A stretch of 64,000 bases of DNA from an uncultured Gemmatimonadaceae bacterium. GTDB taxonomy: Bacteria > Gemmatimonadota > Gemmatimonadetes > Gemmatimonadales > Gemmatimonadaceae. Under the pieces are notes generated by a model. The model saw only the letters and a program-made list of their open reading frames with translations. It was not told the DNA's origin and ran no database searches. Position numbers and translations under genes: made by a program. Where the stretch lies: positions 1 to 64,000 of the forward strand of contig CAWHHI010000010.1 in the NCBI GenBank assembly GCA_963829055.1. The letters run 5' to 3'. Shown here one piece after another: positions 1 through 64,000 of this stretch (the stretch's first letter is position 1; each line of letters begins with the position of its first letter).

Positions 1-163
1 CGCGTATCGGGAGACGGTGGCATTCGAGGCGGTTTCGGCTTGACGTCCGCCGAGCCGATGGTCAGCCCGATCGCGAGAGTCGACGCAGCGGCATGTGAGG
101 GAGCTCCTGTCGGGTTCCCGCAGCCAGTCTTGCGCGAACTTCTCTTAGAGTAGTGCGCGCAAT

Positions 164-433
164 TCCAACAGCGACGCAGAATTCGCAGACGCGCTGGGAG
201 CGCGCAACGCAGAGGGACGCAGAAAACTGCACCGCCCCTTGGGAGATAGGGGTCCATCCCGCCGCGGCCGTGAAGAAAGGGGGACGGCCTCGGGCGAGCC
301 AATGCGTCCCGAGGCCGTTCCCCCTCTTTTCAAAGGCTCGGCGCACCGCCGGCGTCCCGAGCGGCCGTCTTCTGCGTCCTTCTGCGTTGCGGACCGCGAA
401 GCGGCCGCCTGCGAATTCTGCGTCGCTGTTGGA
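164..433. repeat. Nested palindromic MITE/REPIN-like element, copy 1
   Basis: Perfect 25-bp inverted repeat TCCAACAGCGACGCAGAATTCGCAG (164-188 / 409-433), inner IR 204-224 / 370-390, central hairpin at about 275-331. A related copy lies at 43720-44160. Confidence 0.85.
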
Positions 434-890
434 TCTCGCGACCAACCTCCCTCGCTCCTCGCGATGACATGGCGTTAGGCGCTTGACAGAATCGGCTCGT
501 AGGCGCTATCTGTTCCACAGGGCCCGCCAACGCTGGACCTCCAACCACTCCGATCGTGACGCACCGCCTGACGACTCCCTGCACCTCGCTCTCGACGCAT
601 TGCCGCTGCCTGGCCAAGCGCAGCGCGCGTGCGGGCGCTGTGGGCCGCGGCCGCGTCGCTCTCCGCTCCCCACGGCAGTCTTCGCCGATCGAATGCGTGG
701 CGCCTGACGCCGGCGTCTCGATCCGCGTGAACCCAGGGTAACGGCCCGGGCCCCGCGGCTCGGGCCGTTCGTGCGTCCCGCCTCTTCGCCGCTCCGGCCG
801 CGACCGTCCAGTCGCGACCGGCCACGCGCATTCGCCCGACACGAGCGCGCTCGAACAACGCCGCGCCGCGTCACCACCGGGAGCACGACC

Positions 891-2512
891 ATGTCCGCAT
901 TCTACATCACGACCGCCATCGAGTACGCCAACGGCGAGCCGCACGTCGGTCACGCATTCGAGAAGATCGGCGCCGATGCCATCGCCCGATATCGCCGGCT
1001 CCGCGGCGACACCGTCCATCTGCTCGTCGGCACCGACGACCACGGGCTCAAGGTCGCCCGCGCGGCGCAGGCCGCGGGTCGCACGCCAGGCGAGCAGGCC
1101 GACCAGATCAGCGCGGCATTCCGGCACACGTGGGATACGTTAGGCGTCGGGTACGACCGCTTCGTCCGCACCAGCACCGCGGGGCACGCCGCAGGCGTGC
1201 GGGCCATCATCGAGCGGATTCTCGCGCGGCATCCGGACGCATTCTACGAGAAGGCATACGAAGGCTGGTACTGCGTCGGGTGCGAGTCGTTTCGCGCAGC
1301 GCGTGAGCTCGACCACGGTCGCTGTGCCGTCCATCCGTCGCTCGACATCGAGCGAGTGGCGGAGTCGAACTGGTTCTTCCGCCTGAGCGCGTTCCGGGAG
1401 CAGCTGACGACTTTCCTGAGGGCAACACCAGAGTTCGTGCAGCCGGCCGCGCGATACAACGAGGTGCTCTCGCTGGTCGAACGCGGCCTCGAGGACGTCT
1501 CGATCACTCGGGCGTCGCTCGACTGGGGGATTCCCTTCCCGCTCGCTGACGCTCGCGGCCGATACCAGACGATCTACGTCTGGTTCGACGCGCTGCCGAG
1601 CTACCTGACGGCGACCGGCTTTCCCGACGCGCACGACGGTGCCGAGTGGCCGGCGCAGGTCCACGTCGTGGGGAAGGACATCACGCGCTTCCATTGCGTG
1701 CTGTGGCCCGCGGTCCTCTTCGCGGCCGGCCTGCCACTGCCGGAGCGCGTCTGGGCACACGGCTTCGTCACGGCGAATGGCGTACGACTGAGCAAGAGCG
1801 CTGGCGCCTGGATCGACCTCGACGAGGCGATCCAGCGACACGGCGTCGACGCGCTGCGGTATTTCCTGCTCCGCGAGATTCCGTTCGACGCCGATGGGGA
1901 TTTCAGCTGGCAGCGTTTCGAGAGCCGGTACGCAGCGGATCTCGCCAACACGCTGGGGAACCTAACGAGCCGAGTCGCCGCGCTCGTCGCGCGGCACGCG
2001 CCCGACGGCTGCGTTCCGCAGCGGATCCAGACCGATCGCGCACGGGTCCGTCGCGGACGCGATTCAGGCGACCGAAGCGCGAACCGCGCTCGCGCTGGAG
2101 CGCTACGTTGCCGCGTTCGAGGGGCACGTGCCTCACGAGGCCCTGAACGCGGTTTTCGAATGTACTCATCGGCGGGAACGAGTTGATCAGCCGAACGGCG
2201 CCCTGGGCCTTGGTAGCCGACCCGGCGCGACGCGACGACTTCGACTGGACGATTCGCGCGGCCGTCACGCTGCTCGCCCAGGCGGCGGTACTGCTCTGGC
2301 CCGTCATCCCGGCGACGGCCGAGCGGCTGTGGCACTCGTTAGGTGGGCCGGGGTGTGTGGAGGCGCAACGGCTTGCCGATGTCGGTCGGCTGGATCCAAC
2401 GGGTTGGCGGGTTACGCGAATTCCGCCGTTGTTTCCCGCGGTGAGGAAGTGGGGGGTCGAGTCGAATTTCAAGGGGTCAGAGCCCTTGAACCGGGCGGTT
2501 CAAGGGCTCTGA
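891..2512 (+). CDS. metG: Methionyl-tRNA synthetase (short form), frameshifted near 2040-2185
   Basis: N-terminal FYITTAIEYANGEPHVGH (HIGH motif), GTDDHG, CVGCE zinc knuckle, YVWFDAL, GKDITRFH, RLSKS (KMSKS motif). The anticodon-binding part continues in ORF 2183-2512. Confidence 0.95.
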
Positions 2513-2521
2513 CCCCTTGAA
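2468..2521. repeat. Perfect 26-bp-arm palindrome (GGGGTCAGA/TCTGACCCC REP type) between convergent genes; possible terminator
   Basis: TTCAAGGGGTCAGAGCCCTTGAACCG-gg-CGGTTCAAGGGCTCTGACCCCTTGAA. Confidence 0.85.
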
Positions 2522-2557
2522 GTTCGGACTCTGACGCCAATTTCGCCCCCGGCTCCC

Positions 2558-3388
2558 TCAGCGTCGCGACGAGTAGCCGCCGCGCCAGCCGAGGTCGAAG
2601 CTGTAGGCGCCGTAGCCTGGCCGCGGATCGTACACGCGAATCACGGCGGTGTAGTTGTTCCACGACGACGGCTGCTGCACCACACTCACGCTGCCGCGCC
2701 CGGTCTGGTCCGTGACGAAGACCTGGACGTCGTTCCGCGGCAGGCCACCGTTCGCGAAGTCGGCGCGGACGTGCCGGACCGACTTGCCGCTCAGCGTCCG
2801 GTAGTCGATGCGGTTGCCCTGGATGCGAATCTCGAGCGCGTCATCGACGTCGCCGGTCCAGCGCACCAGGTTCCGGTCGTACCCGCGGCCGTATCCGCCG
2901 TTGCCGCGACCCCAGTTTCCGTTGTCGCGGTCGTCGCGATCGCGACCGGGGCGGTTCGGATATCCATCACGGTCGTCCCACGTGCCGTTGCCGTACTCGT
3001 CAGGCATCCAGTACGCGGTGAGCCGATAGTCGTCGGCACCACTGCTGCGGTCGCGGATGCGAACGATGGTGGTGTAGTCGTTTCGCGCCGACGGCTGCTG
3101 GACCACGTCGACGTCGCCACGGCCGTCCTGCACGCGCACGGTCACTCGGCCATCACGCTGCGGGAGCGCGGTCTCGACGTTGAGCCGCTGCGACGGGAAC
3201 GGCGAGCGATCGGCCATCTGCGTTCGCGCATCGCGGCCGTGCATGGTGATGCGGACTTCGCGGTCCACTCGGCCGCTCCACTCGAAGAGCGGACGCCCCT
3301 GCGCGAACAGTGAGGACGCCGACACCGCAACCGCGGCGGCGGACAGAGGAAGCGAGATCAGGTGACGGATCGATCGACGGAACAGCAT
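2558..3388 (-). CDS. Secreted hypothetical protein with two tandem beta-rich repeats
   Basis: Signal peptide (MLFRRS...SLFAQ). Two homologous units W(S/T)GxVD...GRG.V.VVQQPS..N.YT...R..D, separated by an R/D/G/N-rich linker. AGGAG RBS upstream. Confidence 0.8.
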   Translation of the reverse strand: MLFRRSIRHLISLPLSAAAVAVSASSLFAQGRPLFEWSGRVDREVRITMHGRDARTQMADRSPFPSQRLNVETALPQRDGRVTVRVQDGRGDVDVVQQPSARNDYTTIVRIRDRSSGADDYRLTAYWMPDEYGNGTWDDRDGYPNRPGRDRDDRDNGNWGRGNGGYGRGYDRNLVRWTGDVDDALEIRIQGNRIDYRTLSGKSVRHVRADFANGGLPRNDVQVFVTDQTGRGSVSVVQQPSSWNNYTAVIRVYDPRPGYGAYSFDLGWRGGYSSRR

Positions 3389-3763
3389 TGCCACTCCTTG
3401 TAGGCGACGTAGTCGCGGTGAGGTCGATGTCCTGCCGGCTCTGTCGCCGGCGGCCCCTAACGACTCGACCGCACGTCTCCTCAAGGCAGTGCGACGTGCC
3501 CACGCGCGCGAGTGGCGCGACCCGTGTGCGCGACGTCACCGTGGTCGCGCAACTCCAAGTCGCGCTCGGCTTCGTCGCGATGCATGAATCGGTAAGGTTG
3601 GCCGATCGGACGGACTGGACGGGTGGACACGTTCACGTCCACCGTCTCGGACAAACTTGCGTCCACGCGCTCGGACGGAGGCACCCGACTCCGTGGCGCA
3701 GTCGAGGAAGAACCGTCAGCAGAACCTTCTTCGGCAACGATTGACGACTGTGCCGCTCACGCG

Positions 3764-6552
3764 TCAGTCAGTTCGCAGCGCCTCGAGCGGACCGACGCGA
3801 GCGGCACGCGACGCAGGCACGTAGCCCGCGATCGCCGCGCTCACGGCCAGCACGCCGAGCGCAACGCCGATCGACGGCAGGTCCACAGAGCTCGACGCCG
3901 AAGAGCTGATTCCGGAGCAGGCGCGTCGCGGCGATCGCGAGCGGAACCCCGACGATCGTCTCCGCCGATGACCAGTCTCATCGCCTCGCTCAGCACCATG
4001 CCGCGCACACGAGCGCGTCGGCCCCGAGCGCCATCCGGAGACCGAACTCGCTCGTGCGACGCAGCGTCGCGTACATCATCACGCCATACAGGCCTAACGC
4101 GGCGAGGGCGAGCGCCAGCGTGCCGAAGAAGCTCGCGACCTGGGCGACGAGCAGGTCCTGGCTGATGGACTGGCGCATGAGCGACGTGAGCGGCTCGTTG
4201 TCGAGCACGACCACCGACGCGTTGGCCGCCGTGAGCTCGCGGCGAGCCGCGGCCACGAGCTTCGCGGGGTCACCGGCCGCGAGCAGCTCGTACGTGAACT
4301 CCGTCGGCATGCCCGACGTCTGGAACACCGGCAGGTAGAGTCGTCCGCGCGGGCGCCTGGCGCAGCTCGTGGTCCCTCGTGTCGGCAACGACACCGACGA
4401 TCTCGTAGGTCGATGCTGTCGACCTTCATGCGACGCCCAAGCGCCTGGCCCTTCGGGAAGTAGAACGACGCCATCGTCTGGTTGACCACGGCGACGGGCG
4501 GCGCGTGCTCGTTGTCCGACTCGGCGAAGTCGCGTCCCTCGATGAACCGCGCGCCGATCGCCTTGAAATACCCTGGCCCGACGCGGTCGTAGTTCGCGGT
4601 GGTGTCGGCTTCGGTGCGAGGCGTGAAGCCCTCGACCTGACAGATTCGTGAACGACTCGGTGCCGCTGAAGATCCCGTTCTCCGAGAAGCTCGCCTCAGC
4701 GACGCCCGGGATGCGCCGAACGCGCTCGAGCAACTCGCGCGACAGCTGTGCGAGGCGCTCGTTGTCCAGACCTGTTGGCGCGGCGTCGATCGTGACGATC
4801 AGCAGACGGTCGCGCGCCAGGCCAGGATCGACGTTCGAGAGCGCCCGCGTGCTGCGCACCAGCATGCTCGTTCCCACGAGCAGCGTGAGCGAGAGCGCAA
4901 CCTGACCCACGACGAGCAGCTTCCCAACGCCGAGTCGACCCGGCGCGCCCAGCAGGCCGCCGGTGGTCCCCGCGGCTGTGGGCGCGAAGCGTGGCCGCGA
5001 GCTCGACGCGCGTGGCCCGCAGCGCGGGGATGAGTCCGAACAGGAGCGCCGTGACGCCCGGTGACGAGCACCGTGAACGCCAGCACGCGAACATCGAGCC
5101 GCGTGTCGAGCGGTACCGACCCGGGCCACCGTCGGCGATGTGCAGCAGGACCGTGCTCCCCCAGCTCGCGAGCACGAGACCGACCGCGCCGCCTAACGCG
5201 GCGACGATGAGATTCTCGGTCAGCAGTTGCCGCACGAGCCGGATGCGGCCGGCGCCGAGCGCCATGCGAACGCCGAGCTCGCGGGAGCGAGCCGCGCCGC
5301 GGGCGAGCAGCAGGTTCGCGACGTTCGCGCAGACCACGAGCAGCACGAGCGCCACCGCCGCCATGAGCGTGTTGAGCGGCTCGGCGTAGACGGCCCGGAG
5401 TCCCGGAGATGCCGCGTGCGCCGGATTCGACCTTGACTTCGTCCTTCCGGATGCTGGAGACGCCATGGGCATCCGGCGCCGTCGCGATCACCGCCTGCCG
5501 CACCAGCGTCGGATACGCCGACTGAACCTGCGCGAGCGTGACGCCAGGCCTCCGGCGTCCGATCAACAGCAGCCAGCTCTGCGTCGGCGACTTGAGCCAG
5601 TCGCGACTGGTGAGCGCCGGCTGCATGGTGAGCGGCATCCAGATGTCGGTCATGCGGCCGACGACTTCGCCGGTGAATCCCGGCGGTGCGACGCCGACGA
5701 CGGTGAACGGGATGCGGTTCACGGTGATGGCGCGACCGATGATGCTGCGATCGCCGGCGAATCGCCGCTGCCAGTACGCGTGGCTCAGCACCGCGACGGC
5801 GACGCCGTTGGCGACGCGGTCGTCGTCGACCGTGAGCGGGCGGCCGAGCGCAGCGGGACGCCGAGGACCGCGAAGTAGTTGCCGCTGACGAGGCGCCCGC
5901 GCGGATGCTCCTCGCCCGGCGGCACCGCTCCGCCTGCGCGTGCGGAGTCGGGGATCATGACGTCGAGCCGCCCGGCGCGACCGCGCGGCCAGCGAGCCCG
6001 GTGAAGAAGCGCGTCTCCTTTCGGAGCTCGAGGTAGGCACGGATAGGAGAACAGGTCGAAACGCAGCGAGCCGTCGGACGCGCTGTTCGTGCGCCGCGAA
6101 TCGCCGATCACGACGAGCTGGTCGGCGTTAGGCACCGGCAGCGGCCGCAGCAGCAGCGCGTCGATGAGCGTGAAGATCGCGGTGTTCGCGCCGATGCCGA
6201 TCGCGAGCGACAGCACGATCACGAGCGCGAAGCCGAGGTTGTTGCGGAGGGATCGCACGGCGTACGTCACGTCCTGGCGCAGCTCGGCGAAGTAGTTGGC
6301 GCGCTTCACGGTCTTCTCCTGCTGATGGTCGATGTCGAGCATCTCGGCGCGGACGGTGTCCCAGTCGCCGAACTGCGCGGAGTGCCTGCGCGCGAGCGGC
6401 GGCGGGGTCCATGCCGCGCTCGACGAGGCGCCGGATGCGCATGTCGAGGTGGAAGGCGAGCTCGGCGTCGACGTCGCGTTCGACGCGGTGAGGTCCGAGC
6501 TCGAGGCGGAAGAGCCGCCGCTTGCGGGTGGCGTGCGGTCGGAGTCCGTCAT
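3764..6552 (-). CDS. ABC transporter permease, MacB/FtsX duplicated orphan permease type, multiply frameshifted
   Basis: [70 protein letters not shown] and C-terminal PLEALRTD, spread over several frames. Confidence 0.9.
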
Positions 6553-6558
6553 GGGCGC

Positions 6559-6906
6559 TCACGTCGGCACCGGTGTGGTGGCGCGGAGCGCGCGTCCGGC
6601 GACCTCGACGAAGCGATGCCAGGACGAGGTGCCGGACTGGAGGCGCTCGCGGCCGGCTTTCGCGAGGCTGTAGTACTTGGCCTGGCGGTTGTTGTCGGAC
6701 ACTCCCCACTCGGCCGTGATGAGGCCGCGGCGTTCGAGGCGGTGGAGCGCGGGGTAGAGCGTGCCTTCGCCGATGAGGAAGGCGGCGTCGGTGGCCTGCT
6801 CGATCCATTCGACGACGGCGTAGCCGTGTCGGGGTCCCCAGCTCAGGGCTTTGAGGATGAGGAGGTCGAGGGTGCCTCGCATGAGGCTGACGTCGAGGTC
6901 GTCCAT
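6559..6906 (-). CDS. PadR family transcriptional regulator
   Basis: GTLDLLILKAL...HGY...EGTLYPALHRLE...W..SDNNRQAKYY. Lies directly upstream of the permease, a typical pairing. Confidence 0.95.
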   Translation of the reverse strand: MDDLDVSLMRGTLDLLILKALSWGPRHGYAVVEWIEQATDAAFLIGEGTLYPALHRLERRGLITAEWGVSDNNRQAKYYSLAKAGRERLQSGTSSWHRFVEVAGRALRATTPVPT

Positions 6907-6922
6907 GGGTCGCGTCGGAGAG

Positions 6923-6946
6923 GTGGTGCTAAGAGATTAGCATCAC
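6923..6946. promoter_or_regulatory. Candidate PadR autoregulatory operator
   Basis: Inverted repeat GTGGTGCTAA-gaga-TTAGCATCAC starting 17 bp upstream of the padR start. Confidence 0.6.
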
Positions 6947-6975
6947 TCCCATCGTGACGCAAGGGGAGCGGCAAC

Positions 6976-7123
6976 CAGCTGCACGCTACCTAGCCGACGG
7001 CTGCATGCTGCGGCCGCACGCTGCCCGCTGCTGCTATTAGCACCAACGACCCACGCGCTGCTCGCAGCGGCACTCAGCGTCACCCAGCAACAAGCACGAC
7101 CACCCAGCCACCAGCCGCAGTTC
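6976..7123. repeat. Dispersed non-palindromic repeat of about 150 bp, copy 1, followed by (CCCCAGT)x3
   Basis: Shares long identical blocks with 54049-54209. Confidence 0.85.
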
Positions 7124-7147
7124 CCCAGTCCCCAGTCCCCAGTCCCT

Positions 7148-8018
7148 CTACGGTTTGATCACTCCCAAGCGCTTCGCGATCAGCCGATCGAGGATGCGCG
7201 CGGGGAGCGCCAGCGGGATCGTCCAGTTCAGCAGCCGGCGGCGCACGACTGGGTAGGACGTTCGAGGCGATGGCGTAGTCAGGGCGGTCCAGACGGCGTG
7301 ACCGACTGCGTCGGCGGGGAGACCGGCGCGGCCACTCGTCAGAGCCGCGGTCAGGAATCGCGTCAGTAGCGGCTCGTATTCCGTGCCCGCGTATCGCGTC
7401 CCATCCTGCGACTCGGCCTTGTCCCAGATCGGCGTTGCGACCGAGCCGGGGTTGATGATCACCACGTCGATGCCGTACAGCATCAACTCTCGACGCAGGC
7501 TCTCGGACATTCCTTCGAGTGCGCGCTTCGACGCGGCGTAGGCGCCGAGGAACGGGGCGCTCAGGCGGCCGGCGACGGAGCTGATCTGGACGATTCGTCC
7601 CGGGCTTCCCCGTGCGGGACGGTCGGCGCCGAGGAGCGGGGCGAAGGCCTGCGTCGCAGCAAGCGCGCCGACGACATTCACCTCGAGAATGGCGGCGGAC
7701 TTCGTCGAGCGGCTGATGGATGAGCGGGCCGCCGACCGCTATGCCGGCGTTGTTCACGAGCCCGAACAGCGTGTCGCCCGTCGAGCGCCGCGGCAACGGC
7801 AGGCACGGCAGCGCGAATGGCGTCGACGTCGGTGACGTCGAACACGAGCGGCGTGAACCGGTCGCCCAGCTCGGCGCGCACTCGGTGCGCCGTCGGCTCC
7901 GCGCCTAACGCTGCCGAACACGTGGACGCCGTGGCCGACGAGGACGCGCGCGATCGCGAGCCCGATGCCGGTCGACGCGCCGGTGACGACGACGCACGGT
8001 GCGCGGTGTGATCGTCAT
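7148..8018 (-). CDS. Short-chain dehydrogenase/reductase, frameshifted
   Basis: VVTGASTGIG, LVNNAG, ISSVAG, YAASK catalytic motif. Confidence 0.9.
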
Positions 8019-8154
8019 TCCGAGCGGAGCCGCGAAGCGCGCGGCAGTCGAGGAATCGTCGCTTTCCGATCAGAGGGCCCTCTATCGGGACGATGAGCGA
8101 TTCCTCGACTGCGGCCTGACGGCCTCGCTCGGAATGACAACCGCTCGGAATGAC
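8014..8154. repeat. GTCATTCCGAGCG...CGCTCGGAATGAC palindromic REP-like element
   Basis: Terminal IR, inner GTCGAGGAATCG/CGATTCCTCGAC arms and central GAGGGCCCTC. Related copies at 9978-10088 and 12242-12377. Confidence 0.9.
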
Positions 8155-8158
8155 ACGG

Positions 8159-9709
8159 TCAGCGCGGCGCGCGCTTGATGATCATGCCGGGTCTCGCGCC
8201 CGTCGTCTTGCTGTCGGCGTACACCTCGCTCGCCGTTCACCCACACGCGCTCGATCCCCACCGACGTCAGGTGCGGCTGCTGCGGCGTCGCGCGGTCGAT
8301 CACCGTTGCCGGGATCGAACAGCACGAGGTCCGCGAACATGCCCGGCGTTAGGCGTCCACGATCGCTGGATCCCCATGTGCTCCGCCGCGAGCGACGTCA
8401 TGCGGTGCACGGCTTCCTCGAGCGACATCACCTTGCGCTCGCGGACGTAGACGCCGAGGAAGCGCGGGAACGCGCCGAAGCCGCGCGGGTGCGGGCCGTC
8501 GAGCGAACCGTCGGTGCTCAGGTTCGAGTGCGGCCAGCGCATGATGCGCTCGACGTCCGGCTCCACCATGCTCGTGCCGATCACGCTCTGCGTCGAATGG
8601 CCCGTCTTGACGCGCATCGCCTCGGATTCGCGAATGAGGTCGATGAGCGTCGTGATCGAGTCCGTGCCGCGCAGCTTCGAGATCTCGGCGACGGTCTTGC
8701 CGGCGTACGACGGGGTTCGGCTCGTAGCGACCGAGCAGCAGGCCGCCTGGCGTGGACGTCTGCGGTGAGCGCGAACTCGGCGGACGTGCGATTCTCGAAG
8801 TCGCGCTTCGGGAAGAGGACGGTGAGCGTCGAGTGCCAGTAGAGGTACGGGTAGATGTCGGCCGTGATGTCCACGCCGCTCGCGCGCGCCGCGTCGAGGA
8901 TCCTAACGAGACTGTCGGCGTGACCCCACAGCGCGCGCATGGCGAGCTTCGCGTGCGAGATCTGGACGGGGAGCTTCGCCTCGCGGCCGATGGTGATGAT
9001 CTCGTCGATCGCCTGCCAGAACGCGAAGTCCTCGCTCCGGATGTGGCTGATGTAGCGACCGCCGAACGAAGCGGCGACCTTCGCGAGCGCGATGACCTCG
9101 GCGCGGTCGGAGTAGATGCCGGGGTCGTACTCGAGGCCTGACGAGAGGCCGATCGCGCCGGCGCGCATCTCGCTCGCCAGCATCGCGCTCATGCGCGCGA
9201 CTTCGGCCGGCGTGGCGACGCGCTTGAAGTCCGCACCCATCACGGAGTCGCGAATGCTGCCGTGGCCGACGTACATGCCGACGTTGACGGCGGCCGGCGA
9301 TTTCTCGAGGCGAGCGAAGTAGTCGGCGAGCGGGAGCGGTCGAGCCGCCGTCCTGGCCGCCTATAATGGTAGTGATCCCCTGTGAGACGACGGCGAGCGC
9401 GTCGGGTTGCTCGAATAGATCGTCGTCGGCGTGGGAGTGCGTGTCGATGAAGCCGGGCGCGAGGGCGAGCCCGCGCGCGTCGATGGTACGCTCGCCGGTG
9501 CGCGGGGTCACGTCGCCGACGGCCGCGATGCGGTCACCCTCGACGCGGACGGCGCCTCGGCGTGCCTGGAGAGCCGGTGCCGTCGACCACGAGCGCGTTC
9601 GTGATGACGAAGCTCGGGCGCGCGGGCGTCGCGGAGGCGACGATGCGGGGCGCACGCGGTTCCCACGGCGAGCAGAGCGAGACGGGCGTAAGTGAATCGA
9701 TGGCATCAT
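8159..9709 (-). CDS. N-acyl-D-amino-acid deacylase family amidohydrolase, frameshifted
   Basis: LAPGFIDTHSH, QGITT..GQDG, GAIGLSSGLEY, YISHIRSE, ISHAK, HPRGFGAFPRFLG, EAVHRMTSL. Confidence 0.9.
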
Positions 9710-9977
9710 CGGAGGCTCGTTATGCGGAAAGGGCTGGCCAAGGGCCGGCATCGCGGATGTTCGGGCCTGTCAATGAGTACTCAGTGCGTGAGTCATCGGT
9801 CATCGAGTCGTCAGTCGAGTCGTCAGTAGCACCGCAGCCATGGCGGTTCGGAGCCGTTCGCCAGGCGGGACTGAAAACTGATGACCGACGACTCACGACT
9901 GACGACTTGTTACTGGCCAGGAATTGCCATGAGCTGAGTTCGAGAAGATCCCTCGCTTCGCTCGGGATGACAACCGT

Positions 9978-10088
9978 GTCATTCCGAGCGGAGCCGTGAG
10001 GCGCGCAGTCGAGGAATCGCGATCTACGGCGAGGGCCCTCTACCGGGACACGCGATTCCTCGACTCGCTCGCGCTCGCTCGGAATGAC
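9978..10088. repeat. GTCATTCCGAG REP-like palindrome, preceded by a half GTCATCCCGAG element (9939-9972) and GACGACT-type tandem units (about 9789-9907)
   Basis: Same arms as 8014-8154. Confidence 0.85.
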
Positions 10089-10168
10089 AGCCCCTGACTT
10101 GCGCCCATCTGCGCCCGCCAGAGTTGACCCTGTCTCACGAGCCCTCCCGACCCTGCCCCAGGCCCTCC

Positions 10169-12211
10169 ATGAGCGTCTTCACCGTTCTCGTCGTCGCCGC
10201 ACTCCAGGCGCAGACACCCGCCCAGCAGCAGGCGGCCGCCCAGCTTCCGCCGTCACCGATCGCGAAGCTGGTCGTCACGCCGGCCAAGCCGGTGATGATC
10301 GCGCAGGACACGCTGCGGCTGACCGCACAGGCGCTCGACGCGAGCGGGAAGCCGGTCGACAACGTTCGCTATCCGGTACATTCGGGTCCGGCGGCGCGCG
10401 GTTCGAGGGGCGCGTGGACACCACCGGCCTCGTCCGGTCCGGCTCGACCGGCACGATCCCCGTCACCGTCGTCGCGCTGGTTCCCGGGCACGCGACCGGT
10501 GACCGAGGTGGTCGAGGTGAAGATGCTGCCCGGACCCGCCGCGAAAGTCATCGATCGACGCCGCGCCGCCGAAGCTCGTCGTCGGTCAGCAGGTCGTGCT
10601 CAGCGGCAACGCGTTCTCCGCCGACCGGCGACCAGCGTCGCCGACAAGCTCGCGTGGAAGAGCTCCGCGCCTAACGTCGCGCGCGTCGGCAGCGACGGAC
10701 GACTCACCGCACTCGCGCCGGGAAAGGCGACCATCACCGGCACTGCCGGCCAGGCGTCAGGCACGCTCGCGCGTCGACGGTCGTCGCGAACACGATCGCG
10801 TCGCTCGAGATCGTTCCGAACGCCGTCGGTGCCCGCACCGGCGACGTCGCTGCGCTTCACGCGTCACCGCGAAGGACGCGCAGGGCCGGAAGATCGACGG
10901 CCTCACGCCCGACGTGCTCGTTCTCGCCCGGCCAGGGGATGATCGAGCAGGACGGCGTCGTTCGTCGGCTACGAGGCGCGGCCGTACACCGTGATGGCGA
11001 CGCATCGGCAATCGCGTCGCGCAGTCGGCCGTGAGCCTAACGCATCGCGACGCGCGTCGACAGGCGACGGTCGTCGGCCGGCTGCCGCGCATCGCGCTTC
11101 AGCACCGAGGAAGTGTGGATCCACCCGAACGGCAAGATCGTCTACCTCGGCTCCGGTGGCGGCGGCGACGTCATGTACACGATCGACGTCAGCAATCCCG
11201 CCGCTCCGGTCGTCACCGACTCGATCGTCGCGAACACGCGGCGCGTGAACGACGTGATGACGACGCCCGACGGCAAGTTCCTCGTGTTCACGCGCGAGGG
11301 CGCGAGCGACCGCAAGAACGGCATCGTCATCTGCTCGCTCGAGGACCCGGCGCATCCGAAGCCGATCGCCGAGTTCACCGAGGGCGTCACGGCCGGCGTG
11401 CACTCGGCCTTCATCTACCAGCAGGCGAAGTTCGGCACGCACATCTACCTCACGAACGACGGCACCGGCGCGCTGCACGTCATCGACATCAACGACCCGT
11501 ATCACCCGAAGGAAGTCGCGCAGTGGAAGACGACGCGCCCGGACGCCGGGCGCTCGCTGCACGACATCGACATGCAGGATGGGCTGCTCTACGCGAGCTA
11601 CTGGAACGACGGGCTCGTGATCCTCGACATCGGCAACGGCATGAAGGGCGGGTCGCCGTCGAACCCGCAGCTGGTGTCGCAGTACAAGTACGACCTCAAC
11701 GATCTGTATCGGCAGGTCGAGCTCACGGGCGGCGCCGGGCTTCATTCGCGGCACGCACACGGCGTGGCGGCACAAGAACTACGTGTTCATCGCCGACGAA
11801 GTCTTCCCGGCGAGCGGCGTGAAGGGCGCCAAGGACGCAGCGGCGGGCCGCGCGTACGGGCGGCTGCAGGTGCTGGACGTGTCGAACATCGAGAAGCCGC
11901 GATCGGTCGCGTTCTACGAGCCGGAGTACGGCGGCGTGCATAACGTGTGGGTCGCGGGCGACACGCTCTACATGGGCGCGTACAACGCGGGCTTCCGCGC
12001 GTTCGACATCGCGGGCGAGCTGCGCGGCGACCTACGTGCGCAGGAGCGCGAGATGGTGCACGTGCACACGGGCGACATGGACGGCAAGGTGCAGAACGCG
12101 CCGGACACGTGGGGCGTGGTCGTGAAGAACGGACTCGCGTACATCAACGACAACAACAATGGACTGTGGATCGTCCGCATGGAGCCGAAGAAGCCTGATG
12201 TTGTTCCGTGA
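10169..12211 (+). CDS. Secreted Ig-like (Big_2) + LVIVD-repeat beta-propeller protein, frameshifted
   Basis: WKSSAPNVARV..DG.LTALAPGKATIT Ig motif. Repeats YTIDVSNP, LHVIDINDP, GLVILDI, LQVLDVSN; HN.WV and YNAG.R. Confidence 0.8.
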
Positions 12212-12241
12212 GCGGAAGGCGGAGGGCGGACGCGGAGCGCC

Positions 12242-12377
12242 GTCATTCCGAGCGGAGCGGAGCCGTGTCATTCCGAGCGAGCGACCGAGTCGAGGAATCG
12301 AGACTCTGCCCGGTAGAGAGCCCTCTACCCGCACGATCGCGATTCCTCGACTGCGCTCGGCGCTCGCTCGGAATGAC
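12242..12377. repeat. GTCATTCCGAG REP-like palindrome with duplicated left end
   Basis: GTCATTCCGAGCG at 12242 and 12267, closing CGCTCGGAATGAC at 12365-12377. Confidence 0.9.
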
Positions 12378-12378
12378 A

Positions 12379-13526
12379 ATGCTCGCTCGCTGTCACCGCG
12401 TCCGCGCAGAAGCCCGAGCGCGACTACACCGTCCTCGTCGCGTCCGAGGCTGTCGACCTCATCACGCGCATCACGTTCGGGCCGGGCGCAGGGCCGACCA
12501 TGGCGAAGGTGGAGGAGACGACGAAGGTCGGCATGAACCCCATGGACCCCGACGGGCCCCACGGGCTCGGCCTCGCGCCTAACGGGCAGTTCTACTACGT
12601 CAGCACCGCGCACGGCGTGCCGTACGGCTACCTGTGGAAGATCGACGCGAAGACGAACGACGTGTTAGGCAACGTGGAGCTCGGCAACTTTCCGGCGACG
12701 CTGCAGGTGACGCCGGACGGCGGGTTCGTGTACGTCGTCAACTTCAACCTCCACGGCGAGATGGTGCCGTCGAGCGTGAGCGTCGTGAGCACCGACCCGT
12801 TCGTGGAAGTCGCGCGCATCGAGACGTGCACCATGCCACACGGCTCGCGACTCAACCCCGCGGGCACCAAGCACTACTCGGCCTGCATGATGGATGACAT
12901 GCTGGTCGAGATCGATACGAGAGAGTTGGCCGTTTCGCGTCACTTCATCTTGCGAAAGGGATGCAGAGCACGGGGTGACTGGCTCGCCGCGGGGAATCGG
13001 GAATCGGGAATCGGGAATCGCCACAAACGACGGGCACGGTGGACACGGAATGGAGGCGCCCAAACCCGGCGACGTTTCGTGCTCGCCGACCTGGGCACAA
13101 CCGTCCGCTGACGGGCGCAGCGTCTTCGTCGCCTGCAACAAGGCGAACGACATCGTCGAGATCGACGCCGCCTCGTGGACGATGAAGCGGCGCATCCCGG
13201 CCGGCGACGGCGTCTACAACCTCGCGGTCACGCACGACGGCAAGCTGCTCGTCGGCACGAACAAGCGCGGAAAGTCCGTCTCTGTCATCGACATCGCGTC
13301 GGGAAAGGAGCTCGCGCGCATCGCGACGCAGCGGCGCGTCGTCCACGGCGTCGCCGTCTCGAGCGACGACCGCTACGCGTTCATCTCCGTCGAAGGCGTC
13401 GGCTCCGAGCCCGGAACGGTCGAGATGATCGACCTGCGCACGCTCGCACGCGTGGCCAGCGCGGACGTCGGCCAGATGGCCGGCGGTATCGATGTGGTCG
13501 GACCACCCCCGCAGGCTCGACCCTAG
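12379..13526 (+). CDS. YncE/YVTN-type beta-propeller protein, frameshifted, start approximate
   Basis: GPHGLGLAPNG, FPATLQVTPDG, TCTMPHGSR, CSPTWAQPSADG, GVYNLAVTHDG and VVHGVAVSSDDRY repeats. Confidence 0.8.
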
Positions 13527-13888
13527 GTGGGCGACTAGTGGATTGCGCCATAGGGCCTGCCTCGCCTGCTAGCAACATCCCAAACGCGCTCCACCAGGTG
13601 GGTACGGACCGCGACGTGTTAACGCAGCCCTTCCTCGGTCGTCGAATGAACGAGTCCCCGGACGAGTTCTCGACCAAGCAAGGGTTGAATGGCATTGCTC
13701 GCATCAGCAATTCAACGCGCCAGGCGCGCACACCCGCTCATCACGCTTGGCATCGTGATGGGGGTGCTGCTGGCGGGATTACTTGCGCTTCCCTTCCTCG
13801 TCCGGACGCATCCTCAGGGATCGCCACGCTCCGTGACCATCGTCGGACCGGTCGGCCACTCCTGACCGTTCGCGGTGTAGCAGGAGGC

Positions 13889-14837
13889 ATGCTGAGAAGT
13901 CGTTTTTCGAGAATCGTCCCGGCCGTCGCCGCCACCATTCTCCTCGCCGCATCCTCGCTCGCCGCGCAGTCGCAGCCGACCCAATCCCTCTCGCCGAAGG
14001 CCAAGGCGCAGATCGATTCGGTACGACAGGCGGTGGCGCGGCTTCGCCGATCCCGTCGCCGCTGAGGACTCCGGGTATCAACCGGTGTTCGGACTCGTCC
14101 CCCTGCAGGGTGTGCACTACGTGCGGCCCGATCTCATCAAGGGCGGGAAGTTCGACCTGACCAAGCCGCCGGTGCTCATGTACGCGCCGGTCAACGGCAA
14201 GCCGACGCTCGTCGGCGTGGCCTACGCCTACGAACATCCGCGAACACAGCCAGTGCCCGAGGGCTTCGACGGGCCGGCCGATGACTGGCACGCGCACGAC
14301 GAGCTGTCTCGCGATCCGAACGAGCACATCGTGATGGTCCACCTCTGGCTCACGGACGCGCCGGGCGGTCCATTCGCGCGCTACAACCCGTATCTGCCGT
14401 ACATGGCGGCGTCGCTCAAGCGACCGTCGGCGTCAGAGCTCACCGCAATGACGGCTCGTGGGGAACGCGCCCGCCGGTTCGCGTTCGCGCTGGCCATCGC
14501 GACGCACCCGCCGCAACTGTTCGACGTGCTCGAGACGCGCGGTGGCCCGGAGCTTACGAAGGTCGCGTACCCGCACCGCCGAGCGCTCAGAGCCGCCGTC
14601 GACAGTCTCGAGATGGCCGAGAAACGTGGTGATTCGGCCATGTACGACCGACTGGTGACCACGACGCTCGCGCATTCCGACGCGCTGGTCGCGGCGTACC
14701 GCGGCACCGTGCGGTCGCCGCAGGCGCGCGAGTTCATCGACAAAGCGCTCGACGAGCTGATGGGGTTGGGTCATGAAGGGCACATGCAAATGCCCGGCAC
14801 GCAACCCGCCGAGCACACGCATCGCCCAGGCGGCTGA
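13889..14837 (+). CDS. Secreted hypothetical protein with several His-containing motifs, frameshift near 14040
   Basis: GGAGG RBS and signal peptide. QGVHY, P.LMY, LVGVAY, WHAH, MVHLW...GPFA.YNP; His-rich tail. Confidence 0.7.
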
Positions 14838-14918
14838 CGCGCGTTCCACATCGCCTTGCCCGATCGCGCGAACCGAGCGTACGCTTTCGAGGTCGAGCCA
14901 CGACGCAGAGAGCCGTAC

Positions 14919-15891
14919 ATGCAGCACACGTCGAAGAGTCCAAGACCGCCCGCGAAACGGCGGCGGCGCAAAGTCATCGCCCTGATTGGCGCCGCGATGG
15001 CGCTCCTGATCGCCGGGACCGCGGCCAACCTGCTTCGCGACCCACTTCCACATTTCCTCGCGCGCCGCTCTGCGCTCCAGTCGGCCGTGGAAGGCGAGCA
15101 GATCATCGACCGCGGCTACGTCCTGACGCCGGTGCGCGTCACGGCAACCAGCGGGCTCGCCGTGGACCTCATGCTGCGACGCGCCGTCGCCGATAGCGTT
15201 GGGAAGCTTCCGCTCGCCGTTGTCCTCGGCGGCCACTACACGGGGCGGAAGGCCGCGGAGCGTCTCGGCGACGCGCCAGGTGTGCTCATTGCCGCGCTCT
15301 CATACCCGTATACCGGCGACCCGCGGCCCGATGCGGTCACGTTCGTCGGCGACATCCCGAAGATTCGCGGCGCATTCCTCGACACTCCGCCCGCGATCAT
15401 GCTGGCGCTCGATTATCTGTCGAAGCGTCCCGAGGTCGACCCGACTCGCATTGAAGCGATCGGCGTGAGCCTCGGGGTGCCATTCATCACGATCGCCGGC
15501 GCGCTCGATACGAGATTCACACGCGTCTGGGCGCTGCACGGATCGGGTGGGTCGTACGTCCCGCTCGAGGCGAACATGAAGCGCAACATCCCGTTCGCTC
15601 CGCTGCGCGCCATTGCCGCCGGGATCTCGACGGTGATCATCAATGGCCCTCGTCTCGATCCCGTGCGGTGGGCAGGGCGCATTGCTCCGCGGCCGTTCGT
15701 CATGGTCAACGCCAGCGGACGATGAGCGGTTGCCGCGGTCAGCGGTCGACGCACTCTATCGCAGCGCACACGAGCCCAAGGAGCTCATGTGGATGTCCGG
15801 CGGCCACATCCACTCGGACCGCGAGACGATCCAGAAGCTCGTGACCATCGTGATGGGCCGCATGCGCGGAGACAGCGCGGTGAGGCCCTAA
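14919..15891 (+). CDS. Alpha/beta hydrolase family protein, frameshift near 15720
   Basis: RPEVDPTRIEAIGVSLG nucleophile elbow, APRP..MVN..DDE, EPKEL.W..GGH. Confidence 0.8.
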
Positions 15892-15952
15892 CCTGGAGTT
15901 GGACGAGGGGCGGCACGCGTGCCGCCCCTCGTCGCTCTCCAGTCACCCCAGC

Positions 15953-17308
15953 CTACCGTTGCCGCAGACCCGGCGTCCGCCCCCGCAGCGGGCGGGTGCC
16001 TAACGTTAGCGCCTTCGGCCGCGACGCAACTCGGCTTGGCAATACCTGGCCGTGCGCATGGCTGGAGACTGGCGTCGCCAGGAAGGCGTGCAACTCGAAG
16101 TCGTCCGTGAGGCCGAGGCCCACGATCTGGCCTCCGTCGTTCATCGCGAGCGCGTTGAGCAGGTACATCTTCGGATCGCCGACGACGAGCTTGTTGAGGT
16201 CCATCATCACGCCGTTCTGCCACAGGAAGGCACGGGCGGGAACGTCAGGACCAGGCTTACACACCGGCGTCTCCGGGCAGGACATACCGACCACCTGGCC
16301 TCGGTTGTTGATCCAATTAGCGACGCTGCCGGCGTCATCCTCTACGGCGCCAAGGCTCTGCATTCCCGCGCGCCGGGTCCACAGGAAAGCGTGGAGCGCC
16401 GTCGCGCCTGATACCCCGACGGCCTCGCCGCGGTTGTTGATGGAAAAGGCAGTGCTGATCGTATTGGTGCTGCCCGGCACGTCCAGCGGAATCGCGACGT
16501 TGTGCTCCCAGAGCACGGCGTGCGGTCCGGCCAGAAGCCCCGACCCCATGACCGACGTGGTCGCGCAGGATCCCGTGGAGCCCACGACCTGGTCGTGGTC
16601 ATTGATGCCGTAAGAGAAACCGACCTCGTCGCCCTCGGGTAACGGGAGGACCTGGATCTCGTTAGGCTTCGGCCCCCAGACGACGGGCACGAACCGATGC
16701 ACCTGGAATGGTGTGGCCTCGGCGCAGCTCGGATCCCGGACAGCGGTCTCCGCGAGGCCGACTACCTGGCCGCGATCGTTGAGATTGACCGCTACAGAAT
16801 TGAGGCCGCGCGGCTCTGGGAGTTTCGCCAGCTCCGCCCACTCACCGTGCCGCCAATAGGCGGCCACACAGATGCGGTGCGTGCCGTAGCCGCAGAGATC
16901 CTGATTGTCCGGGTCCGCTTGGGGCAGCTCGGCCAGGGCTGCCATCTCGTCGCGGTTGTTGGGTCCGATAGCGAGGATGTTCCCGCCCAAAGAACCGAGG
17001 TCTGTCAGCGGGCCACCCGTCCAGAGGAAGGCACGCGCGATCTCCTCGGCGGTGTTCGAGCTGCCGCCGACGTGGCCGGCGTCGTTCACGCCGAGTGCGA
17101 CGCTGAAGAACCCGCCGAACGTGGGGAGGTCGGTGATTTCGTAGGCCGGCAGCTCGTCTGACCCGGAGCCCGCGAGCGATGCCTCAGGGGCGCGGGGATC
17201 GGGCGGCCCGGCGGTCGGTGCGTCGGCGCATGCCGTTATCACCGTCATCACGGTGGCGGCGGCGAGTGCCGTGAGGGCGTGCCGTCTGCTGCGAGCGCGT
17301 CTGGTCAT
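15953..17308 (-). CDS. HAF-repeat extracellular lipoprotein
   Basis: GGAGGA RBS, lipobox-like ITAC, repeated S.A..IN..GQVVG...HAFLW...M.DL units. Confidence 0.85.
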   Translation of the reverse strand: MTRRARSRRHALTALAAATVMTVITACADAPTAGPPDPRAPEASLAGSGSDELPAYEITDLPTFGGFFSVALGVNDAGHVGGSSNTAEEIARAFLWTGGPLTDLGSLGGNILAIGPNNRDEMAALAELPQADPDNQDLCGYGTHRICVAAYWRHGEWAELAKLPEPRGLNSVAVNLNDRGQVVGLAETAVRDPSCAEATPFQVHRFVPVVWGPKPNEIQVLPLPEGDEVGFSYGINDHDQVVGSTGSCATTSVMGSGLLAGPHAVLWEHNVAIPLDVPGSTNTISTAFSINNRGEAVGVSGATALHAFLWTRRAGMQSLGAVEDDAGSVANWINNRGQVVGMSCPETPVCKPGPDVPARAFLWQNGVMMDLNKLVVGDPKMYLLNALAMNDGGQIVGLGLTDDFELHAFLATPVSSHAHGQVLPSRVASRPKALTLGTRPLRGRTPGLRQR

Positions 17309-17412
17309 GCGATCCTCCTCCGGTTTGGTGGTAGCAGGCGACGCGTCGCGACCCGGCGTGTTGCCGGGCGCGTCGTCGTGGCCTACTTTCGGCTCGTGTC
17401 GGTTCAGCGGCG

Positions 17413-17461
17413 TGTGTTGCCGCACGAGCAGACGCGCGAGTCGGGCGCAGAACCCGCCACG
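17413..17461 (-). promoter_or_regulatory. Candidate ECF promoter GTGGCG-N18-CGCGTC, copy 1
   Basis: Conserved with 30883-30931, at the equivalent position of the second ECF-STK module. Confidence 0.65.
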
Positions 17462-17479
17462 TCTGCACCGCGAGCGTCC

Positions 17480-18091
17480 ATGCCCACCGAGCCGCAATAC
17501 CAGGCGCGACCCCAGGACGAGGAGCAGGAGGTCGCCGCGGCGCTCGCGGCGCTGCGCAACGGTGCCGCGGACGCGATGGATCGTCTGTTGCCGCTGGTGT
17601 ACGGCGAGCTTCGCCGCATTGCCCACCGCCAGCTCGGCGCCGAGCGCGGCGGTCACACGCTCTCGACCACCGCCGTCGTCCATGAGGCGTACCTGCGGCT
17701 GGCCGGCCAGCGGGATGAAGCCTGGGCCGACCGCGCGCACTTCTTCGCACTCGCCGCGCGCGTGATGCGCCGCGTGCTCACCGACTACGCACGCCGCCAC
17801 CGGGCCGCGCGGCGTGGTGGCCCAGATGCGGGTCGCGTGGCACTCGAGGAAGCCGACGCCGCCGGCGTCCTCGTCGCCGCAGAACGCGCCGCCGAGTTGC
17901 TCGCGCTCGACGAGGCGCTCGACCGCCTAACGCTAGCGGACGAGCGACTCGCACAGGTGGTCGAGTGCCGGGTCTACGGCGGGCTCTCCGCTGCCGAGAC
18001 CGCGGAGGCGCTCGGCAGTTCTTTGCGCACCATCGAGCGCGAGTGGGCGCTCGCGAAGGGATGGCTGTACCAGGAGCTGCGCGATGCCTAA
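17480..18091 (+). CDS. ECF sigma factor, kinase-associated (TIGR02999-like)
   Basis: LLPLVYGELRRIAHRQL, HTLSTTAVVHEAYLRL, DRAHFFALAARVMRRVL, VECRVYGGLS, REWALAKGWL. Confidence 0.92.
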   Translation: MPTEPQYQARPQDEEQEVAAALAALRNGAADAMDRLLPLVYGELRRIAHRQLGAERGGHTLSTTAVVHEAYLRLAGQRDEAWADRAHFFALAARVMRRVLTDYARRHRAARRGGPDAGRVALEEADAAGVLVAAERAAELLALDEALDRLTLADERLAQVVECRVYGGLSAAETAEALGSSLRTIEREWALAKGWLYQELRDA

Positions 18092-20838
18092 CGGCGAGCG
18101 CCCGACACTCCGACCGCGCACGGGCCGCGGCCGGCATCGCGGCGCCCGACGCCGGGGCGGGTGACGGGTCGGAGCGCTGGCGCGCAGTGCGCGCGTTGGT
18201 CGACGCCGCGCTCGAACTACCCGTGTCGGCGCGCGGCGCCTTCCTCGAGCGTGCGGGCGGAGATACGGCCGTGCGCGCAGACGCTGCGCGGTGGCTCGCT
18301 GCGTGCGAGCGCGCTGAGTCCGCGGGCGACTTCCTCGCGCAGCCCGCCGCGGAACGGGCCGCGGCCCTGTTCCCCGCCGAGCCGGCATCCGGCACATCGC
18401 CGGACGGCGAGGCGGCGACACTCGCCACGCTACGCCACGCACTGAGCGGCGCGTACGAGGTCGAGCGGGAGCTCGGGCGCGGTGGCATGGCGACCGTCTA
18501 TCTCGCGCGCGACCTGCGCCACCGCCGCCGCGTGGCCGTGAAGGTCGTACGCCCGGAGCTGACCGCCGACCTCGGCGCGGGGCGATTTCTCCGCGAGATC
18601 GCCGTCACCGCCGAGCTCCAGCACCCGCACATCCTCCCGCTCTTCGACTCCGGCGAGGCCGGTGGGATGCCTTACTACGCTATGCCGTACGTCGAGGGCG
18701 AGACGCTCCGGGCGCGCCTCACGCGCGAGGGGGCGCTCCCGCTCGCGGACGCGATGCGCCTGGTGCGCGAGCTCGCCGACGCGCTCGGGTACGCGCACGG
18801 CCGGGGTATCGTGCACCGGGACCTCAAGCCGGAGAACGTGCTGCTGTCCGGCGGGCACGCCGTGGTCGCCGACTTCGGCATTGCCAAGGCGCTCGCCGCC
18901 GCCACACAGAACGCTGCGTCGCCTAACGCGAATCTCACCGCCACCGGCGTCGCGATCGGGACGCCGGCGTACATGGCACCCGAGCAAGCCGTGGGCGACG
19001 CGACGACGGATCATCGCGCGGACCTCTACGCGCTCGGCGTCATCGCGTACGAGATGCTCGCCGGCGGACACCCGTTCGGCGGTCGGACGGCTCGAGCGGT
19101 TGCCGCAGCGCATCTCACCGAGGCGCCCGCGCCGCTGGTGGATCGCCGCCCCGATGTGCCGGCGGCGCTCGCGGACGTCGTCATGCGTTTGTTGGCGAAG
19201 GACCCGGCCGCACGCCCCGAGAGCGCAGCGCAGGTCGTGCAAGCGCTGGACGGTGTCACCACGGGAGCGGTTGCGCCCACACGGTTTCACGTCGTGAGCC
19301 CGGGACGACGCATGATCATTGTGGCGGCGGCGGTGGTCGCCCTGGTCGTCGCGGCAATCGGGCTCTCACGGTTCTCTCGTCGCGGTGCCGCAGCAAACGC
19401 TGAGTCGATTCGCTCGATCGCCGTGCTGCCGTTCGATAACACGAGCAAGGACACCGCGTTCGATTATCTCGAAGACGGCATCACCGATCAGGTGCGCGAC
19501 GCCTTGAACGCGATTCCCGGGCTCACGGTCAAGGCGCGCAGCTCCTCGCGGCGGCTCAAGGGACAGGGCGCGCGCGAAGTCGGCAAACAGCTCGCCGCCG
19601 CGGCGGTGCTGCAAGGCGCGCTGAGTCGGTCGAGCGGCCGGCTCCATGTCACGGCGGAGCTCGTGCGGGCCGACGACGACGGCGTGCTGTGGAGCGCGAC
19701 GTTCGATGTGGCGCCCGGGTCTCTCCCGGGCGTCCAGGACACGATCATCCGGGCCGTTACCGAGCGCGTGAGCGTCGCCCGCGGAAGCCTGGACGTCCAA
19801 CAGCGCTCGGCGAATACGCGAGGCACGACTAACACCGAGGCCTACTATCTCTACCTCAGAGGAAACCACGCCGCCGACGCCTTCGCGTGGGACAAAGCGA
19901 GTGCGCTCTACCGTCAGGCGGTTGCGCTCGACCCGCGGTTTGCCCGCGCCTATGGCGCGCTCGCGAACTCGTACTCGATGGAGCCGGTGCTCGGGCGAGC
20001 GTCCCCGGACTCGGTGACGCGATTGGCCCGGGCAACGGCCGCCAGCGCGATTGCACTCGACCCGACCGTCGCCGAGGCGCATGTCGCCGAAGGCAACGCG
20101 CTCCTGAACGAAATGAAATTGGTCGAGGCCCGCCGGGCGTTCGAACGGGCGTACACAGCGGACTCGAACAATACCGATGTCGTTTGGCCGTATGGTGCCG
20201 CTCTCTACGCCGTAGGCGACGTCGAAGCAGGCCTCGCCGTTCTGCGACGTGGGCGGGAGAGAGACCCTCTGTCCGGGACGGTCATCGGACTTCTCGGCTA
20301 TGGCCTAACGATGCGCAGGCAATACGACTCGGCGCTGGTCGTCACACGCCTCGCCGCCGAGCTCCAGCCGGAGCAGCCGATCATCCACCAGTCGCTCGGG
20401 TTCATTTACGCATTCAAGCACGCGCCCGACAGCGCCCTTGCCGAATTCGAGACTGCCTTCAGGCTCGACTCGCTCGCCTTTGGCGGGCGATCGTACCTCA
20501 TGCTCGGCTACGCGGTGGCGGGGCGATGGCGAGACGCCGACCGCGAGCGCGCGATCGTCGAGCGCCGACCCCTGGGAAACTCCCCCCACTTCTTGCGCAT
20601 GGTGGTGCATCTCGTTTACGCGGAGAACGACGCCGCGATGACCGAGATGGAACGCGGAATCGCTCAGCGCGAGACGCAGTTCGGCGTGCCGAGCCTTCCG
20701 TGCGATGCCCTGTTCGACCCGCTCAAGTCCCAGCCACGATTCCACCAGCTCATGCGGCGGCTTGGCCTTCGCGTCTGTCCGGCGACTGGCGATTGGCCGA
20801 TCAGCGCACCGAAGCGCCCGCGAGCCGACGCGCAATGA
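18084..20838 (+). CDS. Membrane Ser/Thr protein kinase with TolB-N-like and TPR region, start uncertain
   Basis: LGRGGMATVY, VAVK, HRDLKPEN, DFG, GTPAYMAPEQ. TM segment, SIAVLPFDN, then TPR-like helices. The ATG at 18084 overlaps the sigma stop but is out of frame with the long ORF. Confidence 0.9.
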
Positions 20839-20869
20839 CGACGCCTGAGCGACACTGCACAAAGCGTCG

Positions 20870-22165
20870 TCACAGTGTCTTGAGGTACTCCACCAGATCT
20901 GCCTTCTGCTGCGTGGTCAAGTTGAGACCAAGCAGTTGTACGTAGTGCGCCACCACTGCCTCCAGGGTCTTCGCGTTCCCATCGTGGAAGTAGGGCCCGA
21001 CGAGCTGCGGTGGATGCCAGAGCCCGCGGAGTGGCGTCGTGCGGTACCGCTTCGTCGCGCTCCGCAGTGCGTATGCGGGATCCTGCCCTACCTCAGCCGC
21101 CGTGTGGAGTCTGTTGGCATTCACGTCAGTGAGTGCATTGCCGAGATGGCAGCTCGTGCACCGGGCGACTCCGTTGAATACCATCCGCCCGCGTTTGGCG
21201 GCCATCCCAGCAGAGTGTTCCGCGAGCGGCTCGGGAGTTTCGAGGCTGAACTGGTAGGCCCGAAGTGGGTCGAGCTTGGCTGACACGAGATCCGGCGGGT
21301 TCGTCACGTTCACGCCGATGCGCGGGTCGGCGAAATGGCCATGGCCGTGCATCTGCGTGATCGCGACGTACGCGTTCCAGTATGAAACAACGCCGTCGCC
21401 GGTGTAGATCTCCCGCTTCACGTGACGAAGGCCGAACGCTGGCGGAAGCACCACTGGTATGTTCTTGCCGTCGATGTTGAAACGCGGATCGTATTTCCCC
21501 GGACCCCAGGAGTTGTAGACGGCTTTCTGGTCCGCGTTAGGTGTCGGGGAGAGCGCGACGATCGCGCCGACGTTCAACGTGCGGTTCGGCCAGCCGTCGA
21601 GTCGCGACCCGATCCCAGGGGCAAACGAGTTGTCGACGGTGGAATGGCACAGGGCGCAGGTGATCCCGACGCGCGTCAACGTGTTGCTCGCATCGACCTG
21701 ACCGACGACCCCGACCACCGCGCCGAGCTTGAGAAGAGCGACCGTGGTGGCGGGGGCGTCGAGGTCGATCGTTTTGTTCGCGATGCCTGCCTTTACGTCG
21801 GGCGGGAGGGCGTCGGCGTCGACCTTGAGTCCGACAGCGAGCGCCGTCTTCGGGCTCACCGACGTACGGATCACCTCGTGCATCCGCAACGTATCCGTCC
21901 AGAACGTCTCGTCGCCGAACGTGTCGAATCGGAAGATCGTTCTGCCCTGAGAGACGAGTGCCGGATTGGCTGCCTCAGTCGCGGCCAGCGCAGGTTGGGC
22001 TGCCGTGGGCGAGACTACATTGGGGCTGTTTGCCTCGTCGCACGCGGCTACGCTGAGGGCGGCGAGAGCACCGAGCGCAAATCGCAGAGGCTGGATCCGG
22101 GCTGGATGCTTCCGAATCGCGGGTCCGCGTTCGGTGAGGATGGAAGCGCACTTGCTACGTTGCAT
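20870..22165 (-). CDS. Diheme c-type cytochrome lipoprotein (CcP/MauG-like C-terminus)
   Basis: Lipobox VAAC. Two CxxCH motifs (CALCH, CTSCH); YRTTPLRGLW..PYFHDG..TLE.VV.HY. Confidence 0.8.
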   Translation of the reverse strand: MQRSKCASILTERGPAIRKHPARIQPLRFALGALAALSVAACDEANSPNVVSPTAAQPALAATEAANPALVSQGRTIFRFDTFGDETFWTDTLRMHEVIRTSVSPKTALAVGLKVDADALPPDVKAGIANKTIDLDAPATTVALLKLGAVVGVVGQVDASNTLTRVGITCALCHSTVDNSFAPGIGSRLDGWPNRTLNVGAIVALSPTPNADQKAVYNSWGPGKYDPRFNIDGKNIPVVLPPAFGLRHVKREIYTGDGVVSYWNAYVAITQMHGHGHFADPRIGVNVTNPPDLVSAKLDPLRAYQFSLETPEPLAEHSAGMAAKRGRMVFNGVARCTSCHLGNALTDVNANRLHTAAEVGQDPAYALRSATKRYRTTPLRGLWHPPQLVGPYFHDGNAKTLEAVVAHYVQLLGLNLTTQQKADLVEYLKTL

Positions 22166-22212
22166 TGGGGGATCCTCCGTTCCTGCGCTCTCGGTTCGGC
22201 ATTGTGAAGATT

Positions 22213-22230
22213 TTGCATGTATTTATGCAA
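22213..22230. promoter_or_regulatory. Candidate operator TTGCAT-N6-ATGCAA
   Basis: Perfect IR in the AT-rich divergent spacer between the cytochrome and the regulator. Confidence 0.6.
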
Positions 22231-22273
22231 TAACTAATCCCGTCGAGTCGCTGACGATCGAATTGCAAAGGGA

Positions 22274-22912
22274 GTGTCGATGGGGAGTGAGCCGGTAAAG
22301 ACGGGGTCGATGGCGGGGACGCGGGGGCGGATCATCGACCTCATCCGTCGTTCGCCGGCTACGGTGACTGAGATCGCCACACGGCTCGAGCTGACGTACA
22401 ACGCGGTTCGGGGGCACCTCACGGCGCTCGAGCGGGACGGACTGGTGCGCTCGAGTGGGCTCAGGCGCGCCGGGACGCGACCGTCGGCCGTGTACGAGCT
22501 GGCGCCCGGCGTGGACGACGCCCTGTCGCGCGCGTACATGCCGTTCGCCTCGCATCTCGTTCGCGCCTTGAGCGAGCGTTTTCCGGAGCACGAGCTCGAC
22601 GAGGTGATGCGCGACGTGGGGCATCGGCTGGCAGCCGAGTGGCCGCGGTCCAGTGGCACGCTCGCGCAGCGTGTCGACAGCGCGTCCGCGCTCCTTCAGG
22701 AGCTTGGCGCGCCTAACGAGGTGGAACGATCAGACGGAACGATGCGTATCCGCGGATTCGGCTGCCTCCTCGCCGCCGCGGTCCACGGGAAACCGCAGGT
22801 CTGCCGCGCGATGGAGGCGCTCCTGGCCGAGTTTCTCGAAACGCCGGTTCGCGAGTGTTGCGAGCGCAACGAGCGGCCGAGGTGCTGCTTCGAAATCACG
22901 CTGGCGAGCTGA
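22274..22912 (+). CDS. Winged-HTH (ArsR/SufR-like) regulator with Cys-rich C-terminus
   Basis: TR.RII.L...TV.EIA..L.LT.NAVR.HL..LE.DGLV; C-terminal GC, VC, ECC and RCCF. Confidence 0.85.
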   Translation: MSMGSEPVKTGSMAGTRGRIIDLIRRSPATVTEIATRLELTYNAVRGHLTALERDGLVRSSGLRRAGTRPSAVYELAPGVDDALSRAYMPFASHLVRALSERFPEHELDEVMRDVGHRLAAEWPRSSGTLAQRVDSASALLQELGAPNEVERSDGTMRIRGFGCLLAAAVHGKPQVCRAMEALLAEFLETPVRECCERNERPRCCFEITLAS

Positions 22913-22937
22913 CGACGCCCTGCTCGCGTGCCTAACG

Positions 22938-23336
22938 TTACTGCGCCAGCGCGTACTCGAACACGTACGAGTGCTTGCCGTTCACGATCTCGATGGACAT
23001 CGTGCCCGTCAGGCCGGTGAGCTCGCCAGTTCCGGAATCGGGAACGACGGTGATCGTGAGCGAGGCCGTTCCGCGGTTCATGACGCCGGTGTGATGCAGC
23101 GCGAACGTGCCTGTCTTGCCATGCAGCGTTCCCGAGACCCGTTCGACGGCGACATAGACGGCCGTGTTCTTGATGGCGGTGCCGACGGTGAGCATCTCGC
23201 CCTTGCTCGTGGCCTCGAGGTCGCCGTGGAACTGCTTGTCGATCGTCATCCTGCCTAACGGCGACCCCTCGGCCGGCGTGTCGCCGGCCTGCGGCGTGAG
23301 CTTGACGTCGAACGGTCCGGTGGCGCGAGTGGTCAC
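22938..23336 (-). CDS. DUF3224 family protein
   Basis: ATGPFDVK, K.FHGDLEATS.GEML, YVAVE.V.G.L.G..G.F.L.H, VVPDSGTGEL.GL.G. Confidence 0.9.
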   Translation of the reverse strand: MTTRATGPFDVKLTPQAGDTPAEGSPLGRMTIDKQFHGDLEATSKGEMLTVGTAIKNTAVYVAVERVSGTLHGKTGTFALHHTGVMNRGTASLTITVVPDSGTGELTGLTGTMSIEIVNGKHSYVFEYALAQ

Positions 23337-23399
23337 GATTGGCTCTGCGGTAGTGGATGGCGAGGCTGGTACGGAAGGGACAGCATCTCAGGACGTAGT

Positions 23400-23518
23400 A
23401 GTGTAGCGCACGCGCGCGTAGCAGAAACAGTCGCGCGGCTCGAAGCCGCGGACGCGTCGGCGTCGACGGGCGGGCGGAGCAGGAGTCGCGCAGTCGCGAC
23501 GGATTCCGGCCAGATCAC
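23400..23518 (-). pseudogene. Possible remnant of a RimJ/RimL-type GNAT acetyltransferase N-terminus
   Basis: WPESVATARLLLRPPVDADA resembles the T.RL.LRP...D start of this family. The rest is missing. Confidence 0.4.
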
Positions 23519-23608
23519 GGGTAGGTCACGGGCGGCGATTGCTTCGGTCGGCGGGTCGGGTCATGTTCTCACTGCACGTATATTGTATCCGAGACTCCGA
23601 CTTCGCCC

Positions 23609-25290
23609 ATGCGCCGTTTTCTGTCCATTGCCACGGTCTCGCTCGCAGCCGCGCTCGCCCTTCCCGTGCGACCGGCGTCGGCGCAACAGCACGTCCCCAA
23701 AACGTCGCACGCCGATACGCTCCGCGGGTCGTTCACGACACCCGGCCGCAGCTGGTGGGACGTCGCGTTCTACGATCTGCACGTCTCCATCCGGCCTAAC
23801 GACAGCACCGTCGCCGGCTACAACGCGCATCACCTACACGGTGCTCAAGCCGGCGACCGAGATGCAGATCGATCTCATGGAGCCGCTCGTCGTCGACAGC
23901 ATGAAGCAGGACGGGCGCGCCGTCCGCTTCCGCCGCGACGGCGACGCGTTCTTCGCGACGCTCACAGCCCCGCAGCCGGCGGGACAACGGAAGACGATCA
24001 CGGTCTACTACCACGGCCGTCCGCAGATCGCGAAGAACCCGCCGTGGCAAGGCGGCTTCTCGTGGGCGAAGGACAGCCTTGGCCGCCCGTGGGTCGTCAC
24101 GACGGATCAGGGCATGGGCGCGCGCGTGTGGTGGCCTAACAAGGACACGCAGGCCGACGAGCCCGACTCGCAGCGCGTCGCGCTCACGGTGCCCGAACCG
24201 CTCATCAACGTGTCGAACGGACGCCTGCGCAGCACGAAGAAGAACGCGAACGGGACGACGACGTACGAGTGGTTCGTCGTGAACCCGATCAACAACTACG
24301 CGATCGCCGTCGCTGCCGGTAACTACGCTCACTATACGCGAAATGTTCGATGGGCTGAAGGGCAAGCTCACGATGGATTTCTGGCCGCTCGACTACAACG
24401 TCGCGAACGCGAAGCGGCAGTTCCCGCAAGCGAGAACGATGCTCAAGTGCTTCGAGCACTGGTTCGGCCCGTACCCATGGTACGAGGACGGCTACAAGCT
24501 GCTCGAGGTGCCTAACACGGGCATGGAGCATCAGAGCGCGGTGTCGTACGGCAACTGGTATGCGAACGGCTACCGGAAGCGTGATGCGTCAGGCACCGGC
24601 CTCGGGCTCAAGTGGGATTTCATCATCGTCCACGAGAGCGCGCACGAGTGGTTCGGCAACAACATCACCGCGAAGGACAACGCGGACATGTGGGTGCACG
24701 AGAGCTTCGCCAACTACGCCGAGGGCATCTACACGGAGTGCCTGTTCGGCAAGGACGCTGGCGCGCAGTACATCATCGGCAACCGGCGCGGCATCCGGAA
24801 CGACCGCCCGATCATCCCCGCGTACGACGTGAACGACCAGGGCTCGGGCGACATGTACCCGAAGGGCGGCGAGATGCTGCACACCATCCGCCAGCTCGTG
24901 AACGACGACGAGAAGTGGCGCGGCATCCTGCGCGGGCTGAACAAGACGTTCTGGCACCAGACGGTGATGGGCAAGCAGGTCGAGGACTACATCAGCGCGC
25001 AGGCCGGCATGAGCCTCGGCAAGGTCTTCGACCAGTATCTGCGGACGACGAAGATCCCGAAGTTCGAGTACCGGATTTCCGGCGACACGCTCAGCTACCG
25101 CTGGAGTAACGTCGTGCCGGGCTTCGACATGCCGATCCGCGTCACGCTCGACTGGCCGACGATGTCGCTCATCCGCCCGACGGAGGCCTGGCAGATCGCG
25201 ACCGTGAAGCTCGCGAACCCGACGGACTTCAGGGTCGACGAGAATTTCTACGTCGTGCCGAAGCTCGTGGAGTCGACGACGAAGCCCTGA
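23609..25290 (+). CDS. M1 family zinc aminopeptidase, secreted, frameshifted
   Basis: Signal peptide, WWP.KD...D, VSNG, GMEH, HESAHEWFGN...WVHESFANY, YPKG. Confidence 0.92.
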
Positions 25291-25308
25291 AACCAACTGG
25301 ACGACACC

Positions 25309-26943
25309 ATGCGCTCCTACGCTCACGGCACCAGTCCCACACCGCTGCTCGGCGAAACCATTGGGGAGAACCTCCGTCGCACCGTGGCGCGACACGCGGA
25401 TCACGATGCGCTCGTCGTCAGGTCGCAGAATTACCGCGCCACGTATCAGCAGCTCTACGACTCGACGTCGGAGCTCGCTCGCGCACTCATCGCCAGCGGC
25501 ATCGAGCCGGGCGACCGGGTCGGCATCTGGTCGCCGAACCGGTTCGAATGGGTCGTCACGCAATACGCGACCGCGCGCATGGGCGCGATCCTCGTGAACA
25601 TCAACCCGGCGTACAAGTCGTCCGAGCTGGGCTACGTGCTGCGGCAGTCAGGGGTGAAGCTGCTGCTGCTCGCTCGCGAGTTCCGCGGCGCGGACTACGT
25701 CGCGCTGCTCGACGACGTGCGCGCGGACTGCCCCGATCTCGACGAGTCGGTCGTCATCGACGACGCATGGAGCGAGCTCCTACAACGCGGCGTTGCGGTC
25801 ACCGAGACACAGCTCGCGGCTCGTGAGGACGTGCTGCAGTTCGATGACCCGATCAACATCCAGTACACGTCCGGGACGACGGGATTCCCGAAGGGCGCAA
25901 CGCTGTCTCACCACAACATCCTCAACAACGGCTTCTTCATCGGCGAGACGTTAGGCCTCACCGAGCGCGACCGGGTGTGCATCCCCGTCCCCTTCTACCA
26001 TTGTTTCGGGATGGTGCTCGGCAACCTCGCCTGTACTACTCATGGCTCGTGTATGGTCGTCCCCGGCGAGTCGTTCGACCCGCTCGCCACCCTCGAGACG
26101 ACCGCGGCGGAACGCTGCACGGCACTCTACGGCGTGCCCACGATGTTCATCGCCGAGCTCACGCAACCGCGATTTGCGGAGTTCGACCTCACGTCGCTGC
26201 GCACCGGCATCATGGCTGGATCACCGTGCCCGGTCGAGGTGATGAAGAAGGTGCAGTCGATCATGCACATGCCCGAAGTGACCATCTGCTACGGGATGAC
26301 GGAGACCTCGCCCGTGTCGACGCAGAGTCTGCTCGACGACCCGCTCGAGAAGCGGGTCTCGACTGTCGGTCGGGTCCATCCGCACGTCGAGGTCAAGATC
26401 ATCGACGCCGAGACCGGCCGGATCGTTCCGCACGGCACGCCGGGCGAGCTGTGCACGCGCGGGTACAGCGTCATGCTCGGCTACTGGAACAACGAGGCGG
26501 CGACGCGCGAGTCGATCGACGCGGCAGGCTGGATGCACACGGGCGACGTCGCGACGATGGACGCCGACGGCTATGTGAACATCGTCGGCCGGATCAAGGA
26601 CATGATCATCCGCGGCGGCGAGAACATCTACCCGCGTGAGGTCGAGGAGTACCTCCTCACGCATCCGGACATCGTAGACGCGCAGGTGATCGGCGTGCCG
26701 AGCGAGCGGTATGGCGAGGAGGTGATGGCGTGGGTGCGCGCGCGCGCCGACTCCGGGTTGACGGCCGAGCTGCTGACGCTGTTCTGCAAGGATCGAATCG
26801 CGACTTACAAGATTCCCGCGTACTGGCGGTTCGTCGATTCCTTCCCGATGACTGTGACGGGGAAGATTCAGAAGTTCCGCATGCGTGAAGTCGCGATCGC
26901 CGATCTGCAACTCGAGCGAGCCGCGGCGATCACGACGGCGTGA
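25309..26943 (+). CDS. AMP-dependent acyl-CoA synthetase
   Basis: [48 protein letters not shown]. Intact ORF. Confidence 0.95.
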
Positions 26944-27078
26944 CGTTGGCGTGATACGTTAGGCGCGTCGATCGCCGCGGCCTACGGGCGCGTCGGCGTC
27001 GAGAGTGCGCGCGCCCCGACCCAGGGCGCGGCAGCGTAGCGGTGCACGTTCTGCGCGCGACGCGACGTTAGGCGCTCC

Positions 27079-28267
27079 TCAATCGAGCGGTATCGCGACG
27101 CGCCCACCCGCGGTCACGCGCATCACGTAGTCGGCGACCTGTCGACCGAGCTCCTGACCGACTTCGCAGTCGAATCGATAATGTAGCCCGCCGTACATGC
27201 GGGAGAGGCCGGCCTCGACGACCATCGCCTGCAAACGGTCGCTCTCGTCAGGGAACACACTCGCGAGCACCGTCGCGTATGCGGACGTGATGCAGGAGTG
27301 GCCGCTCGGGTACGACGGATGGTTGGGCAGTCCGATCGGGAGTTTGATCGCGGGGTCGGCCTGCGACGGCCGGATCAGGTAGTACGCGAGCTTCGCATCG
27401 AAGCACGCGTTCAGGACGTCGAAGCCGGCCATGTTCGCCAGCGCGAACACGCGCGCGGCCTCGCGCTCCGACTTGTGGTGCGCCACGATCATCTCGGACG
27501 CGACGCCATTGAGGTAGGCGGGGCCGTTGGGGTTCCAGAATTGCGCGATCGCGAGCTGGGTCGGCGTGAGTCCGTCGGACAGCGCCCGGATCTCCTGGAG
27601 CGCGGCGTTGAATTCCGGTGAGCCGAACGCGGGCGGCGGGCCGGGCCTGAACTGATCGCCCGACTCGAGTGCGAATGTCCGCGCTCCGTACAGGCCGCGA
27701 CAGCGAATTGGTGCCCGTCCATTTCCCCGCACCACCCGGGTTCGCGGGCGGCGGCGTTAGGTTCGTCCTGTCGGTCGCCGCGTACGCGACCACCGCGGCC
27801 CCGACCGCGCGTCCGACCGCCTCACCGGCCGCAACATCCTTCGTCTGTTCGCCCGGCCACTGCGCCTCGGCCTTCTGGTTCGCGAGCGTCTGATCGAGCA
27901 ACGCGCCATCGAGCGGGAAGAAGCTCTTCAGGACGACCAGTGATGCACCGGCCGCGGCGGCCGCTGGGGAGGGATGGTCACCACGGTCCTTCGCGTCTTC
28001 GGCGGCGATGATCGCGTTGTACTGCGCCACCGAGAGATAGGTGAGGATGCGTGTCTGCGTGAGCGGCGTTCCGCCTCCGCGAGCGGCAATGAGGTCGCGC
28101 GCGGTCTTATTCCACGCGACGCTCGATCCAGCCTCCCAGAACTTGACCGCGGACAGCTGAGGGCGCGTCGGAATCAGGGACGACGCAGTTGGTTCGCTGC
28201 AGGCCGCGACTGCAATGGCCAGCACGACGGGCGCAACACGCACGACGGTTCGTGAGCAAGTAGACAT
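27079..28267 (-). CDS. Vanadium-dependent haloperoxidase / PAP2 superfamily lipoprotein, frameshift near 27700
   Basis: Lipobox VAAC. K..Y...RP, HPSYPSGH and SRMYGGLHYRFD active-site motifs. Confidence 0.88.
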
Positions 28268-28321
28268 GGTTCTCCGGTGGTGGAGTGAGAAACGCGGTAC
28301 ATGCGCGAGCAGGGTTGTTCA

Positions 28322-29833
28322 TCAACGCCAGGTCGGCGCGCCGTCGAACGCGTTGGCAGGCGGCATCGTGATGCGCGTCAGGGCGGATCCATCGGCATTC
28401 ACCACGTACAGGCCTGCCGGCGTCGCGAACATGATTTGCCGTCCATCGGGCGACCACGCCGGCGCGGACGCGAATTCGGCCGGCGCCGCGACACGCCTAA
28501 CGTTTCTGTCCGTCCACATCGCTGACGACGATGTCGAAGTGGTACGTCCCCGCGGTCTCTTCGCGAAAGCGAACGAACACGAGCCGCGAACCGTCCGGTG
28601 ACCAGCTCGGGTCGTAGTCGGACGTGACGTTTGGAGTAATCCTGGTCGATCTGCTCCCATCCGCATCGACGATGAAGATCTGAGATTGGTCGCTTCCGTC
28701 CACCCACGCCGAGAACGCCACTCGTGTACCGTCCGGCGACCAGAGCGGCCTGCCGTAGTAGCCATCCTCGGCGCGTTAGGCGCACCGGCACGCCACCGGC
28801 GGCGTCAATGAGCGCGATATGATTCTTTTCAAACAGAACCTCCTGCTCCACGTAGGCGATCCGCCTTCCATCGGGCGACCAGCTTGCCGACCTGCTCATG
28901 CCGTTCGTGGTAAGCGCGCGCCATGGCGACGCGCCGGAAGAGCGGCTCATCGACGACGTACAGATCGCTGGTGTACTCCAGCCATTCGAATTCGGGCGGG
29001 CCAAAGAACGCCCGGACACCTTCGACGACGAGCTGCGCCGCCGTTAGGCGACCATGCAGCGCCAGCGATCGAGGTGAATTCCGGCGAGCGTGGCAGCGAC
29101 CGCAGACTTCGGTCTGAGGTCGAGTAGGTCAGGACGTCGGACGCGAAGCACCCCACCGCTCGACGACGTGCGGGTGAAGGCGAACGAGCCGGAGAAGTCG
29201 ATCACCGAGACCGTCGCCGTCGCGCTCAGTGTTCCCGTAGTGACGGTGACCGTGGTCGAGCCGGGAGCGATAGCGGTGACAATGCCGTCCGTCTTTCCGA
29301 CTGTCGCGACGGCGGGATTCGCCGACGACCCACTCGAACGACACGTTTGCGACACGGCCCGTCGAGTCGACGGCGCGAGCGACGAGACGCTCAACGCTCC
29401 CGGGGATGAGCGACACGGCTGTGCGGGAGATCGAGACGGCGACAGGAGGGTCCGGACGCCGAACCGACACGATCGCCGTCGCAGCGAGCGCCCCTGCACG
29501 GGCGGTCACGATGGTGCGCCCCGGCGATACGCCGACGACATAGCCATCGACCTCGCGTACCGTCGCAATCGTCGGATCCGCCGATGACCAGGTGACCGAC
29601 GCGGCTACGGTGCGGTTACCGGCATCGACGGCCCGTGCGGAAACGCTTGCGCCGTCACCGACCACCAGGCTCAACGCGGGTGTCGTGATGGAGAGCGCGA
29701 CAGCCGGCCCGACACCAGACGTCGCCGTCGGCGCGGCGTCTCGTGTGCAGGCGAGTAGGAAGCTCGCGATAGAGACTGCGAGCGACGCATGCAGCGCCCG
29801 AGAGACGCGAGCACGATGCACGTAGGTTGACAT
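28322..29833 (-). CDS. Lipoprotein with Ig-like (Big_2) domains and TolB/PD40 repeats, frameshifted
   Basis: Lipobox LLAC; WSSADPTIATV Ig motif, repeated; several WSPDG repeats. Confidence 0.8.
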
Positions 29834-29978
29834 GAGTTCCTCAGAGTCGCGGTGCGAAAAGCGGCACTCATTTTCGTAGACGGACGCGTTGCAGCGTTTC
29901 TCGACGTCAGCAGGCCCGCGTGTACCGACTGTAGATCGGCGCGTCACCACGAGGACCGGCCGGCGCGGTGTGTCCTGC

Positions 29979-30791
29979 CTAACGCGACACGAGGCCGGAG
30001 ATGGCGACGCGGTGCTCTTTCGCGACCGCGTCGTAGCCAACCGTGTACGTCGTCGGCTGGTACCCACGTGCGGAGTACTGCGTGGGGAGCTTGAGCGGCG
30101 TCGTGGCGACGGTTGGCTTGGTCTCGAGGTACGACTTGGCCACCATCGGTTCAGCGAAGATGATTGCCCCGTCGTACGAGCCGTAGATGAACGTCTTCGT
30201 GAACGGCTGGCCCTTCCGCTCGGGCGCGTCAGGGTCGTTCCAGTGAAGACCCATTCCCACACTCGCCATCCCCGCGGCGTACCCTGCGGGTATGAATTCC
30301 GCAGCGGGCAGGCGCGTCATCTTCGCATCGGTGACGGAGACGATGGCGGTCCGCTCCGCGTCGGTGATGGTGTAGAAGTGGAAATCGAAATGCGGGACGG
30401 TGTAGACGCCCGCCGGCGGGTGACCGTTCGGAACCCAGTTGATCACCGCATGCTTGAACGGCGTCGCGGACGCTTGCGACGGGAGCGCCAACACGAATTC
30501 CGCCGCGCCGGTGGGCAGACCCGTGAGCGCCGATTCCGAGAACGCGAGGCCGATATCCGTCGGCGTACCGGCGCTATCGAGCGAGACGTACGCGCGAGCG
30601 CTCCCGTCCGCCATCGCGACGCTCGGGCCGAAGAACGTTCCGCTCTTGTCGGGAGTCTTGTCAGGCGGGGTCGAGTCGGAGCAGCTCACTGATGTGAGTA
30701 GCGCGCCGGCAACGGCTACAACGCGCAGAATCGTCGCGACGCGGCGTGACGCGTCATCCCCGCGAACACCGCGGGTGAATGGAGTGTGCAT
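29979..30791 (-). CDS. DUF5602/TTHB210-like lipoprotein
   Basis: Lipobox SVSC; W.P.GHPP.GVY.VPHFDFHFY, MGLHW, F..TFIYGSYDG..IF.EPM. Confidence 0.75.
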   Translation of the reverse strand: MHTPFTRGVRGDDASRRVATILRVVAVAGALLTSVSCSDSTPPDKTPDKSGTFFGPSVAMADGSARAYVSLDSAGTPTDIGLAFSESALTGLPTGAAEFVLALPSQASATPFKHAVINWVPNGHPPAGVYTVPHFDFHFYTITDAERTAIVSVTDAKMTRLPAAEFIPAGYAAGMASVGMGLHWNDPDAPERKGQPFTKTFIYGSYDGAIIFAEPMVAKSYLETKPTVATTPLKLPTQYSARGYQPTTYTVGYDAVAKEHRVAISGLVSR

Positions 30792-30882
30792 TGTGTCTCT
30801 TCTCGGCGAGGTCGGTGAGCGTCGCAGCGCAACACGAGTGTTGCCTGACAAGTTGCCCGCCCATAGCTTGGCGGACGGCACC

Positions 30883-30931
30883 TGTGATGCCGCACAAGCT
30901 GACGCGTAGGAACTGCGCGAAAGACGCCACG
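30883..30931 (-). promoter_or_regulatory. Candidate ECF promoter GTGGCG-N18-CGCGTC, copy 2
   Basis: Matches 17413-17461, including the downstream GC(T)YGTGCGGCA.CACA block. Confidence 0.65.
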
Positions 30932-30974
30932 CGAGTCGTGGCGTACTGCTCGTGACTCTCATTCGGCGAGCCGA

Positions 30975-31571
30975 ATGGCCGACCAGCAGGAGCAGGAGAT
31001 CACCGACGCGCTGTCCGCACTAAGGCGCGGCGCTCCGGAGGCGATGGACCAGCTCATGCCGCTGGTCTACCGCAAGCTGAAACGCATCGCGCACCGACAG
31101 CTGGGCGCCGAAGCCGGTGGTCACACGCTGTCCACCACCGCCGTCGTGCACGAGGCGTACATCCGGCTCGCCGGACAGGCAAACGCGCAGTGGGTCGATC
31201 GCGGACAGTTCTTCGCGATCGCGGCGCGCACGATGCGCCGGATCCTCATCGACTATGCGCGCCAGCATCAGGCTGCCCGACGCGGCGGTCAGGGCCGATC
31301 CGCCGTGGCGCTCGAGTTTCTCGAGTACGGCGACTCGCACGCGATCTCGATTCCCGAGCGTGCTGAATCACTGATCGCGCTCGACGAAGCGCTCGACGGT
31401 CTTCGTCGCATGGACGAGCGTCTGGCGAGTGTCGTGGAGTGCCGTTTCTTCGCCGGCTTGAGCGAGGTGGAGACGTCAGAAGCGCTCGGCATCTCCCAGC
31501 GAACCGTGGCTCGCGACTGGCGGATGGCGCGGGCGTGGCTTCACGAGGCGTTGCGCAATGACATCGCCTAA
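30975..31571 (+). CDS. ECF sigma factor, kinase-associated (paralog of 17480-18091)
   Basis: LMPLVYRKLKRIAHRQL, HTLSTTAVVHEAY, VVECRFFAGLS, RDWRMARAWL. Confidence 0.92.
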   Translation: MADQQEQEITDALSALRRGAPEAMDQLMPLVYRKLKRIAHRQLGAEAGGHTLSTTAVVHEAYIRLAGQANAQWVDRGQFFAIAARTMRRILIDYARQHQAARRGGQGRSAVALEFLEYGDSHAISIPERAESLIALDEALDGLRRMDERLASVVECRFFAGLSEVETSEALGISQRTVARDWRMARAWLHEALRNDIA

Positions 31572-34505
31572 CGCCGGCCATGGAGACGCCGATCCGCTGT
31601 CGCCGGAGCAGTGGGCGCGCGTGCGAGCCATCGTCGAAGGCGCGGCCGCGCTCCCTGCTGACGCGCAATCCGCGTTCCTGGACGCTTCGTGTGGCGCGGA
31701 CCACTCGATGCGCCGACGGATCGAGCGCCTCGTCGCGGCTCACGAGCGCGCAGACGACGACTGGGGATTTCTGGGACGCTCGGCCGGCGAGCTCGCGGCG
31801 CCGCTACTCGCCGCTGACGACGCCACAACAGGCGACCGCGTCGCACGCGCGGACGCTGCACCGGCGGCATTCTGCGCAGCGCTCGCCGACCGCTATGCCG
31901 TAGGCGCAGTACTCGGGCGCGGTGGCATGGCGACGGTCTACGTCGCCGAAGATCTCCGGCACCAGCGACGCGTCGCCATCAAGGTCCTCGACCCCGACCT
32001 CGGCGTGCTGCTTGGGGCCGAGCGCTTCCTGTCCGAGATCCGGGTCACGGCGAGTCTCCGGCATCCGAACCTCCTGCCGCTGTTCGACTCCGGAGAAGCG
32101 GGTGGGCTGCTGTACTACGTCATGCCGCTCATCGATGGATCGACGCTCCGCGCGCGACTCCAGCGTGAGCGGCAGCTGCCCGTGGACGAGGCCGTACGCA
32201 TCGTGCGCGTGATCGCAGGCGCGCTCGACTATGCGCATCGGCAGGGCGTCGTACACCGCGACCTCAAGCCGGAGAACATCCTGCTGCAGGATGATCAGCC
32301 GCTCGTCGCGGACTTCGGGATCTCACTCGCCGTGACGCGGGCCGCGAGCTCGCAGCGGACAACCGCCGGCATTTCGTTAGGCACGCCGAAGTACATGAGT
32401 CCGGAGCAGGCCGCCGGCGCCTCCGATGTGGACGGCCGGAGTGACATCTACTCGCTGGCCTGCGTGCTCTACGAGTTGCTGGCCGGCGAGCCGCCGTTCA
32501 CCGGCGACACCGTTCAAGCGGTGATCGCCAGAGTGCTCGCCGAAGCACCGGCCAGCGTACGGACGCTTCGTCCGGGCGTTCCTGCTCACCTCGATGCGGC
32601 CCTCACGCGCGCGTTGGCCAAGCTCCCGGCAGACCGGTACGCGACTGCCCGTGAGTTCGGCGATGCGCTCGTCCTCGCGTCGACGGCGGCCTCCGCGGAC
32701 GTGCAGGCGACTGCCGCACCGTGGCGCAGTCCGGCCCGCCTGGCACTCGTGGCAGTCGCGACCGTCGCTGTCCTGAGCTGCTGTCTGGCTGGCGACACGC
32801 GCGCCCGCCGGCGACGTGTCACAGTTCGTCGAACGAGGCCTGATCGATCAGTCGATAAATAGCGCCGTCACGATCACGCCAGACGGTCGCGCGCTCGCGT
32901 ACACCGGACAGGCGGGATCCCGAGGTCCGCTCATCGTGCGGCCGTTGTCCCAGCGCCCGGAGCGCGCGCTGCCCGGCACCGAGCGCGCGATCCTGCCGTT
33001 CGTTTCGCCAGACGGCAGGCGGCTCGCCTTCGTCTCGAGCGACGACAAGCTCGGGTCGGTATCGATCGAGGACGCGTCGGACGCCGACGGCGCCGCCGGC
33101 CGGTTGCTACGCCGTGTCTTCCGAGCGACGGAGCCGTGGCGGTATGGCAACGGCGCCTGGGTCGGGGATAGCCTCATCGTAACCGAATGGGACTCTACCG
33201 GGCTATCGACCGGCCTACCCGCGGAAGGGCCGCGGCGTCGGCTCACGCGGGTGGATCGTGCACGGGGCGAAGTGAAGCATGCCGCTCCCCTCGTGATTCC
33301 GGGCGCGCGGGCCGTGGTGTTCACCGTTAGGCATCGCGGTGGCCCTGGCGTTGTCAGCGGACCTCTCGCGATCGCCAAGCTCGATCCCGGAGCCGCCACG
33401 ATATCGCCGCACGCGTTGCTCGGTGTGACGGCTCGTCGCGCCATCGCGGTCGTGGATGGCTGGCTGCTCTTCATCACGACGGACGGCAAAGCCATCCAGG
33501 CCGTTCGGTTCGACCCCGAGCGCCAGCGAATCTCCGGGAGCCCGATCCTGGTGCTCGAGGATGCACTGGGGAACCTCGAATCGGCAGCGCTCGCCGACAA
33601 CGGCACGCTGCTGTACGTGCGCCGGCCACGGACCAACAGCGTGGTGTTCATCGATCAGCGAGGAGCGGTGCGCCCGCTGTTCGAGAGTACCCGTGGATCG
33701 TTCATGTACCCACGGGTGTCACCGGACGGCAAGCGGTTCGCAGTACAGATGACGTCGGCCGAGGACGACCAATCGAATGTTCTGGTCTATGACATCGCGT
33801 CGCGAGCTCCTACGCCGCTCACGAGCACCGGTATGGCGCTCCATCCGACGTGGACGCCAGACGGACGCCGGATCGTTTTCATGTTACGTGGCACCCGCGA
33901 GCTCGCGTGGCAGCCGGTTGACGGCCAGGGCGCGGCCGAAAAGATCCCGCTGACCGGGGGCTCATTCGCGCCAATGGTGTCGCCCGACGGCCACTCCATT
34001 GTCTTTCAGCGCGGTCGTCAGAGCGCGATCGATGCGAGCATCTCGGTCTGTCCCCGTCGTCGGAGGGATCGCGCCGCGCCCGGTGCTCCAGGATCCTGCC
34101 AACAGCTACGAGGCCGCCGTATCGCCTAACGGGCGCTGGCTGGCGTATACGTCGAACGTATCGGGGCGCGCCGAGGTCTACGTGCGAGCGTTCCCGGGCC
34201 CCGGGCTCGCCGTGCAGGTCTCCGACAGCGGCGGAAACGAAGCAGCATGGTCGCCCGATGGCCAGAACATCTACTACCGTGCCAAGCGCGGGTTCATGGA
34301 GGTGGCAGTGACGACGCCGGCGCTTCACATCACGTCGCAGCGCCGGCTGTTCAAGGACACGTACAGCGGCAGCATGCAGCATCGGAATTATGATGTCGCG
34401 CCCGACGGATCGGGATTTTTCATGATCTCGCAGGAAAACCCCGAGGCCGTCGTCACGCTCAATTGGGTGACGGCGTTGCGGACGCAGCTGCGGGGCGCGC
34501 GTTAG
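31558..34505 (+). CDS. Membrane Ser/Thr protein kinase with PD40/TolB-like propeller, frameshifted
   Basis: LGRGGMATVY, HRDLKPEN, DFG, GTPKYMSPEQ. C-terminal SPDG repeats, EVYVR.FPG and VTLNW. Confidence 0.9.
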
Positions 34506-34507
34506 GC

Positions 34508-37471
34508 GTGTTTCGCGAGATTCCCTGGGCAGCACTGGCGCTGCTGCTCGCGGCCCGCGTGGCGATCGCACAGACGGGCACGCTCGTCGGCCGGGTGACG
34601 AATGCACTCACCGGGGCCGCCGGTGACCACGGCGGAGGTGACGGTCACCGGAACCCCGTTGACAGCGCGGGTAGACGCGGACGGGCGATTCCGCCTGCCT
34701 AACGTCCCGATCACCGCCCACGAGGCACGCGCACGTGGGTTGGGCTACCAGCCGAGCCACCGTCACGTTCTCGCTCACGGCCGACGCGACCGCAGCCGTC
34801 GCGATCCCGATGACCGCCAGCACGATCGAGCTGGATGCCGTCATGGTCACCGGCGCCGTGGGCGACACGCGTCGACGAGCGGTCGGTCATTCGGTCGCGG
34901 TCGTGAACGGGAGGGAAATCGTCGGCCGATCCGCCGTCGCGAACCTCACGGAAGTCCTCCAGGCCAAGGTCCCGGGACTCACTGTCGCGCCGACGTCCGG
35001 CACCGTCGGCACGGCAGCGAGCTACCGACTGCGAGGCGCGGGGTCGCTCGGCGCCTCGAACACGCCGACGATCTATGTGGATGGCGTGCGAGTGAGCGCG
35101 CGCAGCCAGGGCAACTATGACGTCTTCGGGCAATCGACGACGGCGCTCGATGCCATCAGCCCAGCGGACATCGAGTCGATCGAGGTCATCAAGGGACCGT
35201 CGGCGTCCACGCTCTACGGGGCCGAAGCGGCGGCGGGCGTGATTCAGATCTTCACGAGGAAAGGCCGACCGGGACGAACCCGATGGGACGCTCGTGTCGA
35301 GACCGGGCGGTCCGACTGGGACGAGCGCTCGCGGCCGGAGAACTTCGCGGTGGTGACGGCCGCGCGCCGCGACAGTGTCGCGGACTACCCCGGCTTCCAG
35401 GGAAAGGCGTTAGGCGATCTGGTTTCATTCCGGCCCATGTCGGACGGCCGGGCGCTTCGCGGCGCCGACCTGTCCAAGCTCGTGCTCTCGGCGAGCGGCG
35501 GGGCCGAGCGATACACCTTCTTCGTATCCGCGGCCCGAACAAGGGAAGAGGGTGTGTATCTCAACAACTACTCCAACCTCACGTCGGCTCGGGCGAATGT
35601 CACGCTCGTCCCGACGAACACGCTCAGCTTCACCACGAACGTCTCGCTCAGCCGCACGCATCTCCGGCTGCCACTGAGCGACAACGCCGGTCCGTATGGC
35701 CTGATGGCCAGCTCGTACCTCGCGGTACCGGGGAAGCTGTACCGGACGTCAGGCGAGCAGAATTACTCAGCTGATCAACCCGGAACAGGCCGCGGCGTAC
35801 GACAATCAAACACGGGCCGACCGATACACCATCGGCGCGAGTGCTGACTACACGCCGTACTCCTGGCTCAGGAATGCGGTCCGTGTAGGACTGGACGCGA
35901 ACGTCGGACAAGCGGATCTGTACTTTCCGCCAACCGTGTCGCCCGCGTACGTCGCGCGCGTGAGCCTCGGTCTCGACAATTCGAAGGGTGTCATTGCGCA
36001 GGGGCGGCCACTCACGCACGATATCACGGTGAGCTACGACGGGACCGCGACGCGCCGCTGGTCCGAGCGGCTCGTGTCGACGACATCGTTAGGCATGCAG
36101 TACCTCGCGACCACGTTCCGGCGCACCGATGCGTTCGGGGTCGATTTCGGCAGTGGCGACCTGCGTTCGATCACGTCCGCCGCGGTGAGAACCGGCAGCG
36201 ACTCGTTGTCCGAGCAGAAATCCGTCGGGTTCTACGGGCAGGAGCAACTGTCGCTCGACGATCGGCTGTTCGTCACGCTGGCCGCACGGGTGGACAACAA
36301 CTCCGCGTTCGGCCCGACGTTGCACCGGGTGGTCTATCCGAAGGCGTCGATCTCGTACGTGATGTCGGACGAGCCGTACTTCAAGGTGCCTGGAATCAGC
36401 GCACTGCGATTGCGCGCGGCGTGGGGGCAGGCGGGCAACTCACCGGGTCCGTTCGATGCCACCCGTTCTTACGTCTCATCGGTCGTCACGACGAGCAGCG
36501 GTTCGACGTCCGCGCTGCGGTACGCATCGGCTGGCAATCCCGACCTTCGTCCGGAGCGCGGCTCCGAGATCGAGCTCGGCTTCGAGAGCGCATTCCTCGG
36601 CGGACGCGCATCGCTGGACGCCAGCTACTACCAGAAGACCACCCACGACGCGCTCATCCCGGTCCCTGTCGCTGCATCCACCGGCTTCGTCGGGGACCAG
36701 CTCACGAACCTGGGCGAGATCTCCAACAGGGGAATCGAGCTCCTGCTGAGAGGCACTCCCGTGCAGCACAGGCGGCTGACGATCGACGCGTCCATTTCGC
36801 TGGTGACCAATCACAACGAGCTGGTCGCGTTCGGATACGACCGCGGGCCGCTGATCTTCGGCTTCAACGCACTCTCGCAGCGCCATCAGGAGGGGTTTCC
36901 GCTCGGCGGTTTCTGGGCGCAGGTGCCGCAGTACAATCCGGACGGAACGCTCGTGGTCGTCGATGGCCGCCCGGTACCCGACACGGCCAGTGCGTACGTG
37001 GGGTCGTCGGTGCCGACGCGCGAGATGTCTTTCTCCACCGGCATCCTGCTGTTCGGCCGTCTGCGCGTCTTCGGGCTCGCCGACTACAAGGGTGGGCACT
37101 ACCAGTTCGACGTCACGGACTGGCGGCGTGACGTTGCCGGCGTCTCGTGGGAGACGGTGAATCCCGCCGCGGATCCGGACGACGTCCTGGTGCGTCAGTC
37201 CGGGAATCTCACGGCGCTGCATATCCAGAAAGCGGATTTCGTCAAATGGCGCGACCTGTCGATCAGCTATGCGATAGCAACACGCGCCGTACACCGGGTC
37301 GCTCGATCGGCGACGATCACGGTCGCAGGGCACAATCTCACGACGTGGACCCGATATCGCGGCGCAGACCCGGAGGTCAACTACAGTGGACCAACGCGGT
37401 TCAACCGCGATGATCTGTGGACCGCGCCGCAGACGCGCCGCTACTCCGCCGCCGTGGCTCTCTCCTTCTGA
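34508..37471 (+). CDS. SusC/RagA-like TonB-dependent outer membrane receptor 1, frameshifted
   Basis: Signal peptide, LDAVMVTG, RLRG..S....P.IYVDGV, DIESIEVIKGPSASTLYG.EAAAGVIQI, GNPDLRPER, C-terminal F. Confidence 0.9.
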
Positions 37472-37473
37472 CG

Positions 37474-38781
37474 ATGACATCGATCATTCCACGCGTCACG
37501 GCCGCGAGGGTGCAGGTGGCGAAAACGATGCGGCACGCCGCCGTCGCCTCCTTCATCGCGTTAGGCGCCGGCGGATGCGATGGACTGTTGAAGGTGAACA
37601 ACCCCGCATCCTTGCAGGAAGGACAGCTCGATGATCCCGTGCTCGAGCCGTTCATCATCAACGGCGTGATCGGCGAGTTCCAGTTCGCCTACACGAACTA
37701 CGCGTTCTTCTCCGGCGTTCTTGCCGATGAGGGGTTCCTGGATCACATCAACGTGAACCTCCGCGAGTTCGCGCTCCACAACTTCAACGACATCAACGCC
37801 ACGAACGAGTCGGTGTATGGGAGTCTCCAGCAGGCCAGACAGGCCGCGGACAATGCCGTTGAGCGCGTGAAGAAGATGCTCGGAACCAGGCCGGACGTGA
37901 ATCTCAGCGTCGCCCGCGCGCTGATTTACGGCGGCTATTCATATGTGCTGCTTGGCGAGGGGTTCTGCGAAGCGCCCGTCAATCTCAGCGCTCCGCTCCC
38001 GTCCACAGAGCTCCTCACGAGAGCCATCGCCCACTTCGATGAAGGCATCGCTGCGGCCACCGCGGCGACGACGCCCGCGAACGCGGTGGCGGCGCAGGAT
38101 CTCATTTCGCTGGCACGGGTTGGTGCGGCGCGCGCGTCGCTCAAGAAGGGCGACCTGGAGAAGGCCCGCACGTACGCCCTGGCGGTGCCCGACGGCTACG
38201 AGCGGTTGGCCTACTACTCCGCGAACTCCGCCCGTGAGAACAATGCGATCCAGATAGCCGTACGACAGGCCCAGCCCTGGCTCGGCATGCAGGCGAGATT
38301 TCGGAGCCTCGACGATGCGCGGGTGCCGCAACCGCCGACGCCGCGTGTGTCGCTCGCCGGAAACTCGATCTTTCCGCCCCAGAAGCCGTCGATGTACGGG
38401 GGTTGGACCGGAAGACTGCCCGGCCAGCCGATCGACGTCGCCAGCAGCGTCCGATTCGCCAGCGGTCTGGAAGCTCGGTACATCGTGGCGGAAGCCGATG
38501 GTCCCGGCGCTGCCATGCTGACCTTCGTCAACGGACGCCGCGCCTCGGCCGGCAAGCCGCCCGTCAACCTCGACGGCGCCGCCCTGGTGACGGAGTTCCG
38601 GATGCAGCGGGCCTTCGACTTCTACCTGACCGGGCAGCGGCTGGGCGACCTGCGTCGTTATGCCGACGCAGGAACCGATCTTTTCCCGACCGGGAAGTAC
38701 CCGACGCTGCGCGACTCGTACGGGGCCATGCACTGCTTCATCGTCCCGCTCAGCGAGAAGTCGAGTAACCCGAACTACTAG
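37474..38781 (+). CDS. SusD/RagB-like lipoprotein 1
   Basis: Lipobox AGGC...L.V.NP, LGEGFCE, G.RLGDLRR, C-terminal P.SE...NPNY. Immediately follows the SusC. Confidence 0.8.
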   Translation: MTSIIPRVTAARVQVAKTMRHAAVASFIALGAGGCDGLLKVNNPASLQEGQLDDPVLEPFIINGVIGEFQFAYTNYAFFSGVLADEGFLDHINVNLREFALHNFNDINATNESVYGSLQQARQAADNAVERVKKMLGTRPDVNLSVARALIYGGYSYVLLGEGFCEAPVNLSAPLPSTELLTRAIAHFDEGIAAATAATTPANAVAAQDLISLARVGAARASLKKGDLEKARTYALAVPDGYERLAYYSANSARENNAIQIAVRQAQPWLGMQARFRSLDDARVPQPPTPRVSLAGNSIFPPQKPSMYGGWTGRLPGQPIDVASSVRFASGLEARYIVAEADGPGAAMLTFVNGRRASAGKPPVNLDGAALVTEFRMQRAFDFYLTGQRLGDLRRYADAGTDLFPTGKYPTLRDSYGAMHCFIVPLSEKSSNPNY

Positions 38782-38895
38782 GTCGTACTCGCCTGGTCAC
38801 GGATCGGGACGCCCTGTCTTGACGCCGTCGCGGTCCGCGTGCTGCTTAGGGGCGCTCGCCCCTTCACGACCCGTACTCCCACACCGGAGGTCACG

Positions 38896-41747
38896 ATGTC
38901 GTTTTGCCGTGGACTGATGATCATGAGCGTCGTCCTCGTGCCGTTAGGTACGACCCTCCCACCACCACTTCTCGCGCAAGGCGGTACAGGTACGATCCGT
39001 GGGCTCGTCAGTCGATCCACCGCCGATTCGCCCGTTCCCGGTGCCCAGGTGTTCATCGTCGGGGGAAAGCTTGGTGCCGTTACCGGGAATGACGGTCGGT
39101 ACACGTTCTCCGAGGTGCCGCCCGGAACACACACGGTCCGCGTTCGTGCGCTCGGATTCCAGCCGATCGAGAAGACCGTCGAGGTCACCGCTGGTCAGGC
39201 AGCTACCGCGGACTTCGTGGTGACGTCGGCGCCGATCGCGCTCGACGAAGTCGTCGTCACCGGCACCGCCGGCTCGGCGCGCAAGCGCGAGGTCGGCAAC
39301 TCGATCAGTCAGGTCAAGCTGTCGGAGACTCCCGAGGTCACGAGCAACGTCTCGAATCTCATCTCCGGACGCATGGCTGGCGTGAGCGTATCCGGCGGCA
39401 CCGGGAACGCGGGCGCGGGATCCTCGATCCGTCTGCGCGGCACGACCAGCGTCGCGCTCTCGAACCAGCCGCTGATCTACGTCGACGGCGTCCGCACGCG
39501 GAGCGATGAGTATCCCCGCAACGGCATCTTCACCGGAACGACGCAGCGCGGCGCCAACGCGTACGGCAGTCCGCTCAACGACATCAATCCCGAAGACATC
39601 GAGCGCATCGAGATCGTGAAGGGCGCGGCCGCGGCCACGCTGTTCGGTACCGACGCCGCCGCGGGTGTCATCCAGATCTTCACGAAGCGCGGCGCCAACG
39701 GCAGCGCCAAATGGAATACGCAGTTCAACACCGGCATCAGCAAGCTGCAGCAGTTCGGTACGGACTCGGTCCCGCTGCTGTTCATGGACCCGTTCGTCCG
39801 GAACGGCGTGCGCTACGGCGGGTCGGCGCAGGTGTCGGGCGGTGCTGGAGACGCGCTGCGCTACCTCGTGTCCGGCGGCGCCGACCTGACGCAAGGCGTG
39901 CTGCCTAACGACGACGAGAAGAAGTATCAGCTCCGCACCAACATGGACTTCCTGCCGGTCAAGAAGATCGCCATGGGCGTGAGTGTGGGATACACGAACA
40001 ACCTCGTTTCGCAGACGCCCGCCGGGAACAACGCGCAGGGGATCACGCTCAACGCGTTCCGCCGCGACCGGAATTACTTCGCGAACGCAAACCCGGACAC
40101 GATCCGCCAGGTGCTCCAGCAGCAGCTCAAGAGCAACATCGACCGCTTGATCATGGGCACGACCATCACCGCGACGCCCATCGCGAACTTCTCCAGCCGG
40201 TTCACGATCGGATACGACCGCGCCGCGGTCGACAACCGCAACGTGCGCCCCTACGGCTTCCCCGCCGTACCGCTCGGCGTCATCCAGGATCAGCGGTGGG
40301 CGAACAACACGCTGAGCACCGACTGGGTGAACAGCTACGACTTCAATGTGAGGCAGGATCTCAAGATCACGGCGTCCGCGGGCACGCAGTACGTGAACTC
40401 GCTCGTGAGCGATGTGGTGGGCTACAGCGAGAACTTCGCGACGCCAGCCGATCCGACCGTCGCCAGCGGCTCGCTCAAGAACGCGGATGAGAATCGCCAG
40501 CGCGTCATCACCGGCGGCGCGTTCGGGCAGGCGCTGGTCGGGTTCAAGGATCGATACTTCCTGACCGTCGGCGCGCGCATCGACGGCAACAGCGCATTCG
40601 GCGAGGACTTCGGATTCCAGACCTACCCCAAAGTGAGCGGGTCGTGGGTGATCAGCGAGGAGCCGTTCTGGCTGTCGTCGTTAGGTAGCCTCAAGCTCCG
40701 CGCCGCGTACGGCGCGGCGGGCCGAGCGCCGGGCGCCTTCGCCGCGGTGCAGACGTGGACCGCGGTTGGATGGGGCGGCCAACCCGCCGTTCGTCCGAAC
40801 AACTTCGGTAACGCTGACCTCGGCCCGGAGCGGACGACCGAGCTCGAGCTCGGCTTCGACCACAGCGTATTCGACGGCCGCTTGAACATCGACTTCACGT
40901 ACTTCGACGCGACCACCACCGACGCGCTGTTCAACGTCCGATCCATCCCGACGAACGGCTTCCTCAACAACGTGCTCAAGAACGTCGGCGAGATGAGCAA
41001 GTCGGGAATCGAAGTCGCCGTCACCGGCACCGTGTGGGACAGCCCGAGACTCGGCATCAACGCAGGCCTGAACCTGAGCACGAACCACAGCAAGGTCGTG
41101 AGCCTCGGCGGCGCGCCGGCGTTCTCGGTCGGCAACTTCGGCTGGGTGATCGAAGGAGAGCCGGCGCCAGTGCTCCGCGGAAAGGTGATCCGCAATCCTG
41201 ACGCGGTCGGCGTCGCGCCCGACACGTCGTCGAACTACGCGTTCGGACCGAGCCAACCGACGCGCATCATCGGCGGTTCACTGAGCATCCGTACGTGGCG
41301 GAACATCACCATCTCGGCGCGCGGCGAGCACCAGGCGGGCGCGTACATCAACGAAGACGCGTCGTACCAGGCGATCTCGCGATCGGTGCTCTGGCCGACG
41401 TGCTTCGACGCCTACGAGAAGCAGGCGGCCAAGCAAGGCGCTGACCGTCAGGGAGACACTCATGTGCGTTCCCGCGAACGCGCGGCAGGACATGTTCATC
41501 TTCAAGGCCGACTTCTTCAAAGTCCGCGACATTACGCTCACGGTTCCGCTCGGCCACGCGATTCCGAGATCAACGAGCAGCTCGATCGTATTCTCGGCGC
41601 AGAACATTTTCAGGAAGAACTACGGCATGCCAATGTTCGATCCCGGAGATGTCCGGGAACGATGGCTTCAATCCGACCGTGCGATATATCTCGGAGCATA
41701 TCCCGGCGCCCGCAGTGTTCCTGACTTCTCTTCGCGTCTCGTTCTGA
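38896..41747 (+). CDS. SusC/RagA-like TonB-dependent outer membrane receptor 2, frameshifted near the 3' end
   Basis: GGAGG RBS, LDEVVVTG, IRLRG, PLIYVDG, DINPEDIERIEIVKGAAAATLFG, GNADLGPER; ends LRVSF. Confidence 0.92.
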
Positions 41748-41758
41748 GGATCACGTCA

Positions 41759-43012
41759 ATGACCATGACGAAATTCGAGACGATCCGTCGTACGGCGTTC
41801 ACCCTGGGCTCCGCGGCGCTGATCGCGGCCCTGTCGGCGTGCGAGCTCAAGGTCAGCAATCCCGGACCCGTTCAGGCCGACGCGCTCGACGACCCAAAGG
41901 CTCTGACTTCTGTCGTGAACGGCGCTGGACGCGACCTCGCGGAAGCAATCAACTGGACCGCCTACACCGGCGGCGCGGTGGCGCTCGAGATCTTCCCGGG
42001 TGGATCCACCGGCTCGTTCGGTATCACGCCCCGCCAGCAACAGGGCAAGCTCGTCGACGATGACGACGACACGCACTGGAACTTCTCACAGCGCGCTCGT
42101 TGGACCGCGGAGGATGCGGTGGCGCGCGGCAAGACCGTACTCGGCGCGGCAGCGGCGAACAACGCGACCGTCGCACAGGCGCTGGTGTGGGCCGGCTTCG
42201 CGAATCGCCATCTCGGAGAGAACTTCTGCGAGGGTGTGATCAACGGCGGCGCTCCGCAGCCGTACACGGTCTATCTCGAGCGGGCCGAGGCGAACTTCAC
42301 GGAGGCGATCACCGTCGCGGGTGCCGCGAACAACGCGAACCTCGTGTCGGCTGCGACGGCTGGCCGCGCGTCGGTGCGACTGCTCCGCAACAACCTGACG
42401 GGAGCGGCGGCGGATGCGGCGGCGATCCTGAGCCCATTCACGTATCGCATGCCGTACTTCTCGACGGACCTCGATCAGTACAACCGCATCTACTGGGCGT
42501 CCGCGAATCAGCCGTACCGCGCGCATACGGTGTGGAACACGTTCTACGACAGCTATCGCAAGAGCACGCGTGACCCGCGCGTTCCGTTCGACAGCAGTGC
42601 GACGCAGTTGGTGGGCGACGCGGCGGTCGGGAATCTCGGACGCGTGCGCTGGTACTTCCAGACGAAATACCCGGCGCAGTCCTCACCGATCAACCTGGCG
42701 AGCGGTTGGGAGATGCGTCTCATCGAGGCCGAGGCGAAGCTGGTGGCAGGCGACATTCCGGGGGCGATGACGTCGATGAACCTGCATCGCGTCGCGCTGG
42801 GCCTAACGCCGTGGACAGCGGCGAACGCCACGGACGCATGGACGGCACTCAAGCGCGAGCGTGGTATCGAGCTCTGGTTGGAAAGCCGGCGGCTTGGTGA
42901 CTTCCGTCGCTGGGCAGCGCTCTCGCGGCCGGGAACGTCCGACGACATGACGGGGCGCGACCTCTGTTTCGCCACGCCGCTCTCGGAGAAGCAGACGAAC
43001 CCGAACTACTAG
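41759..43012 (+). CDS. SusD/RagB-like lipoprotein 2
   Basis: Lipobox LSAC..V.NP, LGENFCE, EMRLIEAEA, ERGIELWLE.RRLGDFRR, PLSE..NPNY. Confidence 0.82.
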   Translation: MTMTKFETIRRTAFTLGSAALIAALSACELKVSNPGPVQADALDDPKALTSVVNGAGRDLAEAINWTAYTGGAVALEIFPGGSTGSFGITPRQQQGKLVDDDDDTHWNFSQRARWTAEDAVARGKTVLGAAAANNATVAQALVWAGFANRHLGENFCEGVINGGAPQPYTVYLERAEANFTEAITVAGAANNANLVSAATAGRASVRLLRNNLTGAAADAAAILSPFTYRMPYFSTDLDQYNRIYWASANQPYRAHTVWNTFYDSYRKSTRDPRVPFDSSATQLVGDAAVGNLGRVRWYFQTKYPAQSSPINLASGWEMRLIEAEAKLVAGDIPGAMTSMNLHRVALGLTPWTAANATDAWTALKRERGIELWLESRRLGDFRRWAALSRPGTSDDMTGRDLCFATPLSEKQTNPNY

Positions 43013-43077
43013 CCGCGTGCGGCGTGTTGGTCGCGGGTTGCGCGGGCCACGTGCAGACTGCACGTGGCCCGCAGTCA

Positions 43078-43605
43078 TCAGGGTATTGCTCGCCCCATGG
43101 ATGCGGGGATGAGCATTTCAGGCGGATCGACGGGATTGGGGGTCGAGCCCGTCGACTTGCCGCCCTTGTTCAGCACGTAGGCCACCGACGCGACGACCGC
43201 CACGCCCAGGCCTACGCCTATCACCGTCGTGCGCGCTCGGTCCAGACGCCGAGATTCCACGCGCAGCACGTCGGAGCGGACAAGCGTCAGCGGATGCACC
43301 TGCGTCTTGAGGCGGACGTTCGCTTCCATGTAGCTCGTGGGCACCGCGAGCTGCACCGTGTCCGACTCGAGCCGCGAGACCGTCCCACTCACGTTGAACC
43401 CGTCGAGCAACCGGCTGAGCGAGTCGGACTCCGTTCGCAGCCGGTCGACGGCGACCGCGGACAACTGCATGCGCACGGCCATGTCCGGCTCCAGTTCGGT
43501 GACCGGAACGGGCACGTAGCGATAGCAACCAGCGGTTGCTCCGAGGCAGACTGCGACCGCAGCCCGGGACAGTCGCGCACCACGACGGACGAAGAGTGTA
43601 ACCAT
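43078..43605 (-). CDS. Hypothetical lipoprotein
   Basis: Signal peptide with TAGC-YRYVPV and a C-terminal hydrophobic segment. Confidence 0.7.
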   Translation of the reverse strand: MVTLFVRRGARLSRAAVAVCLGATAGCYRYVPVPVTELEPDMAVRMQLSAVAVDRLRTESDSLSRLLDGFNVSGTVSRLESDTVQLAVPTSYMEANVRLKTQVHPLTLVRSDVLRVESRRLDRARTTVIGVGLGVAVVASVAYVLNKGGKSTGSTPNPVDPPEMLIPASMGRAIP

Positions 43606-43719
43606 GCTGTGCCTCGTTGAGTGACGAGTGAATCTCGCGCTAACAGTGCGACATGGCGCGCGTTCTCGCAAAGGTGTCATCCCGAGGAGGGAATGACGGC
43701 ATGCTTTGGCGTCTCTGGA

Positions 43720-44160
43720 TCCAACAGCGACGCAGAATTCGCAGGCGGGCGCTTCGCGGCCGCAACGCAGAAGGCCGCAGAAAACTGCAACGGCCACGGC
43801 AACTGCTATTCAGCGCGGAGGGCTGCTTCGGCAACCATCGAGACGGACCGCTCCGACAGCACATCCAGAACCCAGAGTGTTGAACTGATTGGGCGGAAAC
43901 GACTGAAACGGCCCAATGTGATCGCGACCGGTACAGATCGCGCAACGGGGCCTTTTGAAAAAGGGAGAACGGCCTCGGGAGACCAGTGCGTCCCGAGGCC
44001 GTTCTCCTTCAGTCGCGGCTCGTTGCGCCGCCGACTCTCCCGGCATCAGGTGCGATCCGCCCGATCCGATGTTTCCGGCCGTTTCCGTTCCCACCCTCGG
44101 TTCTGGATGCATGGCGAAGCAGTGCTCCGCGTCCTCTGCGTCGCTGTTGGAATGGCGCGC
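43720..44160. repeat. Nested palindromic MITE/REPIN-like element, copy 2
   Basis: TCCAACAGCGACGCAGA arm at 43720 and TCTGCGTCGCTGTTGGA arm at 44135. Central ACGGCCTCGGG...CCCGAGGCCGTTC hairpin as in 164-433. Confidence 0.8.
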
Positions 44161-44203
44161 CCGACTGTACCTGACGCGAGACCGGCTACACGGTCCTCAC
44201 AGG

Positions 44204-44272
44204 AGATCCCTCGCGGTCGCTCGGGATGACAGCACTGTCGCTCGGGATGACGGCACTGTCGCTCGGGATGAC
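44204..44272. repeat. Three tandem GTCGCTCGGGATGAC half-REP units
   Basis: 21-bp period. A similar triplet occurs at 52640-52712. Confidence 0.8.
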
Positions 44273-44310
44273 ACCGACGCCGCGGCACTGCCTTCGCGGT
44301 TGCGTCTCAC

Positions 44311-45795
44311 ATGACCGCGAAGGCACCGGAATCGCCGCCAGCCCTCACCAGTAACACCACGAGCTATCTCTACGCGCGGTGGATCTTCCTGCGCGCGCTC
44401 GGACTCATTTTCCTCTCGGCGTTCTATTCGTTCGCGTTTCAGATCCATGGGCTCATCGGCGAGCGCGGGATCCTGCCTGCTCGCGATTACCTGGCGCAGG
44501 TCCACACCGTACTCGGCGGCATCAGGCAGTTCTGGTACGCGCCGACGCTGCTGTGGATCGGCTCGGGAGACACCGCGCTCACCGTGCTCATCGCCGCCGG
44601 CGTCGCGTGCTCCGTCCTCCTCGTGGCGAACGTGTGGCCGAAGCTCAGCGTCGCGCTGTGCACCGTGCTCTTTCTCTCGTGCATCGCGGCGCTCCAGGAT
44701 TTCTCGTCCTATCAATCCGATGGGATGCTCCTCGAGGCGGGCTTCCTCTCCATTTTCTTCGCGCCGCGTGGAGTATGGCCGAGGCTCGGTGTCGAGAATC
44801 CGCCGTCGCGGTGGAGTCTGTTCATGCTCCGCTGGGAGTGGTTTCGCATCTATTTCGAGTCCGGACTCGTGAAGCTCCTGAGCGGAGACCGTCACTGGCG
44901 CGATCTCACGGCGATGGACGAGTACTACCAGAACGGACCGCTGCCGACGTGGATCGGGTGGTACGTGCAGCATCTACCGCACTGGTATCACGCCGCAACG
45001 GTCGTCATCACGCTCGTCGTCGAGCTCGCGATCGTGTGGGCGGTGTTTCTTCCCCGCCCCTTCCGCCTGCTTTGCGCGGCTGCCGTGACCGCGCTCCAGA
45101 TCGGCATCATCGCGACGGCGAACTACGCGTTTCTCAACTACCTCGTCCTCGTGCTCGGCGTCCTGTTGCTCGACGACGCCGTCTTCGCCCGGTGGAGACG
45201 GGTGGATACCGAGCGGCCCGCCCGCGTGGAGACGCGCTGGCGCTCGATCGTTAGGCGTGCCGAGGTCGGCGTGATGGCCGTCCTGTTCTACGCGACGATC
45301 GTCGCGTTCTTCGACCGCGGATCGGCATCGCCCCTGATGGCTCCCGCGCGACTGCTGGCGCCGTTCCGCATCGCGAACGCGTACGGCCTGTTCGCGGTGA
45401 TGACCGAAGCGCGTTATGAGATCGAGTTCCAGGGCAGCCGTGATGGCGTGACCTGGGTCGCGTACCCGTTCCGGTACAAGCCGCAGAACCCTAACGAGCC
45501 GCCGGGTATCTACGCGCCGTATCAGCCACGCTTCGAGTGGAACCTCTGGTTTGCGTCGCTCGGACCGTGGCAGCAGTCCTCGTGGGTCGTGCTCGCACAG
45601 CGGCGGCTGATCGAGGGGAGCCCGGCAGTGCTGCGACTGTTCCGCGGCGATCCATTCCAGGGAAAGCCGCCCGCGTTGGTGAGAACGGTGCTCTGGCAGT
45701 ACTGGTTCACCGATCTCGACACCAAGCGGAAGACCGGCGCGTGGTGGCGACGCACGGAGCTCGGCCCGTTCACGGGGGTCGTGGGCGAGCCGTGA
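44311..45795 (+). CDS. Lipase maturation factor (LMF1) family membrane protein
   Basis: FLRALGLIF..AF, GERGILP, D.MLLEAGFL, FESGLVKL..GD..W.DLTA, PLPT, ANY.FLN, N.YGLFAVMT..R.EI, APYQPR..W..WFA. Confidence 0.92.
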   Translation: MTAKAPESPPALTSNTTSYLYARWIFLRALGLIFLSAFYSFAFQIHGLIGERGILPARDYLAQVHTVLGGIRQFWYAPTLLWIGSGDTALTVLIAAGVACSVLLVANVWPKLSVALCTVLFLSCIAALQDFSSYQSDGMLLEAGFLSIFFAPRGVWPRLGVENPPSRWSLFMLRWEWFRIYFESGLVKLLSGDRHWRDLTAMDEYYQNGPLPTWIGWYVQHLPHWYHAATVVITLVVELAIVWAVFLPRPFRLLCAAAVTALQIGIIATANYAFLNYLVLVLGVLLLDDAVFARWRRVDTERPARVETRWRSIVRRAEVGVMAVLFYATIVAFFDRGSASPLMAPARLLAPFRIANAYGLFAVMTEARYEIEFQGSRDGVTWVAYPFRYKPQNPNEPPGIYAPYQPRFEWNLWFASLGPWQQSSWVVLAQRRLIEGSPAVLRLFRGDPFQGKPPALVRTVLWQYWFTDLDTKRKTGAWWRRTELGPFTGVVGEP

Positions 45796-46127
45796 TCGCG
45801 GCCGCCCACATGCCTCATCTCATTTCAGGCCATCGATCAGAGTTCCCGAGGCATTGGGCCGACAGCCGATGCCGACACCAACAGCAACATCGCCGGCAGT
45901 AACAAAGTCAGCAGTGCTCTCGACCCAAAGTCCCGGAACGTGAACAGCACGATCACGAGGCCGACCGCGCGGACCCGACAGATTGCGTTGGACACCAGGG
46001 AATTCAGCCGGGTCGGATGCGGGCTTCGTGCCAATGCCGCGTTATGCAGCCGAAATGATTCGTCGCTAGTGAGCCGCCTCGGGCGATGTCCATGCTCGAG
46101 CTACCGCCGTTAGGCATGTGCGAGGAC

Positions 46128-46766
46128 TCATGCGTTGCGCCGCGGCGTTCCGTCAGCGGTATCGAGCCCCAGAATACCGCGGATGATCCGCGATACCACC
46201 GGAGCTACGTCTTCGGGGGTTCGCCGCGCGCCGGCGAATGCGTCGAACGTGTCGAAGCTCAGGAGCACATACAGCACATTCACCAGCTCGTCGCGCGGGA
46301 CAACAGGACTGACCCGAGACCCGAGGCGACGAAGCAGCTCTGTCACACCCTTCCGCCGCCGCTCGTTGCGCCGTTCCATCGCCGTCGCGAGCTCTTCGTC
46401 ATGGAGCGCGGCAGCGCGCAGTCGCCGGTGCGCTCGACGGTTGAGCGTCCAGAATCGCGCGAAGATCGCGATGTACTGGTCCAGCGCGACGAGCGGATCA
46501 GGCTCCTTGAAGATGTCGGCCATCTGACCGAGTGGGCCGCGTAGCGCGAGGGAATCGAAGAGCGCTTCGAGGAGGCCCGCCTTCGACTCGAACTGATTGT
46601 ACACCGTCATGCGAGCCACCCCCGCTCGGCGCGCCACGGCGTCGATCGAGAAGCCTTCCGCCTCGTCGTCCTCGAGCAGGTCGCGGGCAGCTACGACGAT
46701 GCGTTCGCGACCGGCGTCGACTGCGCGCTGACGTTCCACTGCCGTGTATGTCCGGCGTTTCGCCAT
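46128..46766 (-). CDS. TetR family transcriptional regulator
   Basis: SIDAVARRAGVARMTVYNQFESKAGL HTH. Confidence 0.93.
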   Translation of the reverse strand: MAKRRTYTAVERQRAVDAGRERIVVAARDLLEDDEAEGFSIDAVARRAGVARMTVYNQFESKAGLLEALFDSLALRGPLGQMADIFKEPDPLVALDQYIAIFARFWTLNRRAHRRLRAAALHDEELATAMERRNERRRKGVTELLRRLGSRVSPVVPRDELVNVLYVLLSFDTFDAFAGARRTPEDVAPVVSRIIRGILGLDTADGTPRRNA

Positions 46767-46772
46767 GGGTTG

Positions 46773-46817
46773 ATTTCGTTATACTGGCAGTCTAATTTCG
46801 TTGGACGACACGTCTAA
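46773..46817. promoter_or_regulatory. Tandem candidate TetR operators
   Basis: TTATAC-N5-GTCTAA (46779-46795) and TTGGAC-N5-GTCTAA (46801-46817), each preceded by ATTTCG, with a 22-bp period. Confidence 0.65.
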
Positions 46818-46846
46818 CATGCGAAATCTGGCTAGCGGAGGCGAGA

Positions 46847-47221
46847 ATGAGTCTGTCTCGAAAGCTTCTCATGGGCATGCGCGTCGGCGCCGGACTTCAG
46901 GTGCTGGTGGGCATCGCGCTCTGGATGGGTTACTGGTATTCGCTCGTGAACGTCCACATGCTCATCGGTGTGGTGTTCGTTCTGCTCCTGTGGACGATCG
47001 CCGGCATCGCGATCTCGCACAGGCAGAGCGTGGGCCTGGCCGCGTTCGCGATCGCGTGGGGTCTGCTGGTGGCGGGGGTCGGCATGACGCAGCAGGGCCT
47101 GCTGCCCGGCGACCTCCACTGGATCGTCCGCGTTATGCACCTCGTGATCGGACTGGCGGCGATGCCGATCGCGGAACGGCTGGCTGGTAGTCCCGCACGG
47201 AGTTCCCTCCAACCAGCCTGA
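46847..47221 (+). CDS. Small four-TM membrane protein with two HxxxG motifs
   Basis: Hydrophobic helices, VHMLIG and MHLVIG. Divergent from the TetR gene. Confidence 0.8.
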   Translation: MSLSRKLLMGMRVGAGLQVLVGIALWMGYWYSLVNVHMLIGVVFVLLLWTIAGIAISHRQSVGLAAFAIAWGLLVAGVGMTQQGLLPGDLHWIVRVMHLVIGLAAMPIAERLAGSPARSSLQPA

Positions 47222-47262
47222 CCCATTGTGACGCGCGAGCGGTTCAGCCGGTTTGGCACCGC

Positions 47263-47781
47263 ATGACTGCACACACTCCCCGTCGTTTCCGTACCGGTGC
47301 CCTGATCACGCTGATCACCGCCGCCGGGGCGGGCGCGGCGTGTACCGACAGATCGTCGTCGACCGGTCTGGGCACTCCGCAGGTGGAAGTCCCAACCGCC
47401 ATGGTCGAGGGAGCCGGGTCGCTCAGCGAGCTCCAGCAGCGACGCGCGGCCTGGGTGGCGCGCGGCATCGCCGACTACCGCGTTCAGCTGCGAATCTCCT
47501 GCTTCTGCGGCAGCGAGATCACACGTCCGGTGCTCTTGGAGGTACGCGGTGGCGTGGTCTCGAAGGTCTGGGATCTCGAGACCGCAAAGCCGGTCCCGCC
47601 GCTGGCCGCGTATCCCACCATCACGCAGCTCTTCGACAACGCGATCGCGGAGCGGTCGCGCGAAGGCTTCGTCACAGTCACGTATGATCGCGCGACGGGG
47701 ATCCCGGCGAGCCTCGTGATCGGCACGCTCGCCAACGACGCGGGAACCGCCTATCAGCTCGGCGGCCTAACGCGGCTGTAG
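47263..47781 (+). CDS. DUF6174-like lipoprotein
   Basis: Lipobox GAAC; W...GI.DY....SCFC, V..G.V, TI..LF, V.YD..TG.P. Confidence 0.75.
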   Translation: MTAHTPRRFRTGALITLITAAGAGAACTDRSSSTGLGTPQVEVPTAMVEGAGSLSELQQRRAAWVARGIADYRVQLRISCFCGSEITRPVLLEVRGGVVSKVWDLETAKPVPPLAAYPTITQLFDNAIAERSREGFVTVTYDRATGIPASLVIGTLANDAGTAYQLGGLTRL

Positions 47782-47803
47782 CGCCAGTCGCGCGCGGGCG
47801 GCA

Positions 47804-48562
47804 TCACGCCATTACGGCGCCGCCACTGACGTCCAGAATGGCGCCCGTGATCCACGCCGACTGATCGGACGCCAGGAACACCGCGGCGCGTGCGACGTCG
47901 TCCGGAGTGCCCAACCGCCGGATGGGATGCATGTCGACGAGCGACCGCTTCTGCGCTTCAGGGATACGCTCCTCGTTGCGGTCCGTGAGAATCGTTTCCG
48001 GCGCGATGCAGCTCACGCGAATACCGTCCGGCCCCACCTGCGCGGCCAGGTGCTGCGTGAGCATCTGAATGCCGGCCTTCGCGGCGGCGTACGGAATAGG
48101 CGACTGCGGATGCGGCCGGCGTGCGGCAGCCGACGACATCGTGATGATGCACCCGGATTTCCGCTCCTTCATCCGCGGGAGGAAGCACTTGATGGTCAGG
48201 AACGTCGCCGTGAGGTTCCCCTCGACCAATGCGTGCCAGCCATCCTCTGGAATCGTTTCGAGCGGGCCGGGCATGGTGAAGCTGCCGCCGGCGTTGGCGA
48301 CGAGGATGTCCACCGGCCCCAGAGCCTGTTCAATGTCCGCGCGCATCGCCTGGAGGTCGGCGAACACCGTCACGTCGCCAGTGACCTGCCTAACGCTGCC
48401 ACCGTCGCGCGCGATCTCGTCCGCCACCGCCGAGAGTGCCGCGCGGTCCCGCCCGTGTACGACGACCGTCGCCCCTTCCCGTGCGAACCGCAGCGCGATC
48501 GCGGCGCCAATGCCTCGCGAGCTGCCTGTCACGAGGGCGACCTTCCCCGTCAGCTCGGCCAT
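47804..48562 (-). CDS. Short-chain dehydrogenase/reductase
   Basis: TGSSRGIG, ANAG, YAAAK, RLGTPDDVA. Confidence 0.95.
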   Translation of the reverse strand: MAELTGKVALVTGSSRGIGAAIALRFAREGATVVVHGRDRAALSAVADEIARDGGSVRQVTGDVTVFADLQAMRADIEQALGPVDILVANAGGSFTMPGPLETIPEDGWHALVEGNLTATFLTIKCFLPRMKERKSGCIITMSSAAARRPHPQSPIPYAAAKAGIQMLTQHLAAQVGPDGIRVSCIAPETILTDRNEERIPEAQKRSLVDMHPIRRLGTPDDVARAAVFLASDQSAWITGAILDVSGGAVMA

Positions 48563-48567
48563 CGGCC

Positions 48568-48945
48568 CTACCGACCGACGAGCGCGAGGATGTTGCCGTC
48601 AGGATCCTTGAACCAGGCGGCGCGGGACTTTCCGGTCACGTGAAGATCGCCGTGGCGCTCCATGCCCGGAAAATCGTAGTGCTCGAACTTCACGCCCTTC
48701 GCCTTGAGTGCCTCGACCACCGCCTCGAGATCGCCGTCCACCATCCACGTCGCGGCCGTCGCGCGGTTCGTTCCGGCAAACTGCGACTGGTAGACGAGGA
48801 TGGACGTCTTCCCCGTCTTGAACGGGAGCACGCCAGGCTCGCTCGCGGGCATTGGCGTTAGGCCGACGACGGCCTCGTAGAATCTCCTCGCCGCCTCGAT
48901 GTCCTTCACCGCGATCGTCGCCGTCGCGTCGTTGTCGCCGAGCAT
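48568..48945 (-). CDS. VOC/glyoxalase family protein
   Basis: VKDIEAARRFY, L.AKGV.FEHYD.PG, AWFKDPDGNIL. Confidence 0.92.
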   Translation of the reverse strand: MLGDNDATATIAVKDIEAARRFYEAVVGLTPMPASEPGVLPFKTGKTSILVYQSQFAGTNRATAATWMVDGDLEAVVEALKAKGVKFEHYDFPGMERHGDLHVTGKSRAAWFKDPDGNILALVGR

Positions 48946-49033
48946 GGTCTACCTCCAGAACGTGAGCCGAAATCGGGACGGGTGAGCGAGCCCGAGACCG
49001 CGAATCTCGGGCCGCCCGCCAGCTCAGTCCGGA

Positions 49034-49612
49034 TTATCCCGGCGCGTGACCGGTCTCGTCTGGCGTCCGAGGGCGAGCGTCACGACGCGTCGTGATCGCC
49101 CAGTCCGCACGCGGATCGTCCATGTCGAGGCGCCGGATCCCGCCCGCGAATCGTCCCTGCAGGCGCGTGTACTCGGCCTGCTTCGCGGCGTCGGGATGCG
49201 TCCAGTCATGGAGGTAGTACACCTCCTTCACACCGGCCTGCAGCATCTCCTTCGTGCACCCGAAGCACGGACGCATCGTCGAGTACACGGTGCTTCCCTG
49301 CACCGCGATCCCGAAGCGGGCCGCCGCGAGCAAGGCGTTCTGCTCCGCGTGAACGCAGATGCACAGATCGTAGCCGGTGCCCGACGGGTATTGATCACGG
49401 TTTGCGCACCGGTGGCAGCCGCCCTCGGAGCAGTTGGGCATGTTCTCCGGCGTGCCGTTGTAGCCGGTCGAAACGATGCGACGGTCTACGACGACGATCG
49501 CACCCACACGGTTGCCGGTACAGTCCGCACGCTCGCGCACGGCGAGCGCGATACCCATGAAGTACCGGTGCGGGTCGGGGCGAGCGATCTGAGGTCCGTC
49601 GGCGCTGGTCAT
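49034..49612 (-). CDS. dCMP deaminase family protein
   Basis: YFMGIA.AV..R..C, STGYNG.P, HAEQNA and PCFGC zinc motif. Confidence 0.92.
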   Translation of the reverse strand: MTSADGPQIARPDPHRYFMGIALAVRERADCTGNRVGAIVVVDRRIVSTGYNGTPENMPNCSEGGCHRCANRDQYPSGTGYDLCICVHAEQNALLAAARFGIAVQGSTVYSTMRPCFGCTKEMLQAGVKEVYYLHDWTHPDAAKQAEYTRLQGRFAGGIRRLDMDDPRADWAITTRRDARPRTPDETGHAPG

Positions 49613-49751
49613 GCGGAGACAATACGAAACACCGGGCGTCTTTTCGAGCCGGCGCGAGCCGGTGTGTTTGGCGGCCCGGATGCTTCAGGCGAGTCGGCTT
49701 TGCTGGCATCTCGTCTGCATTCGTTCTGCGGGTATGCAGGCCAATCACCCA

Positions 49752-51239
49752 ATGGAAAATCCGCCGTCTAGCGCACAGGCGGCGGGGGACGACTCGTCAG
49801 ACGACACGCAGAACGAGATCACGCCCGAAGACCGCGAGCGCGAGGCCGCCTACCGCAGAGGCGAGGCTCGCGAGCGCGAGCGCGCGGAGGGGAAATGGAC
49901 CGGGCGCGACCACTCCTTCCGTCGCGAGAGCGTCCCCGCCACCATTCGCGCCTTCGCCGCGCTCGCCGAGAACGTGCGAGACTATGCAATTTTTCTGATG
50001 AACCCCGACGGAGTCATCACGTACTGGGGCGAGGGCGCGCGCTTCATCAAGTGGTGGACGAAAGACCAGGCCGAGGGCGGTCACCTGCGCCTGCTCTATC
50101 CGTCGGGCGGCTCGGAAGACGGAACGGCTGAAGACCACCTGCGCGAGGCCGCCGAACGCGGCGAGTACACGGGCGAAGGCCACCGTATGCGCAGCGACGG
50201 CTCGAAGTTCTGGGGCGGCATCACGCTCACGGCGTTACGCGACGAGGACGGCACCCTGCTCGGGTTCGCCAAGCTCACGCGCGACCTGACAGCCAGGAGG
50301 GCCGCCGACAATCTGCTGCAGGCGGCGGCCGAAGCGGCCGAGGCGGCGAGCCAGGCGAAGAGCAGCTTCCTCGCGACGATGAGCCATGAGATCCGCACGC
50401 CGGTCAACGCGATCATCGGCTATCACGAGCTGTTGGCGATGGAGACGGACGGTCCGCTCACGCCCGTGCAGCGGCGTCACCTCGCGCGCGCGACCGCGAG
50501 CGGCCGTCATCTGCTCGCGCTCATTTCGGAGGTGCTCGACTTTTCTCGCATCGACGCGGACCGCGTACTGGTCGGCCGGAATGCATTCCGGGTGGGCGAC
50601 GTGGTCAGCGCGGCGCTGAGCTTCATCGCGCCGGATGCTCGGGCGCGTGGGCTCGAGCTCGTCGACAAACTGGGCGGACGTGCTGCGGGACTCATGGCAT
50701 GGGGCGACGAGAGTCGCGTTCGACAGGTCCTGATCAACCTTCTCTCCAACGCGGTCAAGTTCACGGAGGGCGAAGGCGGGCAGGCAGGCCGCGTCACGGT
50801 CAGCGCCGGCATGGCGGCAGAGCCATCCCCCGACGCACGTCTCTCGGGCGACGGCCCATGGGTTTACATCCGTGTCGAGGACACCGGCGCCGGCGTTCCC
50901 AACAGTCGACTCGAGGCCATCTTCGAGCCGTTCGTCCAGGCGGACATGACGCTGACTCGTCCGTACGGCGGTACCGGGCTCGGTCTTGCCATCAGCCGCC
51001 GTCTCGCGCGCCTCATGGGAGGTGACGTGACGGCACGAAGCGAGGAGGGGGTTGGGTCCAGCTTTTTCCTCTGGCTTCCCGCGGCACCGGTCGAGTCGAT
51101 GCAGAGCGGTGGCGTCGAGGGGCACAACCCGCCGGTGGATGTCACGCCGGCGCACGAGCCTGGACTCGGCAAACAGGACGAGGAACCCGTGCAGGACCCG
51201 GAGGCCGCTACCGCGAGACCTGAAACAGGACGTTCCTGA
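49752..51239 (+). CDS. Cytoplasmic PAS-domain sensor histidine kinase
   Basis: DYAIF...P.G...W PAS, R.DGS.FW PAC, FLATMSHEIRTP, QVL.NLLSNAVKFT, DTG.G, GGTGLGL. Confidence 0.93.
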   Translation: MENPPSSAQAAGDDSSDDTQNEITPEDREREAAYRRGEARERERAEGKWTGRDHSFRRESVPATIRAFAALAENVRDYAIFLMNPDGVITYWGEGARFIKWWTKDQAEGGHLRLLYPSGGSEDGTAEDHLREAAERGEYTGEGHRMRSDGSKFWGGITLTALRDEDGTLLGFAKLTRDLTARRAADNLLQAAAEAAEAASQAKSSFLATMSHEIRTPVNAIIGYHELLAMETDGPLTPVQRRHLARATASGRHLLALISEVLDFSRIDADRVLVGRNAFRVGDVVSAALSFIAPDARARGLELVDKLGGRAAGLMAWGDESRVRQVLINLLSNAVKFTEGEGGQAGRVTVSAGMAAEPSPDARLSGDGPWVYIRVEDTGAGVPNSRLEAIFEPFVQADMTLTRPYGGTGLGLAISRRLARLMGGDVTARSEEGVGSSFFLWLPAAPVESMQSGGVEGHNPPVDVTPAHEPGLGKQDEEPVQDPEAATARPETGRS

Positions 51240-52395
51240 TCGGCGCGCCATCGCGCCGGTCGCCCGTCGCGCGTTGATCGACGTCGAACAGCCGATCGAC
51301 GTTGTTGCCGGCCACGTCCTCCAGCGCACTCTCCACGCGCAACGTGTGGCTGCCGGCAACCCACACCGTGGACGGCGAGAACACCCAGATGCTGTCACCC
51401 TCGGCCAATTGGGCCGAGCCGGCGATCGGGCGGCCGTTGCTATCGAGCTACGGAGATCATCCGGCTGGCCAGCGCGTGATCGAGCGGCTCGCCGAACGCG
51501 ACACGTAGCCCGTCGCGCGTCCCGGCCCGCGGCGGCGTTAGGCGCCAGCGCGTCGGGATCGGGCGATCGCCGGTCGGCGGCAACGGCCGCGAACGCGAGG
51601 CGGTAGCCGGACGCGATCGGAGTCCCAGTTCCGTCCGGCCACTGGTCGTCGATGACGAGCGTGTAGCGTCGTCCCGCGACGAGCGGCGCGCCCGACTCGA
51701 GGTTCGTTCGGATCCCTCGCTTCACGCGCCCGGGGTCGAATAGCAGCGTGAGACGACGGCGCTCGGGATCCCAGAGCTCCTGATCCAGCGCGAGGAACGC
51801 GCTGTTCACCTCACGCCCTGCTTCATCGATGAGGTGCACGTGCGCGAGCGCGCTGCCCGCCTCCATGGGCGCCGAGAACTCGAGATACCACCGAAGGAGA
51901 TTGCTCGGTAATTCCGGAAGCGCTGGATGAACGGCAATGATCCGCGTCGTTCGTTGACGCGCCGTGACGGGAATCGCAAAGCGATGCGTGATCGGTGGCG
52001 TCTCGCTCGCGCGTCCGGCCATGACGCCTAACGCTGACATATCGACGTCGACCCGGTACTTCACGCCGGGAACGAATGGGAACCGCGGCGTGAAATGGAG
52101 CGTGGTGCCGCTCGCCGTGTACCGGCCGAGTACGGGTGGGGTGTGCGCGGCTCGCGGGGATGCCGACGTGGTGTCGGTGACAGGATTGTCGCCATCGACG
52201 TACACGGCGACGACTCGCGACCACAGGGAGTCGTCGGGCGCGAGCTGCGAGAGCTTGGTCGTGGTGGTGCGGTACGATGCCGGTGACGTGGACGGCGTGC
52301 TGTGGTCCGGTCAGGCTTGCTGATATCGAGACAGGTGGCGGTTCGGCGCACGCGGCCGCCATTGCGAGGAAGGCTGTGGCAAACGGCAACTGCAA
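51208..52395 (-). CDS. Hypothetical lipoprotein with Ig-like fold, frameshifted, start uncertain
   Basis: AMAAAC lipobox; F.PRFPF..G..Y, LP.NLLR.Y.EFSAPM, ELWD...RLTLLFDPGRVKRG, LEDVAGN. Confidence 0.65.
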
Positions 52396-52712
52396 GAAGA
52401 CAGGATTGCCAGGATTGGCAGGATTACAGGATGACTGCCTCGACGTCGGGAGCGTGTCGCCAGGGCCTAACGAATGTGGAACAGATCTCAGAGAGAGTGG
52501 CGTCGCGAGCGGCTGTTCCCCTTGTTCTCCTGGGCTCGTTGCGCGAAGGACACTGAGTGCGACACGGAGGCTCTGTTCAATCCTGTCCATCCTGCCAATC
52601 CTGTCCTGCTGTTGCCGTTTGGCACCGTCATGTTCACAGAAGATCCCTCGCTTGCGCTCGGGATGACAACGGCTGACGCTCGGGATGACAACGGGCCGGC
52701 GCTCGGATGACA
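52378..52712. repeat. CAGGATT/AATCCTG tandem-unit palindrome plus three half-REP units
   Basis: GCAAACGGCAAC..(CAGGATT)n on the left and (AATCCTG)n..GTTGCCGTTTG on the right, then CGCTCGGGATGAC x3 (third copy degenerate). Confidence 0.75.
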
Positions 52713-53894
52713 TCAGAGCCAGTTCAATCCCTGACTGACCACGTTGAGCTGACCGGTGTCGATGTCACGCTGCAGGAGCACGAGATTGCTCGCGTTGTAG
52801 TTATCCAGCTGCAGCACGCCGATCACCGCCACTGGTAAGTAGCCGACGCCCGCCGGCTGCCACGCCTGCTTCACCGCCGATGTCATTGGCTTCGCGGACG
52901 CGATCTCCGCGGGGTCGAGCCGCGTCAGCGTGCGGTTGCTGTTCGCGATCAGGATGTACTCCTTGCCCTTCGGGTTCGTGTAGCGAACCATGTCGAACGG
53001 ACGGTTCCCGCCACCCAACTCGGCCACCGTCTTCCCGCGCACGTGCTTCTGGCCGGCAAGGGCGGCGCGCGCGACGGTCACGATCGGCGAGCAACCGTAG
53101 CCCGCAACGAGTGACGGTGTGCCAGCTAGGGTAATCGGCAGGAACGACTCGATCGGCGACGCGGTTTCGTAGCGGTCGTGCGACGTGTGGAACATCTCGA
53201 CCGTCGTCGTGCTCGCCGCGCGACCGAACGGGTACGGCAACCGCCGCAGCGTCGACGCGAACTCCTCGTTCCCGAGGCCGGCGACGTAGAGCTCTCCGTC
53301 CGCCAGCGCGATATCGGTGATGGAGAACGCGCGCTTGGGCTCGCCCCACGGCGTCTTCGCGTCGGCGTTAGGCGCATCGGTGAGGGCCGCGCGGGCGTTC
53401 ATGATACGCTCGAGCGGCAGCACGGTGACCTTCTCGTCAGCTTTCGTCACGCTGACGACGAGCGGCACCGCGTCGTTGCCCTTTCCGCGCGTCAGCGAGA
53501 AGTACAGCGATTGCGAGAGCGGATGCGCCACCATGTCCACGATGTGAAGCTGGTCGCGCGTGGTCCCGAGCGCGGCAGCGATCTTCCCATCGACGTCGTC
53601 GATGCGGACGGCGGTCCGGGAGGTGTCACGATGTGCTTCCGCGACATCGACGGCGTAGATCGCGGCGCCGCGCGGATCGGCGATGAAGAGCGTACCGTCC
53701 GGCGAGAAATACATCACGCCGGCCGACTGTAGTTCGACGGCGCCCATGTGCATGCCCACGGACACAGACGAAGCGATGGGCGTTGGATGGTCGGGCAGCT
53801 CATCGGGTAAGCCGATGGCGCTTGTGCCGTCCTTCGTGGCGACGAGAGTCGCAAGGCCTGTGACGGCGAGCGTGATGCGCGTAAGCCCCTTCAT
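52713..53894 (-). CDS. Secreted conserved-looking hypothetical protein, probable beta-propeller
   Basis: GGAG RBS and signal peptide; SAG...F.PDG.LF.AD, SITD, YVAGL.NEEFASTLR, H..H..YET.SP, TVAELG.GNRP.DM. Confidence 0.75.
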   Translation of the reverse strand: MKGLTRITLAVTGLATLVATKDGTSAIGLPDELPDHPTPIASSVSVGMHMGAVELQSAGVMYFSPDGTLFIADPRGAAIYAVDVAEAHRDTSRTAVRIDDVDGKIAAALGTTRDQLHIVDMVAHPLSQSLYFSLTRGKGNDAVPLVVSVTKADEKVTVLPLERIMNARAALTDAPNADAKTPWGEPKRAFSITDIALADGELYVAGLGNEEFASTLRRLPYPFGRAASTTTVEMFHTSHDRYETASPIESFLPITLAGTPSLVAGYGCSPIVTVARAALAGQKHVRGKTVAELGGGNRPFDMVRYTNPKGKEYILIANSNRTLTRLDPAEIASAKPMTSAVKQAWQPAGVGYLPVAVIGVLQLDNYNASNLVLLQRDIDTGQLNVVSQGLNWL

Positions 53895-54048
53895 CGTTGC
53901 GTTCCTCCACGATGTGGTGATGCGGGTCGGGCTGGGACGAATCGGTGGAGTACCCCACCGTTCGTCCGCCACGATATCGCCGAGAGCTGTCGTTGCGGTC
54001 AGGGGCATGTCGGGAAACGGTAGAGAGACGCGCTCCGTTCAGGCCACT

Positions 54049-54209
54049 CAGCTGCACGCTGGGAACATCTGCCGCCGGCTGCATGCTGCGGCCGCACGCT
54101 GCCCGCTGCTGCCAATACCGCCCGGTCACCCACGCGCTGCCCGCTGCATGCAGCCGCACCCAGCGTCACCCAGCAACAAGCACGACCACCCAGCAACCAG
54201 CCGCAGTTC
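54049..54209. repeat. Dispersed non-palindromic repeat, copy 2
   Basis: Homologous to 6976-7123, in the same orientation. Confidence 0.85.
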
Positions 54210-54386
54210 TCTCCCTGTCTCGAGTCAGGGTGCGTTCCCCACCTCGGACAGGGACATTAGACCAGCCTAACAACTCCAAATTCCGGACGAATGACCGATC
54301 CACGATTCGCCCGGCGACGACGATCTTCCGGCCGCAAATCAGCTGCACGATCAGCCGCACGTTCGTCCATCTCCGCCGTGAGTCGT

Positions 54387-56558
54387 ATGACACGCAGATT
54401 CGCTTCGCGCGCCCGTTTCGCCGGCGCGCTTCGCCTTGTTCGCCGTCCGGCCCCTCTTCTCATCGCCTGGGCGCTCCCGAGCGTCCCCGGGCCGGCCACC
54501 GAGCCGGTCCGTCTTCCGAACCTAACGACGGCCGCTGCGCCCACAGTCAGCGAGCCGCTCTCTCGGATTACCGCCAGCGACAACCGCGTGCGCGCCGGTC
54601 GGCTCGAGGGCGGCGTGCTCACCGTTCGCCTCGACGCACGGAACGGCATGTGGTATCCCGAAGGCCCGAACGGTGTTGGGCTTCCAGTCGCCGCGTTCGC
54701 CGAAGAAGGCAAAGGGCTCCAGAACCCCGGGCCACTGATCCGCGTGCCCGTCGGCACCGAGGTGCGAGTCACGCTCCGCAATTCGCTCGCGAAGCCGCTC
54801 ACGGTATTCGGGCTCGGGCAACAGCGCGGGATCAGCGGAGACAGTGTGATCGTGCAGGCCGGAGAAGTCCGGGACGTACGGTTCCGTGCGACCGCTGCCG
54901 GCACCTACTACTACGCCGGCAGGACGAGTCCCAGCGGGCGCGTGCTCGGCCGAGGGGCGGCGGATAGTCAACTCAACGGCGCGATCGTGGTGGATCCGGC
55001 GGACGCCGGCGTCACGCCTAACGACCGCGTCTTCATGATCTCGTGGTGGTATAGCATCGCGCCCGCGAGCCCGACCGGCCTCGGCCGCGCGACCCTGGTG
55101 ATCAACGGCCGTTCGTGGCCGCACACCGAACGGCTGGATGCGACGCAGGGCGACTCGCTCCGCTGGCGGTGGATCAACCTCACGGAGCTCGACCACCCGA
55201 TGCACCTGCACGGGTTCTACTTCCGCGTCGATGCGGCCGGCGACGGAGCGAAATACACCACGTACACGCCCGACGAGCAGCGCCGCGCAGTGACCGAGGT
55301 TCTGCCGCCGGGAGGGACGATGGCGTTGGCGTGGTCACCCAACCGTGGCGGCAACTGGATCTTTCACTGCCACTTCGCCGGCCACATCTCGCACCTCGTG
55401 TCGCTCGGCACCGAGAACGGCCAGCCGATTGCCGGCCCGAGCGAGCAGGCGCACGACGGTGAGCATGTGCATGATGGCTCCGGTAATGGCCACGCGCATG
55501 CGGCTCCCCATCAGGCCCATCAGATGGCCGGCCTCGTGCTCGGCATCCGCGTCGCGCCACGCGGCGTCGCCGCCGCGGCAACGCGTGCGTACCGGCCGAT
55601 GCGGCTCCTGGTACGCTCGAAGCCTAACGTGTATGGCGAGCGGCCCGGGTTCTCGTACGTGCTCGGAGGATCACCGGCCGAGGCCGACACCACGACGTTG
55701 CCGTTGCCGGGCGCGACCCTGGTGCTGCAGAAGGATCAGCCGGTCGCGATCACGGTCGTGAACCAGTCGTTCGAACCGGCGGCCGTGCACTGGCACGGCA
55801 TCGAGCTGGAGAGCTTTCCCGACGGCGTCCCCGGCTGGAGCGGCGACGCGAAGTCGACGTTGCCGGCCATCCCTCCGGGGGATTCGCTCACGGTGCGCTT
55901 CACGCCGCCGCGTGCCGGAACGTTCATGTATCACTCGCACTTCAACGAGTTCAACCAGATCTCGTCCGGATTGTACGGGGCGATCGTCGTCGTCGACTCC
56001 GGGAAGAAGTACGATCCGGAAATCGATCGCGTGCTGCTCGTGAGCGATGACGGACCAACGACGAACATCATCCGCGGACCGTTCTCACGTGCGCTCCTCA
56101 ATGGACGCGCGAATCCCGAGCCGCTCGAGCTTCGCGCAGGGGTGACGTATCGCTTTCGCCTGATCAACATCCGGACGGACTACATGGCGACGATCGCGTT
56201 GCTCGATGGCGAGACGCCGCTCGAGTGGCGGGTGGTCGCGAAGGACGGCATGGACCTGCCGCCCTCCCAGGCGACGCTGCGTCCGGCACGGCTGACATTC
56301 GCCGCGGGCGAGATCCACGACGTGGAGTTCACGCCGCGCGCGCCAGGCGAGCTCACGCTGCAATTCGGGTCGCCGCAGCAGGGACCTATTGCGGCGCAGG
56401 TTGTCGGCGTGCGAGTGACAGGTGCGGTGAATCTCGGCCTGAGGAAGGAGGCCGGAGGAAGGAGGCCTGAGGAAGGAGGAGAAAGCGTGTCATCCCGAGG
56501 AGCGATAGCGACGAGCGGACCTTCTGTGAAGTACTCGTGGCAAGGCTGGCTACGATGA
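54387..56558 (+). CDS. Multicopper oxidase, four cupredoxin domains (3' end runs into repeats; true stop may be near 56430)
   Basis: PGPLIRV..G, HPMHLHG, WIFHCHFAGH, His-rich insert, VHWHG, GTFMYHSH. Confidence 0.9.
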   Translation: MTRRFASRARFAGALRLVRRPAPLLIAWALPSVPGPATEPVRLPNLTTAAAPTVSEPLSRITASDNRVRAGRLEGGVLTVRLDARNGMWYPEGPNGVGLPVAAFAEEGKGLQNPGPLIRVPVGTEVRVTLRNSLAKPLTVFGLGQQRGISGDSVIVQAGEVRDVRFRATAAGTYYYAGRTSPSGRVLGRGAADSQLNGAIVVDPADAGVTPNDRVFMISWWYSIAPASPTGLGRATLVINGRSWPHTERLDATQGDSLRWRWINLTELDHPMHLHGFYFRVDAAGDGAKYTTYTPDEQRRAVTEVLPPGGTMALAWSPNRGGNWIFHCHFAGHISHLVSLGTENGQPIAGPSEQAHDGEHVHDGSGNGHAHAAPHQAHQMAGLVLGIRVAPRGVAAAATRAYRPMRLLVRSKPNVYGERPGFSYVLGGSPAEADTTTLPLPGATLVLQKDQPVAITVVNQSFEPAAVHWHGIELESFPDGVPGWSGDAKSTLPAIPPGDSLTVRFTPPRAGTFMYHSHFNEFNQISSGLYGAIVVVDSGKKYDPEIDRVLLVSDDGPTTNIIRGPFSRALLNGRANPEPLELRAGVTYRFRLINIRTDYMATIALLDGETPLEWRVVAKDGMDLPPSQATLRPARLTFAAGEIHDVEFTPRAPGELTLQFGSPQQGPIAAQVVGVRVTGAVNLGLRKEAGGRRPEEGGESVSSRGAIATSGPSVKYSWQGWLR

Positions 56559-56651
56559 CTTCGAGAAGATCCCCGTCGCTCGCCGCTCGGGATGACACCG
56601 CCTTTCCTCCGCCATCCGCCGTCCGCCGTCCGCCCTCCTTCCGCCAGGCCT
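56437..56651. repeat. Composite repeat: GAGGAAG/GAGGCCT heptamers + GTCATCCCGAG REP + TCCGCCN heptamers
   Basis: REP at 56488-56597. An inverted homolog lies at 61830-62007. Confidence 0.85.
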
Positions 56652-56654
56652 ATC

Positions 56655-59170
56655 TCATCCACCCCGCAACGCTACCAATGGCTGCACCCCCGCCGCCCGG
56701 CGCGCCGGGAGCCAGCAGGCGACGCCGGCAATCGCCAGGAACACCACGACCATCGTCGCGAACGTCAGTGGGTCGTTAGGCGTCACGCCGACGAGCAGTT
56801 TCGTCATCGCTCGCGTCAGCACGAGCGCCGCCGCGAGGCCTACCACAATGCCGATCGCGCTCAGGGCCAGGCCCTGGCCCACGACCATGCGGAAGATTTC
56901 CGACGGCTGCGCGCCGAACGCCATCCGCACGCCGATCTCCGCCACGCGCTGGCGCACGAGGCTCGAGAGTACGCCGTACAGTCCGATCGCCGCCAGCGTC
57001 GCGGCGAGGCCCGCGAACACCGCGATCAACGCCATCGCGAATCGCGTCGGCGCCATCGCGCGATCGATGTAGTCGGTCAGCGGCCTGACCTCCGTGACGA
57101 GGAGCTGCGGATCGAGGTCCGTCAGCGCCGAGCGCACCGGGCCGGCGAGCGCCGCGGGATCGCCATTCGTGCGAACGATCCAGGCGCCGGCGGCGTTCTG
57201 CTGCGCGCCGTTGCTGAAGTAGATCGACTCCTTCTCATCGCCCACGAGCGACGTGTGCCGCTGATGCGCCACGACACCGATGACCTCGAACTTTTCGGGC
57301 TGCGGGGTCGAGATGCGAGCCAGCAGGCTTTTGCCGACCGCCGATTCGTTCGGAAACGCCAGCGCGGCGACGCGATCGTCGATCACGATCGTCTTGGCGT
57401 TAGGCGCGTCATCGCGGGCGTCGAAGGTGCGCCCGGCGATCAGCCGACCGCGCATTGCCTCGAAGTACCCCGGCATCACGATGTGAAACTGGCCCTGGCG
57501 GAACTTCGTCGGGTCGCCAATGGCGGCGTCCGTGCCCCATCGCCCGCTCGACTGCAGATTCTCCAGCGGCAACACTGCCGTGGCGGTCACGGCCTGCACG
57601 CCGGGCACGCCGCTCAGCCGTTGGCGAATGAGCGAGTTCTTCGCGACCGCCTCTTCGTTCGAGCGCACGCGCAGGTTCCCGAGGCGGAACGTGAGCAGTC
57701 CGTTCGCGGTGAAGCCCGGGTCTACGTGCTGGAGCGCGACGGCGCTCCGGATCATGAGCCCGCACCCGACGAGGAGCACGAACGACAGCGCCACCTCCGC
57801 CATCACCACCGACTTTCGCAAGAGTGTGCCGTGCCCGCCGGTCGCGCCTCGTCCACCCGCGCGCAACGCCTCCGAGAGGTCCGGACGCGACGCTCGCACC
57901 GCGGGCACCAGTCCGAAGACGATCGACGACAGGACACACGCGCCGATGGCGAACGCGAGCACGGTCGGATCCATCGACACCGCGGTCATCCGTGGAAGGT
58001 CCGCCGGCGCAAGTCTCAGCAGGAGGCCGATCCCGAAGTACGCGAAGACCAGCCCAAGCAAACCGCCAGCGCCGGCGAGCACGAGACTCTCCGCGAGCAG
58101 CTGTCGCGTGAGCGCCCACTGCGATCCACCTAACGCCGCGCGCACCGCCATCTCGCGATCGCGGCCGGAGAGCGCGCACGAGCAGCAGGTTCGCGACGTT
58201 CGCGCAGGCGATGAGCAGCACGAAGATCACGGCGCCCATGAGCGCACGGATCGTCGGCTTCACGGTCGCGACGACGTTCTCCTTCATCGACTCGACACGA
58301 AAGTGATGGTCCACCGACTGCTTGATCGCGAATCGCGTGCGAAGGTCCGCCGCGACCCGCTCCACCTGCTGTTGAGCCGCCGCGAGCGTCGTCGTCGCCT
58401 TCATGCGACCGACCACGAAGCAGCACACGTTCGTGCGCAGCGAGGTCGGCGGCGTAGTCGAAGCGAATCGCCGTCCACACGTCGGGCACACGTGCCACGT
58501 TGGCCTTGGGAGGAAAGAGCAGCTCGACACCCGGCGCGAGCACTCCGACGACCTGCACGGGGCCGAAGTCCAGCTGAATGTTCTTCCCAATGATCGATGG
58601 GTCGGCGCCGTACTGGCGTCGCCAGAACCCGTCGCTCAGCACGGCGATCTGCGGCAGGCGTGGCTGTGGCGGGCCAGCCGGTTGGGCCTGCGGACCACCG
58701 GCCTGCGGACCCCCATCGGGTTGCGGCGCGCGCGGCTGGGCGCGGCCGTCTTCGTCGGTGAAGCCGCGCCCGCGGGCGATCTTCACACCGAGCACGGAGA
58801 AGATGTTGGTCGTCACGCCAGCCGTCTGGATCTGCTGCGGCGGCCCGCCTTCGACGATCAGCGCAGCCGGGTTGGTGTTGACGGCGGCGAGGCCTTCGAA
58901 CAGCGTCGCCTGATCCATCAGGTCCTTGAGATCGCCCGGCGAGAACAGCCAGTCGTACACTTTCCGCGTCCGGAGCTCGCCCCAGATGATGGTGAGGCGC
59001 TCGGGGTGGTCGTACGGCAGCGGCCGGAGCAGGACCGAGTTCACGACGCTGAAGATGGCGGTCGTGGCTCCGATGCCGAGCGCCAGGGTGGCAATCGCGG
59101 TGAGCGCGAACGCGAGGTTCTTGCGCAGCGTGCGCGCGGCGAAGATCAGGTCTCGCACGAACATCCGCAT
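56655..59170 (-). CDS. ABC transporter permease, MacB/FtsX duplicated orphan permease type, frameshifted
   Basis: [68 protein letters not shown]. Confidence 0.92.
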
Positions 59171-59548
59171 GGTGTCGCTCCGGGGTGGGCGGACGCCGCC
59201 GGGTTTCGCTACGGGCGGTAGCCCAATATGCCACTCGATGTTCGGTGGCTGTCAATGACGGGCCGTGCTGGTCAGGAGGCGTACTCGCCGGGCTAGCCAC
59301 CTGGCCGGCGTTAGGTGCTGTGGGCAGGCCGCGAGGCGAGCGCCGTGAGCGCCCGTCCGGCGTGACGAGCCGTCCGCGCGTCGGTCGACGCCGCGAACGC
59401 ACGAAGGTCCGCCTCAAAACCCGGTGTCGCAATCCTGACCGTGAGTTGACAGTACCCGCAGCTCTCCCGCGAAGCGATCTCATCGCGGCGCATGTCCAGA
59501 GTTGGTTGTCGCATGTCCGCTCTGGTTGGCAGAGTGCGTTTCGGGAGC

Positions 59549-60125
59549 ATGAGCGCAGCAAAATTGACTCGCCGGGATTTCCTCACTGATTCGAGCCGAG
59601 CCGCCACCGCGAGCTGGCTGGCTCTTCACCTCCCGTGGCTCACTGCACTCGCCAGCTGTGCCCGCACTGACGCGCCGGCCGACGGTGCCTTCACCAAGCT
59701 CACGCCCGCGGAATCGCGCGCAATGCGGGCATTCGCCGCGCAGATCATCCCGTCGGACGACGGCATCGCCGGGCGCCGAGGAAGCCGGCGCCGTCCACTT
59801 CGTCGATCGCGCGCTCGGCATGCCGTCGTTCGCGAATAGCGTCGCCGTCATCCGCGCCGGCCTCGCCGATCTCGACGTGCGTGCCGGCCACATCGATGCG
59901 AGCGAACGGTATTCGCGTCGCTCTCGGGCGAGCAGCAGATCGCGATCATGCGAGCAGATCGAGCACGACGCCGTTCTTCACGGCCGCGCGCGCGCTCGTC
60001 GTCATCGGCACGTTCGCCGACCCGTCGTACGGCGGGAACAAGGGCGGCGCCGGCTGGATGATGATCGGCATCGACCATCGCCCGACGCTACTCGGCGCCA
60101 TTCGGCTGGTACGACGCGTCGTTAG
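59549..60125 (+). CDS. Gluconate 2-dehydrogenase subunit 3-like Tat protein, frameshifted
   Basis: LTRRDFL Tat motif; A..IIP.D..PGA.EAGAV.FVDR.L, G.FADPSYGGNK...GW..IG. Confidence 0.8.
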
Positions 60126-60151
60126 GTCAGGATGCACCGAGGGCGCGTCGC

Positions 60152-61815
60152 ATGACGCAACGCGTACATATGCCGAGAGCGAGACCGTCGATTTCGTGAT
60201 CGTCGGATCCGGCGCCGCGGGCGGCGTGCTGGCGAAGGAGCTCTCGACCGCCGGCTTCGATGTCGTCGTGCTCGAGCAGGGTCCATGGCAGCAGCCATCG
60301 CAGTTCACGCACGACGAGCTCGCGGTCGAGCGGCAGTTCGAGATGCTCAACATCGCGGTCGAGCCGGTTCAGACGTATCCGAACGACAGAAGCCGAACCG
60401 GCGAAGCCGGAACACCGGGCGCGCTGCTCGCGTACCGCCGGGGCGTGGGCGGCAGCAGCGTGCACTTCGCCGCGAATTACTGGCGGTTCCGCCCGATCGA
60501 CTTCAACGAGCGTTCGCGGTGGGGATCGATCAGCGGCACCGGGTTCGCCGACTGGCCGATCACGTACGAGGAGCTCGAGCCGTACTACACGAAGGTCGAT
60601 TGGGAGATCGGCGTGTCCGGCGCCCCGGGGCCGTTCGATGCACGCCGCGCTCGCGGCCTATCCGCTCCCGCCGCTGCCTAACAAGTCGTCCGGCGTGCTG
60701 CTCGAGCGTGCCGCGAGCAGGCTCGGCCTGCACGCCCAGGTGTCGCCGATGGCGATCCTCTCGAAGCCGTACGACGGCCGCTCAGCGTGCATGGCGTGTG
60801 GACACTGCTCGCTACTATGGGTGCGAGTTCGGCGCGAAGTCGTCGACGCTCGCGACGGTGATCCCGAAAGCGGTCACGACCGGTCGGTGCGAGATCCGCG
60901 CCGAGTCTACCGTCTTCCGCGTCGAGACGAACACCAGGGGACGTGCGACCGGCGTCGTATACTGGGATCGCGCGGGCAAGGAGCGGCGCCAGTCCGCTCG
61001 CGCTGTCGTGCTCGCGGCGAACGGGGCCGAGACGACTCGGCTGCTGCTCCTGTCGACGTCGCCGGCGTTTCCGCACGGTCTCGCGAACTCGAGCGGGAAC
61101 GTCGGTCGCTACATCATGTTCAACGGCCACGCGAGCACGTTCGGCCGCTTCGAGCATCCGCTGAACGAGTACAAGGGCGCCGTCGCGAGCCGCGTCGTGC
61201 ATGACTTCTACGAATCGGACGCGAAGCGTGGCTTCTACGGCGGCGGCGGCATCGATGCGCGCTTCCCGTACGGTCCGATCATGTTCGCCGCTGACCGAGA
61301 CTGCCGCCCGATCGTGCCGGCGTGGGGACGCGAGTACAAGCGAACGCTTCGCGACTACTACACGCACTCGGTCCGGTTCATGGCGCACCTCACGTCGCTG
61401 CCGGTCGCGACGCAACACCATCTCGCTCGATCCCGAGCACCGGGATTCGTGGGGACGTCCCGCGTTGCGCCTAACGTACCGGGACCATCCGGACGACATG
61501 AAGGCGGAGCACTGGTTCCACGATCGGACGCAGGAGCTGATGGAAGCGGCCGGTGCGACGCGACGTCTGGCGAGTGCCGATTCTCCCGATCGGATGGCGG
61601 CGTTCACCTGCTCGGCACCGCGCGCATGGGCAACGATCCGCGCGATTCGGTGGTCGACCGCTACCACCGCGCGCACGACGTGCCGAACCTCTTCATCTGC
61701 GACGGCAGCAGCTTCGTCACGTCGGGCCGCGGCCAGCCGACGATGACGATCCAGGCGCTCGCGTTTCGCGCCGCCGAGCATATCGCGCGGCTTCGCGCGG
61801 TCGCACGAGATCTGA
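60152..61815 (+). CDS. GMC family FAD oxidoreductase, frameshifted
   Basis: DFVIVGSGAAGG, VGGSSVH, DWPITYEELEPYY, LANSSG.VGRY, HLLGTARMG.DP..SVVD, NLF..DGS, PTMTIQALA. Confidence 0.92.
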
Positions 61816-61829
61816 CTAGGCCTTGGGAA

Positions 61830-62007
61830 GAGGAAGGAGGCCTGAGGAAGGAGGGCGGAGGGCGGAGGGCGGAGGGCGGAGGGCGGATGGCGGAGAAACG
61901 GCGGTGTCATCCCGAGCGCCAGCGAGGGATCTTCTCGAACGTACATCGTGGCTAGACCGGCCACGAGTACTTCACCGAAGATCCCTCGCTGCCGCTCGGG
62001 ATGACAA
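61830..62007. repeat. Composite repeat: (GGCGGAG)n + GTCATCCCGAG REP
   Basis: Reverse-complement homolog of 56488-56651. Confidence 0.85.
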
Positions 62008-62096
62008 CCTGAATCAATCCGTTAGATCAGACGAATCCGTTCGCTCCTGTTGTCTGAGATGGCTGCGGAAGTAGTCACTGGTGTCTTCGCGATCCG

Positions 62097-63350
62097 CTAG
62101 GCGCGCGCCATCGCGCCAGCGAGCAACTGACAGAGCACCGCTCCCACGATGCTCATCGAGAGCCCCCAGATGAGCAGCTGGCGGAACAGCACGCGCGCGT
62201 CCGCGACATCCGCCACCGCGGCCACGCAGAGCGCGCCTAACGTCGAGAGCGGGGAGACGTCCACCAGCGCACCGCCCACGTTGATGCTGAGCGAGACGGC
62301 GAGTGGGTCACCGCCTCCTACCTTCGCGACGAGCCCGGGCACCGCCGGCAGAAAGGTCGGCATCACCACACCAGTGGTGCTGCTCCAACTCGAGATCAAG
62401 CCGGTCACGAATGCGACCACGCCGTTCACACTCGCCGGCGTCGCCAGGCGCGCGAGCAGCGACGTGAAGAGATCCATGCCGCCGGTCTTCTCGAGGAGCG
62501 CGATGAGCACGGTCACACCGCACACCATCATGATCACGCCCCAGGGAACGCGCCGCACAGCGGACGACTCGTCAGCGAGCCGCGCCAGGACGATGATCGA
62601 CGCCGCCGCGAACGCCGCCATGCCGACGCTCGCCTTGAACCCGACGACGGCGACGATCCACACACCAATGACGGCAAGCGTGATCGCGTGGCGTCGATCG
62701 AAATCGACGACCGGGAGCGCCTCGCCGTCCACCGCGGCTTTGCGAGGAGTCAGACGATATCCGCCTAACACCAGATACGCGGCGGCCGACACGAGCGCGT
62801 GCGCAATGAGACTCGCGAGCCACACCTTCGTCTCGTGGCCACCATTGCCAGCCTCCGCCATCTTCGTGTTCGCGATGACGCCGGCCGCGCTGATCGGCGA
62901 GAGATTCCCCGCATTCGCCCCATTGGCCACCATGAGCGAGGTCAGGAACGGCGGCACGCCGGCACGGGTGCTGACGGCCATCGCCAGTGGAATCAGCAGG
63001 GCGACAGTGGAGATCGCACCCGGGCCGATCGACGACAGCGTGAACGCGATGACGAAGAACACCAGCGGGATGACACGCGCGTTGCCACGTGCGAGCCTGA
63101 CGGCGCGGTTCGCGAGCCGCTCCAGCGTCCCATTCGTTTCCGCAAGCGCGAACAGCAGCGTGACGCCCGCGAGCGTGAGAAAGAGCGACGACGGAAACCC
63201 CGCCGCGACCTGATCCGGCTTGAGGCCGGCCATCGCCGTGCCGATGATCCACGCGAACGCCATCGCCACCACGCCGACGTTCACGCGCGACGTGAGCGAC
63301 AGCGCGATCGCGAGCAGCAGCGCGATGAGCGACGCGACTGCCGGGCTCAA
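62097..63350 (-). CDS. matC: MatC-like dicarboxylate (malonate) carrier, SLC13/ion transporter superfamily
   Basis: VNVG..A, GFP..LF.TL.GVT.LF.LA..NGTL, GANAG..SPIS, W......GV, SSTTG, VDVSPLSTLGAL. Its start overlaps the matB-like stop. Confidence 0.7.
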   Translation of the reverse strand: MSPAVASLIALLLAIALSLTSRVNVGVVAMAFAWIIGTAMAGLKPDQVAAGFPSSLFLTLAGVTLLFALAETNGTLERLANRAVRLARGNARVIPLVFFVIAFTLSSIGPGAISTVALLIPLAMAVSTRAGVPPFLTSLMVANGANAGNLSPISAAGVIANTKMAEAGNGGHETKVWLASLIAHALVSAAAYLVLGGYRLTPRKAAVDGEALPVVDFDRRHAITLAVIGVWIVAVVGFKASVGMAAFAAASIIVLARLADESSAVRRVPWGVIMMVCGVTVLIALLEKTGGMDLFTSLLARLATPASVNGVVAFVTGLISSWSSTTGVVMPTFLPAVPGLVAKVGGGDPLAVSLSINVGGALVDVSPLSTLGALCVAAVADVADARVLFRQLLIWGLSMSIVGAVLCQLLAGAMARA

Positions 63351-64000
63351 GCGCCCGCCCAGGGCGGCAGGAAGCGCTTCTGCACCTTGCCTAACGCATT
63401 ACGCGGGAGTGCGTCCACGCGAACGAATCCGCGCGGCACCTTGAATGACGCGAGCGACCGGACGCACGCCGCACGCAGCGCCTCCGCATCCATCGGGCCG
63501 TCGCTCACGACGTACGCCACCGGCACCTCGCCGCGTCGCTCGTCAGGCGCACCCACCACCGCGGCCTCTCGCACGCCGGGCTGTTCCAGCAACAGCTCCT
63601 CGATCTCGCGCGGATAGATGTTGAAGCCGCCCGATATGATCAGGTCCGACGCCCGGCCTCGCAGCGTGTAGTACCCATCCGCCGAGCGCTCGGCCAGATC
63701 GCCCGTGCGGAACCACCCGTCTTCGAACGCCGCCGTTGTCGCGTCCGGATTCTGCCAGTAGCCGGCGAACACGTTAGGCCCACGGACCAGCACCTGGGCG
63801 ATCTCCCCTTCCCCGGGCGCTTGACCGCTCGGCAGGGCGAGCCGCACCGAGACTCCCGGAAGCGGGAGCCCCACTGTCCCCGGTCGCCGCTCGCCCTCAT
63901 ACGGATTCGAGATGAGCATGAGCGTCTCGCTCATGCCGTAGCGCTCGAGGATCGTGTGGCCGAAACGCTCACGAAACGCGTCGTGTACCTGCGCTGGTAG
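63347..64000 (-). CDS. matB: Malonyl-CoA synthetase-like AMP-binding enzyme, 3' part (5' end outside window)
   Basis: GHTILERYGMSET, SNPY.GERRPGTVG.PLPGV, GPNVF.GYW, GWFRTGD, DLIISGGFNIYP, LPRNALGKVQK. Confidence 0.75.
   Translation of the reverse strand, partial: LPAQVHDAFRERFGHTILERYGMSETLMLISNPYEGERRPGTVGLPLPGVSVRLALPSGQAPGEGEIAQVLVRGPNVFAGYWQNPDATTAAFEDGWFRTGDLAERSADGYYTLRGRASDLIISGGFNIYPREIEELLLEQPGVREAAVVGAPDERRGEVPVAYVVSDGPMDAEALRAACVRSLASFKVPRGFVRVDALPRNALGKVQKRFLPPWAGA

Follow-up and report, generated by a model that had tools for sequence, protein, structure and literature searches.

An abundant octamer in the window

The window (the whole stretch of DNA analysed, 64,000 nucleotides) includes genes for a MetRS-like protein, an acyl-CoA synthetase, TonB-dependent receptors, a multicopper oxidase, and an FtsX/MacB permease, and within and between its genes lies one recurrent eight-letter word, GCCTAACG. 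The word occurs exactly 55 times, 31 on the plus and 24 on the minus strand, against 1.08 expected from dinucleotide shuffles (n = 100; SD 0.94, maximum 4), none of which reached 55. Its core, CCTAAC/GTTAGG, is present 75 times (43 +, 32 -): 55 times as GCCTAACG, 10 as ACCTAACG, 6 as GCCTAACA, 2 as CCCTAACG, and once each as TCCTAACG and CCCTAACC. The first-pass annotation had reached the same 75 cores, strand counts, and 55/10/6 split by hand, and an exact GCCTAACG starts at every example position it gave. Cores lie 855 bp apart on average, with a widest gap of 3223 bp (12664-15887), in agreement with its figures of ~850 bp and ~3.2 kb; the widest gap between exact copies is 4071 bp (57398-61469).

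In which contexts do the exact copies occur? The word is read in a Pro-Asn frame in coding sequences (CDSs) at 8347..8354(-), 12577..12584(+), 22711..22718(+), 53366..53373(-), 61469..61476(+), and 63772..63779(-), in CDS 15953-17740(-) at 16660..16667(-), in a Ser/Thr kinase-TPR CDS (18921..18928(+)), in a TonB-dependent receptor CDS (39903..39910(+)), and twice each in the multicopper oxidase (55016..55023(+) and 55622..55629(+)) and FtsX/MacB permease (56774..56781(-) and 57398..57405(-)) CDSs; the copy at 6126..6133(-) is read in a called CDS as xxG CCT AAC Gxx. The Leu-Gly frame is used at 37559..37566(-) and 63389..63396(+), in CDSs 15953-17740(-) (15998..16005(+)), 22938-23336(-) (23253..23260(+)), 31558-32862(+) (32375..32382(-)), and 34735-35847(+) (35408..35415(-)), in a TonB-dependent receptor fragment, 35936-37471(+) (36087..36094(-)), and in a MatC/CitMHS transporter CDS, 62097-63350(-) (62235..62242(+)). 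The reading xCG TTA GGC is found in the MetRS-like CDS 891-2186(+), assigned by Pfam (1138..1145(-)), in called CDS 3990-4328(-) (4092..4099(+)), and in the acyl-CoA synthetase CDS 25309-26943(+), where the copy at 25949..25956(-) is kept in four of four genus orthologues. The copies at 26957..26964(-), 14 bp past the stop of that CDS, and at 27066..27073(-) are absent from the three genus orthologues. Further frames are xGC CTA ACG in the Ser/Thr kinase-TPR CDS named above (20303..20310(+)), xxC GTT AGG Cxx in an LMF1-like CDS (45249..45256(-)), Leu-Thr at 47765..47772(+) and 48856..48863(-), and Val-Arg at 48388..48395(+).

Elsewhere the word supplies a stop codon. Its TAA ends the open reading frames (ORFs) 10084-10674(+) (10669..10676(+), outside the gene calls made), 17279-18091(+) (18086..18093(+)), 29044-29499(-) (29042..29049(-)), 30975-31571(+) (31566..31573(+), which CDS 31558-32862 also reads in the Pro-Asn frame), and 32816-34129(+) (34124..34131(+)). 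Its TAG is the stop of called CDS 34083-34505(+) (34500..34507(-)) and, on the strand opposite the copy at 29977..29984(+), of called CDS 29979-30689(-). The remaining copies fall outside the gene calls made, at 473..480(-), 5191..5198(+), 7903..7910(+), 11035..11042(+), 17925..17932(+), 22930..22937(+), 23794..23801(+), 28495..28502(+), 28774..28781(-), 33325..33332(-), 34697..34704(+), 42801..42808(+), 46108..46115(-), 51536..51543(-), 52026..52033(+), and 52465..52472(+).

Genome-wide enrichment and codon context

How abundant is the word across the genome? The studied genome (G000), a MAG of 7.78 Mb in 20 contigs (86% complete) from an uncultured Gemmatimonadaceae soil bacterium, carries 5004 copies, about one per 1.5 kb, with copies on every contig. 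Observed counts exceed expectation 17-, 38-, 49-, and 19-fold under Markov models of order 0, 1, 2, and 3, respectively, and the first-pass estimate of some 20-fold was of the right order. In the genome-wide count of 8-mers against Markov nulls that it had proposed, GCCTAACG ranks 14th by abundance and first by order-3 z-score (296), and the next 12 words are its own shifted versions. The word has the core CCTAAC and outer bases G>A, with a minor variant, GCATAACG, whose count in each of the seven genus genomes is ~8-13% that of the main word; in G000, GCCTAACA ranks third among the variants (435 copies). Our literature search found no published description of GCCTAACG abundance.

The first-pass annotation had allowed that the enrichment might vanish in shuffles that preserve codons and amino acids, and it persists: the 3898 confident CDSs of G000 hold 2681 copies, compared with 110±11 (maximum 129) in 20 synonymous-codon shuffles. 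In these CDSs the word accounts for 1105 of the 2203 TTA codons, 492 of the 2689 CTA codons, 730 of the 5985 CCT codons, and 354 of the 4001 AGG codons. The enrichment is thus the product of a DNA-level force acting against the genome's own codon habits, and the word is found in genes and spacers alike. Weakly constrained positions hold more of it: its density rises at stop codons and immediately downstream. Among confident genes, 125 of 498 TAA and 103 of 1046 TAG stops lie inside the word; because it contains both triplets, ~6% of these genes take their stop codon from it. The first 50 bp past stops hold 123 and 132 copies, vs. ~37-85 per internal 50-bp bin. Among 10-kb windows, the 10% most atypical in composition average 4.9 copies, vs. 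6.4-6.8 elsewhere.

Orientation, spacing, and turnover

Orientation in G000 is balanced (2457 forward, 2547 reverse). Orientation z-scores, computed in 145 50-kb bins, have an SD of 1.02 and a correlation with GC skew of r = -0.14 (P = 0.09). The word is strand-symmetric and lacks replichore polarity, which bears out the earlier argument against a Chi- or KOPS-like role. A mobile repeat was rejected because the flanks of the copies are not conserved. Copies are spaced more evenly than chance would give and show an exclusion zone of ~200 bp: there are 71 gaps below 100 bp where 315 are expected and 144 of 100-200 bp where 296 are expected, while gaps of 500-1500 bp occur at 1.24-1.33 times and those of 2.5-10 kb at 0.6-0.9 times expectation. 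A sample from G014, a genome of another genus, has the same exclusion zone, with gaps below 100 bp at 0.22 times expectation.

Within the genus, sites of the word are retained at 2.7 times the rate of average 8-mers, yet they turn over. An alignment of G000 with its congener G005 (109 kb at 80% identity) has 32 sites in common, 23 confined to G000, and 27 confined to G005, so that 58% and 54% are kept, vs. 21.6% for any 8-mer window. Against G014 (~71% identity), most sites differ: 10 are common to both genomes, 18 occur only in G000, and 67 only in G014. At the homologous position, the genome without the word typically has GCCGAGCG or GCCGAACG. Copies arise by point substitution at near-matches (e.g., xCG CTC GGC to xCG TTA GGC), without indels.

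All six other genus genomes, whose assemblies are much more fragmented, carry the word at similar density; within the genus, density differs two-fold, with 2501-5112 copies among genomes of 7.1-7.5 Mb. Of 41 relatives, 14 have more copies of the word than of its reversed control; a sample of 251 genomes across the phylum gave 10 such cases, made up of 10 of 170 from the same order and 0 of 81 from outside it. Enrichment is patchy, spanning several genera and three families of one order, and a dialect-like variant, GCCAAACG, is found in G010 (111 copies, 16 expected). Word abundance does not track the integron integrase IntI, ComEC, or the one methyltransferase (MTase) found.

Phage contigs and integron core sites

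The word also occurs on some phage contigs, in the same reading frames as in the host. Contig L291, with major head, scaffold, portal, and terminase genes, carries 31 copies in 16,975 bp (0.5 expected; 1.83 per kb), of which 5 are read as xxG CCT AAC G, 5 as xCG TTA GGC, and 3 in other frames. Three further contigs (L269, L221, and L235; clear phage genes in the first two) carry 0.5-1.0 copies per kb. These densities are those of viral contigs obtained by a scan that required a pair of copies on one strand at a distance of 400-430 bp. Where related (pro)phages reside in word-poor hosts, their portal-gene regions, 5.1 kb each, contain 0 copies; thus word content follows the host rather than the phage lineage.

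The word equals the integron attC/attI core site that cassette arrays in this order employ. Excerpts of PMC12901181 give GTTRRRY/RYYYAAC as the consensus of the attC R'/R'' boxes and the attI R box, and CGTTAGGC/GCCTAACG contains it. In word-poor G027 and G025, the word forms dense runs in cassette arrays only; a regular expression drew 33 attC sites from these arrays, each bounded by GCCTAACG and, at its opposite end, by TGTTAGGC, whose complement is GCCTAACA. Many genomes of the order encode an integron integrase, with 24 of 41 scoring above the curated cut-off.

What maintains the word?

The first-pass interpretation of a real, genome-wide, lineage-specific, and nonpolar signal stands, but it missed the integron core identity, the phage carriage, and the use of the word as a stop codon. 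It had listed three functions with no preference among them: an uptake tag, a nucleoid-protein site, and a methylation- or repair-driven motif. A tag of the uptake or HIP1 type best fits the even spacing, substitution-driven spread, and turnover. We tentatively favor, as a possibility short of probable, that GCCTAACG is a lineage-specific, USS/DUS/HIP1-like tag of own-kind DNA with a putative sequence-specific reader. Such a factor would read the word in double-stranded DNA in either orientation. Copies have accumulated to about one per 0.8-1.5 kb, with a second within ~200 bp disfavored, and the force behind this may be a transmission bias of the USS/DUS kind (and of the HIP1 kind, as now proposed). 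Own-kind fragments bearing the word would be favored in cell-to-cell DNA passage, either during type IV pilus/ComEA/ComEC uptake or in survival after entry, so that word-gaining alleles would replace word-less ones by homologous recombination; if a single word per fragment suffices, even spacing would follow.

Strong, specific enrichment by a DNA-level force, strand symmetry, unconserved flanks, even spacing, bias toward weakly constrained positions, retention with turnover, dialect-like variants, patchy order-limited distribution, and fewer copies in compositionally atypical DNA are all consistent with an uptake tag. The required machinery is encoded in G000: ComEC, DprA, secretins, PilB/T-type ATPases, seven pilin-like ORFs, and a ComEA-like HHH_3 ORF adjoining PilT-like ATPases. 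However, word-rich and word-poor relatives alike encode ComEC (40 of 41), so machinery does not explain which genomes have the word; we found no specificity factor for GCCTAACG, and the literature found reports no uptake or transformation in any Gemmatimonadota. Pure transformation drive also does not predict host-like or higher density on phage contigs. Under such a drive, this carriage would be expected only of temperate phages evolving as part of the chromosome; it better fits a reader acting inside the cell. Nor does an uptake tag explain why the word is an integron core site.

A reader inside the cell is what a protective self tag would involve: a host nuclease, translocase, or defense system would spare, or stop on, densely word-bearing DNA, much as Chi acts for RecBCD/AddAB but without replication polarity, and resident phages would copy the tag. 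We consider this unlikely, even though phage contigs carry the word in host reading frames, the word content of portal regions follows the host, even spacing with few long gaps would leave no break far from a tag, and equal strand counts would serve breaks anywhere. The Chi sites known so far follow replication polarity and are only few-fold enriched, unlike this nonpolar word, which is enriched 19-49 times, a level that weak per-site selection is unlikely to reach against codon bias.

Alternatively, methylation coupled to repair, of the HIP1 or very-short-patch (VSP) type, could generate the word: an MTase would mark it and linked mismatch or nick repair would convert near-matches, so that all DNA replicated in such cells, that of phages too, would drift toward it. 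Spread by substitution without indels and the presence of the word in phage DNA both agree. Eco57I-type MTases read asymmetric words, and G000 encodes one such (gamma N6-adenine) domain fused to an SNF2 helicase. Of 41 relatives, however, 39 have the same MTase-helicase, among them genomes poor in the word, and G000, at 86% completeness, has no match to PF01555, PF02384, or PF00145. Known VSP effects are only few-fold, HIP1 is a palindrome and GCCTAACG is not, and site-autonomous conversion predicts neither the ~200-bp exclusion nor the deficit of long gaps. Excerpts of PMC13756078 ascribe to HIP1 the same set of properties (substitution-driven spread, coding and noncoding conservation, quasi-periodic spacing, and polyphyletic distribution) and report two methylases that recognize it. 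On balance we regard this origin as rather improbable.

Even spacing, indifference to orientation, presence in genes and spacers, and conservation above background would also suit a nucleoid-associated or chromosome-structuring protein needing one site about every kilobase. We doubt this explanation: per-site selection would be very weak, yet codon bias is overridden 24-fold; sister genera of the same cell biology wholly lack the word; density varies two-fold within one genus; and no candidate protein was identified.

Could the copies instead be integron-linked? Since the word is an IntI core site (G↓TTAGGC), the chromosome would be studded with IntI-type R boxes, acting as landing, docking, or titration sites for the integron integrase or a related tyrosine recombinase. 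The consensus identity, the attC ends in G027 and G025, the abundance of GCCTAACA, and the frequency of IntI point this way, and by a rough count a random 8-mer contains a GTTRRRY match only ~0.4% of the time. Dispersed copies, however, lack attC architecture (no L boxes, partner R box, or hairpin), and an nhmmer search with the relatives' attC profile returned nothing in G000 at E<=1e-3. IntI does not track the word: word-rich G002, G004, and G010 have no IntI match, and word-poor G007, G008, G009, G011, and G016 have strong ones. We know of no IntI activity that creates sites by point substitution, and this role is very unlikely.

An artefact of assembly, contamination, or base composition, suggested by a 20-contig MAG with genes split across frames and many indel differences (43 single-base ones in 20 kb against contigs of other runs), has next to no probability, because the word, which the first-pass annotation allowed might be limited to one contig or assembly, is on 20 of 20 contigs, in six of six other genus genomes, and in other genera, exceeds Markov and codon-preserving nulls, and is conserved at orthologous sites.

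Comparison with known systems

Chi and KOPS are polar, whereas GCCTAACG in G000 is not. Inverted pairs acting as terminators are typical of DUS and USS but rare for this word (13 pairs within 60 bp among 4984 neighbor pairs), which counts against an uptake tag. Even so, the tentatively favored reading likens GCCTAACG, in the genes and spacers of these Gemmatimonadaceae, to the self-recognition tags of Neisseria, Haemophilus, and cyanobacteria.

Genome-Wide Enrichment of the Word

How abundant is GCCTAACG, the nonpalindromic octamer with the core CCTAAC/GTTAGG (hereafter, the word)? The first-pass annotation had hand counted about 75 cores in the window, about 850 bp apart with a largest gap of about 3.2 kb, and had taken them for an undescribed chromosomal signal. 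It proposed to check this by counting 8-mers against Markov models, by a null preserving codons and amino acids, by comparing spacing with a Poisson process, by surveying related genomes, and by looking for co-occurring genes. The word positions it reported were all confirmed, and its hand count proved exact: the window holds 75 cores (43 forward, 32 reverse), made up of 55 copies of GCCTAACG (31 forward, 24 reverse), 10 of ACCTAACG, 6 of GCCTAACA, and 4 others, with a mean spacing of 855 bp and a largest gap of 3,223 bp (12664–15887). The expectation for exact GCCTAACG in the window is 1.08, and the largest value among 100 dinucleotide-preserving shuffles is 4.

Across the assembly of the genome under study (G000; 7,784,024 bases in 20 contigs, 67% G+C) there are 5,004 copies—2,457 forward and 2,547 reverse—distributed over 20/20 contigs, which makes the word the 14th commonest of all 8-mers, its three A/T letters notwithstanding. 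Markov models predict 297 (order 0), 131 (order 1), 102 (order 2), and 258 (order 3) copies; enrichment is thus 19- to 49-fold against orders 1 to 3. Ranked by order-3 z-score, GCCTAACG tops all 8-mers (z = 296), and ranks 2 to 13 are its own shifted versions. Information content in the flanks never exceeds 0.13 bit beyond the eight positions, so the word is bare and no part of a longer repeat. A mobile repeat of the REP or MITE type was rejected on this ground and because orthologue alignments show substitutions and no insertions. An artefact of assembly, contamination, or composition is excluded as the cause of the enrichment. A MetRS-like protein of the window has its nearest relatives in metagenome-assembled genomes (MAGs) that bear the labels Gemmatimonadaceae, Gemmatimonas sp., or Gemmatimonadota; the organism is accordingly an uncultured member of the Gemmatimonadaceae.

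The CCTAAC core is rigid in this genome, while the outer positions prefer G first and A second. The outer variants ACCTAACG (827 copies) and GCCTAACA (435) each reach 10 to 17 times their Markov expectation. An inner variant, GCATAACG, has 583 copies and is enriched in all seven genomes of the genus at roughly 8 to 13% of the count of the main word; its origin is accordingly biological, and the idea that miscalled bases at a methylated word produce it was rejected. The relative G010 has a second word of its own, GCCAAACG, with 111 copies in sampled DNA against 16 expected.

The assembly itself carries many frameshifts. Pfam matches are broken across frames, one 351-aa open frame matches frames of 1,073 to 1,085 aa in congeners, and the TonB-dependent receptor of the window is split between frames (34735–35847 and 35936–37471). 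Comparison of the window with contigs from four other runs revealed 43 places with single-base indels in 20 kb. Among the 40 base differences listed (836 others lie outside this list), none touched the 184 positions that the word occupies in the 20 kb compared, a comparison with no statistical power.

Two other repetitive features share the window. A second repeat family (8014–8154, 9978–10088, and 12242–12377) is an intergenic inverted repeat of about 110 to 140 bp, laid out as GTCATTCCGAGCG...GTCGAGGAATCG...CGATTCCTCGAC...CGCTCGGAATGACA; the sequence CGGAATGAC occurs 818 times in G000. The sequence GTCATTCC recalls by analogy the NTS/dRS3 hairpin repeats, which are described as being read by Ssn nucleases (PMC11893778). 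A kinase domain at 31879–32671 (CDS 31558–32862) has well over 100 matches in the seven genus genomes at 67 to 75% DNA identity; this paralogue family of Ser/Thr kinases is very large.

Placement Relative to Genes

Does the enrichment survive when protein sequence and codon usage are held constant? Genes were called with our own crude codon/dicodon model, which covered only 69 to 71% of the genome, in part because the assembly is rich in frameshifts; owing to this coverage and the frameshifts, codon analyses were restricted to the 3,898 best-scoring genes (4.39 Mb). Sequence outside these gene calls is not equal to intergenic sequence, and the contrast between coding and intergenic DNA was judged from the stop-codon profile only. 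The 3,898 genes contain 2,681 copies of the word, against 110 ± 11 (maximum 129) in 20 shuffles that permuted synonymous codons inside each gene, leaving its protein and codon usage unchanged, and 50 ± 6 expected when codon order was shuffled. Enrichment thus persists under a null that preserves codons and amino acids, and in these confident genes the word overrides codon bias 24-fold.

Copies within genes occupy the four frames in which the TAA or TAG of the word is not read as a stop: xCG TTA GGC (Leu-Gly, 1,105 copies), xxG CCT AAC Gxx (Pro-Asn, 730), xGC CTA ACG (Leu-Thr, 492), and xxC GTT AGG Cxx (Val-Arg, 354). Rare codons are used in all four, and half of all TTA codons (1,105/2,203) lie within the word. 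A fifth reading ends translation: in 228 of 3,892 genes the stop codon lies within the word (TAA in 125 of 498 cases, TAG in 103 of 1,046). Along the length of genes the copies are evenly distributed. Within the first 50 bp past stops there are 123 and 132 copies in the two orientations, versus some 37 to 85 per internal 50-bp bin, and single copies are 2 to 2.5 times denser in the 50 bp directly 3′ of stops. From its use as a stop codon and its density just beyond stops, it follows that the word is densest where protein constraint is weakest.

Orientation and Spacing

Word orientation is random: its z-score has an SD of 1.02 over 145 bins of 50 kb, and across these bins it is not significantly correlated with GC skew (r = −0.14, P = 0.09). 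Bins with GC skew above 0.01 contain 406 forward and 453 reverse copies, and those below −0.01 contain 659 and 640. The replichores are visible in this assembly, because GC skew and gene-strand bias correlate (r = 0.50). A polar signal of the Chi or KOPS kind is therefore excluded, which bears out the argument already drawn from the lack of strong strand polarity in the first-pass annotation. Near 500 kb on contig C16, GC skew and gene-strand bias change sign as expected at a replication terminus; word density is lowest in the 400- to 500-kb bin of this contig, where 37 copies per 100 kb compare with about 64 on average over the genome.

Copies are spaced more evenly than a Poisson process would place them. 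Against an exponential expectation, short gaps are depleted (71 versus 315 below 100 bp; 144 versus 296 between 100 and 200 bp), gaps of 500 to 1,500 bp reach 1.24 to 1.33 times expectation, gaps of 2.5 to 10 kb are reduced (0.6 to 0.9 times), and there is a small heavy tail beyond 10 kb (13 versus 7). A 260-kb sample of the relative G014, which belongs to another genus and in which the word is twice as dense, likewise excludes close pairs (gaps below 100 bp at 0.22 times expectation). Inverted pairs no more than 60 bp apart are rare in G000, with 13 among 4,984 neighbor pairs.

Compositionally atypical windows of G000 are poorer in word copies. The longest word-free stretch discussed here covers 49.6 kb (G000:C6:5440–55037, loci L180–L182; 70% G+C) and carries genes of housekeeping type, many of them truncated (FtsK, an amidase, and genes for the synthesis of chorismate and aromatic amino acids), along with a D5_N primase-like gene; it may be foreign DNA, a chimeric join, or an element that has integrated. 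Mobile DNA as the general nature of word-free stretches was rejected, since Pfam matches in this stretch and three others of 10 to 16 kb are mostly to ordinary metabolic genes. The same four stretches include one plasmid-type RPA replication initiator besides the D5_N gene, and these two are suggestive at most of mobile word-free DNA.

Distribution and Turnover among Relatives

How far does the word extend beyond this genome? The survey of related genomes found it more frequent than its control, the reversed word, in 14 of 41 relatives. All seven genus genomes are word rich in this sense (2,501 to 5,112 copies), as is G014, with 6,360 copies in 5.1 Mb; G010, G019, G020, G036, G038, and G040 show a lower-level excess. 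In each of the remaining 27 relatives the word falls below control, with counts between 3 and 194 that are mostly under 70. When 8-mers in sampled DNA were ranked by over-representation, the word came first or second in G014 (1.24 copies per kb), G010 (0.16), G040 (0.195; another family, 72% G+C), and G020 (0.2), with copies scattered over both strands, and was not among the top over-represented 8-mers in the sampled DNA of G016. In an even sample of the phylum, 10 of 251 genomes exceed control, all of them among the 170 of the same order: G000, G240 (3,896 copies in 4.0 Mb), G165, G193, G121, G131, G078, and three members of g71, a genus of a second family. Outside the order, 81 genomes were sampled and none does so. 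These tallies include unpublished genomes—G013 in the counts for the 41 relatives and the phylum sample; G085, G203, and G124 in the phylum sample—all of which are word poor, and the denominators alone depend on them.

Orthologous DNA shows how copies come and go. The copy at 25949 of the window, in an acyl-CoA synthetase gene, is retained in 4/4 genus members amid variable flanks. Between G000 and its congener G005 (109 kb aligned to 242 kb, 80% identity), 32 word sites are shared, 23 are found in G000 only, and 27 in G005 only; 58% and 54% of sites are thus kept, as against 21.6% for any 8-mer window. At about 71% identity the counts of shared, G000-only, and other-only sites are 10, 18, and 67 for G014; 3, 91, and 23 for G010; and 3, 21, and 9 for G040, so that between genera most word sites are not common to both genomes. 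The homologous nonword is most often GCCGAGCG or GCCGAACG, that is, xCG CTC GGC or xCG TTC GGC. Thus, the word is written by substitutions, synonymous ones included, at near-matching sites. As judged from these alignments, it originates independently in separate lineages and is then retained above its surroundings, yet it turns over.

Identity with the Integron Core Site

In the published consensus (PMC12901181), the R″ box of attC is given as RYYYAAC and R′ as GTTRRRY, the R box of attI is alike, and crossover falls after the G. The letters of the word are identical to this attC/attI core consensus (G/TTAGGC), and a random 8-mer would match GTTRRRY with a chance of about 0.4% by rough count. 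In word-poor relatives the few copies are grouped in same-strand runs, and the one run read consists of integron cassette arrays. Each unit closes with an attC of 72 to 136 bp that starts with GCCTAACG, ends with TGTTAGGC, and has conserved inner boxes; 33 such sites were extracted by regular expression from G027 and G025. The arrays, which are large (L093/L094, G027:C95:1 to ~24000; L095, on G025:C3; L096, on G027:C80; and L097, on G027:C43), have units of about 500 to 650 bp, and an IntI match stands at the end of the C80 array (G027:C80:6537–7148). On a 7.5-kb contig of word-rich G014 (C10, L113), eleven same-strand copies follow one another at about 350 to 1,000 bp, a run that may be a cassette array. 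Same-strand clusters also occur on L228, L251 (42% G+C), and L272 (30% G+C; spacing about 108 bp) of the viral collection. Most likely these low-G+C clusters come from unrelated organisms, as cassette arrays or tandem repeats, and they show that use of the word as an integron core site extends beyond this phylum.

Are the dispersed copies of G000 halves of attC sites? This was rejected, as their flanks are not conserved and they have almost no paired ends. A regular expression for RYYYAAC..GTTRRRY with complementary ends returned only two palindromic loci in G000, each found on both strands (four hits): G000:C18:97493–97548 and G000:C20:163142–163194. Both are near-perfect palindromes of 52 to 55 bp, with the word or its A-variant at either end of each arm, and they are the sole attC-like candidates by this expression. 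An nhmmer search of G000 with an attC profile from G027 and G025, built from the short sites (up to 105 bp) among the 33, gave no hit. The genome has one weak IntI-like gene (C20:208041–208958; 265.7 bits against a cut-off of 265), around which no attC pairs were found, and its word copies, random in orientation, show no one-strand arraying next to intI. Among the 41 Gemmatimonadales relatives, IntI exceeds the curated cut-off in 24. It was rejected as a gene tracking the word, being strong in word-poor G007, G008, G009, G011, and G016; word-rich G002, G004, and G010 have no IntI match.

Phage Contigs Bearing the Word

Viral contigs were scanned for two same-strand copies of the word 400 to 430 bp apart, which yielded at least 119 stretches; the DNA of 80 was examined, and 15 of the 80 loci carry at least 0.5 copies per kb. 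Because the scan was conditioned on the word, it is uninformative on how common word-bearing phages are. One contig, L291 (IMGVR_UViG_3300049057_000028; 16,975 bp, 61% G+C), bears the word 31 times over its two strands (1.83 per kb), where 0.5 copies are expected. It encodes the major head protein, scaffold, portal, and both terminase subunits, and the word stands in host-like frames in eight ORFs, of which five are genes of this structural set. Other phage-like contigs are L269 (0.96 per kb; replication genes), L235 (0.81 per kb; a weak endolysin match), and L221 (0.52 per kb; portal and tail genes). L228, L245, and L252, also dense, have same-strand clusters and look like cassette arrays.

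Among 201 genomes of the order, 3 have portal relatives of L291. Of these three, two are word poor—G156 with 37 copies against 276 of the control and G172 with 337 against 575—and the 5.1-kb portal region of each has zero copies. Word content thus goes with the host rather than with the lineage of the phage. A search of G000 for prophage markers gave no HK97 capsid or Terminase_6N hit.

Candidate Readers and Possible Meaning

What might read the word? Uptake genes of G000 include ComEC, a ComEA-like ORF beside PilT-like ATPases, DprA, secretins, PilB/T-type ATPases, and seven pilin-like ORFs. Their presence does not discriminate, because ComEC is encoded by 40 of 41 relatives, and ComEC was rejected as tracking the word. 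Of four methyltransferase (MTase) families searched, the sole match in G000 is an Eco57I-type MTase domain fused to an SNF2 helicase, with no hit to PF01555, PF02384, or PF00145; present in 39 of 41 relatives, it too was rejected. The co-occurring gene envisaged at the outset thus failed to emerge among the candidates tested (IntI, ComEC, and this MTase-helicase), none of which follows the word among the 41 relatives. The MTase-helicase gene (N6-adenine; G000:C8:73551–78414, or L209:7551–12414) is in four pieces in G000 and forms an open frame of 985 to 1,133 aa in most relatives; its sequence identity among the 39 Gemmatimonadales that have it tracks kinship, and it looks like a core gene.

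The force behind the word is strong, driven by substitution, symmetric between strands, and saturating near one copy per kilobase; it varies two-fold within the genus and is absent from sister genera. This combination looks like transmission bias rather than ordinary per-site selection. By analogy, the word may be a tag of own-kind DNA like the uptake sequences (USS/DUS), a reading that we place first, tentatively and short of an even chance, because this signature has been documented in the uptake sequences of Pasteurellaceae and Neisseriaceae and also, there with methylation involved, in HIP1. The phage result shifts weight toward a reader inside the cell, where the word would serve as a protective self tag; we regard this as possible, if on the unlikely side. 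With similar reserve we suggest that the word could be a sequence-encoded, nonmethyl "self" mark: an intracellular host system would spare DNA that shows it about every kilobase, and the badge would be shared by chromosomal DNA, by adapted phages, and, through their attC ends, by integron cassettes of the order. If true, this would be a new mode of bacterial self/nonself discrimination.

A bias of methylation or repair that creates the word is less likely again than the self tag, and it does not predict the observed spacing. That the copies are binding sites of a nucleoid protein seems improbable. An integron-linked role is more doubtful than any of these: the letters are the same as in attC/attI and attC sites in the arrays of this order begin with exactly GCCTAACG, but each dispersed copy is a lone 8-mer, in most cases inside an ordinary gene, that has no L boxes, forms no hairpin, and has no intI beside it.

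To our knowledge, very few lineages (Neisseriaceae, Pasteurellaceae, and cyanobacteria) have yielded hyper-abundant genomic words. Each such word gave access to how bacteria recognize DNA of their own kind, and the present one adds a further case in Gemmatimonadota, a widespread and little-studied soil phylum. We found no published description of GCCTAACG as a genomic word, for this phylum or otherwise, in a search confined to journals open without subscription; its occurrences among the literature matches listed are primers or unrelated. Since the word is common to several genera and to some phage contigs and is identical to the integron core, the ideas of natural competence in Gemmatimonadota, of mimicry of the tag by phages, and of cassette traffic tied to genome tagging are testable. 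It may also serve as a marker for binning, for foreign or chimeric stretches (such as the 49.6-kb word-free stretch), and for assigning phages to hosts.

Comparison with Known Word Systems

Chi and KOPS are polar with respect to replication and only modestly enriched. The word resembles them as an over-represented 8-mer of the core genome and differs in having no polarity and a 19- to 49-fold enrichment.

The likeness to uptake sequences is closer. Competent cells prefer DNA that bears the USS or DUS, and the receptor in Neisseria is a minor pilin of the ComP type; USS are spaced more evenly than at random, inverted pairs after genes are frequent in DUS/USS genomes and act as terminators, and the words are scarce in phages and recently acquired DNA. 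Like the USS of Pasteurellaceae and the DUS of Neisseriaceae, GCCTAACG is a short nonpalindromic word present about once per kilobase, equally on both strands, lying within genes in preferred frames, spread by point substitution, spaced more evenly than chance, accompanied by "dialect" variants in related genera, and confined to one lineage. Unlike them, it belongs to another phylum and is another word, its presence is patchy even inside one family, inverted-pair terminators are rare, phage contigs bear it, and it coincides with the integron core site. The DUS/USS properties compared here are in part general background and in part taken from PMC1939737, PMC1626085, PMC3458573, and PMC11893778.

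HIP1 is described as a conserved word of quasi-periodic spacing and polyphyletic distribution that spreads by substitution, and a role as an aid to DNA exchange or uptake is now proposed for it (PMC13756078). Like this cyanobacterial octamer (GCGATCGC), the word is hyper-abundant, spread by substitution, and conserved in coding and noncoding DNA, with quasi-periodic spacing, a patchy polyphyletic distribution, and secondary variants. HIP1, however, is a palindrome with two cognate methylases, whereas GCCTAACG is asymmetric and differs from its own reverse complement.
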